Position numbers and translations under genes: made by a program
Part shown: one piece after another, positions 1 to 61,732 of the stretch
How positions within the stretch are numbered: position 1 is the first letter of the stretch
Layout: every line of letters starts with the position of its first letter
IMG/VR virus record: IMGVR_UViG_3300012943_000035
Coordinates: 1 to 61,732 of that record
Length of the DNA stretch: 61,732 nt
Strand: one strand, 5' to 3'
From: a virus
Lineage: Duplodnaviria; Caudoviricetes
The notes under the pieces: model-generated
The model's input: the letters and a program-made list of their open reading frames with translations, nothing else
The model's database searches: none
Told to the model about the DNA's origin: nothing

Positions 1-146
1 ACTGCTTCGTAACGACCCATGGTTTCGATAGGTACAGTATCAACTGCGACTTGGTACGAAACGTCAGAAGCGTAAGCGAACGTCTTACCGCCCACCTTAA
101 TCTTCGCGTTTGCACCTGTGATAAAACTAGGTTTCTTTGCTGCCAT
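1..146 (-). CDS. Tail tube protein, N-terminal part (runs off the window start)
   Basis: Manual translation MAAKKPSFITGANAKIKVGGKTFAYASDVSYQVAVDTVPIETMGRYEA...; AAGGA RBS; directly downstream of the sheath gene; 'TGAxAxIxV...PIxxxGRxE' pattern typical of myovirus tube proteins. Confidence 0.75.
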   Translation of the reverse strand, partial: MAAKKPSFITGANAKIKVGGKTFAYASDVSYQVAVDTVPIETMGRYEA

Positions 147-234
147 ATTACTTTCCTTGGGGTTGCGGTTCCCCTTACCGTGCTATTTGGCCTACACTAT
201 TGTAGGTTGCTTATAGAATACCAGGTTCTGAGTT

Positions 235-271
235 AAAAAGAAAAGGCCCAGCATCTTGCGATGCCAGGCCC
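235..271 (-). terminator. Intrinsic terminator after tail sheath gene
   Basis: Minus strand GGCCTGGCATC-GCAA-GATGCTGGGCC followed by TTTTCTTTTT. Confidence 0.75.
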
Positions 272-296
272 TATCTTATGACTCAGGTTTTAGAAC

Positions 297-2498
297 TTAA
301 GCGGTTGACTGTGCGCGCTGAAGGGTGATGTCAGCGAGGATGAAGTCAATACCTTCAACAAGCTTCACTACAACGCTAACGTTGATGGTGTTGCCGTTGA
401 TCTGAACAACGAGCTGCTTGAAGCCGTTCTTAGCATCAGAGGTCGAAACCGTGATGCCTTGAGCGAGGTAGGTAGCCAAGATGCTTTCGCAGGTTGACTT
501 AACTTCGGTAGCAGAAACCGTGTTCTTAACGCCGACATAGATGTTCTCAAGCTGAGAACGGAAGTCGTAGGCAAGAACGTCGGCAGCGTACAAGACGTTA
601 CCGCGGTTATAGACCCAGTTTGCATCGCGACCGTAGGTGGTGTTATCCACAACCACACGGAAGCCACCAGACTGAGGAGCTTCCAAGAACGTGATTCCGT
701 TCTGGATGGCGTCATCGTACTGTAGATCAGGATCGAAGTCCACAACGATGTCAGCTTCAGCAGTGGACATTGGCTGTCCAGTCTGGCGAATGCCGGCCGC
801 GTTGAGGTACTTACCAGTCATTGGCAAGCCGATTGGGCTGCCGCCGCGAGCACCGGCAAGCAAGCAAGAACCAGCCCAAGGCTGGAACCACTTGATAGCG
901 CCGTCGCTATCGGTTTGACGGATGTCCTGGATAGAGAGCTGTACGCGAGCAGACGCAAGGTCTTGAGCCTTTTGCTTGCTGTCGTCGTACGAAGCTTTGT
1001 AAGAAAGGTAACCCTGACGCTCAGACTTACGCTTCGTGGTTGCCATCAAAGACAAGTGAGTCTTCACTGCCTGATGAATACCATCGATCGTGTAGTTAGA
1101 AGCTGGATCGGTCAAGCCGTCAGCAGCATCGTCAGAAGCATCGCGGCTCATAAGAGGAACCACGCTGTTAACGCGGAACTTCTCGAACTTGCTCAATGCT
1201 GAAGTGATGTCCGAGGTAGAGGTTGCGCCTTTAGCGCCGCCAGCCAAGAACGTTTCAGTAGCTGCATCTGGAAGACCTACGTACGCGCTAGCGCCAGCAA
1301 GTAACTCAGCAGCAGAAGCTTGAGCGAAGAAGTCACGAACTTCCTTTGCGTCCTTCTTGATTTGAGCAGGAAGAACAGTTGAAGATCCAAGAGCGCCGAG
1401 AGCGCTTACGCGATCAAGGACAGAAGGAGCTAGTTGACCGTAAAGGGTTGAGCCAAGGCTCATGGTCCAGTTACCGCCAGTTGAACTATTGATATAAGCA
1501 GCGAGCTCGCTCAAAGTTGCAAAATCAGCAAGAGTCAAGGTGTATTCTGGCGAAGCATTGTCCGTAAGAATCATTTGAGTTGCGTTAATCGTCACATTTG
1601 GAGCAGTACCGCCGTTACGTCCGATACGAACAACGATGTTTCCACCGACAGTTAGCGACTCATCTACGAGATCGCGCTTGTTCGAAAGGGTAATAACAGC
1701 CATATCTTCTGAAGCAGAAGATACAAGGCCTACAGTAAGACCTGCAGTCGTTGCAAGAGATCCGCTAACAATCTCAAAGTTACGGCCTGAGCCTTCACGA
1801 TGAGGATTAGAGGTTGCAAGACGAGCAAGAGTAACAACTGCTGCGGTATCAGAAGCACCGTTAACAACGAAGCTCATTCCTGCAGGAACAGAAGCTGAAG
1901 ACCAGTTTGCGCCGGTATTCAAAGCAGTCTGAAGCAATGCACGAGTAGTCGTTGCAGCTGGAGCTGTGAAAGTATCGCTCGGTCCACCGTTTACACGGAG
2001 AACAAGAGTTTGGGTTGCAACGTCTGCGCTTACGTCAAATGGAGCCGAAGATCCACGAGTAGCTGAAGTAGCTGGAACAAGAACGTTTTTATACGTTAGC
2101 TTGTTACCACCTTGACCCCATTCAAGAGCGCGCACAGAACCCCAAGTATTAGCAAGGGCGAGCAATGCACGAACTGAAGCGTTCGTCTTATAAATATAAA
2201 CGGCCTGTGCGCCGCCGGGAATGGCGCCGTCAGAGCCTGGAGCAAACAAGAAGTTACACGCGTCGACGAGAGCGCCGGCACGGTATTTCTGTTTGATCTG
2301 AGGAATTTGTTCTGGGCTAAACACGTTGTTAGCGATGTTTACTTCGCTTGCACCGGGTGCACCAGCGTCAGACTCTCCGAAGATTGCGATGATACCAGTT
2401 GGGCTAAGTGGAAAACCACCGCCGAGGTCGATCGAAACCTTAGAGTAAGCGCCTGGTTTGTAAATGGTTGCCCCATTAAAGCTTACATTGATTGCCAT
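297..2498 (-). CDS. Contractile tail sheath protein (733 aa)
   Basis: N-terminal 'FNGATIYKPGAYS' and C-terminal 'NVSVVVKLVEGIDFILADITL' match sheath architecture; size and position next to tube. Confidence 0.9.
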   Translation of the reverse strand: MAINVSFNGATIYKPGAYSKVSIDLGGGFPLSPTGIIAIFGESDAGAPGASEVNIANNVFSPEQIPQIKQKYRAGALVDACNFLFAPGSDGAIPGGAQAVYIYKTNASVRALLALANTWGSVRALEWGQGGNKLTYKNVLVPATSATRGSSAPFDVSADVATQTLVLRVNGGPSDTFTAPAATTTRALLQTALNTGANWSSASVPAGMSFVVNGASDTAAVVTLARLATSNPHREGSGRNFEIVSGSLATTAGLTVGLVSSASEDMAVITLSNKRDLVDESLTVGGNIVVRIGRNGGTAPNVTINATQMILTDNASPEYTLTLADFATLSELAAYINSSTGGNWTMSLGSTLYGQLAPSVLDRVSALGALGSSTVLPAQIKKDAKEVRDFFAQASAAELLAGASAYVGLPDAATETFLAGGAKGATSTSDITSALSKFEKFRVNSVVPLMSRDASDDAADGLTDPASNYTIDGIHQAVKTHLSLMATTKRKSERQGYLSYKASYDDSKQKAQDLASARVQLSIQDIRQTDSDGAIKWFQPWAGSCLLAGARGGSPIGLPMTGKYLNAAGIRQTGQPMSTAEADIVVDFDPDLQYDDAIQNGITFLEAPQSGGFRVVVDNTTYGRDANWVYNRGNVLYAADVLAYDFRSQLENIYVGVKNTVSATEVKSTCESILATYLAQGITVSTSDAKNGFKQLVVQINGNTINVSVVVKLVEGIDFILADITLQRAQSTA

Positions 2499-2564
2499 GG
2501 TTCATGTCTCCTGAGTCATGTTTCGTATACAAAACTTATTATAACATAGAGGCTAAGCTAGGTA

Positions 2565-2834
2565 TTAGCTAAGCTTAACTCCATATTGGTTTAAAGCACT
2601 ATCAAAATCTTCAAGACTTTCGCTCTGGCCAAGACCTCTGGCCGAGAAATCTGCCCTGAGAATCTCTTTGTGATGATGCTTTGGAATCTTTGGTCCGCGC
2701 ATGGCGAACCATCCGTCAAAATCTACTTTTGGTTTTTCATCGACAGCCACCATTTGCTCAACACGAGCCTCAGCAACAGGTTTAGCCTGTTCTGCTTTCT
2801 TTGGGCTGTCTTTCCAACGTTTATTCTTACTCAT
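2565..2834 (-). CDS. Hypothetical virion-module protein (89 aa)
   Basis: ORF with AGGAG RBS inside the structural operon. Confidence 0.6.
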   Translation of the reverse strand: MSKNKRWKDSPKKAEQAKPVAEARVEQMVAVDEKPKVDFDGWFAMRGPKIPKHHHKEILRADFSARGLGQSESLEDFDSALNQYGVKLS

Positions 2835-2869
2835 AAGAGCTCCTTACTAATTCTAACCGACTCAGGCGG

Positions 2870-3610
2870 TTAAATGTTGAGATCGTCATCCCCGTCTTCG
2901 TCCCCGATGCGCCCCGCTTTGAGGCCCTCGTTAGCCGTAGTATCTACATCTGCAATATTGACATCTAAGCTGGCATCCACTGAGGAGGCTGGCTCTAGGC
3001 CAATAGCTGGATCTAAGTTAATGTCTTCGACCTCGATACCTGGGTCATCTTGCCAGAAGTTCTCTGTGGTGCAGCGGAACCTGATCCAGCGGGTCCAGGT
3101 ATTCTCAGCCATATGCATAGCATCTTTAGAGTAATCTGAAGCCGAATAAGTCTGTAACTTAAGTCCTAGACGCTCTGCCATCAGCTTGTTCTTGAATAGG
3201 ACATAGCTAACGATGTAGTAGAGCCATAATACATGGTCCCCACCTTTGTTGGCATGGATACCGATATCTACCATAACAGTGAATACGCCCACCTTAGTTT
3301 CAGCGTCACCGGTGAAGTCACCCATGATATCGTTCATGGAAGCCTTGGATTCGTCCTCTGTCTCATTTGCTAGATGTATAGAGATGCAAGGAATCTTTTG
3401 GGCATTAAATGACCAAGCCTGGATCACTGGGATCTTGGTGGTGCTAAACCATTGCCAGATCTTCTCACGGTATTCAGGACCATAGTCTGCTGCTAGCTCA
3501 TCTTGGACGAACGTGCAGAAAAGGTTATCGAAGGCTGGTTTATTAGCCCTTAGTTTCTTGATACCAGAGTCAATAAGTTTCCTTACGACGATTTCAGGCA
3601 TTACAAACAT
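2870..3610 (-). CDS. Putative tail completion/terminator (neck) protein
   Basis: Position upstream of sheath; 'IPCISIHLANETE' motif typical of tail-terminator-like proteins. Confidence 0.55.
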   Translation of the reverse strand: MFVMPEIVVRKLIDSGIKKLRANKPAFDNLFCTFVQDELAADYGPEYREKIWQWFSTTKIPVIQAWSFNAQKIPCISIHLANETEDESKASMNDIMGDFTGDAETKVGVFTVMVDIGIHANKGGDHVLWLYYIVSYVLFKNKLMAERLGLKLQTYSASDYSKDAMHMAENTWTRWIRFRCTTENFWQDDPGIEVEDINLDPAIGLEPASSVDASLDVNIADVDTTANEGLKAGRIGDEDGDDDLNI

Positions 3611-4248
3611 TAGAAGTTCTCCTCGTAGTCCCTGATAATGCCACGAATGACATCTTCTAACGAACTAGTTAGCTCCTTATTTATACTCTGAACTGTCTCT
3701 GTGAAGTCTTTGTCTTTAGCTGGTTGAACCCACTGAGTGTTAGCATTTTGCTTACTTGTGGCTGTTCTGAACTGGCCCTTAGAACTCTTAGGGGTTATTC
3801 TTTCTTTCTGGGCTCTTGAAGCTTCAACTCGCTCTGCTTGTGTCTGTTTCCAAGCATCATAGATATTGGTTGAAACCTTAGGACGATTCTTGGAAGGCTC
3901 GCCTACTGGAATAATCTTATAGACACCGCTTCCGTCTTTGATAGGCTTAGCACCTTGGAGTAAGCGTGGAAGCATTGGGAATGGAGGCTCTGAGAAATCT
4001 GTATTACCAGAGTCAGTAGTAAGCTGCTGTGAAATAGCGTTGATCCTGAGCTCGTTGATGAACTCTGCAGAACGCTTCTCTACACCAGTCTCGATAGCTA
4101 GCTGCATAGCCGCATTGGTCTGGTCTTCCATAGCTCTACCGATGTCGGCACTGGCTTTTTGGAGGATAGCTTGTACTGTGTTGGGGTCGATGCCCTTGTT
4201 CTCAAGAATGTACTTGAGGCGGTCGAGCTCGAAGAAGATGTTAGCCAT
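3610..4248 (-). CDS. Putative neck/tail-associated protein (212 aa)
   Basis: Translationally coupled ORF within the structural operon. Confidence 0.5.
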   Translation of the reverse strand: MANIFFELDRLKYILENKGIDPNTVQAILQKASADIGRAMEDQTNAAMQLAIETGVEKRSAEFINELRINAISQQLTTDSGNTDFSEPPFPMLPRLLQGAKPIKDGSGVYKIIPVGEPSKNRPKVSTNIYDAWKQTQAERVEASRAQKERITPKSSKGQFRTATSKQNANTQWVQPAKDKDFTETVQSINKELTSSLEDVIRGIIRDYEENF

Positions 4249-5767
4249 CAGACTTGCCCGCCTTGGTGATAACCCTGGCGCGCATGTCTTTTAAGAAGTT
4301 CTCTTTTTCCAAACTCTGCCAATCTTGGCCAAACGAGATGGTTATCTTCCCGTTAGGTGAAATTTCAATTCTTGGCTTGGTGAGGTAAGAGTAGTACGCG
4401 TCATGGACTTGGTCCTTGTTGGCAGGATTCGATGAGAATGCCTCTACTGTGCTTGGTTTCTTATCCATGGTATCAATCTTGCTCTGAAGCTCACGGAGCT
4501 TCAATTCTAGATCGTCCATGTCTTTGCCAACGGCTTGTGCAAGCTCGTTATGCTTATCTGAGAAATCGTGCACGCTTTCTTCGAGCTTGTCGAAGAGGGT
4601 CATGATACGACCTTCAACCTGCTGAAGATCTACAGCCATGCCATTACGCATCTGCTCACGGATCGTCTCCATCTCTGTGTAGATGTTACCGATGTTGTGG
4701 CGCTTGTAATTGTTTAAAAGTTCGTCGATGCCGCCAGAGATTGCGTCATCTGATAGCATGCCTTCGTCTAGAAGCTCAAGCTCTTTCTCGTCTTCTGGTA
4801 GGTACCATTCGAAGACAGACATAAGTGCAGCAGTGAGTTCAGGAAGTGATTTGTTGGTGAATTGATATACTGTCTTGTGGCCGTCGTTTACGCGACCAGA
4901 GTAGACATCTGACATGTGACGACGAATACTTACTGTATGCGTGTCGATCGTAAAGTCTTTAAAGTCTTCGTCCTGCATGTCTTTAACAGCATCGCGAATT
5001 CTGCGGAACATCCCGTTACCGATGAGCTTGAGAGCATCACCATGGGTTACTTCCATCACGGCATCCGCGCGTTGACGGATAATGTTCTTTTCCAGGGTTT
5101 CTAGAGCTACCATGCCCTGCAACGACTTCCCGAAACGGGCGCCGATGAACTCTTTCATTGGTTGAACGCAACAGTCACGCAACTTATCCCAAGGGATATC
5201 GTTGATCTCGTACCACCTGAGGTTCTTTAACTCCTCAGAGGCTTTAGGTTTACCTGTTGCTACTTCTGCTAGGTACACGGCAACTTCGTTACCGTTCTGG
5301 ACGCCGCGATAGATCTCCGTAGAGATGCGGCCTACTACTCCAGCTTCTTCCTTGAGCTCGCGTAATGCGCCGTCTTCAAACGACTCATTAGGCTCAAGAT
5401 GTCCACCGGGAAATGCGAGTCCACCCGAATGCTGACCGAGCAGAACGCGGTTCCACTGATCCATCACTAGGGTTGCAGCGGCTTTGCCCCTGCCTTTATA
5501 GAATTCTTCAAACGACTTCTTCAAGTCCTTCTTAGACTTCTTACGCTCTTTACGAGCTTCTTTAACTTTTTCTTTAGCTTTAGCATGATGAGCTTCGCCC
5601 CAGGTTCCGCCACGATCATTGTGCTTGGAATCCGGCGCATCTTTACCTGGATCGGTATACTTGGCTGCCACGGACTTAGGGGGACGACCACGCGGACCGT
5701 CCTTGGCTTGACCGTGGACGATCGCCATCATCATTCTGTACTGTTTTCTGGATACAGCTTGTGGCAT
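4241..5767 (-). CDS. Nudix-hydrolase-domain protein with coiled-coil C-terminus (508 aa)
   Basis: Nudix box GGHLEPNESFEDGALRELKEEAG (GX5EX7REUXEEXG). Confidence 0.8.
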   Translation of the reverse strand: MPQAVSRKQYRMMMAIVHGQAKDGPRGRPPKSVAAKYTDPGKDAPDSKHNDRGGTWGEAHHAKAKEKVKEARKERKKSKKDLKKSFEEFYKGRGKAAATLVMDQWNRVLLGQHSGGLAFPGGHLEPNESFEDGALRELKEEAGVVGRISTEIYRGVQNGNEVAVYLAEVATGKPKASEELKNLRWYEINDIPWDKLRDCCVQPMKEFIGARFGKSLQGMVALETLEKNIIRQRADAVMEVTHGDALKLIGNGMFRRIRDAVKDMQDEDFKDFTIDTHTVSIRRHMSDVYSGRVNDGHKTVYQFTNKSLPELTAALMSVFEWYLPEDEKELELLDEGMLSDDAISGGIDELLNNYKRHNIGNIYTEMETIREQMRNGMAVDLQQVEGRIMTLFDKLEESVHDFSDKHNELAQAVGKDMDDLELKLRELQSKIDTMDKKPSTVEAFSSNPANKDQVHDAYYSYLTKPRIEISPNGKITISFGQDWQSLEKENFLKDMRARVITKAGKSDG

Positions 5768-5832
5768 ACGTTAAAAGTGACTCCCAACCATTACTATACA
5801 ATACTCATTATAACTTAGGTTCATGGTTAACC

Positions 5833-6645
5833 TTATGGAGTCGCAAGCTTTTCGCCGGCCCCGACCATAAAGTCGCGACGAACGAGAACTTGCTGTGGCA
5901 AGCGGCGTGAAACCTTTTGCCCGTTAACCAGCTCTTGAGTTATCCTAAGTTCGCGTAAGGATTGAACTACAACATAGACTGGGTGTGCGTAGAAGGACCA
6001 GATGATAACTTCACCGTGTTCTGAATGAGCGTCATAGTATGGTTCCTGTCCTGGAATCCAGACGATCTGCCCATCAGCGTCGATGTTAAAATCGGTGCCT
6101 TGTACGTAGAATTTCTGCACGCCGTTCCTGATGGAACTAGCATACTCGACCTTTTGAATAGGATAGCGAAGCTCTTGAGCTCCACCTGTCCTTGGCTCGT
6201 ACTCCTTCATCTCCCACATGCGAACTGTGAAATCAGGAATAACTAGCTTGTCGTAAGTGTTGAAATCGATCTGGTTGCCGGCAGCGTCTTCAGTGGGAAA
6301 CGTTACTACTGCGGTACCAACTTCCCAAACGCCGTGTGCTTCAAACGTCTTCTCGATGGAGTTACCAGAGAAGACTCCCCACATCTCAGTATCTCCATAA
6401 TAGAGAATACCAGAGTCATCGCAGAATTCGCAGTCTGGATTGTGAGCGTTGTTGTCGACGGTGAGAATATTTGGGCAAGGGATGGCCTTGGAATGTACGA
6501 AGCGAATGCCTCGTTGATTCAGCAGCTGATCAAAGCTTACGCCTTTGATGCTGGGATCAGGCAGGTATAGTGGCATCGGCGAGTTTGTCGAAGTGATCGA
6601 CTGAGCCGGTGCTGGGTACACCTGATTTGGCTTATCCATGGACAT
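5833..6645 (-). CDS. Putative head-completion/neck protein with Cys motifs
   Basis: 'KAIPCP...HNPDCEFCDDSG' motif and structural-module position. Confidence 0.55.
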   Translation of the reverse strand: MSMDKPNQVYPAPAQSITSTNSPMPLYLPDPSIKGVSFDQLLNQRGIRFVHSKAIPCPNILTVDNNAHNPDCEFCDDSGILYYGDTEMWGVFSGNSIEKTFEAHGVWEVGTAVVTFPTEDAAGNQIDFNTYDKLVIPDFTVRMWEMKEYEPRTGGAQELRYPIQKVEYASSIRNGVQKFYVQGTDFNIDADGQIVWIPGQEPYYDAHSEHGEVIIWSFYAHPVYVVVQSLRELRITQELVNGQKVSRRLPQQVLVRRDFMVGAGEKLATP

Positions 6646-6727
6646 GAGTTAACTCCTACACCCTATTGTACCGCGGTCGGCCCTAATCTGATGGGCCGTA
6701 TAATACCTAATAAGGATTCCCGATTCA

Positions 6728-6976
6728 ATGGATGGAATAACGATACTTGAAAGAATTATACAAGAAGAAGGTAGCTGCACCTGGGCAAAACCCAGGAATT
6801 GCGCTATATGTCCTCTTGGAAAGCTTGCCAGAGATCGTAACGGTGGATTCATGAGTTGTGTTGAAGCACTGGCCATTGATGGCCTATCTGAAGTTGAAGC
6901 CGACGCTCGTTATAAGAAAGCCGCTCAAGAGAAGCTGGCTGACTTAACGATAGATCGGCTAATAGGGGAAGAGTGA
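6728..6976 (+). CDS. Small Cys-rich protein
   Basis: LERIIQEEGSC...CAICPL...C; paralog of the next ORF. Confidence 0.65.
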   Translation: MDGITILERIIQEEGSCTWAKPRNCAICPLGKLARDRNGGFMSCVEALAIDGLSEVEADARYKKAAQEKLADLTIDRLIGEE

Positions 6977-7227
6977 TGGCTTTAAGTCAAACTGACAAGG
7001 ACGTACTTGAAGAGATCGTTCAAACCGACGGACAATGCCTAGATTCAAAGCGCTGCGCAAAATGCCCTTTCAGAGCTATATGCTTGCCCGAATTTCTTAA
7101 TCCTGTGCCTCCTAGTCAACCTCAGAGATTGAAGATGGCGCAAGACGTCTTGACACATCATTACCTGATCGACGATGAGATCGAGGTAGAAGATATCAAG
7201 AAGGACTACAAGTGGGACAAAAAGTAA
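6973..7227 (+). CDS. Small Cys-rich protein (tandem paralog)
   Basis: LEEIVQTDGQC...CAKCPF...C. Confidence 0.65.
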   Translation: MMALSQTDKDVLEEIVQTDGQCLDSKRCAKCPFRAICLPEFLNPVPPSQPQRLKMAQDVLTHHYLIDDEIEVEDIKKDYKWDKK

Positions 7228-7531
7228 CTACTCAGGTGATAGACAAGTCGCAGCAAGAGCTAGCGAAGTATGCCCTTTATTTACTACTACTTAGACTTCT
7301 TCATAAGATCCCACCTGCCCAATCAGCCTAGTTCCTGCTAAAATAGACTTAGCTACATTTAAGTAGCACGCCCAACAAAGGGGAAGTCATATGGAACGTC
7401 AAATCGACAAGATTGATGTGAAGCGCGACCACAAGGAACTTATTGCTCTCTTTTACAAGATGGAGCTGAAAGCCTTAATTGCCCGCCTACTTTATGAGCA
7501 CCCTAACTCTCGCCCTGTGTATAAAGAGTGA

Positions 7532-7708
7532 GTGAGCTCCAAGACGCATCTAGAATACATTAAGCAATTTAAGAGACAAGAGTCGCTCTTTAAACTCTTG
7601 TATCTACTTAGAGACTTAGGTATTAAATCGGCTAATAAGCACGCCCCACACGCTTGGGTAGCGTCTATGGACACTTTAACTCAACACATCGCGAGCAAGG
7701 CATGGTAG
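7532..7708 (+). CDS. KLGI-motif microprotein (58 aa, not in ORF track)
   Basis: GTG start; ...ESLFKLLYLLRDLGIKSANK... Confidence 0.65.
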   Translation: MSSKTHLEYIKQFKRQESLFKLLYLLRDLGIKSANKHAPHAWVASMDTLTQHIASKAW

Positions 7709-7989
7709 AACCCTTCTATACCCGACTTTCAATGGATCAGGTAATCGCGACCTATAAACTAGTTAATCTCCTCAGGAGATTGCGAGTTATAGGTACGATT
7801 GAACTTTCAACGGTTGGTTGCACGCCACCGGTTGAAACAATTGGCGATTATGATATCGTCGATATGACCATGAACATCTATGGGATTGAGAAGATTGGAT
7901 ATGATCCAAGCAAAGGGAAGACAGATGTTGAAGACTTATTGGAACAGCTATTCGGAAGAAAAAGTACGAGCCTCAGGGGCACTCCTTAA
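7702..7989 (+). CDS. Hypothetical protein (weak KLGI-type motif)
   Basis: Start overlaps previous stop; YKLVNLLRRLRVIG. Confidence 0.5.
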   Translation: MVEPFYTRLSMDQVIATYKLVNLLRRLRVIGTIELSTVGCTPPVETIGDYDIVDMTMNIYGIEKIGYDPSKGKTDVEDLLEQLFGRKSTSLRGTP

Positions 7990-8215
7990 CATCTTGAAGA
8001 AACTTGGTATCAAGAACTGCGATAAGGCCCTAAGACTCAATTCTCTGTACTCGATCATGTATCAGCAAAAGAAGATGATGCAGGATATCGAACAGCAACT
8101 ATATGGACACTTTAATCTCGGTTACGAGGGCCTGAACGCTCAATTAGGCGCTCAGAAGATTTCCGGTCTAAGCGAACAGCTTCAAAATCAAGACAAGCGC
8201 CCTTCTCGTAAGTAA
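7880..8215 (+). CDS. KLGI-motif protein
   Basis: ALLNILKKLGIKNC; exact start uncertain. Confidence 0.6.
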   Translation: MGLRRLDMIQAKGRQMLKTYWNSYSEEKVRASGALLNILKKLGIKNCDKALRLNSLYSIMYQQKKMMQDIEQQLYGHFNLGYEGLNAQLGAQKISGLSEQLQNQDKRPSRK

Positions 8216-8441
8216 AGCGTGTATCGTTCGGACATTCAGTCTGTCCACATACGCCTACCCAATCAGACATACTGCCGTGTTGGTTCATTGCCTTGGTGGT
8301 GATAGTTTCCAAGTTGATTGTGCAACCCTTCAACTCTCCTCGCTGAATTTCTAACGTGTCGTGAATGTTCACCATCTCAATCGAGTATGGCACAGAACTA
8401 CAACCGCTTAACAACAAGAACAATACTGCTAGCTTCTTCAT
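8112..8441 (-). CDS. Putative lipoprotein
   Basis: MKK + hydrophobic stretch + LSGC lipobox. Confidence 0.65.
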   Translation of the reverse strand: MKKLAVLFLLLSGCSSVPYSIEMVNIHDTLEIQRGELKGCTINLETITTKAMNQHGSMSDWVGVCGQTECPNDTRFTYEKGACLDFEAVRLDRKSSERLIERSGPRNRD

Positions 8442-8779
8442 TTCAAGTACTCCCTAAAGTCTTTTGCGAACCTAACTAGATTCTTTCTTGGCGGCATAGC
8501 ACCTTTACCGTTGGTCAAACGCTCAACTAGCAACTCCTGTGTAACTCCACGAAGCTTAGGTCCGATTGAACCAGGCAGATCAGGATTAGAGTTATGGCAA
8601 GATGTGCATTGAGACTGGTACATGATTCGTCCACGCTTCCACATCTTTGGATCTCTATCGGGTGGAGCAGTAGGTTCTTGGTATGGAGCATGGTTGGCTC
8701 CAACGTAGAACAATCCAGCAAGAACTATTACCGGCAATACCATTAAAGCAATTCGCTTAATCATCTTTCTTATGTCCAA
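8438..8779 (-). CDS. Membrane-anchored monoheme class I cytochrome c
   Basis: N-terminal TM/signal segment, GRIMY..CTSCH heme motif, GPKL and GAMPP (axial Met). Confidence 0.85.
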   Translation of the reverse strand: MDIRKMIKRIALMVLPVIVLAGLFYVGANHAPYQEPTAPPDRDPKMWKRGRIMYQSQCTSCHNSNPDLPGSIGPKLRGVTQELLVERLTNGKGAMPPRKNLVRFAKDFREYLK

Positions 8780-8957
8780 TCGCTTCTAAGTAAGTACTTA
8801 ATACTGAACCTGGCATCATCAAGATGTCTGGCTGTCCATAGTTGCGAAGCATCTTCAACATCGCTCTCTCCATGAAATGAACCTCAGCGCTCTTGATACC
8901 AAGCTTGAAGAGAAGATCTTTCAACGCGATCTTTGCGTCTCCCTTCTTGTCTACCAT
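8757..8957 (-). CDS. KLGI-motif microprotein
   Basis: ALKDLLFKLGIKSA; coupled to neighbouring genes. Confidence 0.65.
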   Translation of the reverse strand: MVDKKGDAKIALKDLLFKLGIKSAEVHFMERAMLKMLRNYGQPDILMMPGSVLSTYLEAIGHKKDD

Positions 8958-9436
8958 GGAATTTCCACTTGCAACGTGATGAAGTCTCTTCCCTTGTTAG
9001 GAAGTTCGAGTCCCGCGCTGCTGATATGCTTGTAAACGAAGCCGATCATGTTCCGACGGTTGTCCCGAAGTCCGATCAGGAAGTCTTGTGTGAACTGGAA
9101 GTTGCCACCGAGCATGGAATCTGGCGATGTGATGAGACCGACGCCCCAAAGGGAGCGAACCACTAGATATCCTGGGTTTACTTCCACTCCGACAGAGTAG
9201 AAACCAAAGCCAGAACTAAGACGGTCATGTCCGCTTGAGTCAGCGAAGAGTCCAAGCTCATATTGATGGATGAAAGGTCCGAACCAATCTTCCTCATATC
9301 CTAGAGAGAAGATCTTTGTCGCAGCGGCTCCGTATTCAGCGCTGCTTAGAATACCTACGCCATACTTACCGAACGAGCCAGCGTTGGCTGTGGTGGAAGC
9401 AATGAGGGCAAGGATACTGACGAAGAGTTTCTTCAT
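8951..9436 (-). CDS. PagL-like outer-membrane lipid A deacylase (acyloxyacyl hydrolase family)
   Basis: Signal peptide, alternating beta-strand pattern, C-terminal aromatic residue, 'YKHISSAGLELPNKG' resembling the PagL HxSNAG..PNxG motif. Confidence 0.7.
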   Translation of the reverse strand: MKKLFVSILALIASTTANAGSFGKYGVGILSSAEYGAAATKIFSLGYEEDWFGPFIHQYELGLFADSSGHDRLSSGFGFYSVGVEVNPGYLVVRSLWGVGLITSPDSMLGGNFQFTQDFLIGLRDNRRNMIGFVYKHISSAGLELPNKGRDFITLQVEIPW

Positions 9437-9448
9437 CAATATGTTATA

Positions 9449-9613
9449 CTATCCAATCTTACGCCAGCTGTCGTTCATGTAGACGTAGGTTCCAGGGATT
9501 CCCTTGTAGACCATGTGGGCTATGTATCCAGCAGGAAAGCTGGGTTGTGGTTTGTTTAGAAGTGTGTAGAGAAACACTATGAGTTGAGCCTTCTTACTTG
9601 CGTCAAGATCCAT
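9449..9613 (-). CDS. Hypothetical microprotein (54 aa, not in ORF track)
   Basis: MDLDASKKAQLIVFLYTLLNK...TYVYMNDSWRKIG; overlaps upstream stop. Confidence 0.5.
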   Translation of the reverse strand: MDLDASKKAQLIVFLYTLLNKPQPSFPAGYIAHMVYKGIPGTYVYMNDSWRKIG

Positions 9614-9797
9614 GCGTCAACCTGTACCTAATGCGTTCACCGTGAATCCTGTGAACATACTCAGTTACTTGTGGCTCTGTCAACAATCTAGCCTTAGCGA
9701 TATCAAGCTTACACAGAAGGATCAAGAGGCACCAAACTGGGTACATACTCTTATTCACTTCTAGCACGACTATCAAATCACTCTTCGTATCGCTCAT
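9603..9797 (-). CDS. KLGI-like motif microprotein
   Basis: CLLILLCKLDIAKA. Confidence 0.55.
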   Translation of the reverse strand: MSDTKSDLIVVLEVNKSMYPVWCLLILLCKLDIAKARLLTEPQVTEYVHRIHGERIRYRLTHGS

Positions 9798-10024
9798 CTA
9801 CGCATCCCATCAGGATTACGCTTGCTTAAGACATAGAGAGACTTATCTGTGTGGATCCAGTATGAGCAGTCGCACTCGCCGCCAGCTCGGTTGATCATGC
9901 CAACCCTATCACCGACGAAGCCAGCCAGCTTGGTGACATTTTCACCTGTGCCGCCGCCGAACGGATCGTGGGTTGTGGTGAACCTACCTTTGGCCTTGTT
10001 AATCTTGAGTGCGGCGATGATCAT
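9794..10024 (-). CDS. Hypothetical protein (paralog of next ORF)
   Basis: HDPFGGG...DGMRR; ATGA coupling. Confidence 0.55.
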   Translation of the reverse strand: MIIAALKINKAKGRFTTTHDPFGGGTGENVTKLAGFVGDRVGMINRAGGECDCSYWIHTDKSLYVLSKRNPDGMRR

Positions 10025-10245
10025 CTTCTCATGCCCTCTGTACTGTGAGGGCCTTTGACGAAGCGATCGTATTGATAGCTGATGCTCTTACTTTTATCCA
10101 GTAAGCCTACGCAGGAATGCAGTTTGTCATCGCGCAAGGTTGCCTTAGAGACCATGAACTGATACCCAACTATGTGTCCATAGCTGTTACCAAACTTGTT
10201 TCCCCACGGGTCGTGAGCCTTGCGGCAGCGTCTACTGATGGTCAT
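10021..10245 (-). CDS. Hypothetical protein
   Basis: HDPWGNK...EGMRR; ATGA coupling. Confidence 0.55.
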   Translation of the reverse strand: MTISRRCRKAHDPWGNKFGNSYGHIVGYQFMVSKATLRDDKLHSCVGLLDKSKSISYQYDRFVKGPHSTEGMRR

Positions 10246-10484
10246 CTATTTATTATACCTTTGGCGGGCCTTCTCATAAGCATGGTCCCAGTCGAGAGCC
10301 ATTGTCCTGACGGCGCCGGTATCTTCATCGACAAACTCAACTGCATCGAAGACTCTAAGCAACATGAGAAGAAGCACGAGCCTTTGAAAAGCCTCTGTGC
10401 GCTCCTTGCGCTTGTCTTTGAAATCTACTACGCAGCGAACCTTTTTCATATGCTAGAAGGCCCCTCCCCGCCTGAGTCGGGAAT

Positions 10485-10787
10485 TTATTTCACTATGTGT
10501 TCACTTACAATTATCTGACCAGAACCTCCACCGCCTCCACCTCCGCCAATCATTTTTACTGATAGCGTCAACGGTACATAAGCGTGCTTGCGGGCAGAGC
10601 GAATACCTAGATCTGCGAGAAGCTTGCAAAGCTTCTGAACCTCGATCGCGGGCAGAATAGTGTAGTGAGCGTTATGTGCGTAGACCAACGGCTTCCCGCC
10701 GAGGCATATCTTCACGGTCCCACCAGATACTACGCGGCCGGCTCCACCGGCTCCGCCAGATTTACTATAACCTTTATGATTCGTCAC
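10485..10787 (-). CDS. KLGI-motif protein with glycine-rich segments
   Basis: KLCKLLADLGIRSARK between GGAGGAG and IGGGGGGGGSGQIIVSE. Confidence 0.65.
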   Translation of the reverse strand: MTNHKGYSKSGGAGGAGRVVSGGTVKICLGGKPLVYAHNAHYTILPAIEVQKLCKLLADLGIRSARKHAYVPLTLSVKMIGGGGGGGGSGQIIVSEHIVK

Positions 10788-10956
10788 TGACGTTCCTCAC
10801 GGTCGTGTAGTAGCGTGGCACGGGCATTATTGCTCCGGCAAACGACATGTGCAACCTGTAATCTCTTGCAGACTTTATCCCTAGCTTATATAGTAGCTGG
10901 AGCAAAGGCCATACATGTGGATCCCACTTGTTCATACGACCCCAACAGGCAAACAC
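10774..10956 (-). CDS. KLGI-motif microprotein
   Basis: PLLQLLYKLGIKSARD. Confidence 0.65.
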   Translation of the reverse strand: MFACWGRMNKWDPHVWPLLQLLYKLGIKSARDYRLHMSFAGAIMPVPRYYTTVRNVSDES

Positions 10957-11150
10957 TTCTTGGCCGAGCGAATACCAAGCTTCGCGAGCAAGTAACAGAG
11001 TTTCTGTGCCTCAGTGGCCTTCGGCCCAAACTCTAGCAACGCTCGTATCCTGGTTGCTAGCTGTTGATCGCTCTCCCCCGGCAAGCGGGAGAGGCCATAC
11101 AAACCGGCAAAGTTCTCGATCACGGTTTTATTGATGTAATTGAAAGACAT
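10932..11150 (-). CDS. KLGI-motif microprotein with baseplate-like segment
   Basis: GLSRLPGESDQQLATRI + KLCYLLAKLGIRSAKK. Confidence 0.65.
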   Translation of the reverse strand: MSFNYINKTVIENFAGLYGLSRLPGESDQQLATRIRALLEFGPKATEAQKLCYLLAKLGIRSAKKCLPVGVV

Positions 11151-11159
11151 GGAGAGATT

Positions 11160-11405
11160 TTACTTGCGCGGACGCGGGGAGCCGAGGATGGTGGTTGGTG
11201 ACATGAATATGAGAGGTCGGCGGATTGGCCCATCGCCTAGTGGTTGGCCTTTGTACATGAGGCGACCAGGGTAGGTGTACCCACAAACCCCTGCCACACT
11301 AATAGCCACGCTGGTGAGGGGCTTGATCGTGCTCTTGATGCCGAGAAGCCGCAAGAGATGGAGTAGCTTCTCCGCTTGAAGGTGAGGGTGCTTGCCTAGT
11401 TTCAT
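11160..11405 (-). CDS. KLGI-motif microprotein
   Basis: KLLHLLRLLGIKST; GGAGG RBS. Confidence 0.65.
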   Translation of the reverse strand: MKLGKHPHLQAEKLLHLLRLLGIKSTIKPLTSVAISVAGVCGYTYPGRLMYKGQPLGDGPIRRPLIFMSPTTILGSPRPRK

Positions 11406-11587
11406 AGTTCGGCCTCCGACACAAATACATAGTCGTAAGAGTAGTGCCTGGCCTTTGTGATGCCGAGCTTAGCTAATAGCAGGAGCAAGGGCTTGCGTTT
11501 TGGGTTTGTGTACCAATGAGCTTTTGGGTCCCCGTAATAGCCAGGAAGCTTGATATTAGCTCCGTTGAACTTGATGTTAATTGCCAT
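11402..11587 (-). CDS. KLGI-motif microprotein with sheath-like N-terminus
   Basis: MAINIKFNGANIKLPGYY + PLLLLLAKLGITKA. Confidence 0.7.
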   Translation of the reverse strand: MAINIKFNGANIKLPGYYGDPKAHWYTNPKRKPLLLLLAKLGITKARHYSYDYVFVSEAEL

Positions 11588-11813
11588 AGTAGTTGAAGTG
11601 GCAGCGTATGCCGAGTTTGTGTAGCAATACTAGTAGTGAGCGATAGTGAAGACTATGTGAACCCGCGATTGGGTTCTTGACGTGAGGGAGGTAGACCGCG
11701 GTGGCCGCGATATGTTTGATGAGGCGATCGGTGGCACCATGATAGATGGCTACGTCGTAGATGTAGTTAGCAAGGTGCTGGTTGTATTGCTCGGCGCGAG
11801 AAGGTGTATCCAT
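11577..11813 (-). CDS. KLGI-motif microprotein
   Basis: Start at TAATG overlap; SLLVLLHKLGIRCH. Confidence 0.6.
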   Translation of the reverse strand: MDTPSRAEQYNQHLANYIYDVAIYHGATDRLIKHIAATAVYLPHVKNPIAGSHSLHYRSLLVLLHKLGIRCHFNYYGN

Positions 11814-11956
11814 TAGTATAGCACACAGATGCCAAGCTTGTAAAGCAAGGTGCAGAACGCGAGCCACTGTGGGGTTGCTTGCATTGCGATGGCGTAATCG
11901 GACCCTTTGTAATTAGGATCTGAGGTTGAGTATGTGTAGGCACGAGCGTAGCGCAT
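11813..11956 (-). CDS. KLGI-motif microprotein (47 aa, not in ORF track)
   Basis: MRYARAY...WLAFCTLLYKLGICVLY. Confidence 0.6.
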   Translation of the reverse strand: MRYARAYTYSTSDPNYKGSDYAIAMQATPQWLAFCTLLYKLGICVLY

Positions 11957-12983
11957 AAATTTTATATTTAAATTATACGAGGGTACCGGTACCCATGTGA
12001 ACCTATTAAACGGCGGAGTAGGGATATGAGTGCCACCTTGGCGGGGTGGTGAATGCCGTATGGTGTGATTATGTAATGTGAGAATGGAACCTTTTGCATT
12101 TTATATTTATACCGGTGTTGGGTACAGGGTACCTGAGTGAACCTATTAGAAAAGCTCATGTGCGCGGTAGGCGCGCAGCGAGTACTGGTCCCGACTCAAG
12201 GGATCCCTTGTAAGCCAAGGCCAGCGGGTGGCTAAAATGACACAGCACCTGCTAGACCTGAGACTAGGAGAACGTATGTGGACAAGACGAGTCGGTTATG
12301 CCTACTATATCGCCAGTGTTCTGAACAGACCTATCACCTACAGGCGAGCATGTGCGATCGCCAAGTCCTTCAGCGAGGACGATCTGCGCCGAATCTACAT
12401 GAGGGTGAAAGCGAGGAACGTATGAAGAGGATTGCTGATCAGGTATTGATCTTGGAAGCGATCGGTCAGGTTAGGACTGAGCTGAGAGAGGACATGTCGT
12501 TCAAGGACATGATGGATGTGATGACTAGGTTGGCAACTCTCTACTCACTCCTGAACGTACACCAACTAAGAGATATCGCGGTTGACGCGGACATGAGAGA
12601 TATTAACGAAAGGAAGGTAGCATGAGCAAGAAATTAATGCAGGCGTTCGAGGATCATACTGAGTGGATGGACATGAGAGAGCATGCGATCGACTTCATCG
12701 ACACCTACACCAACGATGAGATCGCTCAGATGGTCCGCGAGAAGATCCTCACCATCGAAGAGGTTGAGGCAGGTCTCCGCAGAAAGCAGGGTCTATGAGG
12801 ACTTGGTTTGACTACACGATCGAAGCTGGACTTATACTCCTCGCCATCTACGCTGTGGTAGAAGCAGGACGAATCATCGGATCAATCTCCAACATCCCGC
12901 TATTACAGTAGGGAACAGCTGTCCTTAGGGGCAGAGCACGGGACAGGTGGCGCAAGCTGCCTGTCCCTATGCCCGTTCCCTAG

Positions 12984-12999
12984 CTGACACTGCTACGCC
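12984..12999 (+). repeat. Invariant 16-mer CTGACACTGCTACGCC, copy 1
   Basis: Exact match to four other intergenic copies. Confidence 0.9.
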
Positions 13000-13137
13000 A
13001 GGCCTCCCGACTCTATATCTAGTTGTAAGCGATAACAAGATCGGTAACGAAACAAATAACTGATCTTGAAATCCTGACCCTAAACAAGATCATAAGCGAA
13101 ATACACCTCGCTAATGATCACAAACAAAGGAGCAATC

Positions 13138-13617
13138 ATGTCGAACAAAATGTCCCAAAAAGAAGCGGTCTTCTCGGCTGTCACGAACGTCTGCGGAACT
13201 CAAGATGCTGCATACATGCCTTCCAAGGATGAGCGCGCATCGGTGAACCAGATCTTGTTCGAAGGTTTCCGAAGCGGATCGATCGAGTACAAGGGCGATG
13301 TTGCTGCACTGAGCGACTCTGACCTGAAAGGTTATGTGTCTGGTCTTCAGAGCAACTGGCTTCGCAAGGACAAGCGCCTGAACGGCAACGTCCAGTATGT
13401 CGCCAAGAACCCTGGCAGTCGTGCAGGTTCGACCGATCCACAGATCAAGGCAATGCGAGTCCTTCTCAGCACTCAAGAAGATCCTGCCAAGCGCGCTGAG
13501 ATCGAGTCCTTCATCTCCGCTCGTCTCGCAACGATCAAGCCGACCAAGACGACCGAGTTGACCGACGAACAGAAAGCAGTCCTCGAAGCTGCTGGTCTCG
13601 GCCACTTCGTAGAGTAA
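13138..13617 (+). CDS. 'QKEAV...NWLRKDKRLNG' family protein, paralog 1
   Basis: AAGGAG RBS; strong similarity to 19847, 24450 and 39395 ORFs. Confidence 0.8.
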   Translation: MSNKMSQKEAVFSAVTNVCGTQDAAYMPSKDERASVNQILFEGFRSGSIEYKGDVAALSDSDLKGYVSGLQSNWLRKDKRLNGNVQYVAKNPGSRAGSTDPQIKAMRVLLSTQEDPAKRAEIESFISARLATIKPTKTTELTDEQKAVLEAAGLGHFVE

Positions 13618-13667
13618 TCGACCAAGTCATTGAGTGGGGATCAGGGTTAATACCTTGGTCCCCACAA

Positions 13668-13683
13668 CTGACACTGCTACGCC
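13668..13683 (+). repeat. Invariant 16-mer, copy 2
   Basis: Exact match, 3 nt after hairpin GTGGGGATCAGGG...CCTTGGTCCCCAC. Confidence 0.9.
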
Positions 13684-13860
13684 ACCTGCCCCTACTCTGA
13701 CACACCCAATCCCGAAGCAATAGATACACATGACCAACATGGTCAACAACCACGGCGGTTAGCCGAAACCTTGGGAGTGGATAGGTAAACTCATCCGGCG
13801 AGTACAGCGACACAGGTGCGCCTAAAATGACGTGTGTCAACTTTTTAACTAGGAGGTCTT

Positions 13861-14142
13861 ATGTACAACCGACTGAGCATGAACGTAGACCAAGTCGCTG
13901 GTCATCTGATCAAGCATGGGATCAAGTATAAGTCCATCCACCGAACCGAAGAACCAGAGGTGGAGGACGACGCCATCAACATCACCGACCATATCTCTGT
14001 CCAAGTGAGTTCGTACGGAGATGCATACATGTCCGTGGGTCGTTGGGATCCAGTCGCCGAGTGCTTCTTCTACTCACCTGAGCGACTTGGCATTCCTGAG
14101 TTGGTCAACGACATCAAGCTGGCTTTAAAGGAGGAATCATGA
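13861..14142 (+). CDS. Hypothetical early protein
   Basis: AGGAGGT RBS. Confidence 0.7.
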   Translation: MYNRLSMNVDQVAGHLIKHGIKYKSIHRTEEPEVEDDAINITDHISVQVSSYGDAYMSVGRWDPVAECFFYSPERLGIPELVNDIKLALKEES

Positions 14143-14420
14143 GAGGACATAAGTTCATCTGCCTAGTCGATGCGAACTACTTCCATGAGGACTGCTTTAC
14201 TCAAGAAGAGAACGACCAGATCTCCTGGAACGATGACGCGTTCATGACTGTGCTCACACTTGCTCATCCTAAGTTCAGTGACAACTGCGTGACGCTCACC
14301 AACGCAGATGATCCCAACGAGGACTACGAATACGTCCGCACTATTGACGGAAAGCTCTACTACGTAGGCGATTACTGGGACAAGAACGAGACCATACGCA
14401 GGTTCGAACAGACCGACTAA
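14139..14420 (+). CDS. Hypothetical acidic protein
   Basis: AAGGAGG RBS, coupled start. Confidence 0.7.
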   Translation: MRGHKFICLVDANYFHEDCFTQEENDQISWNDDAFMTVLTLAHPKFSDNCVTLTNADDPNEDYEYVRTIDGKLYYVGDYWDKNETIRRFEQTD

Positions 14421-14519
14421 GAACTCAGCTATCCACTACCAGTCTAACAAGACCCATAGAAGCTCGAAGCCAGGTCCCGAATGTGGAGATAGGGACCTGG
14501 CACCCTACCCGACTGCCTA

Positions 14520-14535
14520 CTGACACTGCTACGCC
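14520..14535 (+). repeat. Invariant 16-mer, copy 3
   Basis: Exact match. Confidence 0.9.
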
Positions 14536-14840
14536 GGCTCCCCGAGGAGCTCGACTCAGGTCCAGACCAACCCACGCATAGATCCCGAACCCACATATCC
14601 TCATATGCACAGAGCCGAATGCTTCCGCCGAAGATGTCAGGTCAACCTATCCGTAAGGGCAGTAGAGAGACTGAACTACTTCGGGAGGGAAGCACATATC
14701 CTAATTCCCCTAGAGGAAGAGACGCAGAAGGCAAGGACACTTCTAAGTCTAGCAATCCTCCTAGAACTATTACTGACGGGGAAAAGCGAAGCCTCTCAGA
14801 GGGCGTCGCCAAGCCCCAGGGGTTTGACCAAAGGGTCCTA

Positions 14841-15083
14841 ATGAAATCAGTGAGTTACAAGACCAGAATGTGCCTCAAGTGTAGGCCTAGCAGGATAGAC
14901 CTAAGCAGGCCTAAAGGACCTCTCTACCCTTCCCCTAACGTCCATTGGTGGGTAAGGGATAAGGTAGAGCATAGTCGTTATATATGGGAGCTTGCAGGTG
15001 GTTGCTCGGGTTGTGCAGAGGTATATGAGGATTGCTGTCGAGTGCTAGCTAATCTGCTACATAAATTGGGAGTAAAGATATGA
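14841..15083 (+). CDS. Cys-containing KLGI-motif protein
   Basis: CLKC...CSGC + VLANLLHKLGVKI; TAATG start. Confidence 0.6.
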   Translation: MKSVSYKTRMCLKCRPSRIDLSRPKGPLYPSPNVHWWVRDKVEHSRYIWELAGGCSGCAEVYEDCCRVLANLLHKLGVKI

Positions 15084-15375
15084 GTAGTAGCTATAGGTTT
15101 GATGGGAAATTCTCTAAGAAAGACATTTTAGGTGCCGTTAAGAAGTGTGGGTTGGAGGTGGCTAAGTCTGATTCCTCAAGTTCCACTCAGTTCTGTATCA
15201 CTGATGGTGAGTGCTACATCTGGGCTTATAACGACCGAAAAGGCGTATATGGGTTTGAGCGCTATGGAAACAACTATGATGCTTATGAAGCTATCTTGCT
15301 ACCCCTAGCGGAGGAGCTTGGAGCTGACGTCATCAACGAGGATGAGGAGCAACCTGAGGATATAGGTGAGGAGGA

Positions 15376-15606
15376 ATGAGCGGAAACCATAAGCGTAAGG
15401 ATAGGAATAGGTGGGTTGAGCGACGTGCTCACAGTGCCTTATGCTTGCTTCATCTGTTGGGAGATTTAGGTATTAAGAGCGCTGATGGGGTTGAATCTAA
15501 GTGGAATCCTGACTTCATAGAGGTCTATACAACTCGACATACTAGAGATATGGCCGAACGATTGCATCGCTTATGGAGCTCGGAGCAGAGACTGCCCAGA
15601 TCCTGA
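15376..15606 (+). CDS. KLGI-motif microprotein
   Basis: CLLHLLGDLGIKSA. Confidence 0.65.
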   Translation: MSGNHKRKDRNRWVERRAHSALCLLHLLGDLGIKSADGVESKWNPDFIEVYTTRHTRDMAERLHRLWSSEQRLPRS

Positions 15607-15631
15607 ACCCATAATCACACAAGGAGAACGC

Positions 15632-15898
15632 ATGAGAAAGACATTAGGTTTCACAGTGTTGATGGTTGTGTTGGTCGCTTCTTGCGGACCTTATAAAGTG
15701 CAGGTCGACGATATCAAGGTTGATGGCAACATCACCCATACGATCGCTTTCAACTTCGATGACCTTAAGAAGTACTTCAAGGCTGAGTGTGAAGAAGAGG
15801 TAGCCCCAGCGGATGTCGCTGAGTGCGTGGATGCGAAGGTAGGTAAGTTCTTAACCTTCATGTCCACCCCGCTTCCTAGCCCATCTGCTACGCCTTGA
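15632..15898 (+). CDS. Putative lipoprotein
   Basis: VASC lipobox, AAGGAG RBS. Confidence 0.65.
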   Translation: MRKTLGFTVLMVVLVASCGPYKVQVDDIKVDGNITHTIAFNFDDLKKYFKAECEEEVAPADVAECVDAKVGKFLTFMSTPLPSPSATP

Positions 15899-16070
15899 TG
15901 AGACTACCTAGAGTGTACATAAGGACTGACTTCCCACGTTGGTCTTACGGGATATACGAAGGGGTTTTTAGGCGCAAGGCTGTCTTCGCTAACGACTTAT
16001 GGTCTTGGGATAGGTTTGGTCGAAGGATTAAGGTGAATATTAGGTTTAAAACCATCAGCATTCAAGTCTG

Positions 16071-16601
16071 GTGGTAATGAGGAGTAAGTATATGCTTTAC
16101 TATCATAAGTGCAATGACTGTCTGACAGCTTTTACGACCGTTGAGAGTGTGGTGGACATGTGCGATTGCAATGGTCCAGTCACTCTGATGGGCGTTGTTC
16201 AAGGCGATAAGTATGTGAAGACTGAGAATCGTCCTCCATGCGATGGTCGCTGCACCCATGCTTCTGGTCCTCATTGTGACTGCATGTGTGGTGGAGCTAA
16301 TCACGGCTCTGGCAAGCTCGTTCCTGTGGTTGTTAAAGAGGGAAAGATTTGCGCAGTGGGTCTCAGCGAAGAGGATATCGAGCGAGCTCAGGTTTATAGA
16401 CAGGTTAGAGATGCCGCTCAAGTAGTCTTTGATAAGAAATGGGGCGAAACTTACGCCAAGATTCAGTCTAGAACCTGGATCGATAGACCTGAGTATGTTG
16501 GGTATATCAATGCTTCACGTATGCTGGAAAAAGCCAATGGTCTTCGTCAGCATTGGCCTCGCATCAAGGCTTTGGCAGACTTCATCTCTAAGAATAAGTA
16601 A
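16071..16601 (+). CDS. Cys/His-rich metal-binding protein
   Basis: CNDC, CDC, CDGRCTHASGPHCDCMCGGANHG. Confidence 0.7.
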   Translation: MVMRSKYMLYYHKCNDCLTAFTTVESVVDMCDCNGPVTLMGVVQGDKYVKTENRPPCDGRCTHASGPHCDCMCGGANHGSGKLVPVVVKEGKICAVGLSEEDIERAQVYRQVRDAAQVVFDKKWGETYAKIQSRTWIDRPEYVGYINASRMLEKANGLRQHWPRIKALADFISKNK

Positions 16602-17711
16602 TGGCCACCAAGAGAAAGAAGAAGCAAGCTAAAGAGATCAGACATAGAACTGCCAGACGTAAGGTGATGACTCGTCTACGTAGGATCATGGGGCAGTTAG
16701 ATACCAACTGTAAGGTCACTGATTTTAACTATTGGTACACAGTATTCACTCATCTTAAAACAAGTGAACTAGATTTTGTGAATGAAATCATTAGTCTTGG
16801 TCAATATGAAGACATAACTGACGATACTACAGAGGCTTATAAAGCCATATTGATGGAAAGAACTTTGGGATTAACCAATGAATAGGTATCACTTCCACGA
16901 TACTCATCTAGTTGATATAAATGGTTGGCGCTTCAATTTCAAGCGAATGACTGCGGATCGTCTTGAACCCACTGGACACACAAGGAATAACATTTGGTTG
17001 ATCTGGCTCGATAAAGAGAAGTGTATCACTGCGCCTGCTCAAGATCTAGCAGACATTCATCCTCAAACTACGTCCAATCATGGAACTTGGGATTGGAATA
17101 TGTGGTTTAGCTTCTTCTCTCCGCCTGAACATTACTACAATCAAATGATCAACGAAGCTTACATGAACTACTTAATAGAGAAGTCACTTAATTCCTGAAC
17201 ATATATCTCTGCATAACGGAGGCAATATGAAATACGAAGTTTTGATTCGTTGGAACAACCCAGGTCCCACAAAGTACCTGATGGCGAGCGAGTCTAATCT
17301 CGATCTCAACGCTGCGTTTGCTAAGGCTGATGAGATGCTCAAAGTGCATAGCGATTGTTTCGCACAGATTGTGCAGAGTAATACCAATGAAATCGTCGCC
17401 ACGATCAACTAGACTGCACGCGAGAGGAATGAACAGAGCTCTAGCTCTAATTATCCTCTTCGTGGCAAGCTTTATCGAGTTGCTGCTCCTGGTGTACATG
17501 GTAGCTCATGGATTTAGAGCTGCTGGTCTCACTGTGCTAGTGCTGTTCATGTGGAATCTCTCTGCTATCATTGCTATGACTGTCTACATATTGAGTCGTG
17601 GTTCTAGTCAACAGAGTGGATACATGGAAGTTTCGAACTACTTGAATCTCAACAAGATGGCTAACAAAGATAAGTGATCCGAACATATATACGGATAGGA
17701 GGAATGCGCTT

Positions 17712-18212
17712 ATGAACAGACTAGGTTGGTTAGAACGAGAGCTTGAAAAAGATAACTTAGATCCTTCTCTCCGTGAGAAGTATGATGCAGAAGCGAACGC
17801 TATCTGTGATCGTATGTCTGAACTTCAAGCTAAGAATAAGGTAGCAGCTGAGGAACAGCGTCGTCTCGATAAGGTTGCTGCAGATCAACGAGCAGAAGAG
17901 CAACGCTTTGAGAAAGAAAGACTTGACATTCAATACGTTGAGGAGTCTTTACACGATCTAGCTATCAAGATTGCCGGTGACAATGCAGACCAATGGCTTG
18001 AGACTGCTCTCAAGTTGTATACGATTGATCCCAACGATAACTTAGTTACTTCAATCGCCCATGGTCCTGAGCATCCAGAGTCTTGGGCTTGTGATACGTA
18101 CCTTGATGCAAAGAAGAAGATCTTGCAGTTGATTCGCTACAAGTATCGCGATCACTTTGAACGCGGTCACGACTTCTTCTACTATCCTGAAGGTGAGGAG
18201 CAAGCGTCATGA
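17712..18212 (+). CDS. Hypothetical coiled-coil protein
   Basis: AGGAGG RBS. Confidence 0.65.
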   Translation: MNRLGWLERELEKDNLDPSLREKYDAEANAICDRMSELQAKNKVAAEEQRRLDKVAADQRAEEQRFEKERLDIQYVEESLHDLAIKIAGDNADQWLETALKLYTIDPNDNLVTSIAHGPEHPESWACDTYLDAKKKILQLIRYKYRDHFERGHDFFYYPEGEEQAS

Positions 18213-18352
18213 ATGTCATCGTGTGGTTTATTGGTATGTACCTCATGTTTAACGGCCATTTCTTTCTTGGCATGATCTTAATGTTCGCCGCATTATCCCT
18301 TAAATAAGTCCGAACGAAGCGCTAGACTCATGGACGAGTCGCCCTGCCAGCG

Positions 18353-18368
18353 CTGACACTGCTACGCC
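18353..18368 (+). repeat. Invariant 16-mer, copy 4
   Basis: Exact match. Confidence 0.9.
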
Positions 18369-19016
18369 ACAGCCCACTGTGGATCCCGAACCTAAATCAT
18401 TACATAAGAGGAGGAAATGGTATGAGCGCAACAGCTGATAGAAGCGTTAGACATAAGTTCGTGTGGGCAAACGTCCACACTGTATATAAGACTGGCAATG
18501 GACACGCTGAGTTTCTTGCTCTAATTAACAAGCCTGAAGTAGATAAGAAATGGGTTGCTCAAGCAATGAGTGAACCTAAAGAAAGTTGGATCACAAGGTT
18601 GTTCAAAAGATTTAAATGAGTGTAGTAAACGAGTTCAAAGTAAAGAACGTCAAATACGGCTCTGATCCCAAGCAAGTCTACATGATAGACGAGCACGGGA
18701 ATCGGAGCGTATTTGTTTTTGATTTCTACTGTCACGATCGTCCAATGGCGACTAAGTTTAACTTCTTCTTCAACATGCATAACAAGCAACTCCTGATCGT
18801 ATATGGTTCCAATGGATCACATCGAGCAGAGACATATGAATGTGGATTGATGAAGTTCTGGGTATCTGGTGATATGCCGGTTCCATCTTGTAACTGGTTG
18901 CAGAACATGCCTGAGCTAATGAATAATATAAGCGAGCAGTTCAAAGAACAACTCGCGTCCTTCACAATAGACCAGATCATCAATGAGCCAGATTATGAGT
19001 CAGTATAATAATTTGG

Positions 19017-19163
19017 ATGGATGAGGAATTAGAGTACGACATAATCAACCGATACGCCATAAAGACTGAGCGATTGATCGATCGCCTGAAACCAGGCATT
19101 AGAGGTTATGCCTCTGTCTTCAACCTAATTACTCTCTTACAGAAACTAGGGATCAAGATATGA
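19017..19163 (+). CDS. KLGI-motif microprotein (48 aa, not in ORF track)
   Basis: ...SVFNLITLLQKLGIKI; TATAAT 7 nt upstream of ATG. Confidence 0.6.
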   Translation: MDEELEYDIINRYAIKTERLIDRLKPGIRGYASVFNLITLLQKLGIKI

Positions 19164-19465
19164 ATGGAGAGGTTATTAGCAAGCCTAATAGAGAGCCTGA
19201 CTTCATGTCTAGAGGAACTAGTTACTTCTGGTTTCAAGAACGAATATATAGAGATGTAGACAGTAAACTACTTCCTATCGAAGTAGATCAAGAATATGGC
19301 CTCATCAGGTTGAGAAAAGAAGATACAAAAGCTTGTAGACACTGTGATCGTTGTAAGGCTAACAAACATTGTGTGCGATCTTTCTTCTCTGAGCAGATTC
19401 AAAGAGCATATTCGTACTGGAATCATGGTGAGTTCGAGAAGATCTTGGGGTTGACAGATGAGTAA
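19160..19465 (+). CDS. Hypothetical protein (paralog of 45402..45767)
   Basis: PNREPDF..RG..YFW..E...IQR.Y..W shared pattern. Confidence 0.65.
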   Translation: MNGEVISKPNREPDFMSRGTSYFWFQERIYRDVDSKLLPIEVDQEYGLIRLRKEDTKACRHCDRCKANKHCVRSFFSEQIQRAYSYWNHGEFEKILGLTDE

Positions 19466-19846
19466 GGAGTTTGCTTCATATTCTACTGAAGAGAAGTGGG
19501 ATAGCATCCACACTAGAATGAGAGTGATTGCTCAAGAAGAGACTGCGTATTCACTTCGTCGCAGACTTAACCCTCATCATCCATTAGTTCAGCAGCGAGC
19601 TGAGGCAAAAGCTTTCAGACACCAACAGTGGGAAAAGTGGTGTGAAATCAAAGACTTATATGCTGAACATCGCGACGAACTTGCCAATACTCAGGGACGT
19701 TCGCAGTACACAGAATGCAGAGATATTTTAGAGCGAATCTTTACGAATGAACTTGATGAAGCGTTAAGACAAACTCTAGAAGAGTAATTCTGAAACAAGA
19801 ATTACATGTCAAACAACAACTCATTTTCCTAAAGGAGGAATTTTAT

Positions 19847-20332
19847 ATGAGTCAGTCACAGAAAGAGGCAGTTTTTTCTGCCATTACGTCCGTAACCAAT
19901 GAAGCTGGTCTTAGTGTAGCGGAAGGTACCGACTACAGTACTGTGCTCAATCGTGAGCATCGTGCACAGATCACTTCGATCTTGGTCGAAGGTTTCCGCA
20001 ATGGAAGCATCGCTCTCGACAAGACGTTTGAAGACGAATCTGGTCTTCGCACCTATTGCTCTGGTCTCACGAGCAACTGGCTGCGTAAGGACAAGCGTCT
20101 CAACGGTGGAATGAAGTACGTCGCAAAGAACCCTGGTTCGCGCGTCGGTTCTTCTGATCCTCAGTTGAAAGCAATGCGCGTTCTCTTGAGCACTCAAGAA
20201 GATGCCGCAAAGCGTGCTGAGATTCAAGGGTTCATCGATGCTCGCGTTGCTTCGATCAAAGCTTCTAAGAAGCCTTCGAAGACTTTCAACGCAGCCGATC
20301 TTCCTGCTGAACTTCAGTATCTCGCAGAGTAA
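19847..20332 (+). CDS. 'QKEAV...NWLRKDKRLNG' family protein, paralog 2
   Basis: AAGGAGG RBS; very similar to 13138 protein. Confidence 0.85.
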   Translation: MSQSQKEAVFSAITSVTNEAGLSVAEGTDYSTVLNREHRAQITSILVEGFRNGSIALDKTFEDESGLRTYCSGLTSNWLRKDKRLNGGMKYVAKNPGSRVGSSDPQLKAMRVLLSTQEDAAKRAEIQGFIDARVASIKASKKPSKTFNAADLPAELQYLAE

Positions 20333-20346
20333 TAAGAAATAGGCTT

Positions 20347-20379
20347 AGGACCTTGCTCTCATGGGCAAGGTCCTTTTCT
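20347..20379 (+). terminator. Intrinsic terminator
   Basis: AGGACCTTGCTC-TCAT-GGGCAAGGTCCT + TTTCT. Confidence 0.75.
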
Positions 20380-20516
20380 ATTGGAGGTATTATGCTCTTG
20401 ATGGGTTACATATTATATCTCGCTGTATTTACTATATTTTTCGGCGAGCTCATCAAAAGGTTCATAGATAAAACGCCTCGCCCCTGATTCTAAAATTTAA
20501 ACATAAAGGAGAAAGC

Positions 20517-21293
20517 ATGAAAAAGTATATCAGTCTTCTGACACTAATGGCTGTCATCGTAGGTTGCAGTCCCGCGAGAGAGGTTGTCCAGATTCAAACT
20601 GGACCTCAAGGTCCTGCGGGCTCGAACGGAGCAGATGGCGCAACTGGACCAGCTGGTCCGCAAGGTCCTGCTGGTCCGCAAGGTCCTGCTGGTCCGCAAG
20701 GTCCTGCTGGTGCAAATGGTCACTCGCTTGTATCTCAGTATCTAGCTGCATCAGAGCTGGAATGTGATAGTGCGGGCGGATCTCGCCTCGATATTTACAT
20801 CGACATGGATGATTCTCTTACGCCTTCCGAAGCCGACCTTTATAGTAACTCTCTTGTTCTCTGTAATGGGCTCAATGGAGCAAATGGTTCCAACGGAAAC
20901 AATGGTCACGATGGTATCGCAGGTCCTCCTGGTTCCGCTGGTCCTCCCGGATTGAACGGTAACCCTGGACACGATGGACTACCTGGACCACAAGGTCAAC
21001 CCGGAACTCCCGGTGCACCTGGATCCAATGGTTCGAATGGCCAAGATGGAGCTCCCGGCCAAGATGCCCATGTTCATCCCAAGAATATCACTGGAAATTG
21101 CTCTTCATTGAGTAGTGGCTATGATGCTCTTATCAAGAACAACACTGTGGAGATCTATACTGCTGGTACTTCATGCTCAGCACCATCCAAAGTGTACACT
21201 CTTACCTCAGCTGCTTCAACCTTCTGGCTCTCCGCTTCGGAGTTGGCCGTGTTCGTCGATCCAGCTGGTGTTCGCGTACTAACTTATAACTAA
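20517..21293 (+). CDS. Collagen-like lipoprotein
   Basis: IVGC lipobox; two Gly-X-Y tracts. Confidence 0.85.
20652..20711 (+). repeat. 18-bp tandem repeat x3.3 (GCTGGTCCGCAAGGTCCT) encoding AGPQGP
   Basis: Perfect tandem copies. Confidence 0.9.
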
Positions 21294-21302
21294 GGAGGCA
21301 AT

Positions 21303-21803
21303 ATGAAGTATTCAATCGCATTGTTTGCAGTATTGCTCATGTTCGTTGTAAGGTTTGCTCATGCTGGAGAACCAGCATGCTCTGAGCAGACTAGTGCTGA
21401 ACAGGTAACTGGACAGCTTGAGATCAACACAGATGTTCCTAGCCACCTGAAAGGCGCAGTGATTATCGTGCGTCGGGCAGATGGAAAGGAATCTCAGGTT
21501 CCAGCTGAACGATTCAAAGTTGTTCCTCGTAAGCAACAGTATCTCACGACTCGCACTGAGCGAAATAAGGTTGTGAGCTGTACTACGAATGAACCACGTA
21601 AGAATAGAGTTGCTCTACTTGGTGGACATGGTACTCAAGAAGGCTTGAAGTCCACGACCAACGGATCCACTACTGAAGTGGAGTCTAATGTTGGATTGGT
21701 CGGTGGTGCTCAGTACCAACGTATGATCACTGATCGACTCTCAGTTGGTGTTCAAGGTCAGACCAATAAGACTGGATCTGTACTCATCGGCGTAGATTTC
21801 TAA
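21303..21803 (+). CDS. Exported protein with C-terminal beta-strands ending in Phe
   Basis: Signal peptide (AHA), C-terminal VLIGVDF. Confidence 0.65.
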   Translation: MKYSIALFAVLLMFVVRFAHAGEPACSEQTSAEQVTGQLEINTDVPSHLKGAVIIVRRADGKESQVPAERFKVVPRKQQYLTTRTERNKVVSCTTNEPRKNRVALLGGHGTQEGLKSTTNGSTTEVESNVGLVGGAQYQRMITDRLSVGVQGQTNKTGSVLIGVDF

Positions 21804-21817
21804 TAGAAAGTAGAATG

Positions 21818-21853
21818 AACCCGGATCCCAACTTGGGGTCCGGGTTTTTACTT
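21818..21853 (+). terminator. Intrinsic terminator
   Basis: AACCCGGATCCCA-ACT-TGGGGTCCGGGTT + T-run. Confidence 0.75.
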
Positions 21854-21854
21854 T

Positions 21855-22043
21855 ATGTTCATACCACACGAGAAAAAGAAATCACTCACCGCTCTCCTGA
21901 ATGTGTTATCCAAGCTCGGCATAAACTGCCGGTTCGAGAACCTCACTATATCTATATTTACTAGAGGTTATGAGATAACACTAAAAGGATCTGAGCGAGA
22001 TAAGAATATCTCGGATCACAGAAAGAAAGAATTTAAGTTTTAA
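21855..22043 (+). CDS. KLGI-motif microprotein
   Basis: ALLNVLSKLGINCR. Confidence 0.55.
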   Translation: MFIPHEKKKSLTALLNVLSKLGINCRFENLTISIFTRGYEITLKGSERDKNISDHRKKEFKF

Positions 22044-22309
22044 GCTCCGACACCAGGATTGTTGTCGTCATGAGCTGATGATGTTGGAGTAGGAACTTTG
22101 CCCTTCATCTTGTCTTCGCTCACCTTACGTGGAGCTCTAGCATTACCAACATTATGTAGTTGACCCTTCGTACCATGATCTTCTGGCAATTGACCAGTAA
22201 GCGTACGAGGTCTGTAAGACATGAAGTCATTATCTGGGTCCTTAGCATACTCAGATGCCTTGACTAGACTCCATTGGCCATTGGCCGCTATCTTAAGCAA
22301 CTCACTCAT
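22040..22309 (-). CDS. Isolated minus-strand hypothetical protein
   Basis: TATTAT 6 nt upstream of ATG; MSELLKIAANGQWSLVKA. Confidence 0.65.
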   Translation of the reverse strand: MSELLKIAANGQWSLVKASEYAKDPDNDFMSYRPRTLTGQLPEDHGTKGQLHNVGNARAPRKVSEDKMKGKVPTPTSSAHDDNNPGVGA

Positions 22310-22342
22310 ACTCCTATAATACCACGCCCCATAGTCGGGCTG

Positions 22343-22358
22343 CTGACACTGCTACGCC
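22343..22358 (+). repeat. Invariant 16-mer, copy 5
   Basis: Exact match, 2 nt after GCCC-CATAGTC-GGGC hairpin. Confidence 0.9.
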
Positions 22359-22405
22359 GGGGCCACCCTGTCCCCGATCATAAATACCCCTAGGAGGAAT
22401 ACTGT

Positions 22406-22597
22406 ATGAAGGTCATTGCCAAAACTGAATCGTTCTCTGAGTTCGTTGCTCGTGGTGGAACTGTCACTAAGTGTCCTACAAGGGATGCAACCAAGAAGTA
22501 TTCCAAACGAGTCTATAAAGAGAAGCCGTCGATCGAAGACGTTGACATGTCTGCTATCCCTATGGCTCTAAAGATCTCTCTCGGAATCAGGAAGTAA
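22406..22597 (+). CDS. SutA-like small protein
   Basis: SEFVARGGTVT resembles the SutA 'EF(L)xRGGKV' core; paralog of 54459. Confidence 0.55.
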   Translation: MKVIAKTESFSEFVARGGTVTKCPTRDATKKYSKRVYKEKPSIEDVDMSAIPMALKISLGIRK

Positions 22598-22601
22598 ACA
22601 G

Positions 22602-23219
22602 ATGCAAGACGAGAAACGTGCGCTCGTAATGGAGCTAGCCCATGTCCTATATAGGCGCAATTTGATTGAGGTTCGCAGACGTAGAGCCAAGAGCAAGATT
22701 GGCTATTACGAAGACCTCAAGCGCACGGTTCAAGCGTTCAAGGGGACTAACAATCGTGTTATGTCTCTCACTCGTGAAATCCGCCATCTAGAGCGTCGTT
22801 CCCAGCAGATGGGTGGAAACGTAGATGTTGAACTAAAGATGACTCGTGAGAGTCTTGAGCATGAACTGAAGCGTTTAGCTAACATGACTAGCGGTAAGAA
22901 TCCACCTAATAAGTGGATGAACAGAGTGAGCGAACTTAACAAGCAGATCCTCAAGCACAAGGCTGAGTATATGAAGGCTCGTTATGATGCTGCTCGACTC
23001 ACTTGCCAAACACGTAAGCGTGTGGCTCGTCTCACTAGTCTATTGAAGTGCACCATCGACTATCAAATGGGTACGGCTTTTGTTCAAGCGATTGGTTTTA
23101 AGGGTACTTACGATCGTATCCCGCATGTGGAATTTGAGGCCATGTATCGCGAAGTGGATGCCAATAAGGCAATTGAGAAAGCGTTGAGGTCCAATTATGA
23201 AGAAAAAGAAAGTAACTAA
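22602..23219 (+). CDS. Basic coiled-coil hypothetical protein
   Basis: 205-aa ORF on the coding strand. Confidence 0.65.
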   Translation: MQDEKRALVMELAHVLYRRNLIEVRRRRAKSKIGYYEDLKRTVQAFKGTNNRVMSLTREIRHLERRSQQMGGNVDVELKMTRESLEHELKRLANMTSGKNPPNKWMNRVSELNKQILKHKAEYMKARYDAARLTCQTRKRVARLTSLLKCTIDYQMGTAFVQAIGFKGTYDRIPHVEFEAMYREVDANKAIEKALRSNYEEKESN

Positions 23220-23359
23220 GAAGTCTACTAAACCAAAACCTACTCATTTTCTCACAATCTGTGCAGATTGTAAAATAAGGCTTGTGGTTCGCAAAGAGTG
23301 TTCTAAAGCTTGCGATCTCTGTGGATCGCTGAACATCTCTGTGTCGGAATGGAGATAAC

Positions 23360-23620
23360 ATGGACAAATTTCAAGAATTTCATTTGGTGCGAATTGAAGA
23401 TGAGACAGGAGTTAGCGGAACGGGTGTGGTTGCTCGCGGTGTGGTCTTCCCTTCTGGCCGTGTGGTTATGGAGTGGCAAACCTTTCATTCTTCCATCTGC
23501 CACTACAACAACCTCAACGATATTGAGGCGATCCACGGGCACCATGGAAAGACCAAGGTTGTCATGGGATGTCCTCCAGACCCGTTCGCCGTGAAGAAGA
23601 CTCGCAAGAAGAAAGTCTAA
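23360..23620 (+). CDS. Conserved small phage protein
   Basis: FHLVRIEDETGVSGTGVVARGVVFPSG...IHGHHGKT pattern; GGAG RBS. Confidence 0.7.
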   Translation: MDKFQEFHLVRIEDETGVSGTGVVARGVVFPSGRVVMEWQTFHSSICHYNNLNDIEAIHGHHGKTKVVMGCPPDPFAVKKTRKKKV

Positions 23621-24116
23621 TCCCGAATCTAAAGATCGCTAACGGAGGTATTATGCTTACTGCTCAACAAGCTCGCGACTTAAGAGATGCCTTAGCTAAA
23701 CAAAGCGTAGAAGCTGAGCTATATAAGATACTCCAAAACGTTGCGGAAGAAGCTATCTCAGCCAAACCTAGATCCTATGTCTATACTGATCTAGACTTTA
23801 CTGATATCAAAGTTGATTACATTGTCAACAGACTACATGGAATGGGCTATGTGGTTGAATGCAATAAGTACCCAGAAGATGGGTATAGTTCTCTAACTAT
23901 TCGATTTTAAGAAGGAAATATGCATCAAGACTGTGATCGTTGTGGTGTCTTTGGTGTCTGTGACAAGAAAGGCATCTGCACCGATTGTCGTGCAGAAGAA
24001 GAGTATGAACAAGACGGAACGCAAGAAACTGAGGAAGCTGAAGAAGAGGAAAGTTAAGCCTCGTATTCCCATTCCTCCGCCTAGTCGAAGGCATAAGACC
24101 AAGAAAGACTATAAGC

Positions 24117-24398
24117 GTGTCAACCGAATCGACCCAACAACTGAAGATTGATGATATCGAGCGGTTTGATGCGGTTGAGAATCTAATGTCTCTCTTGCAA
24201 AAACTCTCTATCAAGTCTGCAAAACCTGCTCTTAAAGATCTAGTAATGGATCTTAAGAGCGAATTCTATTGCGGTGACTGCGAAGCTCCTCTCGATGATT
24301 GCTATGGTCACCCAGACTATGACGATTATCCTGACTATGAGGCTGATTACGACGAGCACGCAGACGTCACCGATGAGAAACCAACAAAAAATGGATGA
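24117..24398 (+). CDS. KLGI-motif protein with acidic tail
   Basis: NLMSLLQKLSIKSAK; CGDC..C. Confidence 0.6.
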   Translation: MSTESTQQLKIDDIERFDAVENLMSLLQKLSIKSAKPALKDLVMDLKSEFYCGDCEAPLDDCYGHPDYDDYPDYEADYDEHADVTDEKPTKNG

Positions 24399-24449
24399 GT
24401 ATAATATTCTTGTGGGCACAATAATGTGTACACGAGAATTGGAGTATTT

Positions 24450-24893
24450 ATGACTCAAAAAGATGCAGTTTTTAGTGCAGTCTCTCAGATTTTGGCCAGC
24501 AACAACATTTCGTTTAACCCAAGCTCTACCAACGTAGCAAGTCTCTTGACGCGTGAACTGCGCTCACAGATCAATGCTCGTTTGGTCGCTGATTTCACCT
24601 CTGGATCAGTCGAGATGAGCGATGATGCTAAGACCAAGCTCAATGATGTGGCCGAACTTCGTGCTTACATCTCCGGACTGGTAAGTAACTGGGTTCGCAA
24701 GGATCCACGTTTGAACGGTGGAACTGTTCTTGCGACGACTGGTTCTTCTACCACCAATGCTAGCAGCAAGACCTTGAAAACTGATCCTCAGCTTCAAGCT
24801 CTTCGTAAGCTTCATAAGGCTCAGGTCGAACCTTCTAAACGTCTTGAGATCCAAGCTCACATCGATCGCCGCGTTGAAGAATTAAGCGGGTAA
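24450..24893 (+). CDS. 'QKEAV...NWLRKDKRLNG' family protein, paralog 3
   Basis: MTQKDAVFSAV...YISGLVSNWVRKDPRLNGG; GGAG RBS. Confidence 0.8.
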   Translation: MTQKDAVFSAVSQILASNNISFNPSSTNVASLLTRELRSQINARLVADFTSGSVEMSDDAKTKLNDVAELRAYISGLVSNWVRKDPRLNGGTVLATTGSSTTNASSKTLKTDPQLQALRKLHKAQVEPSKRLEIQAHIDRRVEELSG

Positions 24894-24906
24894 GTATAAC
24901 GACCTG

Positions 24907-25047
24907 ATGAGAATAGAGAAAGCTCAGTCTTGCGCCAACCTCATCAGATTGCTTTATAAGCTCGGCATCATTGATCACAACGAAGCTTCGAAATTCATAG
25001 ACCATCTACAAATTATGGTCATGCAATCCGAATCTAATTCTCAATAG
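24907..25047 (+). CDS. KLGI-motif microprotein (46 aa, not in ORF track)
   Basis: QSCANLIRLLYKLGIID; TATAAC 6 nt before ATG. Confidence 0.6.
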   Translation: MRIEKAQSCANLIRLLYKLGIIDHNEASKFIDHLQIMVMQSESNSQ

Positions 25048-26274
25048 GAGGCATACTATGGAAGTGAATCTCTATAAGACCCCACGTGGCTGGGCAGTTA
25101 AAGCTGGCAACGAAATTGAAGCTTACGGCACAGTCGAACAGGCTTGTGACTCTCTACTGGCCCTCGGAGTGAAGGACGAATCGATCGACGAAGCTCTCGT
25201 TGAGATGTATGGTAATCATCATACTCATGCTAACTTCGGTGTTAATGGTGGATTCATATTCTCTGATGAGGCGAAGCTAGATGAGCTCCTTGGCGTCGCC
25301 TAAACAGGCATTCAGACTCAAGATCTCGCCCACATTGCTCAGTCAGCTAGTAATTGAGGACATAAGTCCTGATGAATGCATTGAGTTCTTTGCGGCTCAG
25401 TTCCAAAACATGATCGCTTGTAAGCCAAACTTCAAGGGGTCTACGCCTGAGAAACCTGTATGGTTCTTGCGCGGCTACTATCCTCGTACCTCTGTATTCT
25501 TTAAGATGACAGTTGTTAAGACTGGAACTCTCACTGGTCATCACGGTGATCAGTATGAAGAGACATTTAACTATTACGTTAAGGCTACTGAACTGAAGGT
25601 GAGCCCTGGCAAGACCTTCAGGAGTAAGGTCTTCATGAACTCTGGTTTCATTGCTCTATATAGCGATGCTATCATGAGGCGTATCACTGAGGGCATGGAG
25701 AACAGCGTTCTTGGTGGCGAACACGAGATCAAATCTCTTATTCCCGCTAAACTGGTGAGGCCTAAGGCTATGTCCCCTAAAGGGATGAAGCTGTTCCGAT
25801 ACGATAAACCTCTACGGAGGGATCGTGAGAACTAGTGCATTGCTCGTCTTATTGCTGTCTGGTTCATGTTACGCTGAGGGTGTGGCGTCAATGCCATCTC
25901 TCAACGAAGTCCCTGCATTTTGGGGCATGCTAGGCAACAATCCTGCATATAAAGATGCAGCGTTCAAGGCTCAGCAAGCATTCTTTATTCAGACTGGTAT
26001 CCAATCTAAGTACGATATGGTTACTGGTTATGTGTCTACTAAGGTTACTGAAGTCGCACAGAAAGCTCAAAGTGAAGTAGCTACTGTCATCGATGAGGAA
26101 ACGCCGCTCAATTCGAAGCATGTGTTCTTTGCAGTAGCTGCTGGATATACTATCGCAGTGAAGAAGGAATACACCCAGCGATTCAGAAACCCATTGTTTC
26201 GTAACGTTAGCCATACCGCGACCGTTGGTACAGACCACGGATCGTTAGGTGTGTCTATACCCTTTTGAGGTTAT

Positions 26275-26451
26275 ATGAAGAAGTTCTGTAGAAACGAAAC
26301 TGATGGGTATTTGTTCGGTGTGTGCCAAGGCATCGCTGAACACTTTGACCTAAATCCTACGCTAGTACGTATCTTCTTCTTGTTAGTGCCCCACATGGGA
26401 TTAGTATATATAGCTCTTGGCTTCTTGGCCCCAGAGAAGGACGACAAATGA
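26275..26451 (+). CDS. pspC: PspC-domain membrane protein (58 aa, not in ORF track)
   Basis: MKKFCRNETDGYLFGVCQGIAEHFDLNPTLVRIFF...YIALGFLAP matches the PspC GVCxGIAxxFxxxPxxVR signature. Confidence 0.75.
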   Translation: MKKFCRNETDGYLFGVCQGIAEHFDLNPTLVRIFFLLVPHMGLVYIALGFLAPEKDDK

Positions 26452-26793
26452 AAGTCTATTACTTGAACGACGAGCAGAAAGAGATGACGGTGAGAGTATT
26501 AGATCTCACTTATGATCATACTTATACAAAGAGCGATAACCGTGAGACTTACCACAAGCTGAAGCCAGCTGAAGGTAAGCTATTTGAAGTTGTTATTCCT
26601 GAGGGATCTTGTCTTTGGGTGAAGAAGTGGCCGGGGATGGTAATGTTATCGTATTACGGCGGAAGTGCTCTTCAACAAGCTTCTCAACCTGACGAACAGC
26701 CTCAAACTGAGGAAGACGCGTGAGAGGATCTTTGCCTTCATCTAGCCTGCAGAATGCACATATAGGGCATTTCTTCCACCAGAGTAACTCTGG

Positions 26794-27423
26794 ATGGGGT
26801 TCCATGCAAGCTATAGAGCAACTTGGGCACACCTTCATTTACCTATTATCTCATGGAGTTGCCTTATGTCAGTCGGAGATTTGATTATGAGAGCAGCTAT
26901 ATATGGAATGCTTTTCGCTGTAATAGCAAATGGTTGTACCACTGTTAACATCCTCAATCAGAGGCTGGCAGATCTCTCTTATATTGACTCTGCAATCAAA
27001 CCTTACTCTAACTCCTTTGTAACTGAAGCAGTTAAGAGAGGAAACGTGGCACCAGATCTTAGCAAGCTAACAATGGTGTTCGGTAAGACCAGTACTAAGG
27101 ATGAGCCGAACACCATCGGAACCTGTTCCGGCATCAACGGGTATCCAATCATCACTATTGATACTAACTACTGGGATGTTGCTGACGAGTTTGAGAAGCA
27201 AGAGCTTATATATCATGAGCTTGGACATTGCATTCTCAATAGAGATCACTGTGAAGTTAAAGAGAACGGCAAGCCTGTCTCCCTAATGGAGCCAGAGATG
27301 GTCGGTTCTTCATTTTATCAAGAGAATAGGGAGAAACTAATCAATGAGCTCTTTGACTCAAATGACGGATGCGGCCAAATTGGTTCGAACTCTGATGGAG
27401 TCCACCTGCGTATACGCGAGTAG
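26794..27423 (+). CDS. Exported zinc metallopeptidase (probable lipoprotein)
   Basis: HELGHCILNRDH zincin motif, SLM Met-turn; true start probably about 26866. Confidence 0.75.
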   Translation: MGFHASYRATWAHLHLPIISWSCLMSVGDLIMRAAIYGMLFAVIANGCTTVNILNQRLADLSYIDSAIKPYSNSFVTEAVKRGNVAPDLSKLTMVFGKTSTKDEPNTIGTCSGINGYPIITIDTNYWDVADEFEKQELIYHELGHCILNRDHCEVKENGKPVSLMEPEMVGSSFYQENREKLINELFDSNDGCGQIGSNSDGVHLRIRE

Positions 27424-28013
27424 GAATATATCCAACGACAAAGATAGAGATTCCTATATCAAGGCCATGCGTAGATGTTATTACCTCTGCTCTGAGGAGT
27501 GTGTAGGCGATGACTTATCTCAGATGTTGACGCAGCTAAGGAAGATGCAAGCAAATACACCCAAGACATTCCTGTCACGATTCGAGATCTTCTCCAACGT
27601 CAAACGTCACTATATGCTTGGAGTTGCTCACTCATTAGACATCGTTAACTCCATCCACAAGCGCTTCATCACTGGTAGCGGTCATCCCGATACTATATTC
27701 ATCAAGAGCATACTTGGAGGTAACAGATGAAGTGTAAGTTCAAGCAACTAGAAGCTGCTATGGAGCATTTTCGTTATTCTATTCATAATCAGCCAGAGGC
27801 TGAGGTGGAAGTGACCACTCGAGATGAGGAGTTTGAGAAGGGTACGTTAATGAGCTGCATCATCATGGCTGTTAGCTATAAGCAGCAGCCATCTCAGTAT
27901 GAACGCAATATTGGTGAGAAGACTATCACGAGGACCATTGAGGTCTTCTCGGATACAGAGAACAGAAGCTCAATAGTTACGACCCAAGAGACGTACGAGC
28001 TTCTTAAGAAGTC

Positions 28014-28298
28014 TTAAAGGATTTTGCCTGGAGATACTGTAGAGCCAGTAACGGGACCTGGAACACCACCGCCGACGCCGACGACCTGCTGACCTGGAAC
28101 GACCATTGCATTGGTAGTCATCTCAGTGACTAGATCCATGGCGATATCGGAGATAGCATCAGCTAGCTTCATCCAGAATTCGTCTGCAACTGGTGGGAAA
28201 CCATCGCCCTTGCCGGCAGCAGCGCTGAACTCGCGCTTAAGGCCAGAGTGGATGGTGTCTTTAAACTTTGCTTTGATAGCTGGTGCAATAAGTGGCAT
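28014..28298 (-). CDS. Isolated minus-strand small protein, possibly virion (spike-tip-like) component
   Basis: Gly/Pro/Val-rich C-terminus; TATAAT 6 nt upstream. Confidence 0.55.
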   Translation of the reverse strand: MPLIAPAIKAKFKDTIHSGLKREFSAAAGKGDGFPPVADEFWMKLADAISDIAMDLVTEMTTNAMVVPGQQVVGVGGGVPGPVTGSTVSPGKIL

Positions 28299-28331
28299 GA
28301 GCTAATTATACCGCGAAAGTAGAATATCGAT

Positions 28332-28589
28332 ATGCCGTACATTAAACAAGAAGATAGACAGCGTCTCAACCCTCTCGTCCAAGCCATTGAGAACACGGAG
28401 ATCAAAACTCCTGGTGAGCTCAACTACTTGTTGACTATGCTCACTCATAGATTCTTGAACCAGAAACCTGAGTCATACCAAGGTTACAACGACTGCATCG
28501 GAGCTCTTGAAGGAGCTAAGTTAGAGTTGTATCGCCGACATGTTGCCTCATACGAGAATGACAAGATCAAAGAAAATGGTGACGTATGA
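28332..28589 (+). CDS. Conserved phage protein (MPYI...GELNY family)
   Basis: MPYIKQEDR...PGELNY...LELYRR...YE.KI.ENGDV. Confidence 0.7.
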   Translation: MPYIKQEDRQRLNPLVQAIENTEIKTPGELNYLLTMLTHRFLNQKPESYQGYNDCIGALEGAKLELYRRHVASYENDKIKENGDV

Positions 28590-28776
28590 GCTGTGAACAC
28601 TGTGAAGAGGAAGACAAGAAGGAATATAGAGAAGCTACTTGGGGCGAAGCAGCAATGATCGGGCTGTTTGGTCCTCCTGCTTTACTTGTCATAGCTGTTA
28701 TTGTCGCGATTGGGGTAGCACTATGTGCTTGCGCGATACCGTTTATGGTACTGTTCGGCAAAATGAAGGTAGCTAA

Positions 28777-29271
28777 ATGAATGTCGAAGTCTATTGTGAT
28801 GGGTCAGCAACCATTGCCACACTTCCTGGAGGTTGGGCGTTCGTCATACTGGTTGACGGCGTTAAGTACACGGAAGGATCTGGGCACATTGCTAAAGCTA
28901 CTAATAATATTGCGGAACTTACAGCTGCAATCAGTGGACTCGAGTTTGTCCAAAACGATCCAGGGCTCGCACATAGCACATCTATTACACTTGTATCGGA
29001 TTCACAACTCACACTTCGGTATGCAAGTGGAGAGTATCAATGCCGAAAATATCACCTTGTCCCTCTCTTCTGTAAACTCCGTCAACTTCACGACAAGCTT
29101 AAGATTAAAACAAGATGGGTAAAGGGTCACTCAGGAGAACCAACTAATGAGCGATGCGACGAACTTGCTAAGGCTGCTCGCGGAGGGACAACCGTTACCG
29201 CACAGAGTTCAAGCCTGTCGGTCTCTACGGTTCCTTATGAGGACACTCTCGAAGCTGGGGATCACGAGTAG
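28777..29271 (+). CDS. rnhA: Ribonuclease HI
   Basis: YCDGS, TNNIAEL, SDSQ, WVKGHSG..NERCDELA. Confidence 0.93.
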   Translation: MNVEVYCDGSATIATLPGGWAFVILVDGVKYTEGSGHIAKATNNIAELTAAISGLEFVQNDPGLAHSTSITLVSDSQLTLRYASGEYQCRKYHLVPLFCKLRQLHDKLKIKTRWVKGHSGEPTNERCDELAKAARGGTTVTAQSSSLSVSTVPYEDTLEAGDHE

Positions 29272-29282
29272 CAACGAATTAC

Positions 29283-29591
29283 ATGAACTTACCAACTCGA
29301 TTCGCTATACAAATAGACGCTTCAGGAAAAAAGATGTACCCACCGGAGCGGATCATGATGATCAAGGCTCTACGGGACATGACAAGAGTTCTTGGCAAAC
29401 TTGGACTTAAATCCTGCTATCATGATAACCAAGGATATATAGACTTCTACAAGCAGAACAGTCCAGTTCCAAAGACTTGGATCAATCTACCTGATCGCTA
29501 TAGATATGGTTGGGGTTTAAAAGAAGCTAAGGATGCAGTTGAGAACTATCTAGACAGGTTAAACGCCAAAGCTAGATCCACAACCACATGA
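29283..29591 (+). CDS. bL12 (L7/L12) C-terminal-domain-like protein interrupted by KLGI-type motif
   Basis: IKALRDMT...GWGLKEAKDAVE with RVLGKLGLKSC in between. Confidence 0.6.
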   Translation: MNLPTRFAIQIDASGKKMYPPERIMMIKALRDMTRVLGKLGLKSCYHDNQGYIDFYKQNSPVPKTWINLPDRYRYGWGLKEAKDAVENYLDRLNAKARSTTT

Positions 29592-29867
29592 ACGCTTAGC
29601 GTTTGGATTGTTGAATTGAAATCCTTGCCCATCTAAACCATCAGTATAGTCTAATTCAATCCCTTGAATGAACAAGAATGATTTAGGGTCAACGACGATG
29701 ACGAGACCGTCTACGTTAGTTACTCTATCGTTGTCTTTTGGGGCTTCTTCCCAAGATAGCTTATAAGACAGACCCGAACACCCACCGCCAACTACTGATA
29801 CTCGTAGGGCTTTGTCTCCCTCTTGAAGGGTCTTAAGTTTAGTGAGTGCCGGATCTGTAATAATCAT
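29559..29867 (-). CDS. iscA: A-type Fe-S cluster carrier (IscA/HesB family)
   Basis: GGGCSGLSY and NPNAKRSCGCGSSF. Confidence 0.93.
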   Translation of the reverse strand: MIITDPALTKLKTLQEGDKALRVSVVGGGCSGLSYKLSWEEAPKDNDRVTNVDGLVIVVDPKSFLFIQGIELDYTDGLDGQGFQFNNPNAKRSCGCGSSFGV

Positions 29868-29876
29868 ATGTCTATT

Positions 29877-31655
29877 TTACAACGAGCAGAGACCAGAAGC
29901 ACAATCATCTACTTGCTCTGCGTCAGTCTTATGTTGCTCGTTGAAGCGAGTTTTAGCTTCATTAATTGGGATAGGTGATAGAGGTGGGGGTTCTATGGTT
30001 CCATCATCCCTAACCATGCCGCGAGTGCCATCTCTGTAGAACGTGGTTCCTTTTAGGTGAGGTAGGTACTCAAGCCAAAGCTTCTCAACTTCAGCCATAG
30101 GATAGTCGTGGGCGATGTTGATAGTCTTTGAGACAGCATTGTCTACGTGCTTCTGGACGATACGTTGAACTTCCATATGGTCACGAACAGATAGATCGTG
30201 GCTGCCAACAAAGTGACCGACATCTTTACCGTCCTTCATGAATTGCTCAAATAGAGGATGAAAGACTAGTTCGGTCTTGCGCTCTTCGCCTTGCCAGAAG
30301 CGACGCTCATAAGCAGGAGCAAACATAGGTTCAATTCCTGAGCTGCAGTTGCCGCTTAGGATAGAGACAGTTCCAGTTGGTGCCTGAGTGAGGATACAGC
30401 AATTACGGATACCGTGCTCTTGAACAAGGGATTTGATCTTAGCCGGCATACGCTTCATGAAGCCTGATTCAACGTGCTTCTCTGGGTCACATAGAGGGAA
30501 TGCTCCCTTCTCAACGGCTAACATGACAGAGGCTTCGTATGCAGCCTTAGATATGAAGCGATACAGTTTGTCTGTGAACTTATTACCATCTTCTGAGCCG
30601 TAACGAAGTCCAAGAATAGCTAGAGTATCAGCTAATGCAGTCGTACCTAAGCCGATACGGCGAAGATTCTGAGATTTAGCTTTCATTTCAGGAAGTGGAT
30701 AGGAATTGACAGTGAGGACGTTATCTAGGAATCTGACTGCCGTGCGGATCGTATTACCAAGTAGAGCCCAATCAATCTCACTACCAGAAATGAAGCGAGT
30801 GAGAACAAGATGCCCAAGGCAGCAGCAATCGTAAGCAGAGAGAGCAATTTCACCACACGGATTAGTAGTAACAAGCGGTTCAATGTAGTGGATGTTGCTT
30901 TCACTTTCGACAAGCTCCCAGTTCAAGAACCCAGGCTCTGCTGAGTTGTATGCGTTAGCTACAATGGTATCCCAAAGAGCTTTAGCCTTGACTACTCGCT
31001 TGTGTTTACCCTTCCAGTTGAGCTCCCAATCGCCATCGTTCTTGACAGCCTTGATGAACTCCTTCGTGTGCTTGGAACGAACAGAGACGTTTGCGTGAGT
31101 GAGCTCACCTTTAGTAAGCTTAGCGTTCAAGAACTCCTCGATATCTGGATGATCAAGATCTAAACTGAACATGAGTGCGACGCGACGCTGTCCACCATTA
31201 CGAACTGGATCAGCACAGTTGTCGATGAGACGCATGAGCTCAACGGCTCCTGGCGCAACACCTTTCTGGCCAGCAATAGGGGCATTACGAGGACGGACGT
31301 CAGAGAAGTCGTCGCCGCAGCCGCCACCAGTCATTGAGGTAACGATCATGTTGTATGAAGACTTACCCCACCCCTCTTTGGAATCCTTGTTAGGATCGAG
31401 GACGAAGCAATTGAGTAGTTGAGGATTAGTACGTCCAGAGTTATACCAAATGCGACCACCTGGAACGAACATATTAGCGGATAGAATAGCGGAAAATTTC
31501 TCTCTGTATAGCTGCTGCTTCTCGGGCATTTCAGCGATAGCCATCTGATTGGCTACGCGAGCGCAAGCTTCTTCCCAAGTCTCAGTCTCTGTGAAAGCAT
31601 ATCTGTCTCTGAAGATTGTCTGGGAAAAACCGGTTGGAACAAACTTTTCAGTCAC
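29877..31655 (-). CDS. nrdJ: Class II (adenosylcobalamin-dependent) ribonucleotide reductase
   Basis: PGGRI, NCF, TNPCGEI, APTGT, C-terminal CxxGxC; GTG start after GGAG; no beta subunit nearby. Confidence 0.85.
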   Translation of the reverse strand: MTEKFVPTGFSQTIFRDRYAFTETETWEEACARVANQMAIAEMPEKQQLYREKFSAILSANMFVPGGRIWYNSGRTNPQLLNCFVLDPNKDSKEGWGKSSYNMIVTSMTGGGCGDDFSDVRPRNAPIAGQKGVAPGAVELMRLIDNCADPVRNGGQRRVALMFSLDLDHPDIEEFLNAKLTKGELTHANVSVRSKHTKEFIKAVKNDGDWELNWKGKHKRVVKAKALWDTIVANAYNSAEPGFLNWELVESESNIHYIEPLVTTNPCGEIALSAYDCCCLGHLVLTRFISGSEIDWALLGNTIRTAVRFLDNVLTVNSYPLPEMKAKSQNLRRIGLGTTALADTLAILGLRYGSEDGNKFTDKLYRFISKAAYEASVMLAVEKGAFPLCDPEKHVESGFMKRMPAKIKSLVQEHGIRNCCILTQAPTGTVSILSGNCSSGIEPMFAPAYERRFWQGEERKTELVFHPLFEQFMKDGKDVGHFVGSHDLSVRDHMEVQRIVQKHVDNAVSKTINIAHDYPMAEVEKLWLEYLPHLKGTTFYRDGTRGMVRDDGTIEPPPLSPIPINEAKTRFNEQHKTDAEQVDDCASGLCSL

Positions 31656-31718
31656 TGTTGGCACTCCAATTTGTTTGTTTTTATTGTTGAAGAATAGTAT
31701 AAATCCCATTCTACTGCA

Positions 31719-32411
31719 ATGAACAATAAAACGGAGACACTCGTGGAACAATCGGTTAAATTAGTGGCGATCACTGAAGGCGCAAATGAACTCGTTGGGA
31801 AGAGCGCGCAAGACATTATCTCGTACGTTGCACGAGTAAGTAATCCTAACAATCAGATGAGCTTCGAGACGGGAAGTAAGCTCATTAAGTATTGTATCAC
31901 GCACGAGCATTGGAGCATCTTCGAACATTCTTTTATCACGATGGAGATCAAGACATCTCGCGGAATTGCTGCTCAGATACTTCGCCATCGATCGTTCACG
32001 TTCCAAGAGTTTAGTCAACGCTACGCGACTGCATCCAAGAACGTCCTCTATCCAGCAAGAAGACAAGACAACAAGAACCGTCAGAATTCTATCGATGACA
32101 TGTCTGAGACCGATCGGGACTGGTTTAAGGCAGCACAGGAATCACATTGGGAAGCAGGTAAATCTTTGTACGATGAAGCGATCACTCGCGGCATCGCTAA
32201 AGAGCAAGCTCGCTTCCTACTCCCACTATCCACAGAGACTACTCTCTATATGTCTGGTTCTGTACGTTCATGGATCCACTACATCGAGCTCAGAGGTGGA
32301 CACGGAACTCAGAAAGAACATATGGACATAGCTCTGAGTGCGCGCAGTATAATTTCTGAGAGATTTCCAGATATTGCAACAGCCCTTGGATGGGTAGGAG
32401 AAGCACAATGA
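31719..32411 (+). CDS. thyX: Flavin-dependent thymidylate synthase
   Basis: RHRSFTFQEFSQRY motif, HWSIFEH. Confidence 0.95.
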   Translation: MNNKTETLVEQSVKLVAITEGANELVGKSAQDIISYVARVSNPNNQMSFETGSKLIKYCITHEHWSIFEHSFITMEIKTSRGIAAQILRHRSFTFQEFSQRYATASKNVLYPARRQDNKNRQNSIDDMSETDRDWFKAAQESHWEAGKSLYDEAITRGIAKEQARFLLPLSTETTLYMSGSVRSWIHYIELRGGHGTQKEHMDIALSARSIISERFPDIATALGWVGEAQ

Positions 32412-32656
32412 GTTTGAAAGAAGTAGGTATGGCACTAGGTGGCCTTGTGTTGGGTGGCTTGATCGGTGCATCACTGAGTGGTTCTGAGTTGAAAGGTCGA
32501 CTCAGTGCATGTAAGGATATTACGAGCGTTCTTAACCAGTCGCTTCCTTTACAGCTTGAATGTGAGATTGTTAAGGGTGACGTCTACATCACTTCGCCTT
32601 TGCAACCGGGCGTTAAGGTATCGTTAGACGGCAAAGACGTTATTAAGTAAGTAACT

Positions 32657-32685
32657 ATGGGAGTCACTCTGACTCCCATTTTTAT
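32657..32685 (+). terminator. Intrinsic terminator
   Basis: ATGGGAGTCA-CTC-TGACTCCCAT + TTTT. Confidence 0.7.
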
Positions 32686-32719
32686 TTCAGCCAGTACAAT
32701 CTACAAAAGGGAGCACAAG

Positions 32720-33388
32720 ATGAACCTCGACAAGCTGCTGCGTAAAGACAGAGATTCTGATGAGATCTGGGTTAATGAGTTCAGTGAAGATAGTGCTGGT
32801 GAGTTTAGGGATGCTTTGTTAGATGCTGCCAAAGGCGATCCTAAGAAACCCATTGTAGTTTATATCGACTCCTATGGTGGCTCAGTTGATGCTCTGTCCA
32901 CCATGATTGAGACTATGGATGAAGTATCTAATCCAATCATCACTGTGGCTGTAGGCAAAGCTATGAGTTGCGGTGCTGTTCTATTAAGCCATGGCGATAT
33001 CAGGTTCTGTGCTAAGAATGCTCGCGTAATGATCCATGAAGTTTCTGCTGCAACCAGCGGTGACGTACACGACATGAACGCAGATGCCACCGAGGTAAAG
33101 CGATTGAACAAGTGGTTCATGGGCTTACTCGCAAGAAACTGCGGTATCAAGGGTGGATACGACGCCCTTCGTAAGACTATTAAAGACCAAGACGGACGCG
33201 ATCGCTATCTTGACAGTGATGCCGCGCTGAAGTTTGGCATTGTAGACGCTGTAGGAATGCCAAGAGTTGAGAAGGTTTCTCTCTATCAGGTTGGCCTTGT
33301 TCCTCCTAAGGAGCGAATTGTAAAGGTAGAAGATAGACCTGTGGCCAAGAAAACTGGCAAGAAAAAATCCGACACGAAACGGAAATAA
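32720..33388 (+). CDS. clpP: ClpP-family protease 1
   Basis: IDSYGG, AMSCG (Ser), MIHE (His), DRYL...FGIVD. Confidence 0.9.
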   Translation: MNLDKLLRKDRDSDEIWVNEFSEDSAGEFRDALLDAAKGDPKKPIVVYIDSYGGSVDALSTMIETMDEVSNPIITVAVGKAMSCGAVLLSHGDIRFCAKNARVMIHEVSAATSGDVHDMNADATEVKRLNKWFMGLLARNCGIKGGYDALRKTIKDQDGRDRYLDSDAALKFGIVDAVGMPRVEKVSLYQVGLVPPKERIVKVEDRPVAKKTGKKKSDTKRK

Positions 33389-33824
33389 GAAGAGGTTTAA
33401 CTATGTCTCAAAATGAGAATGGTCAGAATGCATTACAGGAAGTAGTACACAAGGTTGTCATCACTCCTGAAGACGTTGCTGGAGCTGCCGAGTTCTGGCC
33501 TCAGTTTGAAGTACCTTTGGCGCCTGAGTTGAAGGCAGCTTTCGATGCCTTCTGTTCAGATCCTACCCTTGCCAATCAGAACGAGCTTAAGCTTCAGATC
33601 ACAAAGGCCGTATCTGGCACCGACCATGATGCCTTCAATGACGAGATGTTTAAAGAAATTGTTGAAGAATGTCGTGGGGTTACGTACGACATGTCGTTCG
33701 ACAAGACCCTCGAAGCCCAGCTTACCACAGAAGAAGAATAAGACCTTTCATTAGGGTCTTTGTTCACCAGTAGTGTAATTGTCACCCGAGGTGGGTGATA
33801 TAATGAAGCTAAGGGGTAAACCTT

Positions 33825-34295
33825 CTGTCAAAGCGACTTAAAAAACGTATCGTTGAAGTATGTGGACTCACTAACTTAAGTCGAGAAGATAAGGCTCGTC
33901 GTGCCCGCGATATTCTGAACGATAATGAAGAGAAGCAGCGCATCTGTAATGAACTCCTTGGAACTAAGTTCAAGGACATTGAGAAGACCTTACAAGAGAT
34001 TGTAGATAGCAAGAAGTTCTCAAGTAAAGAAGATACCCAAGCGCAAGAAATCCTTGACTATGCTCCCGAGAAGATCCATGGCCCGACTAAGCCTACCATG
34101 TCTAAGTCGGAAATTGTCATGGAGTATCTCATCGACAGAGACGAAGTGAATCGCCTTATCAATGCCAGTTTTGCACCTTGGGTTGAACCTCCAACTCCTG
34201 AAGTCAATACCAACTATACTACCTACTCTAGGGAAGAAGTTGAGGCGTTGATGAACTGTAACTACAACCCAGACCACTTCAAGTATCAGCGATAA
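33825..34295 (+). CDS. Hypothetical protein with probable CTG start (156 aa)
   Basis: Frame open from 33813 to 34295; AAGGGG upstream of CTG; TGATATAAT upstream. Confidence 0.5.
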   Translation: MSKRLKKRIVEVCGLTNLSREDKARRARDILNDNEEKQRICNELLGTKFKDIEKTLQEIVDSKKFSSKEDTQAQEILDYAPEKIHGPTKPTMSKSEIVMEYLIDRDEVNRLINASFAPWVEPPTPEVNTNYTTYSREEVEALMNCNYNPDHFKYQR

Positions 34296-34345
34296 TCCGA
34301 AACGAGATTTTCCTACGATCCCCATTAGGATCAAAGGAGTCTTAG

Positions 34346-35116
34346 ATGAAGAAGCTAGCGCTGTTTCTAGCCATACTCTCAATCTGCTTAGTCTTTCCGC
34401 GCCGAAGTGCAGCGAAGACTATCACCATTGCTGTGATCGATACAGGTATTGATGCTAGCAATCCAAAGCTCTGCAAGATGGGTCATAAGAGCTTCATTGA
34501 TGATAAGCCGTTGGTAGATAACCACGGACATGGAACCCACATCGCTGGTCTGATCGCAGCTAATGCTGGAGACCTAGACTATTGCATCGTCTCTCTAAAG
34601 TTCTATTCTGACTCGAATACCGGTCAACAAAATCTAGCCAATACTGTAGCAGCTGTAAGATATGCAACCAATATCAAGGTTGACTATATCAACTATAGCG
34701 GCGGTGGACCAGAGTTTGATGAGCAAGAATCCTTGGCTGTTAAGGCTGCATTGAAACAAAAGATCAAGATCTTTGCCGCCGCTGGCAATGAGCACGAGAA
34801 TCTAGATTTAAAGTGTGACTACTTTCCCGCTTGCTATGATAAGAAGATAACAATGGTTGGTAATCTCACACAGCTCAAGGTCCCTGATTGGGTTCGTACT
34901 CTTGCTTATGTTAAGTTTATCAAAGATCTAATCAAGGAAGATCCTAAGGTAGTTAATAGCACGTCTAACTACGGGAAACGTGTCAGCATTTGGGAAGTTG
35001 GAACTGAGTTAGAATCTACTATGCCTGGTGGAAAACGAGGCAAGATGACAGGTACGTCTCAGGCTACTGCTGTCGCAACTGGTAAAGCTGTTAAAAGGAG
35101 ACTCGCTCATGAATAG
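34346..35116 (+). CDS. Secreted subtilisin-like (S8) serine protease
   Basis: Signal peptide; VIDTG, HGTH, AAGN, GTSQA. Confidence 0.92.
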   Translation: MKKLALFLAILSICLVFPRRSAAKTITIAVIDTGIDASNPKLCKMGHKSFIDDKPLVDNHGHGTHIAGLIAANAGDLDYCIVSLKFYSDSNTGQQNLANTVAAVRYATNIKVDYINYSGGGPEFDEQESLAVKAALKQKIKIFAAAGNEHENLDLKCDYFPACYDKKITMVGNLTQLKVPDWVRTLAYVKFIKDLIKEDPKVVNSTSNYGKRVSIWEVGTELESTMPGGKRGKMTGTSQATAVATGKAVKRRLAHE

Positions 35117-35427
35117 GTTGTTGATTCTCTGTCTTATATGCTTGACAGGATGTGGACCACTCACTCCATCGATACCTAAGTCAGGTTTATGTTCAATTCC
35201 AAGTGAATATATGAGTCGATATAATTCAGTTCAAGAACACATCGACTCCTGGACAGAGGTTCAAACAATAATGGGCGAAGCACCGACCTCGATAGAGGGC
35301 GACACACAGACCTACGTTCATTGTAAGGCAATGAGCTTTACATTCTCTGGAAGTGTTTTAGTGAGCAAGCGCATAGAGTAATCTTACGTCCTCCTAGGGT
35401 ACAATTAGTCTATAACCCTAGGAGAAC

Positions 35428-36306
35428 GTGCGAATGTCACAGAAGAAACTAGTCCCGCCACCAATGAAGAAATTGGTGTTACTTAAGCTGAAACTTCAGA
35501 GTCTTCTCCCAAGGGCGAAGCAGTTAGTTTTGAGTGTCGTGTCGGTCGCAATGATCGCTGGCTCTGCAGCTTATCTCGTTGTTAAAGCCCCAGAAATCCA
35601 CAGCCAATATCTACGCTACGAAGTTGGATCCAAAGTTTACATGATCAAAGGTAAACTCGACGGTGGTGGAGGAACGGGATTTGCTGTTAAGGCAGCAAGT
35701 GGACAGTCATATGTCGTTACCAAATCCCATGTCTGTGAAGGCGCATTGGAACAAAGCGAAGATAAATCCGCACTTCTAGTTGTTAAAGATGATGGTAGTT
35801 CGATTCGCAGACGCATCATTGAGAACTCTGACTTCACTGATCTTTGTGTACTTGAAGGTATGCCTGGTGTAGAAGGTCTATCGCTTGGCTCAGACCCAAG
35901 TCTCGGAGAATCCTCTTACGTCGTTGGACATCCACGCTTGAGACCTCTCAGCGTTTCTAAGGGCGAAGTAGTTGGTGCTCTTGACGTAGAGATTCTTGCT
36001 TACATCATGCCTGGCAATCCATTCCTAGATTCCATGGCTCCTCAGCTTGTTAAAGACGGCAAGTGTGACCTTCCTAAGAACCAAATCGTAGATATCGCAG
36101 AGACCCCAATCGGTCCAGTTAAGATCTGTCTTAACATCACTAAAGCAGCAACCATGACCACGATCGTTATCTTCCCAGGTAACAGCGGCAGTCCTATGGT
36201 TGATATGTGGGGCAACGTCCAAGGCGTAGCTTTCGCATCTGACGGCACTAATTGGGCTTACAGCGTAAGCAGAGCCGATCTCGCTAAGCTTCTCTCTCGC
36301 TATTAA
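35428..36306 (+). CDS. Membrane-anchored trypsin-like (S1) serine protease
   Basis: GTGF, SHVC, DLC, PGNSGSP. Confidence 0.9.
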   Translation: MRMSQKKLVPPPMKKLVLLKLKLQSLLPRAKQLVLSVVSVAMIAGSAAYLVVKAPEIHSQYLRYEVGSKVYMIKGKLDGGGGTGFAVKAASGQSYVVTKSHVCEGALEQSEDKSALLVVKDDGSSIRRRIIENSDFTDLCVLEGMPGVEGLSLGSDPSLGESSYVVGHPRLRPLSVSKGEVVGALDVEILAYIMPGNPFLDSMAPQLVKDGKCDLPKNQIVDIAETPIGPVKICLNITKAATMTTIVIFPGNSGSPMVDMWGNVQGVAFASDGTNWAYSVSRADLAKLLSRY

Positions 36307-36344
36307 TCAATTCCGATCGTATAACAATCCATGGACGGATTGTC

Positions 36345-36734
36345 ATGCTGATCGCAAAGCTTCTACTTCTACATTTCATAGCCGACTTCGTTCTGCAGCC
36401 CAGAGAGATGGGGGCAAAGAAGTCTTCTGATTGGCGTTGGCTAGCCGCTCACCTCGCAATCCAATTCATCGTATTTGCTCCGTTCACCTCAGTGCTGTTT
36501 GCGCTTGCAAACTGTGCTGTTCATGGTGTCATTGATGGCACTCTCTGGAATCTGTATAAATGGTCTGTTAAGAAGCGTATCTATAAAGATAGCTCTGGAC
36601 GAGATTGTCATTCGCTTATCAGCGACCAAGGCGAATGGAGATTCTGGTTGGATCATTTGTTCTATACGACCATCGGCTTTGATCAACTTCTTCACGGTTT
36701 AACGCTCGTAATCTTAGCGGGGTATTTACTTTGA
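36345..36734 (+). CDS. DUF3307-like membrane protein
   Basis: HFIADFVLQ...H...HGVID...DQLLH. Confidence 0.75.
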   Translation: MLIAKLLLLHFIADFVLQPREMGAKKSSDWRWLAAHLAIQFIVFAPFTSVLFALANCAVHGVIDGTLWNLYKWSVKKRIYKDSSGRDCHSLISDQGEWRFWLDHLFYTTIGFDQLLHGLTLVILAGYLL

Positions 36735-37864
36735 AAACACTTCCTACTCTATATAAGCTCACTTCTACTGGAGCTATCCAACTCTGGACCATCGCTGTAG
36801 ATGGTAACAAGATCATCGTTCGCCATGGGCAGAAAGATGGCAAGATTCAAGTTGGTGAAGAGATTATCAAAGAGGGTAAGAATGTAGGTCGAAGCAATGA
36901 AACTACCCCAGCTGAGCAAGCATTAGCTGAAGCTACAGCTAAGTGGGAAGGCAAGGTCAAGAAGGGCTATGTCGAGGACATCTCACGAGCTGCTGCTGGT
37001 GAGAAGGATATCGATGGCGGGTATGATTGCATGCTTGCCCATAAGTTTGCAGATCATGGCCACAAGATAGTTTATCCTGCTTATGAACAACCTAAGTTGA
37101 ATGGCCATCGATGTGAAGCTATAATTGATAATGGAGTTGCTACTCTCTGGAGTCGTACTCGCAAGCCCATTCTAAGTTGTCCACACATCATTGAGGAGCT
37201 TCAAGCATTATATCCGACTGGATATCATGAGAAAGACGGCGAACTTTACAACCACGCTTACAAAGATAAGTTCGAAGAGCTTGCATCCTTGATTCGTCAA
37301 GAAGTTCCAGCAGCTAACTGTACTGAAGTTCAGTATCACATGTACGATAACCCAACCGTCGACGGTGGGTTTGAAGATAGAATTGAAGTGCTCGCCAACG
37401 AGATTCACACCTACGAAAAGAAGAACGGTTTGTTCAAGTATCTCAAGCTAGTTGATACTGTTCTCGTAGAAGACGAAGAGCAGATGATGGCCACGTTCGA
37501 TAGCTTTCTCGCTCTTGGTTACGAAGGCGGAATGGCTCGTAATGCTAAGGGCGAATACAAGGGGAAACGTAGCTACGATTTGCAGAAGATCAAGGAGTTC
37601 CTTGATGATGACTTCCAGATCGTCGGTATCAAAGAAGGCCGTGGTAGCTATGTAGGATGCGGCATCTTTGTTTGCCACTCTCCTACGGCCCCGAAGGGTG
37701 AGGACACCTTCGACGTCAAGATGCGCGGTCCTAAGGAGCGTCTGAAGGACTTCCTTCAAGATGAGAAGCTTTGGAAGGGTAAGGCGTTAGTGGTTAAATA
37801 TCAGTACATCAGCAAGTACGGTATCCCAATTTTCCCAGTGGGTGAAAGGTTCTCTGACAAATGA
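36731..37864 (+). CDS. ATP-dependent DNA ligase with N-terminal WGR-like extension
   Basis: QPKLNGHRC (motif I), DGELY, YEGGM, KIK, PIFPV. Confidence 0.9.
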   Translation: MKTLPTLYKLTSTGAIQLWTIAVDGNKIIVRHGQKDGKIQVGEEIIKEGKNVGRSNETTPAEQALAEATAKWEGKVKKGYVEDISRAAAGEKDIDGGYDCMLAHKFADHGHKIVYPAYEQPKLNGHRCEAIIDNGVATLWSRTRKPILSCPHIIEELQALYPTGYHEKDGELYNHAYKDKFEELASLIRQEVPAANCTEVQYHMYDNPTVDGGFEDRIEVLANEIHTYEKKNGLFKYLKLVDTVLVEDEEQMMATFDSFLALGYEGGMARNAKGEYKGKRSYDLQKIKEFLDDDFQIVGIKEGRGSYVGCGIFVCHSPTAPKGEDTFDVKMRGPKERLKDFLQDEKLWKGKALVVKYQYISKYGIPIFPVGERFSDK

Positions 37865-38340
37865 AATATAAGAGACTTAAGAGCTTCCTAGCGCATAAAG
37901 AGTTTAATACTAGTGATAACACTCCGTGTGGCATCAGCGGATATTACTTTCGTTTGCCTCATGGTTGTGGCATCAAGGTTTATGCCAACAATACCGGTAA
38001 AACACCAAGCGATGTGGTAGCTTCTCATTACTGGTGGGTTGCTGCTAGAGCTATGCACGTGATGAACCAGGCCAGGACTAAGGGTATTGGAGCACCAAAG
38101 GCTCACTGCCTACTTCCTGTTAAGGTTGATGGTGAATGGGCTGTTGGTTTAGTTATGGACCATATCGATGGTAAGCATAAAAACATTTCTAGTAAGAAAT
38201 GGGGCCAACTTCGCAGGAAACTTGATCGCCACGGCATTCAGCACGATGATATGGGTTCACATAACTGGAAGGTTCAGGAGTCAGGTAGAATCGTCTTGAT
38301 TGATTGGGATTGGACCTACATTAGAAAAGGTAAACGATGA
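37861..38340 (+). CDS. Protein-kinase-like (APH/RIO fold) protein
   Basis: GIKV, LVMDHIDG, HDDMGSHN, LIDWD. Confidence 0.65.
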   Translation: MKYKRLKSFLAHKEFNTSDNTPCGISGYYFRLPHGCGIKVYANNTGKTPSDVVASHYWWVAARAMHVMNQARTKGIGAPKAHCLLPVKVDGEWAVGLVMDHIDGKHKNISSKKWGQLRRKLDRHGIQHDDMGSHNWKVQESGRIVLIDWDWTYIRKGKR

Positions 38341-38921
38341 AGAACGAAGGCATTTTCCTACCCTTTGACTGTGAGTCTGGTGGCATCGGTGACGAGGTCT
38401 CTCTGCTCACTGTACACTTCGCAGTCTGTGATGAAGACTGGAACGTCCTTGATGAGCTTGATCTCAAGACCAAGCCAAAGGATGTAGACGAGACTGGTAG
38501 TACCTTATATAAGGTTACCGCTAGTGCTCTCAACATCAACCACATCGACCTGATCAAGCACAATGCTGAAGCCATCCCTTATAACGAGGCCGGCGGTAAG
38601 CTACGCGACTTCCTTATCCGCAACAGTAGGGATGGAGCTATCAAGCTTCAACCCATGGGTAAGAACATCGGTGGCGACGTGGCTTGGGTTACCAACCACC
38701 TCCTTGGTAAGAAGACCTTCGAGAAGTATGTTAGCTATCGTCACTACGATATCACCACTGCAGTAACCTTTCTTAAGCGTACTGGTAAGTTGGATAGGTT
38801 TGCGCCAGAGTCTCTTGAGAAGCTCGCAGAGTACTTCGGTATAAAGGCTCAATGGCACACGGCTCGCGGAGATAACTACGCGGGTATCGAAGTGATGAAG
38901 AAGTTAGAAAGCTTAGCGTGA
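38337..38921 (+). CDS. DEDDh 3'-5' exonuclease
   Basis: FDCESGG, GKNIGGD, HTARGD. Confidence 0.8.
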   Translation: MKNEGIFLPFDCESGGIGDEVSLLTVHFAVCDEDWNVLDELDLKTKPKDVDETGSTLYKVTASALNINHIDLIKHNAEAIPYNEAGGKLRDFLIRNSRDGAIKLQPMGKNIGGDVAWVTNHLLGKKTFEKYVSYRHYDITTAVTFLKRTGKLDRFAPESLEKLAEYFGIKAQWHTARGDNYAGIEVMKKLESLA

Positions 38922-39394
38922 GTGAAACTATATTGATACTACGAACGAATGGCAGGACCTGGGTTCTATTAGCACCCAAGGGTCATGTCATATACGAGCT
39001 ATCGCCACGTACCACCAGTCGTCAGGCTGCGTATGAAGAGGCTAGAGCTTGGGCTTCTAGTTTCAGTAGCACCACAGTGAGGTTCGAAGATGAACAAGAC
39101 CCGAAGAGAGATTGAGTGCATCTCAAGATTGCAGGTGCTCGCTGGAAATGTGGACAATGTCCTAGACTTTCTCATGGGCGAATCTCTTATCACCAGAGAC
39201 GAGGTTAAGGTTCTGAGGTCTTCACCTGATGCACCGAAGGATATCCATAAGATGTTATGTAGGTTGGGTAACGATAACAAGTTCCAACTACTTGAATATA
39301 CTTGGGAAATACTTCCAGTTGAGCGAATCAAGATCTATATTGTTACTGATAGGGCGAGCCAAGAATTCACCTATAATTTTTAGGAGGTCCATTT

Positions 39395-39766
39395 ATGAAG
39401 GGACAGAAACAAGCCGTGGTCGATTACGTTCTAGGTTGTCTTCCTGCCTTTGTTAAAGGCCAAGACATTGCCCTTATGCAGCTCACTAAGGAACAGCTAG
39501 AGAGCATTAAGTTCTCTATTGCTGAAGACATTGCCCTTGGACGAGTTGAGTACAGCAAGGATATCACTAAGATTGCAGAAGTTACTGCTTATGCTCGTTC
39601 TATGGTGATGAACCACCTTAAGAAAGCTAAAGAGCTTAACGGTGGAGTTACCTATGGAAAGACTACTGCTGAAGTAGCCGTTGTAGCCAAGAACAAAGCC
39701 CTGTCCGACATTGATATGAGTGTGCTGCCAGAAGATCTTTCTGAGTTCGTTAAAACCCTGGTATAA
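39395..39766 (+). CDS. 'QKEAV...NWLRKDKRLNG' family protein, divergent paralog 4
   Basis: GQKQAV...YARSMVMNHLKKAKELNGG; AGGAGG RBS. Confidence 0.7.
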   Translation: MKGQKQAVVDYVLGCLPAFVKGQDIALMQLTKEQLESIKFSIAEDIALGRVEYSKDITKIAEVTAYARSMVMNHLKKAKELNGGVTYGKTTAEVAVVAKNKALSDIDMSVLPEDLSEFVKTLV

Positions 39767-39787
39767 TCATAATTCAATGCGCGCGCA

Positions 39788-39860
39788 GGATGCTGCTCAA
39801 TCGAGAGCGGGCTAGGCAATAACGTTAAAGACCTAGATGTGAGGTCGTCCTCACCGTCCA
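39788..39860 (+). ncRNA. tRNA-like cloverleaf element (non-canonical or pseudo-tRNA)
   Basis: GGATG/CGTCC-A closing stem, GCTC/GAGC arm, CTAGG/CCTAG arm with oversized loop, GTGAG/CTCAC arm; adjacent to tRNA-Met. Confidence 0.4.
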
Positions 39861-39875
39861 TTTAAATTTTAAGAT

Positions 39876-39954
39876 CGCAGGGATCGAGCAACGGCGGCTC
39901 ACATGGCTCATAACCATGACGGTGTACTAGATTCGACTTCTAGCCCTGCAACCA
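39876..39954 (+). tRNA. tRNA-Met(CAT), initiator type
   Basis: C1:A72 mismatch, anticodon arm CATGG-CTCATAA-CCATG, T arm CTAGA-TTCGACT-TCTAG, encoded CCA. Confidence 0.9.
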
Positions 39955-39958
39955 ACTT

Positions 39959-40093
39959 ATGGCTGAAACAAGAAAACTTCTATATCTTCTTGCTCTACTA
40001 GAGATCAGATCAGCCTACATCGAATACAATAAGAACAGAGGAATGGGTTGCAATATGTGTGGCTATTCCCAATGGGGTTGCGACTACTGCTAA
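39959..40093 (+). CDS. KLGI-like motif microprotein with CxxC pairs (44 aa, not in ORF track)
   Basis: KLLYLLALLEIRSA...CNMC...CDYC. Confidence 0.55.
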   Translation: MAETRKLLYLLALLEIRSAYIEYNKNRGMGCNMCGYSQWGCDYC

Positions 40094-40242
40094 TGGTCCA
40101 GTATCATCATACAACCGAAGCTTTGCTTAAACTCCTGGTCCTCTTAGGTATCAAGAGCGCAGCAGAACACATAGATGATCTCGACTTCGAAATTCGTGCT
40201 CAACTAATGCCTGACCCTTCATGTGCTTGCGGTTGTTGTTAG
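40093..40242 (+). CDS. KLGI-motif microprotein (49 aa)
   Basis: TAATG coupling; ALLKLLVLLGIKSA. Confidence 0.65.
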   Translation: MVQYHHTTEALLKLLVLLGIKSAAEHIDDLDFEIRAQLMPDPSCACGCC

Positions 40243-40254
40243 TATAAAACATAC

Positions 40255-41319
40255 ATGAATAATGAGATGCGACTTGCCCGTGTTGACATGGGACCTGGCT
40301 GGATCGACCTAGGATACGGCGAGCCAGTAGTAATTCAAAAGATTCTTCATCAAATTCTCGATAGAGTGCCGATCGCACTTCCAACCGGGAAAGATCTCCT
40401 CAACTCCCAGTATCAGCCACCTAAAGGTATGCAGCGGCTCGTCGACTTCTTAGAGAAGAAGTACGGTGCAAAGGTTGTTGTCACTAATGGTGCTAAGCAA
40501 GGTATTGCGGCTGTCATGTATGCCCTTAAGAAGATGGGTCATAACGCTTGCACCATGCATCGTCCCTACTGGACCTCCACCCCCAACTTAATTCAGACCC
40601 AAGGACTTGACGTAAAGTTCTTAGATGAACCTAACTCTGCAACTGGTGCTCTGCTATTAACCGCACCCAACAATCCTGACGGTATGGACTTCTCTCAAGC
40701 TCAGCTGAAGCAGATGACTGAAGATGCTAAAGCTAACGGCGTGAAGCTCATTCATGACGCGGCCTATTACTCCATGATCTATTCTATGGATGTCCCTGCT
40801 ATCCCTGTTGGCGATGTCCAGATCTATTCGTTTGCTAAGATGTACGGTCTCAGCGGGCTACGTATCGGCTACGTGGTATGTCGCGATGAATCGTTCGTTC
40901 AATACGTGACGGAATTCGTGGAGAAATCGTGTAGCGGTGTCAGCACGGCATCCCAGGAGATGGCATTGACAATAGAGACCCACTTCGCCAATAATCCTAA
41001 GGAATACGAGCTATTCGTAACTCTATGTCGTGGAGCTATCGCTGAGAGTGCCTCAATGATGAATGCTCTTGACCCTGAGGTACTAGAAGTCCAATGGCCT
41101 AAATGCAACAGCATGTTTGGCTGGGCAAAGGTTGGACCTAAGTTTGATGCTAAAGCTGCTAAGGTAAACATGATTGACGGGGATCTCTTTGGGAAACCCG
41201 GGTACGTCCGCTTTAATCTCGCTGTAGATTCCGATCTTATAAAGACAGCAGTAGATAGATTAAACGGGGGTAGTCATGAACAAAGAGCAGGGTCTGGAGT
41301 TCCTGAGCCAGTTAGTTGA
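40255..41319 (+). CDS. PLP-dependent class I/II aminotransferase
   Basis: TNGAKQG, PNNPDG, HDAAY, SFAKMYGLSGLRIG. Confidence 0.9.
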   Translation: MNNEMRLARVDMGPGWIDLGYGEPVVIQKILHQILDRVPIALPTGKDLLNSQYQPPKGMQRLVDFLEKKYGAKVVVTNGAKQGIAAVMYALKKMGHNACTMHRPYWTSTPNLIQTQGLDVKFLDEPNSATGALLLTAPNNPDGMDFSQAQLKQMTEDAKANGVKLIHDAAYYSMIYSMDVPAIPVGDVQIYSFAKMYGLSGLRIGYVVCRDESFVQYVTEFVEKSCSGVSTASQEMALTIETHFANNPKEYELFVTLCRGAIAESASMMNALDPEVLEVQWPKCNSMFGWAKVGPKFDAKAAKVNMIDGDLFGKPGYVRFNLAVDSDLIKTAVDRLNGGSHEQRAGSGVPEPVS

Positions 41320-42275
41320 CAAGATCAAAGCCCAAGACAACCGTTGCACTGCAAAGCCTTATTTCTACGTGGTGCGCACCAAGCGTTGGCGCCTTTGTAA
41401 GGAAGGCTACGGTTCTGGCGATACCCGCACTGGTTGGGTTGATCACTCTGGTGACCCCGATGTCTACTACTCTAAAGAAGAGTTTGTAAAGTCTTATTTG
41501 GAACGTCACGACTATGAACTCTCACCTCCAGAACCTCTTGATCAATTTGAGCTCGCCGATCCACAATGTGTGGGAACGTATAATCTCGAATGCGCTAAAT
41601 ATGCAGAAGAAGTTGAAAAGCTTAAAAATGACGCTGAAGATGCATTCGAAGAACTGGAAGAGTTTGAAGAAGAAGAGTACTACACGGAAGACAACGTCTT
41701 CTTCACGCAAGAAGCGTACGAAGAGCACGTCCGCCTAAACGGTCACAACCTCGGGAAACGCGGGGTAGATTATCATTCATATGTTAAGCATGCATTCCGC
41801 AATCCAGAGATGGAGAAGCTATTTACTGCTATTGCTGCTGTAACAGGTAAGGATTGGAAATGAAGTTCAGAATTAAGACCAAGGATAGTATCTTGTTCAC
41901 TAACAGAGTGTTTGTTCTTGAGGCCTCTTCAAAAGAAGCCGTGATTGAGCAAATTAAGAAGGACTATCCTAATTCGCACATCTTAGCTATATCGGAGGAA
42001 GAGTCGAATGAGCATTCGTGAGACTGTTAAAGATCGTTTAGCGACTGTAGCTCCCGACTGCGGCGATAATTCCTGCAGGTTCGCTGTGAAGCGAGGCGGA
42101 ATGAGAACTAACGGTGGGTGTCGCTGTGTTGAGAACGCAGGTGGTTCCAGATCCATGATCAAGTGGGATCCTTTCCAAAAATTAGCGGCAGCTCAAGCGG
42201 GCATAATCAATGAACTTCTTAACGAGATAGATCGCCTGAATAAAGAGAAGTATGGCGAATGAATGGGAGAGAAAA

Positions 42276-43463
42276 ATGTCATATAAAGCTGTTCTCACTA
42301 AGGGTAGAGTCCCGATCAAGATCTGGAGCGACCTGGCAACAGTGGAAAGCGCGGCCTTGGACCAACTCACGAACACAGCTAATCTGCCCTTCGTGTTTAA
42401 ACATGTGGCAGCTATGCCCGATGTCCATTTGGGCTACGGGGCAACTGTGGGTTCTGTTATCGCGACTAAAGGTGCGATCTGCCCAGCAGCAGTTGGAGTC
42501 GACATTGGCTGTGGAATGATTGCTGTTAAAACCGACCTTGATGCGAAGGTTGTCCAGGATAAGATTTCAGAAATCCGTAAGAGCATTGAGCGCTCTATCC
42601 CTGTAGGTCATGAAGGCAATCGCAGGATCACGACTTCGGTTGAGAACTGGCAAGGTTGGGCTACGTTCAATGCTCTCACTAAGCCAAGCAAAGACCTTCT
42701 ATCTCGTGCTCAGTCCCAACTTGGTTCTCTCGGTGGTGGCAACCATTTCATCGAAGTATGCCTCGATACTGAGCAGAACGTATGGGTTATGCTTCATTCT
42801 GGTAGCCGAAACATCGGAAAGACTCAGGCCGAGAAGCATCTAGATGTATCAAAAGGCTTGATGAAGAAACTCTTCATCAGTCTTCCTGATCCAGATCTAG
42901 CATATCTTGCTGAACAAACTCCTGAGTTCGATGCTTACATGGCAGACCTTAATTGGTGCCAAGATTATGCCTTGCAGAATCGCGAAGAAATGCTTACGCG
43001 AGTTATCAAAGACCTCTCTTATGCCGTTCATGGCGAAGAGGGAAAGATTCAGACGTCGTTGAAGGTGAACTGCCACCATAACTACGCGTCTAGGGAGCAT
43101 CATTATGGGGAAAATGTCATCGTCACTAGGAAAGGGGCTGTCCGCGCCCGTCAAGGCGACCTGGGTATTATTCCTGGTTCTATGGGTACTAGGTCTTACA
43201 TCGTACGTGGTCTTGGAAATCCTGAGTCCTTTCATTCTTGCAGTCACGGAGCAGGTCGAACAATGTCCCGTGGAGAGGCTAAGCGACGGTTCACTGTCGC
43301 CGACCTCGAGCTGCAGACGGCTGGAATCGAATGTCGAAAGGACGAAGGAGTATTAGACGAGATTCCTGGTGCCTATAAAGACATCGATGTCGTTATGGAC
43401 AATCAGAAGGATCTTGTTGAGGTGGTTGCTCAGCTGCGTCAGGTAATGTGTATAAAAGGGTAA
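42276..43463 (+). CDS. rtcB: RNA ligase RtcB
   Basis: MPDVHLG, GVDIGCG, GGGNHF, HSGSR, HHN, PGSMG, SHGAGR. Confidence 0.96.
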   Translation: MSYKAVLTKGRVPIKIWSDLATVESAALDQLTNTANLPFVFKHVAAMPDVHLGYGATVGSVIATKGAICPAAVGVDIGCGMIAVKTDLDAKVVQDKISEIRKSIERSIPVGHEGNRRITTSVENWQGWATFNALTKPSKDLLSRAQSQLGSLGGGNHFIEVCLDTEQNVWVMLHSGSRNIGKTQAEKHLDVSKGLMKKLFISLPDPDLAYLAEQTPEFDAYMADLNWCQDYALQNREEMLTRVIKDLSYAVHGEEGKIQTSLKVNCHHNYASREHHYGENVIVTRKGAVRARQGDLGIIPGSMGTRSYIVRGLGNPESFHSCSHGAGRTMSRGEAKRRFTVADLELQTAGIECRKDEGVLDEIPGAYKDIDVVMDNQKDLVEVVAQLRQVMCIKG

Positions 43464-43668
43464 TGCCAAAGATTAACAAGAAAGTCTTGAAGAAATCACT
43501 TTGGGGATCGCTTTCCAGGGTGATCGGTGTTGGGCTCGGAGCTGGAGCAGGTAGTTTAATTCACCAGCTAGTCGGTGGCGGATTCAGTGGTTGGGGTGCA
43601 GCGCTTGGCATGGCTATCGCTAGCTTCTTTCTAATGTGGTTCGCTGAGTACGAGAGGGAGCTTGACGA

Positions 43669-44121
43669 ATGATCGTATATAAGACTGGAGACGTACTTGA
43701 TTCTGAAGAGCCGTTGGTCGCACACGGATGTAACTGTTCTGGGGGATTTGGTTCTGGATTCGCTAAGGCGGTTGCCACGAGGTACCCACATGTGCGAGAG
43801 GGCTACCTCCATCGTTTTAACACTAGGGGCTGGCAACTTGGCGAAGTACAGCTTATTGCAATTGGAGATGGCTCCGGGCGAATTATCGCAAATTGCGCTA
43901 CGCAACAACGATACGGCAAGCCAACTGACGGCCCGTTTGTCTCTTATCCTGCTATTAGACAAGTTGTCCGTAATCTCTGTCAAAGCTGGCCAAACGGCTT
44001 TGCCATTCCCAAAATAGGTGCAGGTTTAGCTGGCGGTAATTGGGACATCATATCTGAAATTATAAACGAAGAGAGTGGTTCCGTGGAGGTTCGTGTATAT
44101 GTCCTGGACTCTCCAAGATGA
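43669..44121 (+). CDS. Macrodomain (ADP-ribosylhydrolase-like) protein
   Basis: GDVL, HGCNCSGGFGSG, PKIGAGLAGGNW. Confidence 0.9.
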   Translation: MIVYKTGDVLDSEEPLVAHGCNCSGGFGSGFAKAVATRYPHVREGYLHRFNTRGWQLGEVQLIAIGDGSGRIIANCATQQRYGKPTDGPFVSYPAIRQVVRNLCQSWPNGFAIPKIGAGLAGGNWDIISEIINEESGSVEVRVYVLDSPR

Positions 44122-44323
44122 GATCGCTGAGGCCGAGATGCTTCAGCTTAACTTAGGCAAGTGTGACGGACCTTGCGAACGAGATAACGTTCCTAGGGTG
44201 GAATATAAAGAGAATCGCCACGACTCAGATACGCTGTACCAGATGTGTGGATGGTGCGCGGTCGAGAACGACGAGTACTGGAAGGAAATGTGGGCTATGT
44301 ATTATAGCCAGATCTTATGACCG

Positions 44324-44332
44324 TGGTATAAT
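44324..44332 (+). promoter_or_regulatory. Extended -10 promoter (TGGTATAAT) for nadM
   Basis: TGnTATAAT consensus 7 nt upstream of the conserved leader. Confidence 0.65.
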
Positions 44333-44338
44333 GAAATT

Positions 44339-44386
44339 GTAGGCCGACAGAGAGTTGGCTGAAAACAAAAGAAAGAGATTCTTATG
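44339..44386 (+). promoter_or_regulatory. Structured 5' leader, copy 1 (candidate riboswitch/pseudoknot)
   Basis: GTAGGCCGAC-AGAGA-GTTGGCTG-AAAACAAAAG; shared with the nadV leader. Confidence 0.65.
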
Positions 44387-45394
44387 GACTACAACTACTG
44401 TGTATTCATTGGCCGTTTCCAACCGTGCCACACCGCCCACCTCCAAGTAATCAGACAAGGTTTAGAAGAAGCTAAAGAACTAATCATCGTAATTGGTTCA
44501 GCTCGTTCTGCCCGCAACACCAAAAATCCATTCACGTATGACGAGCGAGTAGCTCTTATCTCCGGCTGTCTCACAGCTGAGGAGAAGGCCAAGGTTCACT
44601 TCATTCCTGCTCGTGACTATCATTATAGCGACTCCAACTGGGTTACTGAAGTTCAGCAGAGAGTGAACGCTATCACTCGTGGTGACTCCAACGTCTGCCT
44701 TATCGGAACCTACAAAGACTCCTCAAGCTACTACGTCAAGCTCTTCCCTCAATGGGACTTCATTCCTGCTCGTACCCACGAGATGATGGATGCAACTGAA
44801 GTTCGTCACAATATCTTCACCGGTAAGAAGTTTGATCACCTAGTTCCAAACTGGGTTCATGGTTTTATCTTCGATAACTTCTTAGGTGAATCTCTTCATC
44901 TTGATCTTGCTAAGGAATATGAGTACATTCAAAGCTACAAGAAGTCTTGGGCTGAAGCTCCTTTCCCCGTCACGTTTGTAACCGTCGATGCAGTTGTCAT
45001 TCAGTCTGGTCACGTACTGGTAGTGAAGCGTAAGATGAACCCTGGTAAGGGCTTATATGCACTTCCCGGTGGCTTCTTGAAGCAATCCGAGCGTCTAGAA
45101 GATGGTGCTATCCGTGAGCTCAAGGAAGAGACTGGCATCAAGGTTCATGTTCCAGTTCTCAAGTCTCATGTCGTTGACTCTCGAACTTTCGACTATCCTG
45201 GTCGCTCCCTGAGAGGGAGAACGATCACGACTGCATTCTGTATCAAGCTCCCTGACGGTGAACTCCCAGAAGTCCGAGGAATGGACGATGCTGAAACAGC
45301 TGTCTGGTTACCGCTTATGGATGTCCTCAGCATGGAGGATAAGTTCTTTGAAGACCATGCTCACATCATCCGCTATTTTGTTAACCGATTTTGA
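44384..45394 (+). CDS. nadM: Bifunctional NMN adenylyltransferase / ADP-ribose pyrophosphatase (NadM-Nudix)
   Basis: GRFQPCHTAH, KNPFT, Nudix box GGFLKQSERLEDGAIRELKEETG, RSLRGRTIT, FEDH. Confidence 0.93.
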   Translation: MDYNYCVFIGRFQPCHTAHLQVIRQGLEEAKELIIVIGSARSARNTKNPFTYDERVALISGCLTAEEKAKVHFIPARDYHYSDSNWVTEVQQRVNAITRGDSNVCLIGTYKDSSSYYVKLFPQWDFIPARTHEMMDATEVRHNIFTGKKFDHLVPNWVHGFIFDNFLGESLHLDLAKEYEYIQSYKKSWAEAPFPVTFVTVDAVVIQSGHVLVVKRKMNPGKGLYALPGGFLKQSERLEDGAIRELKEETGIKVHVPVLKSHVVDSRTFDYPGRSLRGRTITTAFCIKLPDGELPEVRGMDDAETAVWLPLMDVLSMEDKFFEDHAHIIRYFVNRF

Positions 45395-45401
45395 GGTAAA
45401 C

Positions 45402-45767
45402 ATGACAAAGAAAGTTAATGAACCAAAACTTGTAGTTCCAAACTGGCGACCATGCGATTATGTAAGTAAGCGTGGTGTTGAATACTGGTGGGCTCCCGAG
45501 TGGGTTCGCAACCTAGGTGGGTCTGCTAGTAAGATTCGTCCTATCAAAGACAAGAAGACTGGCGATGTGAACTTACACATGGAGTCTAAGGATGGTACAA
45601 AGCTTTCTTATATTCAAGGTTCTATCCAGCGTGAGTTCAAGCAATGGCATGAAGATCGCAAGATTGATTATCTTATCCTAGGGGAAAACGAAGACGAAAT
45701 TCTAAATGTGGATCGTAATGAAGCCACTGCTGAAAAACGAGGTTCCAATGTTGAAAGTGGGGATTGA
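45402..45767 (+). CDS. Hypothetical protein (paralog of 19160)
   Basis: GAGG RBS; shared motifs with 19160. Confidence 0.65.
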   Translation: MTKKVNEPKLVVPNWRPCDYVSKRGVEYWWAPEWVRNLGGSASKIRPIKDKKTGDVNLHMESKDGTKLSYIQGSIQREFKQWHEDRKIDYLILGENEDEILNVDRNEATAEKRGSNVESGD

Positions 45768-46152
45768 TATTCATGGAGTGGCCACAGATGCTACAGGGTT
45801 CTTTCAAGAACTCACCAAGACCCTTGTCGAGGCAGGACATGAGGTGCATATTATCACTGGTCCACCTGCTGAGCTTGCTAGGCGTGAGGTCGAAGCACTC
45901 GGACTTTCGTACACTCATCTATTCTCGATTGTGGACCATCACATCGCCGCAGGAACGCCTATCACTGTTGACTCTAGAGGCCACGTTTTCTGCGAAGACT
46001 ACCTCTGGGACAGAACGAAAGCCGACTACTGCTTGAAGAACGGCATTCAGCTTCACCTAGATGATTCAGATGCGTATAACTACTTCTTCAAGACCCCTTA
46101 CGCAAGATTTTATTCCAAGACGAAGAGGACCCACTATGTCAAAGCGGATTGA
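45748..46152 (+). CDS. HAD-superfamily-like protein
   Basis: IDIHGV, IITG, K, LDDS. Confidence 0.65.
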   Translation: MLKVGIDIHGVATDATGFFQELTKTLVEAGHEVHIITGPPAELARREVEALGLSYTHLFSIVDHHIAAGTPITVDSRGHVFCEDYLWDRTKADYCLKNGIQLHLDDSDAYNYFFKTPYARFYSKTKRTHYVKAD

Positions 46153-46392
46153 AGCAAAACTTGGCGTCCTTGGATATGAAGCATTTAAGCCACAGAAACC
46201 GGGCAAAGTTATCTCAGTAAGACCATCTAATCGCTTTCCAGATGAAAGCTATGTAACCTTAAAGTTCTTAGATGGTAGCACTAAAGAAATTAACGCAAGT
46301 CATGTAAACGATTACGAAGAGCTCATTGAAGAGCATCGTAGGAAGTATGAGAAATTTAATCTTGTTGCGCAAGAGCTCAGCAAGATTTAACC

Positions 46393-46437
46393 GTAGGTAG
46401 GCAGAGAGCTTACTGAAAACAAAAGGAGTCTCTAATG
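46393..46437 (+). promoter_or_regulatory. Structured 5' leader, copy 2 (candidate riboswitch/pseudoknot)
   Basis: GTAGGTAGGC-AGAGA-GCTTACTG-AAAACAAAAG-GAG-TCTCT-A-ATG. Confidence 0.65.
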
Positions 46438-47814
46438 AGAGATAATCTGTTACTAGATACCGATAGCTATAAACTTTCCCACTGGGTCCAGTACCCACCT
46501 AACACCACGAGCATGTACTCGTATCTAGAGAGTCGTGGAGGCAAATATGGAAACACCGTTATGTTCGGCCTGCAACCAATCCTTAAAAGATTGGAGCAAG
46601 GCTTCACTCTTCTTGATGTTGAAGAAGCTAGGGATTTCGCCAAGCTACATGGAGAGCCTTTCAATTATGAGGGATGGGTGGCCTGTTTTCATGCGCACGG
46701 AGGAAAGTTTCCAGTCAGAATTAAGGCTGTGGCGGAAGGTACTGTTGTGCCGGTGTCAAACGTCCTTATGTCGGTCGAGTCAACTGACCCTAAATTTTTC
46801 TGGGTTGTCTCATATCTTGAGACGGTCTTGATGCGTATGTGGTATCCGATCACGGTTGCTACCCAGAGTTGGACTATCAAGCAGATCATTCGCGGATTCC
46901 TTGAACGTACCGCTGAAGACCCAGATGCAGAGATCGGCTTCAAGCTGCACGATTTCGGGTCACGCGGTGTCAGTAGTTACGAGAGTGCTTGCATCGGTGG
47001 AGCTGCCCACTTGACCCAGTTCATGGGTTCGGACACGATGGCAGGTATCCGCTTCGCCAACTATCATTATAAGAGTGAGATGGCTGGCTTCTCTATCCCA
47101 GCTGCTGAGCACAGCACGATCACTATGTGGGGCAAAGAACGTGAAGAAGATGCCTATAGGAACATGGTTGAACAGTATGGAAAGCAAGGTAAGCTCTTCG
47201 CGGTCGTTTCTGACTCCTACGACCTCTACAATGCCTGCTCAAACATCTGGGGCAAGAAGCTTAAGGATCAGGTCTTGGGCTGTGGTGGAACTCTGATTGT
47301 TCGCCCAGACTCCGGCGATCCTACGACCGTCGTGCTTAAGACTCTCCAAGCGCTTGACGCTTCGTTTGGGTCTAGCTACAATAAGAAAGGGTTCAAGGTG
47401 CTAAATGGCGTCAGAGTCATCCAAGGAGACGGAATTAACGAGGACTCAATCAGAAGCATTCTTGAGACTGCTATTGCTGCTGGATTCTCTGCAAGTAATA
47501 TCGCTTTCGGAATGGGTGGAGCACTCCTTCAGCAGGTTAACAGAGACACGCAGAAGTTCGCTTTCAAATGTAGTGAAGCAACTGTTGACGGGCACTCAGT
47601 TGAGGTCTTCAAAGATCCGGTTACAGATTCAGGTAAGCGTTCTAAGAAAGGAAAGCTGGACCTTGTCATGCGCCTTGAAAAGGGTAAGCCTACAATTAGC
47701 ACTGTTAAAGGAGAGAGCTTCGGTTCTCTACTCCGTCCTGTCTTCGAGAACGGTAAGATCTTACGAGAATACACCTTGGAAGAAGTTCGTAGGAACTGTC
47801 AGGAGACTACGTGA
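46435..47814 (+). CDS. nadV: Nicotinamide phosphoribosyltransferase
   Basis: TDSYKLSH, LHDFGSRG, PAAEHS, VSDSYD, RPDSGDP, IQGDG, FGMGGALLQ. Confidence 0.95.
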   Translation: MRDNLLLDTDSYKLSHWVQYPPNTTSMYSYLESRGGKYGNTVMFGLQPILKRLEQGFTLLDVEEARDFAKLHGEPFNYEGWVACFHAHGGKFPVRIKAVAEGTVVPVSNVLMSVESTDPKFFWVVSYLETVLMRMWYPITVATQSWTIKQIIRGFLERTAEDPDAEIGFKLHDFGSRGVSSYESACIGGAAHLTQFMGSDTMAGIRFANYHYKSEMAGFSIPAAEHSTITMWGKEREEDAYRNMVEQYGKQGKLFAVVSDSYDLYNACSNIWGKKLKDQVLGCGGTLIVRPDSGDPTTVVLKTLQALDASFGSSYNKKGFKVLNGVRVIQGDGINEDSIRSILETAIAAGFSASNIAFGMGGALLQQVNRDTQKFAFKCSEATVDGHSVEVFKDPVTDSGKRSKKGKLDLVMRLEKGKPTISTVKGESFGSLLRPVFENGKILREYTLEEVRRNCQETT

Positions 47815-48093
47815 TTCACGAGAGTGGTATTCCTAAAAGACTGTGGGTTTACAATAAGGAAACTGGTTCTTTGCTTAAGAAGACTCTTGAGTTCAAGGAA
47901 GCTACCCATGAGACTTGGTACCAAGACTTCGGTGGTCACAACACCTATGATCCCTACTACATTGACGAGGATAAGGATGCCCTCGTTGATAGGGTTCATA
48001 AAGGTCTAGCTACTGAACTCCAAGAAACACTACATCACTCTGAAAAACTTCTGAACTTTATCCGTAAACTGACTCGGAAAGTATAATCAAAAG

Positions 48094-48306
48094 GTGATAA
48101 AACCCGGTAAATACAGACATTATAGAGGTGGAATGTACATCGTACTCTTCACCGCTCAGGATTCTGAAACGAATAAACCCGTAGTGGTCTATATGAACGA
48201 GACCCATGGGACTTACTATGTTCGTCCTCTGAAGGAGTTCACTTCTAATGTTATGGAAGACTCCGAAGACGGCGGCGTGCCTAGGTTTAAGTTGGTGGAC
48301 AAATGA
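48094..48306 (+). CDS. DUF1653-like protein
   Basis: GKYRHYRGG.Y.V...DSET..VVY...VRPL..F...PRF. Confidence 0.8.
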   Translation: MIKPGKYRHYRGGMYIVLFTAQDSETNKPVVVYMNETHGTYYVRPLKEFTSNVMEDSEDGGVPRFKLVDK

Positions 48307-48785
48307 ATCTGCGCAAGATAGCTTTTGGTGATAGAGATATTCAAAAGAAGCACCACATCCATGTTAACTCTACTGTCTCTTATTGGAGAGACGAGTTTGA
48401 TGGAGATGGAAACCAAGTAGTTCTTGCATACGGAAAACAAAAGAAAGAGCGAAACAGAGGCGTTTGCAAGCGCGAAGACATGGTATCGATTGGCTATCGG
48501 GTTAATGCCTTAAGAGGTGAAATTGGCCATGGCTAAATCCTATAGACCTAGTAGAGGAAATTGGGATCGCAGAGATGGTTTAAGAATTAATAGGCTGAAC
48601 GATAACCGAATGGTCAGTAGGTATACTCACTCTATATCTCTGTGGGATGCCGACAATATAGTACAAGATAATGAAGACGGCAACGGATACCACCATATAA
48701 GCATTGCAAAAGAATTGCGCAGATGTAACTCCGGCAAGTGCAGAAAAGTTAACGGGTATAACGGCAAACTGAACGGGAGAATGTA

Positions 48786-49790
48786 ATGGCTGAAAATATC
48801 GAAGGCAAGTTTACGATCAAAAAGATCACCAAGTTCAAGGATCTCGTTGAGGGCCAAGAGCTTGAGCTCCCTGAGTCCGACCTATGCTTCCAGAACGAAG
48901 AGTCGATCGTTCAGATGAAGTATGCTCGCCCTGAAGACGAGCGCAAGTATGAAGTTGATCCCGGCATCTTCACGTTCACTGAGACCTCTGGTGGTCTCGT
49001 TCTCTCTAAAGTTGAGCTGAAGCAGCGCGAGCTCCTTACCTCTGTGGACAACACCAAGAAGATCATGGGTGAAGCTCAAATCTTCTTCAGTCGTCTCCAT
49101 ATCTATGAACAACTGCAACGTCCTAAGAAGCGTGGCGTACTCTTGTTCTCTCGCCCAGGAATGGGTAAGACTTCTGCCATCGAGAAGGTCTGCTCTGAGT
49201 TCTGCAAAGAAGACCCAGGTACTGTTGTCATCCTCTGGCCTACGTCGGAGATCGATGCTGACTCAGTTGTTCGCTTCTTTACCAGCAAGTCTAACTACAC
49301 CAAGGAATGCACCCGCCTTGTTCTCATCATCGAAGACATCGGTGGCGGAGAGCGCGATGGCGACCGTGGAACGAGCCCAGTTGATTCTGGTCTCTTGAAC
49401 CTTTTGGACGGCGTCGGCTTGACCTTTCGTCTCCCAACCTTCATCATTGCTACCACCAATCACCCTGAGAACCTTCTCGAGAGCTTGGCAGATCGCCCAG
49501 GTCGCTTCGATCTGATGCTGGAACTCAATGCTCCTAACCATCAAGAGAAGATCGCCCTGTTGAAGTTTATCAGCAAGCGCGATCTTACTGCTGAGGAAGA
49601 AGCTTCGATCGGCGAGAAGGGCACCGAAGAGTTCTCTATCGCTCATCTGGAAGAGATTGCAGTTCGCGCCCTGCTCCACGACAAGAGCTATCCTGTCGTT
49701 ATCAAGGAGTTGATTGACCACTCGAAGCGCTACAAGAAGGCCTTTGAGAAGACCAAGAGCCTTGGTCTCGGCATTGGCTCTCGCGATTAA
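48786..49790 (+). CDS. AAA+ ATPase
   Basis: RPGMGKT Walker A, IIEDI, LLNLLDG, TTNHPE, RPGRFD. Confidence 0.9.
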   Translation: MAENIEGKFTIKKITKFKDLVEGQELELPESDLCFQNEESIVQMKYARPEDERKYEVDPGIFTFTETSGGLVLSKVELKQRELLTSVDNTKKIMGEAQIFFSRLHIYEQLQRPKKRGVLLFSRPGMGKTSAIEKVCSEFCKEDPGTVVILWPTSEIDADSVVRFFTSKSNYTKECTRLVLIIEDIGGGERDGDRGTSPVDSGLLNLLDGVGLTFRLPTFIIATTNHPENLLESLADRPGRFDLMLELNAPNHQEKIALLKFISKRDLTAEEEASIGEKGTEEFSIAHLEEIAVRALLHDKSYPVVIKELIDHSKRYKKAFEKTKSLGLGIGSRD

Positions 49791-49810
49791 TTCTGATATA
49801 ATAACCACTT

Positions 49811-49902
49811 GGACCTGTGCGTAGGTTGCGCCCAAGAGATTTATAAACTCTTCTGCACCTGATTAGTGTTTGGTCTGGGTTCGAGTCCCAGCAGGTCTAC
49901 CA
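49811..49902 (+). tRNA. tRNA-Ile(TAT)-like with long variable arm and short D arm
   Basis: Acceptor GGACCTG/CAGGTCT-A-CCA, T arm CTGGG-TTCGAGT-CCCAG, anticodon loop TT-TAT-AA. Confidence 0.75.
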
Positions 49903-50735
49903 ATTTATGGACAAAAACGTCTGGCAAACTCTTTATAAAGTAGAGATGGTAACTGAACGAGTTGAGGATGGCGACCTGGGTTCGTACCTCAAGCACTCTT
50001 ATCAGTTGCAAGACCACAATGGTAATGTGCTAGGTATCTATAGAGACTATCACTATGCCATAAAGCAAGCCAGAAGAAAGTATAAAAAGATTGTCAGACT
50101 CATGGAGAAATCCTTGATGTCTTGACAGGTGCTCTCCACTGCAGGATTCCACAGTGCTTGCTTTGCGAGAGGGTAATGACGGATCGGCGAAAGCCCCGTA
50201 GGCTGGGTGTACAGCTATCTTAGCGTTCTTGAAAGGTGGCTTCTACAGATTATAGGTTAGAACGGAGCTGGTAAGCAACCTGAACAATCAGACCACCTTA
50301 CCAGCTCATTCCTACCTTCAAAAATTCCATTCGTATAAACACCATTGATTCAATCAAACAATAAAAGGAAAATAACATGGCTCATAAAGGCTACACTCTG
50401 AACTATTTCATTAACTTCTTCTCTAGCATCCCTGACCATCAATGGTGCGAAGGAACCTTGAATCGTGAAGGAACGGTTCAATGTTGCGCTCTTGGTCATG
50501 CTCTCCGCGACCCACGTACTAATAAAATTGACCATGATCAACTTCAAGATCGTCTCGACATGAATCCTACCTCCAAGGTTGTTGCCTTAGAAGAGTTCTT
50601 GAATGATCGTACTGCTGAAATCAATGACGGGCAAGGTCGTTTCAGCCAACTTGGTAAAACCCCTCGCGGTCGTATTCTTAAAGCTTTGCGTACCCGTAAA
50701 CGTAACGGCACGCTATAATTCTGAAACAAATATTT

Positions 50736-50769
50736 GCCATCAGAGGTGTATTTCCTCTGGTGGCTTTTT
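50736..50769 (+). terminator. Intrinsic terminator
   Basis: GCCATCAGAGG...CCTCTGGTGGC + TTTTT. Confidence 0.7.
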
Positions 50770-50840
50770 GTATTAAGAGGTGATAGATGGCATATCCAAT
50801 GAAAAACAGTGGTTACAACAGTAACAAAGGAGAAGATAAG

Positions 50841-52058
50841 ATGGATTTCAAGAAAATTAAGTTGATCGCAGCGCTTGTAGGCGGTGTGGTCGGACTCATT
50901 CTGCTGGCAACGGTCGGCCGTGGGTTGGTTGAGACGAACAATGCAGGTTACTTCCAAGTGAAGCAGACTGTGGGTTCTGGCACGATGAGCGTGATCAACA
51001 GCCCAGGTATGTATCTGAAGCTGTTTGCAACGATCACGACCTATCAAGTGTCGGACATGCATTACTTCTCGGCCAATGAGAAGGAAGGCGATCGCGGCAT
51101 CGAATCTGATCCTATCAAGGTTCGCTTCAACGACGGTGGTACTGCTGAAGTCTCTGGCTCCATCAAGTATCGTCTCCCTACTATTGATACAGCTCAGCTC
51201 CGTTTGCACCAAGATTACAAGAGCTATGCTGCAGTTCGCCATGACTTGATTCGTCAGGTTGTTGCTGAAGCTGTCATGCAGACTGCTAACTTGATGAAAG
51301 CTGAAGAATCCTACACCACTCGCAGGTCCGAGTTCGCTGCACTCGCAGAAGAACAGGTCAAGCAAGGTCTCTTTGAGACGGAATCTAAGGAATATAAGGA
51401 TGCTGACGCGGATGGGAACCAGTTCATCGAACGAGACGTTAAAGTCAAGCTAGACGCTAAGGGTCAACCTATCGTTCGTAAGCTGTCCCCTTTTCACCAG
51501 TATGGTATTGAAGTGATTCAGTTCACCATTAAAGACATCAACTATGATCAGACTATTGATGCTTTGATCGCTAAGAAGAAGGAAGCTGAGCAGCAGAAGG
51601 TTGTAGCTCGTGCTAACGCTGAGAAAGCTAAGCAAGATGCTATCACTGCACGTGAGCAAGGTAACGCTCGTATCGCCACTGAGAAAGCCAACCAGGACGT
51701 CGAGAAGATTAAGGAAGTCACTATCGCTCAGAAGGAGTTCGAAGTGTCTCAGCTTCGTCGTAAGCAGGCTGAGCAAGACGCCGCAGCTCAGGTTACCACT
51801 GGTAAAGCTCTCGCTGAAGTTAACCGCTTGAAGGTTCAAGCCGGTCTTACTCCTCTCGAGAAAGCTACCATCAACAAGGAAACTGCCATCGGCGTTGCTG
51901 CAGAGCTCGCCAAGGTACAATTCCCAAGTATGATGGTGATCGGTGGAGGCGGTAACGGTAAGGGTGCTGCTGACCCTTTCGAAGCCGTTGGCCTTGAGTC
52001 TCTGATGCGAATCAGCGACAAGATGGCTCGCAAAGACAAGTCCTCGAAAGATGAGTAA
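50841..52058 (+). CDS. SPFH/band-7 membrane protein
   Basis: N-terminal TM, VRFNDGG, long Ala/Glu/Lys coiled coil. Confidence 0.85.
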   Translation: MDFKKIKLIAALVGGVVGLILLATVGRGLVETNNAGYFQVKQTVGSGTMSVINSPGMYLKLFATITTYQVSDMHYFSANEKEGDRGIESDPIKVRFNDGGTAEVSGSIKYRLPTIDTAQLRLHQDYKSYAAVRHDLIRQVVAEAVMQTANLMKAEESYTTRRSEFAALAEEQVKQGLFETESKEYKDADADGNQFIERDVKVKLDAKGQPIVRKLSPFHQYGIEVIQFTIKDINYDQTIDALIAKKKEAEQQKVVARANAEKAKQDAITAREQGNARIATEKANQDVEKIKEVTIAQKEFEVSQLRRKQAEQDAAAQVTTGKALAEVNRLKVQAGLTPLEKATINKETAIGVAAELAKVQFPSMMVIGGGGNGKGAADPFEAVGLESLMRISDKMARKDKSSKDE

Positions 52059-52280
52059 TAGAAATTGCACTGGGTAAGTAAAGGATCGCAACCTTTCCCT
52101 TGTGCGTTCTGTGGGCCTCGCGGAAAAAGGGGTGTAAGTCCCCAGGGGCACATTTTAAACAAAGGAGATACGTATGCCGTTATTGATTGATATTGCCTTA
52201 GCAGTTCTAGTTCTTTCCGGAGCATTGTTCCTCGGATCGATCGCTCTGGCTCTTTTCAAAGAAGTGAACAAGAAGGACCA

Positions 52281-52673
52281 ATGAGAAAACTCTTAGTCCT
52301 GATGATGCTTACCTTGGCAGCCTGTACTAGCTCTGAACAAGCTGAAGAGCAAGCTAGACAGGCTCGCCGAGAGCGTCAAGAGATGGAAGAATCTCGTCAG
52401 CTAAAAGAGCAACACGAGAGAGAAGCAGCAGCTCTTAGAGAGCAAGAAGCTGCTAAGCCGGAAGAGCCGGCAGCTCCGCCGGAACCTGAATACCGTGATG
52501 TAACAACTTATTACTTCACCTCCAACACTGAGAAGACAGCTGTGTCTTGCTCAGACGAAGGTGCGATGCACGAATGTGGCATCACCTTCGAAGACTGTAA
52601 CGGTAGTGCTTACTACTGTCAGACTGGAGTAAAGGTTTTCAGTAAGACTAAGAAAGAGCTAGTTACCGAATAA
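52281..52673 (+). CDS. Putative lipoprotein
   Basis: LAAC lipobox. Confidence 0.7.
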   Translation: MRKLLVLMMLTLAACTSSEQAEEQARQARRERQEMEESRQLKEQHEREAAALREQEAAKPEEPAAPPEPEYRDVTTYYFTSNTEKTAVSCSDEGAMHECGITFEDCNGSAYYCQTGVKVFSKTKKELVTE

Positions 52674-53501
52674 TCATTGTTTGATTGGATCTTGAGACGC
52701 CTCGACTGGCTTTGCTGGTTGGGGCGTTTCTGTTTCTGCGGGTTTGTCGTCCACAACTACATGTGGATCCTTAGGCTCAGGTTGAATATCGTTGAGCTCA
52801 ATCTTAGGAACTGTGACTTTGTTAATACGAGCGTATAGACTATTAACCAACTTACGTAGCTCCCCGGTTTCGGGAGCCTTCTTGAGGGCTGCTTGACGCA
52901 TCTTGCGGAGATTACCGCGCTTCTTAGGTTCAACAATCTTATCTGCAAGACCTAATGACACTGCTTCACTGGCCGTCAGATAGAGATCACGCTGACATAC
53001 GTCTTCCCAGAAGCTCTTAGGCATACGTGAGTTGGCCTCATAGATGTCGTACAGCTTATCCTGTAGTCGCTTGTTCTCTGCGGCAGTAATCTGAACGTCG
53101 GTGTGCTTCCCATCATAGCCCTCTGATCCATCGTGGACCATTACGGTCGCATTCTGGTGGAGCCAACGCTCGTCACAGACAGCCATAATCCAGGTTGCAG
53201 AGCTCATGATAGCTCCGCCGCCATAGAACTTTATCTGACATGGGCAAGCTAAGATCTCATCGTATAGACGAAGCATGGCATATGGATCACCGCCATAGCT
53301 GTTCATATGTATCTCTATAGGCTTCCCGGGCGCGTCAGAGGACATTTTATGCAATGCTCTGATGGCAAGCTCGATAGAAGCTTGAGAGAAGTCTCCCGGG
53401 TTCTCCTCGGTCCAATCGAGGCCAACTCCAAAGTAGAGCCTACGATTCTTCAAGTCGATCCCGTATATAAGATTGTCGATGAGGTCGCCTTGAACAGCCA
53501 T
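52674..53501 (-). CDS. clpP: ClpP-family protease 2
   Basis: MNSYGG, IMSSA (Ser), MVHDG (His), RDLYL..EA..LGLADKI. Confidence 0.88.
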   Translation of the reverse strand: MAVQGDLIDNLIYGIDLKNRRLYFGVGLDWTEENPGDFSQASIELAIRALHKMSSDAPGKPIEIHMNSYGGDPYAMLRLYDEILACPCQIKFYGGGAIMSSATWIMAVCDERWLHQNATVMVHDGSEGYDGKHTDVQITAAENKRLQDKLYDIYEANSRMPKSFWEDVCQRDLYLTASEAVSLGLADKIVEPKKRGNLRKMRQAALKKAPETGELRKLVNSLYARINKVTVPKIELNDIQPEPKDPHVVVDDKPAETETPQPAKPVEASQDPIKQ

Positions 53502-54458
53502 TAAGTCCCCTAATTGGTAGAATACTAAGATGAGTATCCTAGTACTTCCATTATACCAACAGAGGGCTTCATGGATAAGCACGAACTCGTAGAGCTTACA
53601 ATTGAGCGCCTATTGGCTAACTTTGAGAAGTCACCTGAGTCGTTCGACTTAAAAATGCCTGATAGTAGCAGCTATAGCGGCCCTATGGTGACCTGGAAAC
53701 CTAGAGTTCAACTAGGAAGCTATGACTCAAACGTTGTGGATGACCCAAATAACAACCATGCAGTCATAGTTATGTACAATCCCAACTTAGGTGAACTTCA
53801 GTGCTTCCTGTTCCTCAGGGCACCTACTCACTTAGATGGTGCTAAAGCTGACCAAACTGTTCAATCCAAACGTCCGTTCATGTACTTCCGCGCTCACTAC
53901 CGCAAGTTCAAGAAGCTCATCGCTCTTATCAAAGAGAGAGATGTCAGAGCAGCAAACATGAATTACCTCTCCAAACTCTCATCTGTCTTCCCAGATACTC
54001 TCGATAAACATATACTCAAAGACTGATTCCTGAATCTAGACCCTTACACGAGGGGAAGATTCAATGCCGAAACAAAGCGTTTTTGAGATCACCATCACTG
54101 TCGACACCAACGACGCCGACTATGCTACCCAGGTCTCTAAGATATCGGAGTCTGATCTCGAGCTCATCAAGCCCTTAATCAAGGCAATCTCCAAGTTTCA
54201 ACCATATACAGCTAAGACCCGCGGCGCTAATTCCTTGACATGGGATCATCACCACAACTATCCCTATGGCGAATGCTGTCGTGGCGATCTCGGTGAGAAG
54301 CACCCTCAGGAACTTTATGACTTTCCGCAAGCTGTGTTTGAGATTTTTGAGAACCTCTTACCGTTCAACGAGTATGGATTTCACACCATCGATTCTATTG
54401 AAGTGACCCCATACGTCAAGAAAACCAAGCTGTTATAAATCTGAATCTATGGAGCAAT

Positions 54459-54767
54459 ATGAAAAAGACTGAGACAATTGCAGAGTTTCTAGCGCGAGGG
54501 GGAAAGATCACTCGAGTCGCTACACCTGAACCCACGACTAAGCCGGAAAGTATAAGATCGACTACGGCAGGTGGACCGGCTGTGTTCCTGTCCCTTGGCG
54601 AAGCGGATCTTTTCTACGGCGAACATAAGCCAAAGAAACCGAAGAAGAGTAAGGCTGCGATGGATCTTTCGGCGCTACCGGAAGAGCTTCGTAAAAAATA
54701 TGTTGATGGGGTGATGAATGGCAACAAAGAAGAAGGCGACGACGAAGAAGATTCTGAAGACAGTTGA
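54459..54767 (+). CDS. SutA-like small protein with acidic tail
   Basis: IAEFLARGGKIT. Confidence 0.6.
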   Translation: MKKTETIAEFLARGGKITRVATPEPTTKPESIRSTTAGGPAVFLSLGEADLFYGEHKPKKPKKSKAAMDLSALPEELRKKYVDGVMNGNKEEGDDEEDSEDS

Positions 54768-55078
54768 GCCTGAGAAGGTACTGCCAGTAGTTCAACAAGG
54801 AGAGCTAACGTTTATAATGTCAAATAATGAAGTCTTCTCCCTAGTTCAGATCCTTAGTTTTTCGAGAGACGTGTTCAAGCAGATGTCACTGAACTGCGCT
54901 ATTGAAGGCGATAAGAAGTCTGAAGAGGTCTATGCGGCTAGGTCAGAACTAAGTCAGATTCTGTTCGAAAAGATGAGAAGCATTGCAAGTATTGGGGAGC
55001 CGTCCTCAAGGGCACTTCACTGAGTATCCCGAATCTAAACGGAAACGTCCGAAATCATTAACTGGAGGAAATACAGAA

Positions 55079-56242
55079 ATGAAACCGTCCCACATTACGA
55101 CTATCATGGATACCGCGCTCGAAGCCCGCAAGATCGGGGAAGTCTTTACACCTCTTTTCACTGGTGAAGCAGGTCTGGGTAAGTCTCAGATTGTTCAGCA
55201 ATGGGTTAAGAAGCAGCGCGAGCGCAACCCTAACTTCGGCTTCATCGATCTTCGTATCGCTTATATGGAAGCTCCCGATCTTATCGGTCTTCCTGAGACT
55301 GAAGTTGATGGCTCTGGCGCAAAGATCACCAGCCATTATCAACCTGACTTCCTTCCTCGCGAGATGGCTTCCGAAGGCTTGCTCCTTCTTGAAGAGCCAA
55401 ACCGCGCAACGACCGGCATGATGAACTGCTTGATGCAGCTCCTGACGGATCGCAAGATCCATAAGTATACCCTCCCCGAAGGTTGGGTCATCGCTGCTTG
55501 TATTAACCCTGACTCGTCTGAGTATGACGTCAACACGATGGATACGGCTCTCAAAGATCGTTTCGAAGAGTTCGAAGTTGAGTACGACGCCCTCTCCTTC
55601 CTTGATTTCATGGACCAGAGGGGTTGGAACGAGTCTGTTCAGCGCTTCGTCGGCGATGGTATTTGGATCTACAAGACCTCCAAGGAGCTTGGTCAGGGTG
55701 GCAAGTACATCTCGCCACGTACCTGGTCCAAGGTGAACGCTGCCGAGTCTGCGGGAGTTCGTAAGAACCGCAACCTGCATCGCATCGTTGTTAACAGCAT
55801 TCTTGGCAAAGACATCGGTAACGAATACCACAAGTATTGCTACGACCAAGCGCCTGTAACTGCTGCTGATCTCATCAAGGACCAGAAGGCAGCCATGGCG
55901 AAGTTGAAGGAACACTCTCAGCCAGATACGTACAAGGGCGACATGATTGCAGCATCGATCGAGTCGATCATCAAGGCGTATGGCGGAGCTAAGAAAGATT
56001 GCAAAGCTGACCAGATCGACGAAGATACGATGGCGGCAGTCGCTAAGATTATCCCTGCCGACTTGGCCGTCCAACTCCTCAAGGGTTGCGGATTCAAGGT
56101 TACCAAGGGCAAGATGAGCGACTTCTTCAACGACTTTGTGAAGCGTCACCCTGACCTCATCAATGTGCTGAAAGCGAACTTGAAGCTTGCTCGGGCGACT
56201 GGTGTGGACAAAGATGCAGCAGCTGCTGCAGCCAAGAAGTAA
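55079..56242 (+). CDS. MoxR-like AAA ATPase
   Basis: GEAGLGKS, DLR, LLEEPNRA, ACINP, DTALKDRF, SPRTW. Confidence 0.88.
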   Translation: MKPSHITTIMDTALEARKIGEVFTPLFTGEAGLGKSQIVQQWVKKQRERNPNFGFIDLRIAYMEAPDLIGLPETEVDGSGAKITSHYQPDFLPREMASEGLLLLEEPNRATTGMMNCLMQLLTDRKIHKYTLPEGWVIAACINPDSSEYDVNTMDTALKDRFEEFEVEYDALSFLDFMDQRGWNESVQRFVGDGIWIYKTSKELGQGGKYISPRTWSKVNAAESAGVRKNRNLHRIVVNSILGKDIGNEYHKYCYDQAPVTAADLIKDQKAAMAKLKEHSQPDTYKGDMIAASIESIIKAYGGAKKDCKADQIDEDTMAAVAKIIPADLAVQLLKGCGFKVTKGKMSDFFNDFVKRHPDLINVLKANLKLARATGVDKDAAAAAAKK

Positions 56243-56256
56243 AAAGCCCTAGTGAG

Positions 56257-56290
56257 ACCCGGAGCGGATTTCCTCCCCGCTCCGGGTTTA
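56257..56290 (+). terminator. Hairpin terminator
   Basis: ACCCGGAGCGG...CCGCTCCGGGT + TT. Confidence 0.6.
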
Positions 56291-56338
56291 CCTTATCTTT
56301 TAATCTGAATTTATAATCCTCCAACGGAGGGAGATATT

Positions 56339-57730
56339 ATGTCGTCAAGAGTTCGTCCCAAGCTTACTAAAGAGTTGCTCGACAAAGAGCATGTAGATGT
56401 GGCCCTGAAAACGCGATGCCTCGCATCGGCCATCTACGAGTGCTCCAAGACCCACCCATTCCTGGGTTCAGTTCTTCAGTGCTTGACCATCTCATACGGT
56501 CACCAGATTCCAACTGCAGGCATCATGTTCAACACCGATGCCAAGCGTTGGGATATGTTGATCAACCCTTATTTCTTTTGTAAAAAGTTGGACCTTCTGC
56601 AACAGAAGGCAGTTCTTCTTCATGAGCTGAGTCATATCACTCACAAACACCCTCTACGTGTTCCCTTCCTTAAGATCTCACCTCGTAAGCGCATGTTGAT
56701 GAACATCGGCGCTGACATGGCGATCAATCAGTATATTAAGAACCTTCCTCAAGGTTGTCAGCAATGTCCTCCACGCGACTCTGGTAAGCCCTGTGGTAAC
56801 GAACTCTGCCCAGGATACGGCATCTTTGTTGAAGACTACTCTGATACCGACGAGAAGACTGGCAAGAAGATTCCTTGGCAGACTCAGCAGACCATGGAGT
56901 ATTACTACGAGAAGCTTCTACAGCGCTTCGAAGATCCAGATGACGATGAGTCTGAAGGCGATGGCCAAGGCAACGCTGGTGGCGGAGCTGATACTGGCGA
57001 CCTTCCTCAGACTCTCGATGAACATATGTGGGATGGAGCATCTGAAGAGAAGGATATGCTTGACGCCACTGAGGAACTTGTTAAGCGCGCCATGGTTAAA
57101 GCACGTCTCGACTATAGCTCTCTACCTGACCACGTTAAGGAACTTCTTGAGGATCTTAAGGCTCGTCGTGCAGAGTTGAACTACAAAGCTCTCATCATGG
57201 CCGCCATGAAGCGTCACGCTGCAGGGCATGATCGTAAGAAGACTTGGACCCGTAAGTCTAAGCGCTTCGGCAACAAAGCACCTGGTACTAAGGTTGGTGA
57301 CTTGCCTAAACTTCACAACTACATCGACACGTCTGGCTCCATCTCTATTGAGGAAGCGAACGAGTTCTTGGAAGTTGTGGATCAGTTCTTGCGAGTTGGT
57401 GCTCGTAAGTGTAAGCTGGGCTTCTTCCATACTGCCCTCTATAAGGACGAGGACTACAAGCTTGGAGCTCGCATCAAGCGCGAAGACATCCAAAGCGGAG
57501 GCACAGATCTCCTTCCTGTGATGCAGAACATCCTCAAGACGAAAGCCGATCTCAGCATCGTCATCACTGACGGTTGCTACGGAGACGTCCCAGTCGAATC
57601 CTGGATGCGCCCCGGTGAGAAATGGCCACAAACGTTGTTCATCATCTCGAAGGGTGGAACTGAAGATCACCCGCTGAAACGACTGGGAGAAACGGTTAAG
57701 ATTCCTGATCAAGCTACAAAGAGGAAGTAA
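56339..57730 (+). CDS. Metallopeptidase-VWA protein (DUF2201-like), MoxR partner
   Basis: HELSH, IDTSGS MIDAS, GGTD, ITDG. Confidence 0.88.
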   Translation: MSSRVRPKLTKELLDKEHVDVALKTRCLASAIYECSKTHPFLGSVLQCLTISYGHQIPTAGIMFNTDAKRWDMLINPYFFCKKLDLLQQKAVLLHELSHITHKHPLRVPFLKISPRKRMLMNIGADMAINQYIKNLPQGCQQCPPRDSGKPCGNELCPGYGIFVEDYSDTDEKTGKKIPWQTQQTMEYYYEKLLQRFEDPDDDESEGDGQGNAGGGADTGDLPQTLDEHMWDGASEEKDMLDATEELVKRAMVKARLDYSSLPDHVKELLEDLKARRAELNYKALIMAAMKRHAAGHDRKKTWTRKSKRFGNKAPGTKVGDLPKLHNYIDTSGSISIEEANEFLEVVDQFLRVGARKCKLGFFHTALYKDEDYKLGARIKREDIQSGGTDLLPVMQNILKTKADLSIVITDGCYGDVPVESWMRPGEKWPQTLFIISKGGTEDHPLKRLGETVKIPDQATKRK

Positions 57731-57986
57731 TGAGCGATCTTGAGAAGCAATTACAAACCGAAGTTGATAGGTTAAAGGTGGAACTTGAAGCAGTAAAGCA
57801 AGAGCTTAAGACTTCAAGAAGCGTCATTCAAATTTATCGCGATGACTGCGATAAGTTTCATCGACCACACATTGTAGATGCTGAGAGTCTCAAGATAGTC
57901 TTAAGAAGAATATCGCGAAACAGTTGGTGTTATAACACGAAGCGCGATGCTGAAATTGCGCTTAGCCAATGTATGGTGAAAGAGTA

Positions 57987-59102
57987 ATGGTTCTTTTAAC
58001 GATGCTCATCATTCCAACTCTTGTCGCACTAGGATTCCTAATCCTAGGTGGCAAGAAGGTCACTCTGAAGGAGTTTCTCACTCAGATGGGTGTGCAGCTC
58101 GTTCTTATGACCATCATTGCTTATGGTGTGTCTTGTCAGAATACTCACGATATTGAGATCTTGAATGGTAGGGTCACGAACAAGGTTCGTGACGAGGTTA
58201 GTTGCAGACATTCATATCAGTGTAACTGCTATCAAAGTTGTTCTTCAGACAGCAAAGGTAATCAGAGCTGTACGACAATCTGCCAGACCTGCTATGAACA
58301 TAGCTATGACGTAGACTGGGATGTTCACACCAGCATTGGTCACACTATCGGTATCGACACGGTAGATCGCCAAGGCTTGGTTCAGCCGCCTCGTTGGACC
58401 GCAGTGATCATCGGAGAACCGGTCTCTGCGTTGCATAGCTACACGAACTATATTAAAGGGAGTCCGGATACCTTGTTCAGGCACCAAGGACTTGAAGAGA
58501 AGTATGCTAAATCTATTCCAAGTTACCCAGGAGGTATCTATGACTACTATCGACTTAATCGCCTTGTATCTGTTGGACTTACACTTAACGATGCTAAGCT
58601 TTGGAATGCTGACCTCTCCGAGCTCAACGCAACTCTCGGAGCCAGAAAACAAGTCAACATCGTTGTAGTCGCTGTAAAGAACGCACCTGAGGACTATTAC
58701 TACGCCTTAGAACAGTCTTGGATCGGTGGAAAGAAGAACGACGTAGTGCTTGTTATATCTGTTGACGAAGCTAACAAGATTCAGTGGACACAGGTAATGG
58801 CTTGGACCGACAATAAGATGTTCCAGGTATCTCTGAGGGATCAAGTGAACTCAGTAGGAACCCTAGATCGTGACCCGATTATTCGAGCCTTGAGTAATTC
58901 TGTCGGTGCCTTCTACGAGCGCAAGCCTATGAAGGACTTCGAGTATCTCAGTGGTTTAATCAAACCTACAACTGGACAATGGATTTTCTCAATGGTTTTC
59001 GGTCTCTTGCTTAGCGTTGGGCTTGGGATCTTCTTTTATAAACAGGACGTGTACAACGAGGAATACGAAGACTCTTACAATTATCGGAGAAGGAGATACT
59101 AA
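57987..59102 (+). CDS. Membrane protein with Cys-rich extracytoplasmic domain
   Basis: Two N-terminal and one C-terminal TM; CRHSYQCNC...CQTCYEH; adjacent to LemA-like gene. Confidence 0.75.
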
Positions 59103-59665
59103 TGGGTACTGGAACTAAGATCGCTCTCGGCCTACTTGTGGTCGCTGGCCTGTTTGGTGCCGTTGGCATCAGCTCAGTCATCGGCATCAACAACAACCTC
59201 GTTCAGTTGGAACAAGGCATCGTTGCTCAATACAAGCAGAATCAAAACAACTACGACAACTATATCAAGAAGTTGCAGGAAGTTGCTCAAGTTCCCGAGA
59301 TGTACAAGAACGACCTCAAAGAGGTTTATCAGGCTGCAATCTCTGGTCGTTACGGCGCAGAGGGAAGCAAAGCGGTGTTCCAGTTCTTGAAGGAACAGAA
59401 CCCAAACCTTGACTCCAGCCTCTATGCAAAGATTCAGCAGATCATCGAGTCTGGTCGCAACAGTTTTGAAGCTGACCAGAAGAGCTTGCTTGACAAGAAG
59501 CGAGTGTATGAGATTGAGCTGAAGCAGTTCCCAGGTAATGTCATCGCTGGCTTCCTAGGCTTCCCTAAGATCGACCTTGCTCAGTATGACATCGTGACCT
59601 CGCAAGAGACCGAAGACGCCTTCAAGACCAAGAAATCTGCTCCTGTAAAGCTCAGAGGCAACTAA
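59102..59665 (+). CDS. LemA-like membrane protein
   Basis: N-terminal TM, helical body, [12 protein letters not shown]. Confidence 0.65.
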
Positions 59666-60210
59666 TGAAGAAGATAGTGTGTTTATGGGGTGGTCCTGGA
59701 ACCGGCAAGAGTACGACCTGCGCTGGCTTGTTCAGTAAGTTGAAACAACAGAAGTTTAACGTCGAGATGAACCGTGAGTACATCAAGGATTGGGTTTGGG
59801 AGAAGCGAGAAGTAGTTCCGGGAGATCAAATCTATATCACTGCCAAGCAAGCCCGCAAGGAAGTGATCTACATGAGAAACAACTTGGATTTCATCATCAC
59901 TGACTCTCCGCTAGCTTTGACCACGTTCTACGGGAATATCTACGACAAGTATGAGACCGAACACGGTGCTTGTAAGGCGATCGTGAAACAACATCACGCT
60001 ATCTGCAAGGACTTAGGCTACAAGGTTGATCACTTCTTCCTGGTCAGGACCAAGGACTACAACCCTTCGGGTCGCAACCAAGATGAAGCGACAGCAAAAG
60101 AGTATGATATCCGAATCAAGAAGTTCTTGGACGAATATCCAGTGAACTATAAGATCGTTGCCTGCGATGAGAACGTGGAAGACAACATTATCAAAGAGAT
60201 ATTAACATGA
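59665..60210 (+). CDS. P-loop ATPase/kinase (NadR/AAA_28-like)
   Basis: GGPGTGKST, ITDSPL, YNPSGRNQ. Confidence 0.8.
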   Translation: MKKIVCLWGGPGTGKSTTCAGLFSKLKQQKFNVEMNREYIKDWVWEKREVVPGDQIYITAKQARKEVIYMRNNLDFIITDSPLALTTFYGNIYDKYETEHGACKAIVKQHHAICKDLGYKVDHFFLVRTKDYNPSGRNQDEATAKEYDIRIKKFLDEYPVNYKIVACDENVEDNIIKEILT

Positions 60211-60451
60211 CGAAGTTAATCTGTGTTGATGCATATTACGATGCCACTAGCGGTTTCCTTGGAATGGGAGCTAAACCTAAGCGCCCAATCGAAGGTTTGA
60301 CCGAAGGCAAAGAGTATACCGGATATCCTGTCTCCGAAGTAAGAGGCGAAGGAAACATCGGGTTTGGCTCAATCTCCACTCAAGTTAACTTCTTAATCTT
60401 TAACGACGATGGAGAATGGCAGACCTATAATGTAGACTGCTTTAAACCTTT

Positions 60452-60886
60452 ATGAAAGTAACCCAGAACGACAACGTAGTTTGTTTCGATGTGGACGATA
60501 CCCTTGTAATGTGGAGTTGGCCAGCAGAGTTCAATGACCAGGTTATCACCTTTGATAACTGGGGACATAACGTTCAGCTAGTCCCACACAAGAAACATAT
60601 TGAGCTGATGCGTCAGTTCAAAGCTCGTGGTCACTACGTTGTCGTCTGGTCCCAGGGCGGATTCGCTTGGGCGGAAGCTGTATGCAAAACTCTAGGCATT
60701 GAGAACCTCGTGGACGAGGTTAAGACCAAACCTAAGTGGGTCATCGATGACCTTGCTCCCTCTGTTTGGATGACCCGATCTTATATGGATTTGAACGGAA
60801 AGCGTTTATTCGATGATCCATATGGTGCGGGTAGAGGTTACACTTCTCCGCAAGAACAGTTCAAAGACGAGGATGAAGATGGCTAA
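60452..60886 (+). CDS. HAD-family phosphatase
   Basis: FDVDDTL, VWSQGG, KP..IDD. Confidence 0.8.
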   Translation: MKVTQNDNVVCFDVDDTLVMWSWPAEFNDQVITFDNWGHNVQLVPHKKHIELMRQFKARGHYVVVWSQGGFAWAEAVCKTLGIENLVDEVKTKPKWVIDDLAPSVWMTRSYMDLNGKRLFDDPYGAGRGYTSPQEQFKDEDEDG

Positions 60887-61325
60887 GCAGTTCACATTCA
60901 AGACCTTTTCAGTTGATTCTAACCTCATGTACCTTATTCAAAAGGTTTCTGGGCACACGACTGAGCAGATCTTGAGCTACTTCTACAGCATGGCTCACGG
61001 AGTATCCGAGAACTACATGAAGAAGAAGCGCCTTGCTAACGCTATCAACAAGACTCTTCAATGGCACTACCAAGGTTTTGACTGCATTCCTTATAAGCTC
61101 AATGTGTATAGCCACTGGAATCGCGGCGGACATGAGAATGAGACCACTGTCGGTCTATACGTCACTGTAAATTTTCCAAAGAACTCCAGCAACATCGACG
61201 TAGCTGAAGTGCTCAACACGATCGTTGAGTCTAGTATCGGTCTAGATGGCTCGCAAAGCATGGAACCGTTTCCAAGACCTATGACCAAGGTCCCTGCAGG
61301 GTTCAAGAAGTTCATTCACGAATAA
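60879..61325 (+). CDS. Hypothetical protein (C-terminus resembles 25281..25835)
   Basis: GAGGA RBS. Confidence 0.6.
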   Translation: MAKQFTFKTFSVDSNLMYLIQKVSGHTTEQILSYFYSMAHGVSENYMKKKRLANAINKTLQWHYQGFDCIPYKLNVYSHWNRGGHENETTVGLYVTVNFPKNSSNIDVAEVLNTIVESSIGLDGSQSMEPFPRPMTKVPAGFKKFIHE

Positions 61326-61334
61326 GGAGAGAGT

Positions 61335-61586
61335 ATGTCTGACGCTAATCTTAAGAAGGCCCAACGTATCGTTAACGAAGTTGATGCTGAGCTTGGCATC
61401 GCGCTTGTCGCTTACCAGAACAGCGAGCTCGAGTTCCTCAGGGACAAGCTCGTCAAGTTCTTGAACCTCGACGTGTCCACGGATGATCTCCACGACGCCG
61501 ATGACTCAGACTTCTTGGACGATGAAGACGAAGATCTTTCCGACGACGATATGCCTGTTGACGACGAAGAGGAAGAAGATGAGTAA
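61335..61586 (+). CDS. Acidic hypothetical protein
   Basis: AAGGAG RBS; Asp/Glu-rich tail. Confidence 0.7.
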   Translation: MSDANLKKAQRIVNEVDAELGIALVAYQNSELEFLRDKLVKFLNLDVSTDDLHDADDSDFLDDEDEDLSDDDMPVDDEEEEDE

Positions 61587-61732
61587 CACCCGAGTTCTCT
61601 GGCAGAAGGTGTATCACGGGTTCGAAGACTTCTCGGACTACTGGCGTGATACTCACGAAGCAGTTGACTCTGACTTTAACCCAGAGATCAAGAAGCTTCC
61701 AGGTGAATTCCAAGGCAAGATCAAGGTGACGA

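Follow-up and report, generated by a model that had tools for sequence, protein, structure and literature searches.

A conserved 14-residue helix motif in otherwise unrelated phage microproteins, some of which also carry segments copied from the phage's own virion proteins

Across a group of large soil phages, each genome encodes 6 to at least 21 predicted microproteins (35-155 aa, median 64) that share a 14-residue element, L-[LMI]-x-[LF]-L-x-[KD]-L-G-I-[KR]-S-A-[RK], in which an amphipathic helix ends, a Gly caps it and the next segment begins. As a new observation, the helix is joined in at least five ortholog groups to segments copied from the phage's own MCP, tail tube or tail sheath. The stretch of DNA analysed here (the window; 61,732 nt) is a 36%-complete IMG/VR contig from a roughly 175-kb myovirus with Myxococcus phage Mx1 as a distant relative. 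The explanation preferred here, tentatively and short of being probable, is that these are modular "bait plus handle" microproteins in which the shared helix docks to one common putative partner.

A 17-column motif profile (A1; xxLLxLLxKLGIKSAxx) was built from 21 window instances and used with a match line of 10 bits. It is matched by the 20 instances listed in the initial annotation, all of which are present in their respective ORFs, and by a 21st (29228-29278, within ORF 29147-29410), with ORF scores of 15.7-28.7 bits in the comparison with shuffled sequence (up to 30.1 bits for the individual ORFs of Table 1). This enrichment is far above chance, as no ORF reached 10 bits in 20 shuffled windows (best 7.3) or among the residue-shuffled ORFs. 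Likewise, compared with 200 dinucleotide-preserving shuffles of the window, the simple patterns L..LL..LG[IV] and LL.[KD]LGI occur 14 times (shuffle mean 0.09, maximum 1) and 11 times (shuffle mean 0.02) in the six-frame translation. The best score among 177,635 distinct PDB sequences was 14.2 bits, and neither Pfam nor PHROG contained a family matching the motif, in agreement with the original impression that no such family had been described; the bait-plus-handle design was also absent from all family libraries searched. A match at 46601 lies within the NAMPT gene and was rejected as a chance look-alike that is no family member. Synonymous codon differences are directly visible across the motif copies, and selection therefore acts on the motif peptide, as first proposed. 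In the motif, L-4 and L-1 never vary and G, I, K, S and A show strong conservation. The conservation figures for the members are partly circular because the profile itself picked them.

The related phages contain 6 to at least 12 motif copies each (at least 10 bits), including two genomes outside profile building, G003 (11 matches versus 0 in shuffles) and G006 (12 versus 0.05). Mx1, the closest cultured relative, is likewise a large myovirus, has small unknown genes in long arrays, and resembles the window phage in its sheath (33% identical) and NAMPT (55% identical). The motif of the window phage and its clade relatives is absent from Mx1, where the profile search gave none among 1937 ORFs at or above 10 bits. 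The microproteins are a clade-specific family.

The view that the carrier proteins are otherwise dissimilar was borne out: once the motif was masked, significant E-values were obtained for none of the window paralogue pairs, and an hhalign comparison of a 58-sequence with a 4-sequence ortholog group aligned 21 columns consisting of the motif alone (probability 86.5%, E 4.6e-6). The motif is confined to ORFs of less than 160 aa, and it was not found in ORFs of 160 aa or more from six genomes and Mx1 (best 8.7 bits), so that it does not tag enzymes. The proposal of a portable tag thus stands in part, for a peptide motif conserved in the clade and joined to different payloads in unrelated small proteins; it fails for larger ORFs and for the best-conserved ortholog group, in which the motif is a predicted hairpin turn and not a free tag. 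That group, represented by 7532-7708, has matches in 57 representative clusters (E<=0.001) among 1.84 billion proteins. The three weaker variants noted initially are degenerate motifs with orthologs (Table 1). One further ORF is doubtful: 29147-29410 overlaps the end of the RNase H gene as well as ORF 29283-29591, and its codon score is at the level of shadow ORFs, i.e., the codon usage of a non-coding frame.

Table 1. Motif-bearing ORFs of the window and the tail sheath gene
Position	Strand	Length (aa)	Motif	Motif position	Score (bits)	Remarks
297..2498	-					Tail sheath gene; first 19 codons are the source of the copy in 11402-11587
7532..7708	+	58	LLYLLRDLGIKSA	7589-7639	27.0	Most conserved group; orthologs in G001/G002/G003
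7654..7989	+	111	YKLVNLLRRLRVIGT			Conserved protein; degenerate motif, retained in orthologs of G001, G002, G003
7880..8215	+	111	LLNILKKLGIKNC	7976-8026	23.4	Codon score above 99% of shadow ORFs
8757..8957	-	66	LKDLLFKLGIKSA	8880-8930		C-terminal capsid-like part
9603..9797	-	64	LLILLCKLDIAKA	9684-9734	20.1	Variant motif; ortholog G001_3056-3223; called gene P0001 in protein collection
10246..10449	-	67	RLVLLLMLLRVFDA			Degenerate motif; ortholog G001_2090
10485..10787	-	100	LCKLLADLGIRSA	10587-10637		Tube-like N-terminal segment; Gly-rich tail
10774..10956	-	60	LLQLLYKLGIKSA	10861-10911	30.1	Window best
10932..11150	-	72	LCYLLAKLGIRSA	10956-11006	28.1	Motif near C-terminus; ortholog L065_8644-8853
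11160..11405	-	81	LLHLLRLLGIKST	11322-11372		Relatives P0003, P0005
11402..11587	-	61	LLLLLAKLGITKA	11444-11494		Sheath-copy N-terminus, then motif
11577..11867	-	96	LLVLLHKLGIRCH	11592-11642	25.7	Motif near C-terminus
11813..11956	-	47	FCTLLYKLGICV	11816-11863	23.0	Motif at C-terminal end
11968..12159	-	63	LISLLRRLIGSHG			Degenerate motif; ortholog G001_737
14619..15083	+	154 (80 from 14841)	LANLLHKLGVKI	15039-15080	19.2	Only 3 residues past motif Gly
15376..15606	+	76	LLHLLGDLGIKSA	15439-15489	25.5	Low codon score
19017..19163	+	48	LITLLQKLGIKI	19119-19160	22.1	Motif at C-terminal end
21855..22043	+	62	LLNVLSKLGINC	21888-21938	23.7	Called gene P0002
24117..24398	+	93	LMSLLQKLSIKSA	24177-24227	24.1	Acidic tail with Cys; motif degenerate in ortholog G003_108402
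24907..25047	+	46	LIRLLYKLGII	24934-24984	23.7
29147..29410	+	87	FLMRTLSKLGITS	29228-29278	23.3	Doubtful ORF
29283..29591	+	102	MTRVLGKLGLKSC	29373-29423		bL12-CTD-like GWGLKEAKDAVENY at 29505-29552
39959..40093	+	44	LLYLLALLEIRSA	39971-40021	22.2	Cys-rich tail
40048..40242	+	64 (shorter from 40093)	LLKLLVLLGIKSA	40117-40167	22.9	Tail with terminal SCACGCC

The copied segments correspond to MCP residues about 44-74, 145-168 and 231-267, the N-terminus of the tail tube and sheath residues 1-19. In the window, the sheath case is ORF 11402-11587, whose residues 1-19 (11531-11587) are identical to those of the phage's own sheath at 12 of 19 positions, with a different codon at 8 of the 12; the ortholog G003_124744 has the same sheath-like N-terminus. 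The C-terminal part of 8757-8957 (about 8769-8873) resembles MCP residues about 231-267, and the profile of its group matches only MCPs at E<=0.1 (1.4e-6 to 4.2e-5 for G002, G003, G005 and G006; 5.6e-4 for Mx1). A segment of 10485-10787 (about 10647-10736) resembles the N-termini of four tail-tube paralogues weakly (phmmer E 0.015-0.05), while the tube group profile matches all tube paralogues (from E 2.8e-7) and the MCP-N-arm group profile matches four MCPs (E 5e-10 to 4.5e-8). An identifiable bait is present in only about 11 of 67 members, and in 3 of the 21 window members (one of them weak) in addition to a weak bL12-like case. Nevertheless, virion-protein matches were found for 6 real members versus 0 of 67 shuffled sequences in each of 10 rounds, and fragment-type matches to conserved protein families for 7 of 64 motif members versus 9 of 1610 other small ORFs. 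The MCP-like segment of G005 shares 52% nucleotide identity with the MCP gene of that phage and differs in codon at 8 of 12 conserved residues. Synonymous change is saturated in the codon-tested capsid and sheath copies, and these copies are old and selected at the peptide level. The initial annotation had envisaged variable payloads attached to one hub; several payloads can now be named, but no hub was identified, and no link of the motif to ClpP, a membrane or a compartment emerged.

The position of the motif varies, although less than was first described. Central and C-terminal placements hold (the Gly lies in the central fifth, 0.4-0.6 of the length, in 31 of 67 unique members, and the protein ends within 6 residues of it in 4 of 67), but an N-terminal placement does not: none of the 67 has its Gly fewer than 15 residues from the start (never in the first 14). 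Some members have Pro one residue ahead of the helix and flanks rich in Pro and Gly, a composition that would suit an element folding on a partner. For the most conserved group, the AF2 prediction is a helical hairpin (pLDDT 79) that turns at LGIK, and further conserved positions flank the motif on both sides, so that in this group the motif may have a structural role instead of being a free docking site; the prediction for the 11160-11405 protein is of low confidence (pLDDT 50), with a helix that stops just before the Gly.

These features bear on an alternative that we regard as unlikely, namely that the microproteins form a paralogous family that diverges fast and has kept only a helix-turn core, which serves structure or self-association (e.g., a hairpin bundling into homo- or hetero-oligomers) with no external hub, the virion fragments being raw material acquired at gene birth beside the structural module. 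The predicted hairpin and the frequent central Gly are consistent with such a family, as are the variable copy number, the tandem arrays (the seven consecutive genes reported at 10485-11956 are indeed so arranged, all on the minus strand) and the proximity of the main motif-gene cluster to the sheath gene (about 5-8 kb apart in G000, G003, G005 and G006). However, the codon-tested fragments show peptide-level selection and not decay, four members cannot form a hairpin because the chain ends within 6 residues of the Gly, and in hairpin folds it is usually the turn that is under the least constraint. The order of motif and bait also differs among groups: the bait is N-terminal in 11402 and 10485 and C-terminal in 8757.

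The motif behaves as a module joined to different payloads; in G006_97170 a capsid-like segment comes first and a degenerate motif (<10 bits) after it, the reverse of the usual order. Under the preferred bait-plus-handle explanation, each microprotein would combine the conserved element with a variable part acting as bait, which would engage the normal binder of the copied segment, such as an adjacent subunit of the capsid, tube or sheath lattice or, alternatively, a cellular protein recognising that segment. The helix would be the handle docking all family members to one conserved partner, which would belong either to the core proteome of the phage clade or to the universally conserved proteins of the host; the docking, the single partner and the fate of the bound target are all putative. 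A parallel is offered by F-box and SOCS-box proteins, with their small shared docking motif, and by bacterial protease adaptors (e.g., SspB, which binds ClpX through its tail). In these families one short element recurs in proteins that are otherwise unrelated, and target specificity comes from the variable part. The phage proteins differ in being far smaller, in having an element of just 14 residues with no relation in sequence, and in that their hub is putative. The flagellar type III export chaperones FliS, FlgN and FliT, small helical proteins, each bind the assembly interface of one polymerising subunit and use a common docking platform, which would match microproteins with sheath, tube or capsid contact segments and a common handle; these chaperones are not known to copy client segments or to share such a short motif, and binding of virion subunits by the microproteins is only putative. 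The T4 capsid targeting sequence is likewise a short peptide common to several unrelated phage proteins, but it occupies the N-terminus, where the prohead protease cleaves it, whereas the motif avoids the N-terminus and gives no indication of cleavage.

Distinctly unlikely is a role as decoys against host immunity, in which the copied segments would be epitopes of abortive-infection sensors that the microproteins occupy or neutralise, with the shared helix recruiting a common effector such as a phage protease. Capsid proteins and other structural proteins of phages are known triggers of host defence systems (PMC13728456), the family's content and copy number are hypervariable, as is the case for arms-race loci, and the phage encodes a subtilase, a trypsin-like protease and two metallopeptidase-like proteins in addition to two ClpP homologues. 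Nevertheless, no member was linked to any defence system, a copied trigger epitope could equally activate a sensor, and no such decoy turned up in the passages of that review consulted or among the literature listings searched.

The two ClpP genes (32657-33388 and 52674-53582) and the AAA gene invoked in the initial annotation do exist, with AAA proteins at 48786-49790 and 54983-56242, and both sets are kept in G003, G005 and G006. A degron or protease/AAA+ adaptor site targeting the microproteins or their cargo to a phage ClpP or AAA+ unfoldase is more doubtful still, despite an L-G-I core that may be likened to the [LIV]-G-[FL] loops with which Clp ATPases dock to ClpP, since Mx1 has ClpP homologues yet lacks the motif, and known terminal degrons lie at chain ends while the motif is mostly internal. 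Even less probable is a membrane-targeting amphipathic helix of the MinD/FtsA kind, recruiting diverse small proteins to the inner membrane. The single hydrophobic face (Leu at -8, -7, -5, -4 and -1) flanked by Lys at -2 and +2 would fit, as would the copies at the extreme C-terminus; such helices conserve character and not sequence, however, whereas here the sequence itself is kept across genomes whose sheath proteins share only 60% identity. Very improbable are nucleic-acid-binding proteins of helix-turn-helix or helix-hairpin-helix type, for although h-x-x-L-G-h-[KR]-S-A resembles the helix-Gly-turn consensus of both motifs and the AF2 hairpin is compatible, the 20 window members gave no match to the HTH, HhH, SAP or Rho_N families of Pfam at E<=1, the second helix is missing in four members and Pro is frequent within 3-5 residues past the motif.

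One ortholog group, that of 29283-29591, contains a weak bL12-like segment. Its IKA[LV]R..T and GWGLK[EK][AS]KD.VE segments resemble the factor-binding helices of the bL12 C-terminal domain (PF00542), whereas the family-wide LLxLLxKLGIKSA motif itself does not match bL12. The 29283-29591 protein matches PF00542 with E 0.003, below the Pfam cut-off (scores of 18.3 and 17.0 bits versus 25.9), and 8 of the 10 top matches in a PDB profile search with the group were bL12, with E-values of 0.09-0.39.

All 20 instances of the LLxLLxKLGI(K/R)SA-type helix listed in the initial annotation were found in the sequence, together with a 21st at 29228-29278, and the synonymous variation described there was confirmed by codon tables that are free at the motif Leu, Lys, Gly, Ile, Ser, and Ala. 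The motif is also far more frequent than in shuffled controls, the comparison on which the proposal had been made to depend, with simple patterns occurring 150- to 500-fold above 200 dinucleotide shuffles. With a 17-column profile built from the 21 window instances (A1), neither 20 shuffled windows nor residue-shuffled ORFs gave any match at ≥10 bits. In related genomes outside profile building, the same score is reached by 11 ORFs in G003, 12 in G006, and 6 in G005, versus 0 to 0.05 ORFs in shuffled G003 and G006. The codon usage score of the 21 window ORFs (mean 0.11) lies between those of long genes (0.36) and shadow frames (-0.24), the exception being ORF 29147-29410, which has a non-coding look. 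The motif is genuine and under strong selection. Some motif ORFs overlap: 29147-29410 and 29283-29591 (both plus strand) do so in different frames just 3' of the RNase H gene, and two at 104483-104801 of G003 share 41 nt.

The motif family is confined, in the sequence collections searched, to a single clade of large myoviruses, an assignment that follows from its distribution in IMG/VR, in prokaryotic genomes, and among distant sheath relatives. A degenerate DNA pattern for LxxLLxKLGIKSA, scanned against all of IMG/VR, occurs in only 15 stretches on 14 contigs (several with 2-3 matches each); the profile finds small motif ORFs in 13 of these stretches and two or more in 10. Across 596 Gb of prokaryotic genomes, 55 stretches match, most of them singly and at about chance level by a rough estimate, and clusters of small motif ORFs are present on only two contigs, both phage-like and binned into metagenome-assembled genomes (MAGs). 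A host guess from these two contigs (Cytophagales, Saccharibacteria) was dropped because the labels conflict and the binning is weak. Distant sheath relatives (G010-G013) contain at most one weak match apiece, and Myxococcus phage Mx1, the closest cultured relative, contains nothing at ≥10 bits. A scan of IMG/VR with the motif alignment matched 43 stretches, the query being too short for tblastn confirmation, and a protein search with 42-aa motif windows, insensitive for a 14-residue motif, returned five proteins, at least three of them from the window itself (P0001, P0002, and P0004).

The window is an entire IMG/VR viral contig (61,732 bp, GC 0.47) that CheckV estimates to be 36% complete. 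Its tail sheath (297-2498, minus strand) and NAMPT are 33% and 55% identical, respectively, to those of Mx1, and megablast of positions 7000-16000 against 50,697 phage records revealed no close relative at the DNA level. A related sheath is encoded at 33 IMG/VR loci (54-87% identity in the best segment), on contigs that include G001 (68 kb), G002 (109 kb), G003 (147 kb), and G004 (97 kb); a later scan added G005 and G006, both complete at ~175 kb, with terminal repeats in G006. The sheath gene and the main motif cluster are ~5-8 kb apart in the window, G003, G005, and G006, and additional copies are dispersed among replication and metabolism genes. Every relative examined also carries 3-4 tandem tail-tube-like paralogues (187-227 aa) after the sheath gene, most myoviruses having a single tube gene.

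Conservation within the motif was described from 67 unique members from 11 sources (35-155 aa, median 64). Because members were selected by profile, the following figures are partly circular: relative to the Gly, positions -8, -5, -4, -1, and +1 are hydrophobic, with L-4 and L-1 invariant, position -2 is K or D in 59 of 67, position 0 is G in 57, +2 is K/R in 49, +3 is S in 41, and +4 is A in 40, and comparable conservation is absent beyond -9 or +5. The Gly falls in the central fifth of the chain (0.4-0.6 of length) in 31 of 67 members. No ORF of ≥160 aa in six genomes and Mx1 reaches 10 bits (best 8.7). An AlphaFold2 (AF2) model of the 7532 group (six sequences; groups are named by window ORF start) is a two-helix hairpin (pLDDT 79) in which helix 1 stops at D28, immediately ahead of L29-G30, and the second helix begins at the Ser, so that the motif is the turn of the predicted hairpin in this conserved group; a second group, modeled at low confidence (pLDDT 50), again has its helix broken just before the Gly. 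Since both models break at this point, the element is, in these predictions, the end of an amphipathic helix with a Gly cap and an N-cap for the next segment. Foldseek comparison of the hairpin model with the PDB gave no matches at E≤0.001 and only generic helical hairpins, ESM Atlas look-alikes of ORF 7532 (best score 0.87) were uninformative, and a complex prediction of the 7532 group with ORF 8757 scored 0.01, which counts neither for nor against an interaction.

Outside the motif, the members are largely unrelated. Motif-masked all-against-all BLAST of 35 members recovered cross-genome orthologs only, with no significant pair of window paralogues, and hhalign of the 7532 group against the 8757 group aligned 21 columns, all of them motif. 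The 7532 group is, judged by its sequence relatives, a real conserved family: a search of 1.84 billion proteins yielded 57 representative clusters at E≤0.001, every one 45-75 aa long, and extra conserved positions flank the motif. None of the 20 window members scanned (all except ORF 11813-11956) reached a Pfam cut-off, and their best PHROG E-value was 0.0025; eight members from relatives likewise had no Pfam or PHROG match, and the A1 profile found nothing above 14.2 bits among 177,635 PDB sequences. No family in these libraries thus corresponds to the feature, nor did literature searches on the motif, the Mx1 genome, and broader terms yield a description of one.

Several known systems offer resemblances, as leads only, including ClpP-docking loops, flagellar chaperones, F-box proteins, helix-turn-helix (HTH) and helix-hairpin-helix (HhH) motifs, and the T4 targeting sequence. 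A Clp adaptor or degron would be marked by motif-dependent binding to ClpX, ClpA, or ClpP or by motif-dependent degradation; ClpP genes are present in the window, but also in Mx1, which is without the motif. Precursors of RiPPs would combine an N-terminal leader with a nearby modifying enzyme (LanM/LanB, YcaO, or radical SAM). Two overlapping motif ORFs (39959-40242, plus strand), which adjoin tRNA-Met (39876-39954) and an aminotransferase gene (40255-41319), have Cys-rich tails (GCNMCGYSQWGCDYC and SCACGCC) that recall modified-peptide precursors; however, the motif position is variable across members, and the 40 larger ORFs scanned in the window (36% of the genome) have no modifying-enzyme domain. 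An HTH DNA-binding domain would require a recognition helix of ~8-10 residues following the turn and an HTH profile match, whereas 4 of 67 chains end within six residues after the Gly and no HTH family appears at E≤1. For an HhH motif, which would show the consensus G-h-G hairpin and an HhH profile match, 64 of 67 members have K, D, or L where the first Gly would stand, and no HhH family is reported. A T4-type capsid targeting sequence occupies the very N-terminus, with a prohead-protease site after it, and is dismissed since the Gly is ≥15 residues from the start in all 67 members.

Some members contain, besides the motif, a readable copy of part of a virion protein. ORF 11402-11587 starts with MAINIKFNGANIKLPGYYG and the sheath of the same phage with MAINVSFNGATIYKPGAYS, so that 12 of 19 residues are identical to the sheath N-terminus, 8 of these 12 with different codons; the G003 ortholog has a sheath-like start, then the motif, then a segment resembling the tail-tube N-terminus. 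In ORF 10485-10787 the N-terminus of a tube paralogue precedes the motif (weak by phmmer, E 0.015-0.05, with a clear alignment). Searched against ~1,000 large ORFs at E≤0.1, the 8757-group profile matches only major capsid proteins (MCPs; identified by phrog_752, E 1.8e-54), with E-values of 1.4e-6 to 5.6e-4 and the best match at residues 231-267. A group comprising G005_161894, L060_5999, and L062_7594 (ORFs of relatives, named by coordinate) carries, after the motif, MCP residues 44-74 and, before it, a stretch like MCP 145-168 (E 5e-10 to 4.5e-8), and in G006_97170 the order is reversed, with the MCP segment first and a degenerate motif (<10 bits) last. In ten rounds of shuffling, 0 of 67 shuffled members matched any large ORF at E≤0.001, versus six real members. 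Profiles of 78 conserved families gave fragment-type matches in 7 of 64 motif members, all to MCP or tube, versus 9 of 1610 other small ORFs, of which several were to an antisense-shadow-frame family and one was G006_97170 itself. The G005 MCP-like segment shares 52% DNA identity with its own MCP gene, and 8 of 12 conserved residues are recoded. Because DNA identity is low and conserved residues are recoded, the codon-tested copies are old and kept by selection at the peptide level, neither recent duplications nor products of gene conversion. About 56 of the 67 members have no readable bait-like segment, and the group profiles A3, A5, 9603, 24117, 24907, and 7654 match no fragment of any larger protein. 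A baseplate-like reading of a segment of ORF 10932 was rejected (PHROG E 0.26; its profile finds nothing in six genomes). The mosaic members, which combine the helix with segments copied from virion proteins, are a new finding here.

A further group, that of ORF 29283-29591 and its G005 and G006 orthologs, keeps IKA[LV]R..T and GWGLK[EK][AS]KD.VE, with IKAxRxxT preceding GWGLKEAKDxVE, and its conserved segment alone is like the factor-binding helices of bL12. Matches to PF00542 score 18.3 and 17.0 bits over 15-18 residues, versus a gathering cut-off of 25.9 for a 67-position domain, and a six-frame search of five genomes with PF00542 gave one match, below threshold. In a PDB profile search with this group, bL12 accounts for 8 of the top 10 entries (E 0.09-0.39). 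The resemblance is to one segment and does not amount to PF00542 membership; the group is possibly a mimic directed at translation factors. As a source of the family-wide motif bL12 was rejected, since the L12 profile matches one segment only and the PDB matches of the motif profile do not include bL12.

The data fit a two-module design in which a common helix would be joined to different payloads, some of them copies of N-terminal or internal segments from the three most abundant virion proteins. N-terminal arms commonly form the contacts between subunits in contractile tails and HK97-fold capsids, and by this analogy we infer that the copied segments are contact elements. Given the two-module fit and the presumed contact role of the copied segments, the variable part may act as bait for whatever the copied segment naturally binds, and the helix as a handle common to all members, with a partner that would come either from the core proteins of the phage or from universally conserved proteins of the host. 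The outcome may be restraint of subunits from premature assembly, a decoy for a host sensor, or delivery to a protease. Because L, G, I, K, S, and A are strictly kept across genomes with sheaths only 60% identical and GC of 0.38-0.49 (0.35-0.52 including short loci), the conservation speaks for a particular partner protein and against a role that needs amphipathic character alone. The initial annotation had proposed a portable docking helix attaching many payloads to one hub; this modular-tag idea is partly supported and is sharpened now that some payloads are identified, the ClpP, membrane, or scaffold hubs proposed with it being candidates only. Co-occurrence does not separate the possible hubs (AAA, SPFH, MoxR/VWA, S8, and four unknown proteins), since G003, G005, and G006 each encode all of them and Mx1 none. 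Promoter and terminator scans of 6500-16500 gave no more than shuffles. An improbable but more far-reaching reading is a tagged-peptide library copied from the phage's own capsid, tube, and sheath and from host bL12, in which baits would occupy recognisers (an abortive-infection sensor, a translation factor, or an unassembled neighbour subunit) and the helix would pass the captured target to one common machine, such as a phage protease or AAA+ ATPase; this would amount to a viral bait-and-handle system that neutralises many targets through one hub.

Viral "dark matter" consists mostly of small phage genes of unknown function, with very few rules by which to read them. In this phage clade, dozens of microproteins that are otherwise unrelated carry one short helix under strong selection, and in some of them the remainder is readable as a copy of a defined capsid, tail-tube, or sheath piece. 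Handle plus bait is a directly testable design principle: the natural peptide set should bind assembly interfaces or their sensors, and the 14-residue motif is a defined probe for finding the common partner. With a host protein as partner, a new target of takeover by phages would be defined; with a phage protein, assembly or counter-defence would have a hub of a new type.

Coordinates of features in the window and its relatives (window positions unless a genome or locus is named)
Feature	Position	Strand	Remarks
Tail-tube paralogue tandems	G001 13797-15738; G003 134489-136305; G005 149750-151712; G006 84938-86864		
bL12-like segment/group	29505-29552; L078:15081-15356; L082:6770-7171	+ (window)	Window segment in ORF 29283-29591
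Protease/quality-control genes	32657-33388, 34346-35116, 35428-36306, 26794-27423, 50787-52058, 52674-53582, 54983-57730		
c-type cytochrome	8438-8779	-	PF13442, E 1.1e-8, CxxCH site
Putative lipoprotein, 109 aa	8112-8441	-	LSGC lipobox read by eye
PagL-like lipid A deacylase	8951-9439	-	PF09411, E 2.1e-9
NAMPT	46435-47814	+	NAD salvage set
Cytidylyltransferase-like + NUDIX fusion (NadM type)	44384-45394	+	NAD salvage set
AAA_28 protein	59665-60210	+	41% identical to Mx1-annotated NMN adenylyltransferase
Collagen triple-helix-repeat protein, 258 aa	20517-21293	+	PF01391, E 1.3e-17; among early-type small genes
NUDIX-domain protein, 508 aa	4241-5767	-	PF00293, E 1.6e-15; in structural gene block

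The window also encodes a protease and quality-control set that is unusually large for a phage, comprising two ClpP homologues (one with a weak NfeD-like match), a subtilase, a trypsin-like protease, a phage metallopeptidase, a MoxR-like AAA ATPase adjoining a VWA-metallopeptidase (DUF2201), and an SPFH/Band 7 protein; all except the trypsin-like protease are kept in G003, G005, and G006. Metallopeptidase-like proteins number two in the window overall, and its other genes include those for an AAA protein, RNR, ThyX, DNA ligase, RtcB, NAMPT, a NadM-type NMNAT-Nudix protein, PagL, and a c-type cytochrome. The cytochrome, lipoprotein, and PagL genes all lie within the microprotein cluster; these three envelope-type genes are unusual phage cargo and, by their predicted products, point to a Gram-negative host. 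The NAD salvage set resembles the NAD-reconstitution pathways of phages that reportedly serve in counter-defence. Mx1 has a very large NUDIX protein annotated in its structural region, and the window has the 508-aa NUDIX-domain protein in its structural block.

Follow-up and report, generated by a model that had tools for sequence, protein, structure and literature searches.

The question raised here is what a myovirus would gain from a series of small ORFs that share one short peptide. The window (the whole stretch analysed, 61,732 nt) is a 61.7-kb fragment of a ~175-kb soil myovirus whose closest named relative is Myxococcus phage Mx1. It encodes numerous microproteins with a common 13-residue block, approximately LLxLLxKLGI(K/R)SA (the "tag"). 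A preliminary description, made from the letters alone, noted resemblances of the untagged parts to capsid, fibre, and baseplate proteins, and read the set as a decoy or interference array against defence sensors such as Avs, CapRel, or DSR2. The strings it quoted are present in the ORFs it named, all on the minus strand: NYGQPDILMMPGSV in 8757–8957, GGAGGAG and VKMIGGGGGGGGSGQIIVSE in 10485–10787, and IENFAGLYGLSRLPGESDQQLATRI in 10932–11150. The resemblances were compared with virion proteins from four related contigs, two of which are complete genomes. Features are listed in Table 1.

Table 1. Tagged ORFs and associated features of the window. MCP, major capsid protein.
Feature	Position	Strand	Details
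Tail sheath gene	297–2498	-	phrog_279 tail sheath, E 5.5e-31; first 20 codons copied in m11402
Tagged ORF	7532–7708	+	Tag 7586–7648; converges on minus-strand array
Tagged ORF	7880–8215	+	Tag 7973–8035; converges on minus-strand array
m8757, 66 aa	8757–8957	-	21-aa tag window 8871–8933, then segment like MCP ~234–267 (about 8784–8873)
Tagged microprotein, 64 aa	9603–9797	-	Tag window 9675–9737; G001 ortholog, 48% over 50 aa
m10485, 100 aa	10485–10787	-	Tube-N-terminus-like aa 14–45 (about 10653–10748); tag 10578–10640; glycine-rich aa 75–99 (10491–10565)
Tagged microprotein, 60 aa	10774–10956	-	Tag window 10852–10914
m10932, 72 aa	10932–11150	-	Baseplate_J-type motif aa 11–37 (11040–11120), then tag 10947–11009
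Tagged microprotein, 81 aa	11160–11405	-	Tag window 11313–11375
m11402, 61 aa	11402–11587	-	Just outside 8757–11405; sheath N-terminus copy 11528–11587; tag 11435–11497
Array member, 96 aa	11577–11867	-	Tag 11583–11645, C-terminal
Array member, 47 aa	11813–11956	-	Weak tag
Sigma-70-like promoter match	11972–12001	-	TTCACA, 18 nt spacer, TATAAT; 11/12; just upstream of dense part of array
Tagged small frames (tag HMM)	15370–15603, 18999–19160, 21819–22040, 24042–24395, 24886–25044	+	
Tagged small frames (tag HMM)	29123–29407, 39944–40090, 40033–40239, 45755–46033, 46529–46828	+	

The Shared Tag

A regular-expression scan of the window gave 18 matches, 16 of which were kept and two discarded as chance. 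An improved HMM, constructed partly from copies in the window itself, yielded 20 frames at E ≤ 1e-4 plus four at E 0.04–0.2, with no matches at E ≤ 0.1 in the reversed window or in three codon-block shuffles. All tagged frames of the window are on the locally coding strand. The tagged microproteins, of about 40–110 aa, form a lineage-specific family: when 1.84 billion representatives were searched with the tag, 16 of the 17 matches at E ≤ 1e-3 were proteins of 48–100 aa, and 13 of the 15 loci found by a degenerate DNA scan share proteins with the phage's lineage at E ≤ 1e-8, although two of these 13 do so by only one and three distant matches. L027, from the same scan, shares no protein with the lineage; L013 is not among the loci of the scan. 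No Pfam or PHROG family was found for the tagged microproteins, nor any paper describing them, and neither database matched them to an anti-defence family.

At the nucleotide level, the first two codon positions hold the information content of the tag, the third contributing ~0 bits, and its leucine codons are a mixture of CTN and TTR. The tag is therefore a peptide and not a DNA repeat, with selection acting at the protein level; as the stop codons are mixed, there is no recoding.

At the protein level, the tag is modelled at low confidence as an amphipathic helix ending at the glycine. To the eye, the block is like the opening of many helix-turn-helix (HTH) motifs ("helix, Gly, Ile, polar"), and it might be part of such an element, or a relic of the helix-strand unit of a LAGLIDADG homing endonuclease, in small regulators whose virion-like pieces are incidental. 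Sub-threshold matches to LAGLIDADG_3 (PF14528) do occur on small ORFs in two of five records (best 13.2 and 12.3 bits, against a cut-off of 22.5, none in the window); the G006 frame, the one of the two read for it, has a tag-like motif. The top match in a search of solved structures, a weak one, is an intein endonuclease (E 0.36). We nonetheless consider nucleic-acid binding highly improbable: no Pfam family is matched by more than one of 40 tag segments; the Pfam models for helix-turn-helix, HeH/SAP, and Rho_N match none of these 40 and none of 20 whole microproteins, the latter being free of HTH matches at E ≤ 1 or 0.1; the sequence following the tag is not conserved, often with a proline within 6–9 residues; and the virion pieces would be left unexplained.

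Capsid-Like Members

The 481-aa capsid protein of this lineage is Herelleviridae-like, as the preliminary description had proposed, its best solved relative being Gp6.1 (9vel, E 3e-68), followed by 5lii. The best-conserved branch of the tag family (the mini-MCP branch) has 79 metagenomic relatives in a set of 5.8 billion proteins, and 72 of the 79 retain both the tag and a capsid block, in assemblies from four sources. A profile of 38 family members aligns with the MCP (hhalign 97.8%, E 7.5e-13, 73 columns), collinear with residues 1–73, and the top match of the family among 177,635 solved-structure sequences is again an MCP (9vel_C, E 0.019). In the same-order alignment the tag falls opposite MCP residues ~22–37, just before a conserved GGxLQxESL block. 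The tag alone has no profile match to the MCP, so the argument for its MCP origin is one of position in this alignment. Given the collinearity and this position, a duplicated 5′ end of the capsid gene is the most likely origin of the tag family. New genes would then clearly have arisen from that end and later recombined with fragments of other genes.

m8757 resembles a different part of the capsid protein. On its own it scores only 3.8 bits against the MCP profile; a four-member group that includes it aligns with MCP residues 234–267 (hhalign 66%, E 5.5e-5, 34 columns), and a homolog (40% over 58 aa) is found at the syntenic place in the relative G006. By eye, its motif appears nearer to the Gp6.1 sequence than to the lineage's own MCP. 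The 234–267 segment probably lies buried within the fold and is not an epitope at the surface, judging from general knowledge of the HK97 fold (the MCP model has a pLDDT of 35).

Homology to the HK97-fold MCPs (phrog_752) holds for fragments only (73 or 34 columns of 481). Compared with the SPO1-like (Herelleviridae-type) MCPs Gp6.1 and 5lii, the mini-MCP branch is homologous to residues 1–73 and the m8757 group to ~234–267; the microproteins, which cover no more than ~75 of ~480 residues, cannot adopt the fold. As full MCPs (about 450–490 aa, comprising N-arm, E-loop, P, and A domains) they were rejected, being of 40–120 aa only.

If the tag does derive from a propeptide-like segment at the MCP N-terminus, it could bind scaffold or prohead protease, and the microproteins could enter the prohead with it, or serve the protease as substrates or as regulators. 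The placement of the tag before the conserved capsid block is consistent with such a role in head assembly. So are the recurrence of the MCP N-terminal motif in a G006 head-module protein (568 aa), close to its C-terminus, as expected of shared recognition by protease or scaffold, and the presence of a head maturation protease gene in the window (32657–33388). A family member lies within the head-gene operon in contig L016, and a degenerate one likewise in G006, which fits a morphogenetic role better than one in conflict.

A precedent is in T4, where the internal proteins IPI–IPIII are likewise unrelated small proteins of a large myovirus that share a short peptide; the peptide here is linked by position to the MCP N-terminal region. 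The T4 capsid-targeting sequence, however, is N-terminal and is removed at a defined protease site, whereas the tag here is internal or C-terminal in most members. Since it starts at residues 12–90 of the ORFs, it was rejected as a T4-type signal at the extreme N-terminus. There is, moreover, no obvious reason for pieces of sheath, tube, baseplate, and fibre to enter heads, and most copies are in a hypervariable region and are not kept between close relatives. On balance we think a head-assembly role unlikely.

Tail-Like Pieces

The N-terminus of m11402 is close to that of the window's own sheath, with 12 of 18 residues identical and start aligned with start; against sheath residues 1–20 it gives hhalign 87% (P 3.8e-6) and 11.3 bits in the profile test. 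Its DNA differs from that of the sheath gene mainly in the third letters of codons, with no relation in the sequence upstream. As a tail sheath (phrog_279) m11402 was rejected: it shares residues 1–20, with no sheath domains beyond the N-terminal arm.

m10485 appears to combine pieces of two proteins. Its N-terminal part is matched by the tube family with hhalign P 0.0012 over 32 columns and 7.9 bits in the profile test, and the tube match among the chimeras reaches 95.4% (E 1.8e-8). Its C-terminal part corresponds to the start and end of a fibre glycine-rich domain that has lost its middle: the two flanks match residues 156–171 and 318–333 of the product of G006 54949–55950 (phrog_863, tail fiber assembly), in low-complexity sequence. 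A homologous ORF with tag and collapsed glycine-rich part (43% over 44 aa) is found at G006 11520–11999. The preliminary description had these ends collapsed around the tag; they are in fact collapsed after it.

In m10932 the resemblance is to a baseplate motif. Direct matches, to the baseplate wedge family phrog_5857 (E 0.26) and by tblastn to gpJ of Acidithiobacillus phage AcaML1 (E 0.2), are weak. Against the Baseplate_J region of the lineage, which was picked because it bears the motif, hhalign gives P 8e-4 over 13 columns. The baseplate family had been named correctly, the motif lying inside the domain by which the lineage's 2366-aa baseplate protein matches Pfam Baseplate_J (E 2e-16). 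The motif is kept in three tagged proteins; the ortholog P0016 and a 171-aa ORF of G005 keep it together with the tag. Membership of m10932 itself in Baseplate_J (PF04865) was rejected, with no Pfam hit at E ≤ 1 and only a motif of 13–27 aa shared.

To judge from these sequence comparisons, the resemblance of the microproteins to virion proteins is above chance, although unevenly so, the Baseplate_J and glycine-rich cases being weak or of low complexity. Seven of 63 micro-ORFs (34 tagged frames of relatives and 29 window ORFs, about eight of these untagged) scored at least 10 bits against 85 family profiles, all seven to MCP, tube, or sheath. Untagged natural frames did so in 3 of 900 cases, one of the three being an array member with a degenerate tag, and among 756 shuffles the 99th percentile lay at 6.5 bits. 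Among the 85 families the pieces come from virion proteins only, with none from the replication or metabolic genes that were equally available, and residues conserved in the full-length virion proteins are also kept in the pieces. The profile searches named as a check in the preliminary description thus did find similarity to the lineage's own virion genes, so that the outcome it named as a refutation did not arise and its descriptive part is supported.

The resemblance holds for about four ORFs; about 16 of the 20 in the window have no detectable virion piece. The ORF at 9603–9797 has no profile match of at least 3 bits, the best scores of those at 10774–10956 and 11160–11405 were equalled in 80 and 152 of 200 shuffles, and none of the ten scattered plus-strand frames between 15370 and 46828 (tag HMM E 1e-8 to 9e-5) is above shuffle controls against virion proteins.

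Genomic Setting

The phenomenon extends past 8757–11405, the part that had been singled out: 8757–11956 is an expanded array of tagged ORFs in an accessory region, with further copies elsewhere in the phage. This region is hypervariable and shared with morons. The relative G001 has no counterpart of 10485–11956, despite 90% identity in the adjoining virion protein, and has different tagged ORFs in its place; the 96-aa array member has a homolog at G006 97387–97704 (29% over 62 aa, E 8e-4). The sigma-70-like site upstream of the array is a consensus match only, the region holding 11 such sites against a shuffle mean of 8.9, no excess.

Fast turnover between relatives could mean that the microproteins are functionless, decaying remnants left by partial duplication and illegitimate recombination where junk is tolerated, with the tag slowest to decay. 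Many are singletons: among the 5.8 billion proteins of the set, m10932 lacks a relative of similar length, and its exact sequence occurs once. Several degenerate tags occur as well. Against this, third codon positions are free while amino acids are fixed across more than 40 tags, the mini-MCP branch has kept tag and capsid block together, the frames are intact, with overlapping start and stop codons (ATGA), and the pieces are restricted to virion proteins. We regard this explanation as very unlikely. Even without a function, the tag and its 79-member capsid-derived branch define a searchable family among unannotated small ORFs of phages.

Possible Functions

The best explanation, to which we give about an even chance, is that the microproteins compete by mimicking segments of virion proteins, all on a common handle. 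Each would offer its virion segment to the usual partner of that segment, which may be a host sensor, an adjoining subunit, or a scaffold or protease. A second contact, common to all, would come from the tag, and the microproteins would in effect compete, either as decoys or as dominant-negative caps. The large share of tagged ORFs without a virion piece counts against it, as do the missing profile match between tag and MCP, the members in head-gene operons, the probably buried MCP 234–267 segment, and the weak or low-complexity Baseplate_J and glycine-rich resemblances. If the microproteins work as mimics, the virus makes small competitors, with one handle in common, out of conserved pieces of its own structural proteins; this would bear on the reading of capsid, tube, and sheath proteins by bacterial immunity, and on competition among related phages during assembly. 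They would also be natural short peptides for binding tests with capsid, tube, and sheath subunits.

More tentatively, the array may be an evolving library of mimics of the phage's own and its competitors' virion proteins, in which a handle from the capsid propeptide region docks to a common effector or carrier, neutralizing immune sensors or the assembly machinery of co-infecting relatives; it would be a modular counter-recognition system at the protein level, with no described phage equivalent.

A specific sub-case of mimicry is the anti-defence decoy, in which microproteins occupy host sensors of capsid, tube, sheath, or baseplate segments without activating them, the tag blocking activation or recruiting a second factor. 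Such sensors exist: CapRel and Lit respond to capsid protein and DSR2 to tail tube. That a capsid piece of 29 aa can be recognized is demonstrated by the Gol peptide of T4. Pieces of hallmark virion proteins with their conserved residues kept would suit decoys, as would the apparent closeness of m8757 to Gp6.1, the hypervariable setting beside morons, and the promoter match upstream. On the other hand, Gol activates Lit, an example of how a short capsid peptide can set off such a system instead of blocking it; at least one member is in a late head operon; and most tagged ORFs offer a sensor no recognizable virion piece. We therefore judge the decoy sub-case rather improbable.

For mimicry in its general form, the nearest parallels are with small proteins of other kinds. 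The microProteins (miPs) of plants and animals are small proteins from the interaction segment of a larger protein, thought to compete for its partners. The tagged microproteins are likewise homologous to segments of larger proteins, these being putative interaction surfaces; unlike miPs, they are phage-encoded, arrayed, and fast-evolving, and combine many source proteins with one tag. Phage anti-defence mimics and competitors such as Ocr, or DSAD1 acting on DSR2, are also small accessory proteins of variable regions that occupy a binding site intended for another molecule, but they have no sequence relation to the microproteins, and are not known to carry pieces of their own virion or a common tag. 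Gol, a ~30-aa stretch from the N-terminal part of the mature T4 capsid protein gp23, is recognized with EF-Tu by the Lit protease and shows that so short a stretch can by itself be a specific recognition element; it belongs to the intact capsid protein and brings about host suicide, whereas the capsid pieces here are separate gene products fused to a tag.

The tag as a conserved peptide

Profile comparisons show the tagged microproteins to be a family, apparently derived from the capsid protein, in which conserved virion-protein pieces occur. What they share is a block of the form ~LLxLLxKLGI(K/R)SA (the tag), which recurs in ORFs of positions 7500-12200. A regex search over six frames of the window gave 18 matches; two, antisense to large genes beyond 50 kb, were excluded, and 16 retained. 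An HMM enlarged with copies from relatives detected 20 window frames at E<=1e-4, plus four weaker ones (E 0.04-0.2), whereas the reversed window and three codon-block shuffles yielded nothing at E<=0.1. The top scores of this HMM are partly circular because the model includes the window's own copies, which does not touch the controls or the extra non-seed matches. Every tagged frame is on the same strand as its neighbouring genes.

In the 16 copies, information is found at codon positions 1 and 2, with ~0 bits at position 3, and the leucines are encoded by both CTN and TTR; it is therefore the peptide that is conserved. A DNA repeat or regulatory cassette is ruled out by this restriction of conservation to the first two codon positions. 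Stop-codon recoding, or one broken long gene, was also considered and is ruled out, since TAA, TGA, and TAG stops all occur and table 11 yields intact large genes. Several array genes are joined by ATGA overlaps, an arrangement that suggests translational coupling.

The virus and its relatives

The IMG/VR virus record that makes up the whole window (61,732 bases) is estimated to be 36% complete. Besides the tail sheath, its large ORFs encode virion proteins, a head maturation protease (at 32657-33388), DNA ligase, RtcB, and NAD-salvage enzymes. Among named phages, the closest is Myxococcus phage Mx1 (169.6 kb; sheath identity 33%), in whose genome no tag was found, and blastn of positions 6900-12300 gave no match to named phages. 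There are two complete metagenomic relatives, G005 (174,974 bases) and G006 (176,504 bases, with terminal repeats), at 60-85% protein identity; the gene order of G006 is that of the window. Two closer fragments, G001 and G002, run in the opposite direction and contain the tail and baseplate module absent from the window.

Features of the window and of related loci
Feature	Positions	Strand	Remarks
Tail sheath	297-2498	minus	Large ORF
c-type cytochrome (small, membrane-anchored) and lipoprotein-like ORF	8438-8779 and 8112-8441	minus	Inside array; CxxCH, Cytochrome_CBB3 E 1e-8; lipobox-like LSGC
m8757	8757-8957	minus	Tagged microprotein
PagL-like protein	8951-9439	minus	162 aa, signal peptide; lipid A 3-O-deacylase, E 2e-9
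Untagged, paralog-like ORFs	9794-10024 and 10021-10245	minus	Adjacent; 76 and 74 aa; HDP(F/W)G block and GMRR end in both; no family match
m10485	10485-10787	minus	Tagged microprotein
m10932	10932-11150	minus	Tagged microprotein
m11402	11402-11587	minus	Tagged microprotein
Sigma-70-like promoter match	12001-11972
Conserved segment	12163-12236		74 nt, 97% identity to G001; flanks far more diverged
Multicopy protein	13114-13617	plus	167 aa
RtcB RNA ligase and NAD-salvage pair	42252-47814	plus	Pair: cytidylyltransferase-Nudix fusion, nicotinamide phosphoribosyltransferase
Tagged ORFs	45755-46033, 46529-46828		Between and over the NAD-salvage genes
Head-module protein, L038 (G006)	17388-19091	minus	568 aa; …AGYGGAG…GGVLQAESL… near C-terminus
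Tail-tube paralogs, L042 (G006)	84941-86867	minus	Diverged; 2-3 in a row after sheath gene
Tail-tube paralogs, L003	13797-15090		As L042

Distribution of the tag

Searched as a degenerate DNA pattern, the tag occurs at 15 IMG/VR loci, and at many of them two or three copies are clustered. Thirteen of these have proteins in common with the window lineage, though L015 shares only one and L022 only three distant matches; L027 has no proteins in common with it and no HMM-level tag. Against 1.84 billion representative proteins, a profile of 40 tags gave 17 matches at E<=1e-3, 16 of them proteins of 48-100 aa of the same tagged kind. The remaining one, P0002, ranked first: it is 447 aa long and unrelated, with '…SRLGIKSATSDYP…' in its four tandem repeats, and was apparently hit by chance through this repetition. 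Of the 40 tag segments, at most one matched any given Pfam family, the best PHROGs match was only E 0.076, and Pfam and PHROGs searches with the microproteins gave nothing significant; the ESM Atlas held no usable match to the microprotein at 10774-10956. A literature search found no paper on such a tag, on capsid-fragment microproteins, or on such a system; preprint 10.1101/2023.04.06.535777 proved unrelated.

The capsid-related branch

The best-conserved tagged branch (mini-MCP) aligns in the same order with residues 1-73 of the major capsid protein (MCP), whether six members (96.6%, E 7e-10) or 38 members (97.8%, E 7.5e-13) are used, and its top match among solved structures is a capsid protein, 9vel_C. 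Of 79 branch members found at E<=1e-3 in a set of 5.8 billion proteins, 72 carry the tag; none of the 79 is annotated as anything beyond "hypothetical protein." The alignment places the tag opposite capsid residues ~22-37, directly ahead of the conserved GGxLQxESL block. Compared by itself with the MCP profile, the tag profile gave no match, so descent of the tag from a capsid segment is inferred from position only. Some members have a block resembling MCP 234-267 immediately after the N-arm block, and so amount to "mini-capsid" proteins minus the middle.

At some mini-MCP N-termini, DH..DA.RY gave a likeness to terminase (E 0.055), which was dropped as probably coincidental: the helix aligns with the N-terminal helix of the MCP itself. 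Structure models of a mini-MCP protein (pLDDT 50.6, tag region helical) and of the capsid protein (pLDDT 35) were respectively too poor to use and unusable for mapping the pieces onto the fold.

A family member is also found inside the head operon of locus L016 and, in degenerate form, in that of G006, adjoining a 568-aa protein. The C-terminal part of the 568-aa protein repeats the capsid N-terminal motif, the pattern that would be expected of a common protease or scaffold recognition site.

Virion-like pieces in the array microproteins

The comparison took in 19 array ORFs and a further 10 frames, tagged or weakly tagged. They were set against every long frame of the window and its relatives, with shuffle controls, and also against 85 profiles from G006-seeded families. 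The preliminary description had proposed that m8757 carries a fragment resembling a capsid protein, m10485 one resembling the two ends of a glycine-rich tail-fibre domain, and m10932 one resembling a baseplate wedge motif; profile searches against the lineage's own virion proteins did find similarity, to capsid, tube, and sheath.

The capsid resemblance of m8757 is supported. Its true homolog in G006, at the syntenic place, has kept the NYGQPD block as well as the tag; in both complete genomes the MCP (phrog_752, E 8e-56) comes next among the matches, at the same residues; and m8757, this homolog, and two more tagged proteins built alike match MCP 234-267 as a group (66%, E 5.5e-5). Among solved structures, the m8757 pair found its best match in a designed helical repeat rather than in a capsid protein.

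The start of m11402 aligns with that of the sheath, with 12 of 18 residues identical (hhalign 87%, P 3.8e-6). At the DNA level, most differences from the sheath gene fall at third codon positions, and the sequences upstream are unrelated; this piece is therefore an old sheath copy kept at the protein level. A complex prediction with sheath residues 24-733 scored 0.00 and was counted neither for nor against.

In relatives the sheath is followed by tube paralogs, and residues 14-45 of m10485 align with their N-terminus (P 0.0012); one of these paralogs has a weak Phage_tube_2 match. The C-terminus of m10485 consists of the start and end strands, joined, of a glycine-rich domain of ~180 aa in a G006 fibre-module protein. 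This stretch is of low complexity, and shuffle tests exaggerate how significant it is; even so, G006 has a second tagged ORF in this collapsed form. The motif ahead of the tag in m10932 is kept in its ortholog P0016 and in a 171-aa tagged ORF of G005, but direct matches to the baseplate wedge PHROG (E 0.26) and the gpJ gene (E 0.2) are poor, and no baseplate match was found among solved structures. It falls within the Baseplate_J domain of the lineage's 2366-aa protein; profile comparison with that region (P 8e-4, 13 columns) is only supportive, because the region was chosen for the motif. The remaining tagged ORFs in 8757-11405 showed nothing above controls against virion proteins.

The pattern recurs in relatives: for 8 of 34 distinct tagged frames, at most one of 100 shuffles reached the real score, and a tag-plus-tube pair matches the tube family (95.4%, E 1.8e-8). 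In the profile test, 7 of 63 micro-ORFs scored at least 10 bits, all against capsid, tube, or sheath and none against replication or metabolic families. Untagged natural frames of like size did so in 3 of 900 cases: two are shadows of a paralogous family, and the third, an array ORF of G006, combines a degenerate tag with a piece of the capsid N-arm. The protein at 13114-13617 belongs to a family of which relatives have several copies each (three in G002); the protein's antisense frame is also long and conserved, a source of false "hits" in the controls.

We infer that the tagged microproteins act as mimics on a common handle. Their targets may be host immunity, the assembly of a competitor or of the phage itself, or the prohead.

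Genomic neighbourhood and expression signals

G001 lacks a counterpart of the dense stretch 10485-11956, despite 90% identity of a neighbouring virion protein, and has different tagged ORFs in its place. The number of sigma-70-like promoter matches in the region is not above that in shuffles, and a late-promoter-like word upstream of the sheath gene occurs only once in the window. A sequencing-run search listed no RNA run; the sole match listed was one soil-metagenome DNA run, maybe the source.

Interspersed in the array are genes for a PagL lipid A deacylase and a cytochrome c. For the cytochrome and lipoprotein-like ORFs, no counterpart was found in G001 or G002. The PagL-like protein is also kept in G001 (75%) and G006 (63%), and points to a Gram-negative host and phage-driven LPS modification. 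The conserved segment at 12163-12236, between the minus-strand array and plus-strand genes, may be a shared control region.

Follow-up and report, generated by a model that had tools for sequence, protein, structure and literature searches.

A tagged phage microprotein copies the N-terminal arm of its own tail sheath and belongs to an undescribed family

The window (the whole stretch of DNA that we analyzed, 61,732 nucleotides) is a 61.7-kb viral contig, with its assembly present in full, and it comes from an uncultured myovirus. Its tail sheath gene and an array of small ORFs are on the same strand, and the array, which includes the microprotein gene that we discuss here, is upstream of the structural module:

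297..2498, minus strand: 733-aa tail sheath gene, from which the arm is copied (phrog_279; profile match to 5li2; Foldseek match to the phage 812 sheath)
2445..2498, minus strand: N-terminal arm of the sheath, residues 1-18, near-invariant in 33 related loci
9449..11956, minus strand: leftward array of ~13 tightly packed small ORFs, most of which bear the tag or a variant form (motif table and ORF lists)
11402..11587, minus strand: microprotein ORF, 61 aa, with a copy of the sheath arm, a YGDP turn, and a tag helix (ORF list)
11531..11587, minus strand: arm of the microprotein (codons 1-19), a copy of the sheath N-terminus in residues 1-18 followed by the family-specific G19 (alignment and position table)
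11459..11488, minus strand: tag helix LLLLLAKLGI, residues 34-43 of the microprotein (motif scans and information by codon position)

The sheath ORF (297-2498, minus strand) matches phrog_279 (E = 5.5e-31), and a profile built from 26 sheaths matches the sheath of phage 812 in the PDB (5li2, E = 2.3e-6). An AlphaFold model of the sheath has a pLDDT of 67.5 overall (residues 1-34 are below 50 in this monomer model), and Foldseek aligns it to the sheath chains of phage 812 with E = 2.7e-19. Phage 812 has the closest solved sheath; the closest sheath from an isolate is that of Myxococcus phage Mx1, at 32.7% identity. Searching with the sheath also identified 33 related viral loci, whose sheaths are 54-87% identical overall and whose N-terminal arms are near-invariant. 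Across 26 aligned sheaths, M1, A2, I3, F7, G9, P15, G16, Y18, and S19 do not vary, and the C-terminal arm is likewise highly conserved.

The sequence-only reading took it as established that sheath N-termini form the handshake between subunits. This is stated for phage 812 in a structural report (PMC13433997): sheath subunits of the disc closer to the head add their N- and C-termini to the two-stranded sheet of domain I, and those of the first disc add theirs to the handshake domain of the initiator in the same way.

The same reading had claimed that the 61-aa ORF shares 12 of 18 residues with the start of the sheath, and this holds: with both proteins numbered from Met1, 12 of the first 18 residues are identical, position for position (BLASTP: 29.6 bits, E = 4e-6). 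The proposed comparison to shuffled sequences agrees. The Smith-Waterman score is 62, versus a mean of 28.0 for shuffled sequences (standard deviation 3.9, maximum 56), and 0 of 3000 shuffles reach 62. In the six-frame translation of the window, the next best 18-residue segment after the sheath itself has 7 of 18 identities. The likeness of the microprotein to the sheath stops at residue 18. The microprotein has neither the full domains I-IV nor the conserved C-terminal core of a tail sheath. It is also not a handshake initiator of the gp25/TssE type, which is a folded, two-stranded domain that accepts strands; the microprotein has the donor strand.

At the DNA level, the arms of the microprotein and the sheath agree at 33 of 54 nucleotides, and their codons differ at 8 of the 11 identical non-Met residues. 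When microproteins from four other phages are compared to their own sheaths, 31-34 of 54 nucleotides are identical. When 8 distinct arms are compared in 28 pairs, 190 of the 307 codons for identical residues differ (10 positions were preset by the search pattern in this comparison). Because different codons encode 8 of the 11 identical non-Met residues, we read the likeness as preserved at the protein level; it is neither a chance match nor a fresh duplicate of DNA. By these comparisons, the peptide has been kept as synonymous sites diverged. A cause at the RNA level is excluded by the 57-63% nucleotide identity and the scattered synonymous changes, and a recent DNA duplication is excluded by the agreement of only 33 of 54 bases.

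A weaker second copy of the arm had been proposed after the tag of another ORF in the array:

10774..10956, minus strand: tagged ORF; the tag is real and the arm copy is unsupported (18-mer scan and arm HMM)

This copy proved to be at chance level. Its best ungapped match to the sheath arm has 6 of 18 identities, which equals 19 other segments among those listed. An HMM of the arm gives it 5.9 bits (E = 26 across 37,429 six-frame segments), with 11 unrelated segments scoring higher.

The tag that follows the arm was described correctly: it is in frame, at residues 34-43, and it recurs in small ORFs of the window. The motif L-L-x-L-L-x-K-L-G-I(-K-S-A) is found in 17 ORFs of 46-111 aa on both strands, of which two are doubtful, as they overlap the RNase H and NAMPT genes in a different frame. 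The tagged ORFs are:

7532-7708, 7880-8215, 15376-15606, 19017-19163, 21855-22043, 24907-25047, and 40048-40242, plus strand: tagged small ORFs (motif scan)
8757-8957 and the array at 9449-11956, minus strand: tagged small ORFs (motif scan)

At least 15 of these small ORFs (46-111 aa) have only the helix motif in common; its position varies, and it often lies a few residues before the stop codon. The motif is also present in the related contigs G001-G003 and in loci L084, L173, and L174. Codon positions 1 and 2 of the motif carry as much as 2.0 bits of information, and position 3 carries 0.03-0.55 bits. Because third codon positions carry almost no information, we consider the tag to be conserved as protein. 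The three-base periodicity of this conservation rules out a DNA-level motif, whether promoter or binding site. When a profile of 42 tag segments was compared to the PDB, its best match had E = 3 and was to the HTH region in a regulator of the Rgg type. Against Pfam, a single tag segment had a match, below threshold, to Hera_DD. We found no convincing match of the tagged ORFs in Pfam or PHROGs.

The ORFs of the array are tightly packed. The start codon of the microprotein gene overlaps the stop codon of the upstream ORF, and its own stop codon overlaps the start of the next ORF (ATGA). At the head of the array, we identified the following elements:

11972..12001, minus strand: predicted sigma-70-like promoter (TTCACA, 18 nt, TATAAT; 11/12 matches to the consensus; consensus scan)
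11988-12008, minus strand: 21-nt element, the copy near the array head, overlapping the predicted promoter (repeat scan)
12128..12148, minus strand: second copy of the 21-nt element, 140 nt upstream of the first (repeat scan)

The 21-nt element has exactly 2 matches in the window, versus 0.11 expected, and after each of them come a TATAAT/TATAAA-type box and ATATAAAAT. The two elements probably make up a tandem early promoter, and the ORF at 11968-12159 is likely spurious, a mere translation of the promoter element. Related contigs have the same element, again translated within a spurious ORF at the head of the array. Because sigma-70-like promoters head the array, we infer that it is transcribed early by the host's polymerase. 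Equivalent arrays of tagged ORFs of 40-110 aa are found in related contigs, and the content of the arrays differs greatly between close relatives.

Standard searches did not link the microprotein to any described protein. It has no match in Pfam, PHROG, or NCBIfam; a word-indexed search of 5.8 billion proteins returned only itself; and tblastn against a collection of phage isolates gave just two matches, both with E = 2, to an Arthrobacter phage lysin. Positions 9000-13000 of the window have no DNA match in that collection. In the ESM Atlas, the microprotein had no usable match, and the tagged ORF at 8757-8957 had only leads below 0.9.

Searches with the arm itself, in contrast to these, recovered a family. 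We back-translated arm patterns, which fix ten positions, to DNA. Scanning with these patterns gave five viral stretches, of which four were microprotein loci and the fifth was a long sheath-like ORF, and in metagenomes, 10 of 10 stretches were ORFs of 42-68 aa of the arm-microprotein kind. In a looser scan, among the matches listed (at least 118), there were 114 long ORFs of the sheath type, 2 microproteins, and 2 unrelated short ORFs. Because the patterns fix ten positions, we also built a profile from nine members and compared it to 1.84 billion protein representatives (E ≤ 1e-3). Of the 25 matches, 23 are proteins of 42-105 aa with the arm at the start, and 18 of these 23 were absent from the query. 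In one of them (P0017), the arm begins at an internal methionine, after an N-terminal extension. The remaining two matches are an unrelated repeat protein and a protein of 2,499 aa. We did not find the family in cultured phages from the isolate collection.

We tabulated the residues at each position in 25 sequences, bearing in mind that most members were recovered via their arm. The majority residue is the sheath residue at 16 of positions 1-18. P15, G16, and G19 are invariant, and M1, I3, F7, and Y18 are each present in 23-24 of 25. There are also two consistent departures from the sheaths: position 17 is bulky (Tyr, Ile, or Phe) instead of Ala, and position 19 is Gly in 25 of 25 microproteins instead of Ser. 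A proline follows G19, either as P20 (11 of 25) or as P21 (16 of 25). A broad regular expression finds the helix in 19 of 25 sequences, and we recognized variants by eye in the other six. Throughout the 23 representatives, the copy runs from Met1 to residue 18. A sequence resembling a Shine-Dalgarno site lies upstream of 5 of 9 members.

The ORF from the window has every feature of the family: its residues 1-18 fit the arm pattern M-A-I-x-[VIM]-x-F-x-G-x-x-[ILV]-x-x-P-G-x-Y from Met1, it continues with G19-D20-P21, and at 61 aa it includes the tag helix. It lacks the Shine-Dalgarno-like sequence. Taken at the level of sequence, the arm microproteins are a conserved family with an arm (residues 1-18), a G19-proline turn, and an LLxLLxKLGI-like helix. 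The family appears to be undescribed: keyword searches of the open-access literature found no paper on a mimic of the sheath arm.

Among the relatives of the window phage, the gene is patchy. A six-frame scan of the related loci found one further non-sheath copy of the arm, at L002:2953-3120. This is a 55-aa ORF with the arm and a tag-like helix, and a tagged array begins with it. It shares 11 of 18 residues with its own sheath (E = 5e-5) and 11 of 19 with the microprotein from the window (E = 2e-6), with nothing alignable past the arm. The closest relative, G001, has a sheath that is 87% identical and a complete array, yet it has no canonical copy of the arm. It has just a 118-aa ORF with an internal stretch that is weakly similar to residues 7-24 (E = 0.004). 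G003 (146 kb) has a GTG-started ORF with a diverged arm (7 bits, which is insignificant alone). The diverged-arm ORFs of G001 and G003 are likely orthologs of the window's microprotein. Besides G002, these are the relatives with whole arrays that we examined, and both have only diverged versions.

Tagged ORFs are present in 8 of the 12 loci that extend at least 9.4 kb upstream of the sheath, and the canonical copy is present in L002 only, although the flanks may cut some arrays short. Because the arms of G001 and G003 have diverged, and because L002 has the sole canonical copy among the 12 loci, we conclude from these comparisons that the arm-microprotein gene is accessory and patchy. The sequence-only reading had named the loss of the sheath-like residues in relatives as a sign of a neutral gene fragment. 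For the most part, this loss is not seen: the 23 representatives keep the arm, while the arms of G001 and G003 have diverged.

Two further observations concern the related loci. The microproteins of L174 and L183 have flanking genes in common. In L173, a tagged 45-aa ORF (11310-11447, plus strand) has an end, after its tag, that resembles arm residues 9-18 (12.3 bits, E = 0.24); it may be a decayed second copy of the arm.

Other small ORFs of the arrays contain pieces of virion proteins. We compared 2,799 small ORFs to 235 large ORFs from the window, three whole related contigs, and five loci, and followed up with pairwise checks. The ORFs that we discuss are:

Window 10485-10787 (minus strand), L055:5344-5610, L182:2515-2847, and L173:10769-11011: small array ORFs that bear pieces of the post-sheath protein, the head protein, or a fiber-like repeat
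10485..10787, minus strand: tagged neighbor ORF, 100 aa, whose residues 19-42 resemble the N-terminus of the post-sheath protein of relatives (pairwise comparison and phmmer)

The 111-aa array ORF of L182 and residues 46-77 of the major head protein (phrog_752) are identical at 18 of 32 positions (E = 7e-10), and the tagged 81-aa ORF of L173 matches a repeat of an 882-aa fiber-like protein (E = 5e-7). By our calculation, these two matches survive multiple testing at 2,799 queries. After its tag, the arm-bearing ORF of G003 matches residues 7-33 of a conserved 187-aa protein encoded after the sheath (E = 2e-5), and ORF 10485-10787 of the window matches residues 8-31 of the post-sheath protein (10 of 24, E = 3e-4; phmmer E = 0.005). 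We find these two matches credible mainly because they independently strike the same segment. The ORF at 8757-8957 of the window has a weak match to the head protein (E = 0.012). A resemblance between the glycine-rich C-terminus of ORF 10485-10787 and a 204-aa glycine-rich protein of G001 vanishes with composition correction.

Position alone makes the post-sheath protein (187-197 aa) a candidate for the tail tube. It has no match in Pfam or NCBIfam, weak ones in PHROG, and none in the PDB or the phage collection, and its AlphaFold model has a pLDDT of 38.

The arrays could be a library of early, tagged mimics, each of which joins the shared helix to a short copy of one of the phage's own polymerizing virion proteins. 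We doubt this generalization. If it were true, it would be a general viral strategy, which might pre-empt sensors of structural proteins or dominantly block the assembly of rival related phages or tail-like particles.

What might the arm do? We suppose that ORF 11402-11587 is a real, translated, accessory gene, in which G19, the proline, and an aromatic residue would form a turn after the arm. The amphipathic LLxLLxKLGI-type helix would then be a module that this clade of phages appends to many small ORFs; being common to the array, it might provide a second function, such as oligomerization or binding to a common partner. Because the peptide keeps the invariant residues of the sheath arm, it may act as a surrogate donor strand at the sites where the next sheath subunit would ordinarily place its N-terminus. 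By capping such a site, the microprotein could interfere with the polymerization of the sheath or time it. The target might be the tails of its own clade, those of a co-infecting relative, or those of a resident relative.

Tentatively, we favor this accessory donor-strand mimic, with an interfering or timing role and not that of an essential chaperone, since the gene is probably an early one and is accessory. Patchiness is not expected of an essential assembly factor; whatever part the microprotein plays in assembling its own phage, the phage could do without it. We also count in its favor that a second tagged ORF and the arm-bearing ORF of G003 resemble the post-sheath protein. Besides the patchiness, other points stand against it. 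Early expression would precede the synthesis of the sheath. Position 17 is not Ala and S19 is always replaced by Gly, which makes the arm an inexact surrogate. And the sheath's N-terminal arm binds jointly with the C-terminal arm and with contacts between domains, so a lone arm may be a weak binder.

Another reading is that the microprotein is an immune decoy: early display of the most conserved peptide of the sheath would occupy a host sensor without activating it, and the other fragment-bearing ORFs would do the same for the head, fiber, and post-sheath proteins. Sensing of phage structural proteins by bacterial immune proteins has been reported (10.1101/2022.05.30.493996 and 10.1101/2022.08.27.505566). 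The array is probably early; the gene is accessory, patchy, and fast-evolving, as arms-race genes typically are; and array ORFs do carry pieces of the head protein (E = 7e-10, and weakly 0.012), the fiber-like protein (5e-7), and the post-sheath protein (2e-5 and 3e-4). However, a fragment could equally trigger a sensor, the sequence offers no pointer to a defense partner, and keyword search of the open-access literature found no sensor of the sheath N-terminus. We consider a decoy unlikely.

The array might instead be a nursery that captures bits of the phage's own genome beside the shared helix, with the arm kept for folding or some other role and not for its likeness to the sheath. Fragments of several different virion genes in array ORFs, the very different content of arrays in close relatives, and the diverged arms of G001 and G003 would all be expected if the arm were such a by-product of recombination. 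But random capture does not explain why the majority residue matches the sheath at 16 of 18 positions after synonymous divergence, nor why the copy always runs from Met1 to residue 18 in the 23 representatives. An origin as a by-product with no selection for sheath likeness seems improbable to us.

A still less likely reading, which we rate as very doubtful, is that the arm is an address label that docks the microprotein on the finished tail, for instance at vacant acceptor sites nearest the head, as a minor decoration of the virion. In phage 812, discs accept termini from the disc nearer the head (PMC13433997), which would leave the acceptor sheets of the last disc unfilled. The gene is on the strand of the structural module and upstream of it; but it lies outside the tail module, in a probably early array, and it is patchily distributed. 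Finally, the ORF is short, has no match in Pfam, PHROG, or NCBIfam, and lacks a Shine-Dalgarno-like sequence, yet the chance that it is non-coding or that the resemblance is accidental is negligible, given E = 4e-6, 0 of 3000 shuffles, and the family of 23 small proteins; the metagenome and profile searches that found this family refute that idea.

Several known systems are comparable. The partners of the sheath handshake, which are domain I and the gp25/TssE-like initiator, concern the same interface as the arm (PMC13433997). Those partners are folded virion domains that accept strands, whereas the microprotein is an ORF of 42-105 aa across the family that does not look structural, offers only a donor strand, and is encoded outside the tail module. 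In chaperone-usher pili (PapD/FimC type), a strand of the chaperone fills the groove of a subunit until the N-terminal strand of the neighboring subunit replaces it. The concept of a surrogate beta-strand in a polymerization groove is the same, but the proteins are unrelated and act in another compartment, and the chaperone's strand is not a copy of the subunit's extension, while the microprotein's arm is.

Eukaryotic microProteins are small dominant-negative proteins that consist of one interaction module of a larger protein, and they regulate transcription factors. The phage microprotein is likewise a small protein with a copied interaction module from a larger oligomerizing protein, although the eukaryotic ones act on transcription factors and keyword search of the open-access literature found no case from phage tails. 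The internal proteins of phage T4 share a short N-terminal capsid targeting sequence, which directs them to the head scaffold and is cleaved off. This is also a short N-terminal peptide that is common to otherwise unrelated proteins of one phage, but T4's peptide is cleaved and directed to the head, while the peptide shared here is the polymerization arm of the sheath. To our knowledge, the known anti-defense mimics copy DNA or sequester signals, and none copies the terminal strand of a virion protein. If the decoy reading holds, the microprotein would be comparable to them, and to the bacterial sensors of phage structural proteins, as a small early phage protein aimed at host immunity that senses a virion protein.

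If the arm does bind the site of the sheath N-terminus, the microprotein would apparently be the first natural peptide inhibitor or regulator of the polymerization of a contractile sheath. It would then be a means of acting on phage tails, tailocins, and related injection systems, and bacterial viruses would have their own version of the dominant-negative microproteins. A decoy would instead point to a host sensor of the sheath N-terminus. With at least 23 family clusters and the shared helix, we would have a first testable hypothesis for an unannotated class of putatively early phage genes.

Several other features of these phages are worth recording. Between the array and the structural genes, the window encodes a PagL-like lipid A 3-O-deacylase with a start like that of a signal peptide (8951-9439, minus strand; PF09411, E = 2.1e-9), which suggests a Gram-negative host. 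Also encoded there are a small c-type cytochrome (8438-8779, minus strand; Cytochrome_CBB3, E = 1.1e-8, with CxxCH present) and an adjoining lipoprotein-like ORF (8112-8441, minus strand) whose signal sequence ends in Cys; together, these two are an unusual cargo for this location. Within the structural block is a 508-aa NUDIX-domain protein (4241-5767, minus strand; E = 1.6e-15) that is kept among relatives. The phage also carries a nicotinamide phosphoribosyltransferase (46435-47814, plus strand; phrog_448, E = 2e-151), an RNase H (28777-29271, plus strand), and a tRNA-Met (39876-39954, plus strand). In G002 (ORFs at 92105, 557 aa, and 95094, 482 aa) and G003 (ORFs at 31432 and 34316), the major head protein shares a segment with the product of the gene immediately upstream: its residues 23-54 show 66% identity to residues ~475-510 of that product. 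This common segment may be a signal for targeting or cleavage.

Follow-up and report, generated by a model that had tools for sequence, protein, structure and literature searches.

The two elements that lie ahead of nadM and nadV in the phage DNA studied here are very likely members of a conserved sense-strand leader RNA that is dedicated to these two genes in many phages and bacteria. The leader probably sets the output of the NAD-recycling enzymes via a partner. It is about 45-60 nt long and, in the family as a whole, begins with hairpin 1, which combines a stem of 3-10 bp of free sequence with a purine-rich pentaloop, R-N-N-G-A. A short, unpaired linker of variable sequence follows (~4-17 nt, with 17 nt in one of 40 leaders; G-poor by eye), and then hairpin 2, whose loop starts with GGA, normally the Shine-Dalgarno sequence, and whose 3' arm touches or contains the start codon.

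Two leader copies in one phage

The window, that is, the whole stretch of viral DNA that was analyzed (61.7 kb), contains both leaders at the positions where the initial annotation had placed them, before nadM and nadV. Their 33-nt cores (44339-44371 and 46393-46425) are identical in 27 of 33 columns. As had been described, the six differing columns are three compensatory pairs in one 7-bp stem with an AGAGA loop: from the first copy to the second, C-G changes to U-A, C-G to A-U and A-U to G-C, and two G.U pairs are retained in the stem of both copies.

Hairpin 1 of the nadM leader (44342..44360, plus strand) is formed by GGCCGAC and GTTGGCT around the loop AGAGA (44349-44353), with 7 bp including two G.U pairs. 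The A-rich, unpaired linker GAAAACAA (44361..44368, plus strand) leads to hairpin 2 (44369..44383, plus strand), in which AAGAA and TTCTT enclose an AGAGA loop holding a weak Shine-Dalgarno sequence; the ATG at 44384 adjoins this hairpin, which is the counterpart of the conserved second hairpin of the family. In the nadV leader, hairpin 1 (46396..46414, plus strand; GGTAGGC, loop AGAGA at 46403-46407, GCTTACT) begins 6 nt past the TAA (46388-46390) of the preceding ORF. The 3' part (46415..46434, plus strand) comprises the linker GAAAACAAAAG, the Shine-Dalgarno sequence GGAG (46425-46428) and TCTCT (46429-46433); hairpin 1 and the linker are thus kept in this copy, and the canonical hairpin 2 is absent. 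The possible partners of TCTCT are loop 1 and the AGAGA at 46438-46442. Pairing with the latter gives an alternative hairpin, G-TCTCT / AATG / AGAGA-T (46428..46443, plus strand), which appears in both the MFE and the centroid fold and has the start codon of nadV in its loop. Both window copies therefore have a sense-strand hairpin 1 with an R-N-N-G-A pentaloop no more than ~60 nt upstream of the gene; a hairpin 2 with a Shine-Dalgarno loop abutting the start is found in the nadM leader, and nadV has TCTCT-AATG-AGAGA instead.

The nadM leader folds at -14.8 kcal/mol (z -3.62; 2 of 200 shuffles were equally good) and the nadV leader at -13.3 kcal/mol (z -2.46; 3 of 200). Covariance model R2, whose training set includes both sequences, scores them at 42.2 bits over 44339-44386 and 37.3 bits over 46393-46437, respectively. 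The 13-mer CTGAAAACAAAAG occurs exactly twice in the 61.7 kb, with a third occurrence at 48431 that carries one mismatch. The full two-copy pattern has no further exact match in the window, where seven other matches each have three mismatches (9 matches in all versus 6.85 expected). The partial third copy (about 48431-48449, plus strand) lies inside an ORF (48303-48536) and has no hairpin 1; 17 nt (48433-48449) match the nadM leader exactly, over its linker and the 5' half of its hairpin 2. Its fold is no better than that of shuffles (z +0.85), and model R1 gives it only 14.5 bits (E 1.4).

A promoter-like site, TAGCCA-16-TATAAT with TG ahead of the -10 hexamer (44305-44332, plus strand; 10/12 matches), ties for the top score in 43500-48600 and is the only site there with TG before the -10. 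It ends 7 nt before GTAGG, which agrees with the earlier proposal that the first copy starts at the expected +1 and predicts a likely transcript start at about 44338-44340. The region scan found no comparable promoter-like site ahead of the nadV leader. A -10 hexamer a few bases ahead of hairpin 1 is also present in one further locus (L003), in class-B phage loci and in bacteria.

The first gene, nadM (44384..45394, plus strand), encodes a 336-aa bifunctional NMN adenylyltransferase / Nudix protein of the ADP-ribose pyrophosphatase type, based on Pfam matches to PF01467 (cytidylyltransferase-like; 2.2e-12) and PF00293 (NUDIX; 3.6e-19). The second, nadV (46435..47814, plus strand), encodes a 459-aa nicotinamide phosphoribosyltransferase (PF18127, NAMPT_N, 7.4e-26; PF04095, NAPRTase, 2.5e-59). 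Between them are small plus-strand ORFs with uncertain starts (45402..46390: one spanning 45402-45767, plus two overlapping frames whose ends are at 46152 and 46390), which have no Pfam match; one matches phrog_13623, a family of unknown function. A blastn comparison with GenBank phages found no close relative of this phage, the single match being 137 nt long at 69.7%.

Spread, covariation and specificity of the leader family

The initial annotation had named conservation upstream of homologues as a test of its proposal, and the leader is indeed present before nadM or nadV in many phages and bacteria. These relatives support a structured, strand-specific RNA element at the ribosome-binding region of both NAD-salvage genes, and the leaders found in bacterial chromosomes correct its description as a phage element. 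Model R1, built from the window copies only, was too narrow, and its weak matches led to the family; the covariance-model search that had been proposed recovered relatives before nadM or nadV with models R2 and R3. No other record in IMG/VR matched the exact two-copy pattern. A cmscan against Rfam 15 of the window, the leaders and the relatives, also proposed earlier, placed no family at the leaders; the low-scoring rows were chance matches to mir-1322, SNORD35, 6A, ctRNA and similar entries. The leader was not found described in the literature searched.

Both hairpins precede nadM in 25 of the 28 IMG/VR loci found through NadM (read by eye), and second leader copies are present ahead of nadV within the same records. 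The hosts of the leader include uncultured and named phages, among them soil and marine phages and the cultured phages MD18 (Phaeobacter), LucasX (Xanthomonas) and RSP15, chromosomes of alpha-, beta-, gamma- and epsilonproteobacteria (for example, Ralstonia, Stenotrophomonas and Marinobacter) and cyanobacterial metagenome-assembled contigs; the nadM-nadV cassette, leader included, moves among very different hosts. The anatomy is flexible. The closing pair can be C-G, G-C, A-U or U-A, loops of 6 nt also occur, and the order of the two hairpins is swapped in the Thiorhodococcus nadV leader. In cyanobacterial contigs, the nadM leader has C-GGAGA-G and the nadV leader G-ATAGA-C; before cyanobacterial nadV, hairpin 2 is retained 13 nt ahead of the start, and the Shine-Dalgarno sequence is separate from it. 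Salicola phage SCTP-2 is missing hairpin 2, as is the window nadV leader. A recognizable hairpin 1 is absent from about half of the named NadM/NadV phages sampled, and 15 of 31 bacterial nadM loci had no match at nadM by the hairpin finder or R3 (L237 shows hairpin 1 by eye). R3 also found nothing in NARP1-type prs-plus-Namat loci of four phages (Bacillus phage PBC2, Staphylococcus phage IME522, Vibrio phage ICP1 and Mycobacterium phage Rumpelstiltskin), in which the genes are 0-33 nt apart.

The same leader was also seen at other genes: one phage fragment (G161) has it before a radical SAM gene and before a 122-aa ORF, and a class-A leader (L040) lies ahead of a membrane-like ORF of 105 aa, neither nadM nor nadV being present within 14 kb.

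The stems of both hairpins covary strongly in the two parts of the family. Among the 43 class-A leaders, whose alignment (A5) was fitted to the model and is biased toward pairing beside the loops, 93.3% of cells are paired, compared to 64.6% after shuffling; two-sided changes affect 10 of the 11 pairs (132 cells), and none of 500 shuffles did as well. The 33 class-B and bacterial leaders have 91.4% of cells paired versus 50.4%, with the same bias beside the loops as their alignment (A7) was cut by our own hairpin finder, and all 12 pairs change on both sides (172 cells). RNAalifold recovers the same hairpins from plain MAFFT alignments. Across these 76 leaders, GGA is found in loop 2 in 33/33 (A7) and 40/43 (A5), and in loop 1 in 5 of the 33 class-B and bacterial leaders and 2 of the 43 class-A leaders.

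The element is also specific to its genes and to their strand. A gene-blind pattern scan filtered with model R2 returned 20 matches, 19 of them directly before nadM or nadV. Over 514 kb, R3 gave 48 matches, every one on the gene strand, including 25 at nadM, 20 at nadV and one at a nadV with an in-frame stop. Five whole phage records (1.44 Mb) contained no strong match beyond the nadM and nadV leaders, and five whole bacterial genomes had one R3 match apiece, all at nadM or nadV; the only R3 match in 151 sampled Gammaproteobacteria was likewise at nadM or nadV. Sites of the hairpin-2 type were found at 77 of 804 ORFs of the same loci, and 48 of the 77 in the printed list were at nadM or nadV.

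These data bear on whether the repeats could be a DNA operator, a terminator, or a product of chance or of recent, functionless duplication, all of which we consider extremely improbable. The flanks of the window copies are shared, as expected after a recent duplication, and an inverted repeat upstream of NAD genes is where NrtR operators are known: these are 21-bp palindromes with a conserved GT-N7-AC core that lie upstream of nadM, nadV and prs, with ADP-ribose as the effector (PMC2330246). The nad leader is found at the same genes, but its center is conserved and asymmetric, its arms are free in sequence and covary to stay complementary, and its stems contain G.U pairs, all of which indicate an element acting as RNA rather than DNA; moreover, its orientation is always with the gene. 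The words 'hairpin' and 'riboswitch' do not occur in the NrtR study (PMC2330246). An intrinsic terminator was rejected, as the hairpins are followed by GAAAAC and no T-run and the terminator scan reported nothing at 44342-44360 or 46396-46414. Chance is ruled out by the dozens of independent relatives that carry the element, and the covariation and orientation data refute these readings as a group.

The fold first proposed for the two copies fared worse than the element itself. It was an H-type pseudoknot in the style of preQ1-I or NAD+-II, with AGAGA paired to TCTCT or TTCT by the start codon and an A-rich tail along the stem. The complementarity exists in both window copies (AGAGA:TCTCT, 5 bp, in copy 2; AGAG:TTCT, 4 bp with a G.U pair, in copy 1), but the helix is not kept in relatives: it pairs in 44.8% of cells among 43 aligned leaders, and three of the five pairs fail to form in 28 to 36 sequences (36/42 for pair 14-48). 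The loop type (AGAGA, AGTGA or GGAGA) shows no covariation with the arms of hairpin 2, the TTCT of copy 1 already serves as the 3' arm of hairpin 2, and no preQ1 or NAD+ riboswitch model matches. The A-rich linker, which had been taken as a shared feature, is not conserved outside this phage. In place of the pseudoknot, the relatives have a second hairpin whose loop contains the Shine-Dalgarno sequence, and inspection of the aligned leaders by eye revealed no consistent complementarity between loop 1 and loop 2 or between loop 1 and the hairpin 2 arms. We thus regard the pseudoknot as very unlikely, and a preQ1-I-type structure was rejected because neither the loop-tail pairing nor the A-rich tail is conserved in relatives.

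Candidate partners of the leader

Each cistron has its own copy of the leader, even within an operon, which argues for control at translation. It is possible, though doubtful, that the control is exerted by a riboswitch of two small hairpins, whose loops, with or without the linker, would recognize an NAD-cycle metabolite (NAD+, NMN, nicotinamide, ADP-ribose or PRPP); the loops would associate depending on the ligand and so hide or free the Shine-Dalgarno sequence in loop 2. The same RNA is found with the same genes in phages, four proteobacterial classes and cyanobacterial contigs, a spread that is typical of riboswitches and for which no host-specific factor would be needed. The leader fills the entire 5' UTR, including the Shine-Dalgarno sequence and start codon, and its presence before other genes in one phage fragment resembles a riboswitch regulon. 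A precedent exists in guanidine-II (mini-ykkC), in which two plain hairpins with conserved terminal tetraloops and closing pairs are joined by a free linker and have free stems; it sits at the ribosome-binding site of the gene it regulates, and its information content is very low. The likeness is in architecture only, however, as the leader loops are 5-nt R-N-N-G-A and GGA-N-N, lack complementary bases for kissing and occur in the context of NAD salvage, and no Rfam model matches the leaders.

Several features fit a metabolite pocket poorly. Only about 3 + 3 loop positions are invariant, a pocket-forming junction or internal loop is absent, and the loops, both purine-rich, show no Watson-Crick complementarity to each other (by eye). 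Loop length, closing pair and hairpin order vary, and both the window nadV leader and Salicola phage SCTP-2 lack hairpin 2. None of the known riboswitch models matches. The NAD+-I (nadA motif) and NAD+-II (pnuC motif) riboswitches, like this element, act in cis from the leaders of NAD-related genes, the former with two tandem domains and the latter by covering the Shine-Dalgarno sequence. In contrast to both, the leader hairpins have no internal loops and precede the salvage genes nadM and nadV rather than nadA or pnuC. Rfam 15, which includes NAD+-I and NAD+-II, gave no match to them at the gathering score in the window, at E<=10 in 44200-46600, or at E<=10 on the two 71-76 nt leaders alone (147 nt). 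Should a small molecule nevertheless be the partner, for which the chances seem modest, the leader would be a new, very small two-hairpin riboswitch reading the NAD pool (NAD+, or a cleavage product, nicotinamide or ADP-ribose), and NadM and NadV would be translated only after the destruction of NAD+, such as an NAD+-depleting anti-phage defense brings about.

Alternatively, nothing may be sensed, and the leader would be a constitutive element inherited with the cassette, in which hairpin 1 shields the 5' end or keeps upstream sequence from interfering with the ribosome-binding site, and hairpin 2 displays the Shine-Dalgarno sequence in its loop for translation in any host. The frequent location of hairpin 1 at or near the predicted transcript start, the exposed Shine-Dalgarno sequence and the movement of the cassette among very different hosts are consistent with such a role, and the R-N-N-G-A loops could be kept for fold stability alone. 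We consider it improbable all the same, because the element also occurs between cistrons (e.g., window copy 2), where no 5' end needs protection, and because hairpin-2-type sites are rare at the other genes of the same loci. In addition, the loop letters are fixed in stems that have fully turned over, which points to recognition rather than mere stability.

Our tentative preference, rated slightly above the sensing of a small molecule, is that each loop provides one of two binding sites for a dimeric protein that represses initiation. Such a protein would contact both hairpin loops and cover the ribosome-binding region, and, when bound, would repress translation initiation of nadM or nadV. The candidate partner is NadM or NadV itself in feedback, possibly modulated by its own nucleotide ligands, or else a universal host protein. 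Because the leader accompanies the nadM-nadV cassette into widely differing hosts, NadM or NadV is the simplest candidate, and the reading is favored by the finding that every leader-bearing genome checked encodes both NadM and NadV, with none that has only one or neither. It is also favored by the presentation of two loops on separate hairpins at variable spacing, by the varied closing pairs and 6-nt loop variants, by the swapped hairpin order before Thiorhodococcus nadV, and by the hairpin 2 that cyanobacterial nadV keeps at 13 nt together with a separate Shine-Dalgarno sequence. On the other side, the pair of leaders in a single genome may carry different loop letters or even belong to different classes, so the loop type does not track a lineage-specific partner. 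NadM and NadV are also not known to bind RNA, which counts against a protein partner, as do the two leaders that precede genes other than nadM/nadV (G161 and L040) and the many NadM/NadV phages and bacterial nadM loci without a recognizable leader.

Homodimers that read two loops and compete with the 30S subunit are known from the thrS operator, bound by the dimeric threonyl-tRNA synthetase, and from two-site CsrA operators. The thrS case is feedback by the enzyme that the gene encodes, but the tRNA-like loops of its operator are absent from the nad leader. A CsrA/RsmA operator was rejected, since it requires GGA in both loops and GGA is invariant only in loop 2 of the nad leader. The closest precedent for an enzyme-type regulator is PyrR, which is phosphoribosyltransferase-like and reads a hairpin loop in response to nucleotides. 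The PyrR loop (RF00515) is drawn in a different register, and the leader hairpins lack the purine-rich internal bulge of the PyrR site. The class-B and bacterial loops (GATAGAC, GACAGAC) are unlike the PyrR loop, and the leader is at nad rather than pyr genes, with translation at the ribosome-binding site as the output instead of attenuation. A search with RF00515 at E<=10 returned 0 matches for the window, and nine class-A loci (63 kb) also had none. The class-A hairpin 1, however, contains CCAGAGAGG, which is the core of the PyrR recognition sequence given as ARUCCAGAGAGGYU in PMC7430163, and this enzyme-like precedent also favors a protein partner.

Implications for NAD+ repair by phages

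NadV plus NadM constitute NARP2, with which phages rebuild NAD+ after NAD+-depleting defenses (bioRxiv 10.1101/2024.02.11.579819). This preprint describes NARP2 as consuming PRPP and overproducing NAD+, and reports toxicity of one operon in E. coli; these three effects provide a motive for tight control. It is silent on the control of expression, and the terms riboswitch, UTR and hairpin are absent from its text. A portable, dedicated leader before each gene offers a direct handle on how NARP2 expression is set. It is short and easily synthesized, and it is a candidate for either a new class of NAD-metabolism riboswitch or an enzyme that represses its own mRNA; in both cases, NrtR, NadR and NiaR would be joined by a further layer of regulation.

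The leader could also be used as an annotation marker for NAD-salvage cassettes. The class-A pattern scan of bacteria returned 15 stretches, of which three model matches had no ORF downstream and one was a real instance, located before a nadM homologue on a contig labeled Terracidiphilus.

Two leaders in the window and the family around them

In the window, nadM (44384-45394; cytidylyltransferase-like and NUDIX domains) and nadV (46435-47814; NAMPT_N and NAPRTase domains) are each preceded by a leader with a common 33-nt core (copy 1, 44339-44371; copy 2, 46393-46425). The record, a 61.7-kb IMG/VR virus sequence, has an estimated completeness of 36%, and 97% of sampled words from 44000-47900 were present in one soil metagenome run. 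The leader sequences quoted in the initial annotation were found in place, as were the compensatory stem changes reported there: 27 of the 33 core columns are identical, and the six that differ make up three stem pairs altered on both sides. Two G.U pairs are retained in both leaders, which were more stable than shuffled sequence (z -3.62 for nadM and -2.46 for nadV). Copy 1 has a promoter-like site before it, a TG-extended TATAAT (44305-44332) ending 7 nt upstream of the copy. Copy 2 begins 3 nt past the stop of the ORF before it and has no promoter-like site. No third full copy was detected within the window. A 17-nt stretch at 48433-48449 (GAAAACAAAAGAAAGAG), inside ORF 48303-48536, repeats the nadM leader from its linker through the 5' half of hairpin 2; it lacks hairpin 1, folds no better than shuffles, and could be either a remnant or an A-rich stretch that matches by chance.

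Rfam 15 gave no match to the leader, even when the search was restricted to the two leaders (147 nt) with E up to 10. As no close relative of the window phage was found among GenBank phages or in IMG/VR, we fetched NadM and NadV homologues and read their upstream regions. The leader proved to be conserved upstream of nadM, where a two-part form was read by eye in 25 of 28 NadM loci (L018 and L029 were ambiguous and L032 was truncated by the contig end), and many of the same records have a second copy before nadV. In hairpin 1 a conserved pentaloop tops a stem whose sequence is free, and a short linker leads on to hairpin 2, which presents the Shine-Dalgarno sequence as its loop and whose 3' arm adjoins or contains the start codon.

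Two classes were distinguished. Class A, which includes the window, combines a hairpin 1 of the form C-[A/G]G[N]GA-G with a hairpin 2 of the form (A/U)NAC-GGAGA-GUN(U/A). In class B, hairpin 1 reads G-AUAGA-C, and an A/U-rich hairpin 2 has the loop GGAGU, GGAGC or GGAUU. Among 43 class-A leaders, loop 1 is AGAGA (22), AGTGA (18), GGAGA (2) or AGCGA (1), closed by C-G in 42; among 33 class-B and bacterial leaders it is ATAGA (23), ACAGA (3), GGAGA (2), ACGGA (2), AAAGA, AGGGA or GTTGA (1 each), closed by G-C in 27. The consensus over both classes is R-N-N-G-A for loop 1 and GGA-N-N for loop 2.

Covariation and departures from a single fold

When the 43 class-A leaders were aligned to R2, a covariance model whose training set included both window copies, 93.3% of cells were paired compared with 64.6% in shuffles, a value to be read with the caveat that the alignment was fitted to the model. 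Both sides were altered in 10 of 11 pairs (132 cells), and pairing fell to 27-55% when the partner column was shifted by one to three. For the class-B and bacterial leaders, aligned with MAFFT, the values were 91.4% and 50.4%, with the caveat that these segments were cut with our own hairpin finder (stems of at least 3 bp required); both sides were altered in 12 of 12 pairs (172 cells). RNAalifold on the MAFFT alignments alone recovered the same two hairpins in both classes, with an extra G:Y pair across loop 2 in class B (G.U 20, G-C 11). The H-type pseudoknot that the initial annotation had drawn between the loop and the start-codon region fails across the family, with 44.8% of cells paired.

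Several variants are not suggestive of one fixed fold. In the window nadV leader, TCTCT-AATG-AGAGA stands in place of hairpin 2. In the Thiorhodococcus nadV leader (locus L297, ~1400-1500) the hairpin order is reversed, CCCGG-GGATT-CCGGG being followed by GGG-AGAGA-CCC adjoining the start codon, and GGAG is buried within a stem at Neptuniibacter nadV. Hairpin 2 of cyanobacterial nadV sits 13 nt upstream of the start and a separate Shine-Dalgarno is present, so ribosome binding is not all that its GGA loop is retained for. Together, these variants suggest two loop-presenting modules near the ribosome-binding site that are read in trans.

Specificity for NAD salvage and possible readers of the loops

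A gene-blind IMG/VR scan for the two loop cores returned at least 117 stretches, 80 of which were taken as loci. Filtering with R2 left 20 matches at E<=0.01 among the matches listed, 19 of them directly preceding a nadM or nadV homologue (blastp). The exception (locus L040, 9331-9696) is a class-A leader (28 bits) before a 105-aa small-membrane-protein-like ORF, with no nadM or nadV within the 14-kb locus. Five whole phage records (1.44 Mb in total) had no strong match outside nadM and nadV leaders: four had two matches each, and the fifth, G005, had the nadV leader, its long-linker nadM leader scoring only weakly and in two pieces. One additional match was weak (E 0.23).

R3, a further covariance model, gave one match in each of five bacterial genomes (3.6-5.8 Mb) and one in 151 sampled Gammaproteobacteria, all six at nadM or nadV starts. 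Over 514 kb of fetched loci it gave 48 matches, every one on the gene strand, with 25 before nadM and 20 before nadV. One further match (L023, 4013-4100) lies before a nadV whose fifth codon is followed by an in-frame TAA (MSINK*), after which the NadV frame resumes; this could reflect read-through, a start further downstream or an error in sequencing. The remaining two lie on one phage fragment (L299, G161:C1), in front of a 122-aa ORF without known function (leader at 804-849) and a 314-aa radical SAM protein (leader at 5135-5182). With the copies at nadM (1251-1297) and nadV (9390-9438) this fragment has four leaders, and the regulon can therefore extend beyond nadM and nadV. Hairpin-2-type sites are uncommon at other genes, occurring at 77 of 804 ORFs, 48 of which are nadM or nadV by hand count. 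The leader is a conserved RNA, specific for strand and gene, in the initiation region of both the nadM and the nadV cistron, and we infer that it controls translation.

Nineteen named phages with NadM/NadV were scored by eye. Clear two-hairpin leaders were seen in Phaeobacter MD18, Xanthomonas LucasX, Synechococcus BUCT-ZZ01 (loop AAAGA), Ralstonia RSP15 (AGGGA and ACGGA), Serratia BF (6-nt loops) and, at nadV only, Ochrobactrum OC, whose nadM start lies beyond the fetched stretch. Partial or variant forms occur in Lw1, IME-SM1 and ACP17 (hairpin 2 only), BcepSaruman, and Salicola SCTP-2 (hairpin 1 only). None was seen in phiN3, ValKK3, 50AhydR13PP, CcrSC, Karma, Lacusarx, PG07 or Mx1. The two SCTP-2 leaders (L302, upstream of 382 and 1492), one at nadM and the other at nadV, are nearly identical over ~40 nt (GGC-GATAGA-GCC, linker, AGGAGA); such likeness within one genome, as in the window, hints at gene conversion or recent duplication. 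At ~2900-3000 of an IMG/VR locus without a leader there (L006), a tRNA-like sequence (GGTTCGATTCC...) immediately precedes nadV.

The initial annotation had proposed a phage riboswitch, and the leader is not phage-specific, being found also at bacterial nadM loci. The strict finder was positive in 14 of 31 full-length bacterial nadM loci and R3 added two; carriers include Ralstonia, Lysobacter, Stenotrophomonas, Marinobacter, Neptuniibacter, Thiorhodococcus and Xenophilus, as well as metagenome-assembled genomes of Caulobacter and epsilonproteobacteria. Psychrobacter and Moraxella macacae showed no leader at nadM. In all five bacteria tested nadM is followed by nadV with a separate leader of its own, and two cyanobacterial metagenome-assembled contigs have a class-A-type loop at nadM and a class-B loop at nadV. 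This distribution is riboswitch-like, and the guanidine-II riboswitch, built of two plain hairpins, is a precedent; a riboswitch is possible, if doubtful.

Since the leader travels with the cassette across distant hosts, its loops should be read by a metabolite, by an enzyme that the cassette encodes or by some universal component of the host. Our tentative preference is for a protein operator, given two sites with variable spacing, tolerated loop and closing-pair variants, and the precedent of PyrR, whose recognition sequence, as quoted in PMC7430163, has a core in common with the class-A loop. Every leader-bearing genome checked encodes both NadM and NadV, so the two are not separable as candidate partners of such an operator. 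A merely constitutive leader seems unlikely, and other explanations take the remainder.

No published description of the leader was found in the full-text literature on phage nadM, nadV, nicotinamide phosphoribosyltransferase and riboswitches, nor any paper using names such as 'nadM motif' or 'nicotinamide riboswitch'; the search covered open text, and a prior description may exist in subscription-only papers or supplements. Neither the NrtR paper (PMC2330246) nor the NARP preprint (bioRxiv 10.1101/2024.02.11.579819) mentions hairpin, UTR or riboswitch.

Other features of the window

Directly before the NAD cassette, 42252-44121 encodes an RtcB-type RNA ligase (phrog_1075, 2.5e-141) as well as a protein of 150 aa that matches a 'phosphatase' PHROG (7e-35) and, weakly and short of the Pfam cut-off, the Macro domain (E 6.7e-4). 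These genes and the neighbouring nadM and nadV look like a repair and counter-defence island. Elsewhere, repeats of Gly-X-Y-type codons at 20599-21049 (CTGGTCCGCAAGGTCCTG...) suggest a collagen-like stretch of a structural gene. A ~25-nt motif (CTGACACTGCTACGCC...) is present five times in 12980-22373, and a 211-nt segment (13339-13549) has a second copy, 73% identical, at 20060-20270; both are probably repeated domains of tail or fibre genes.
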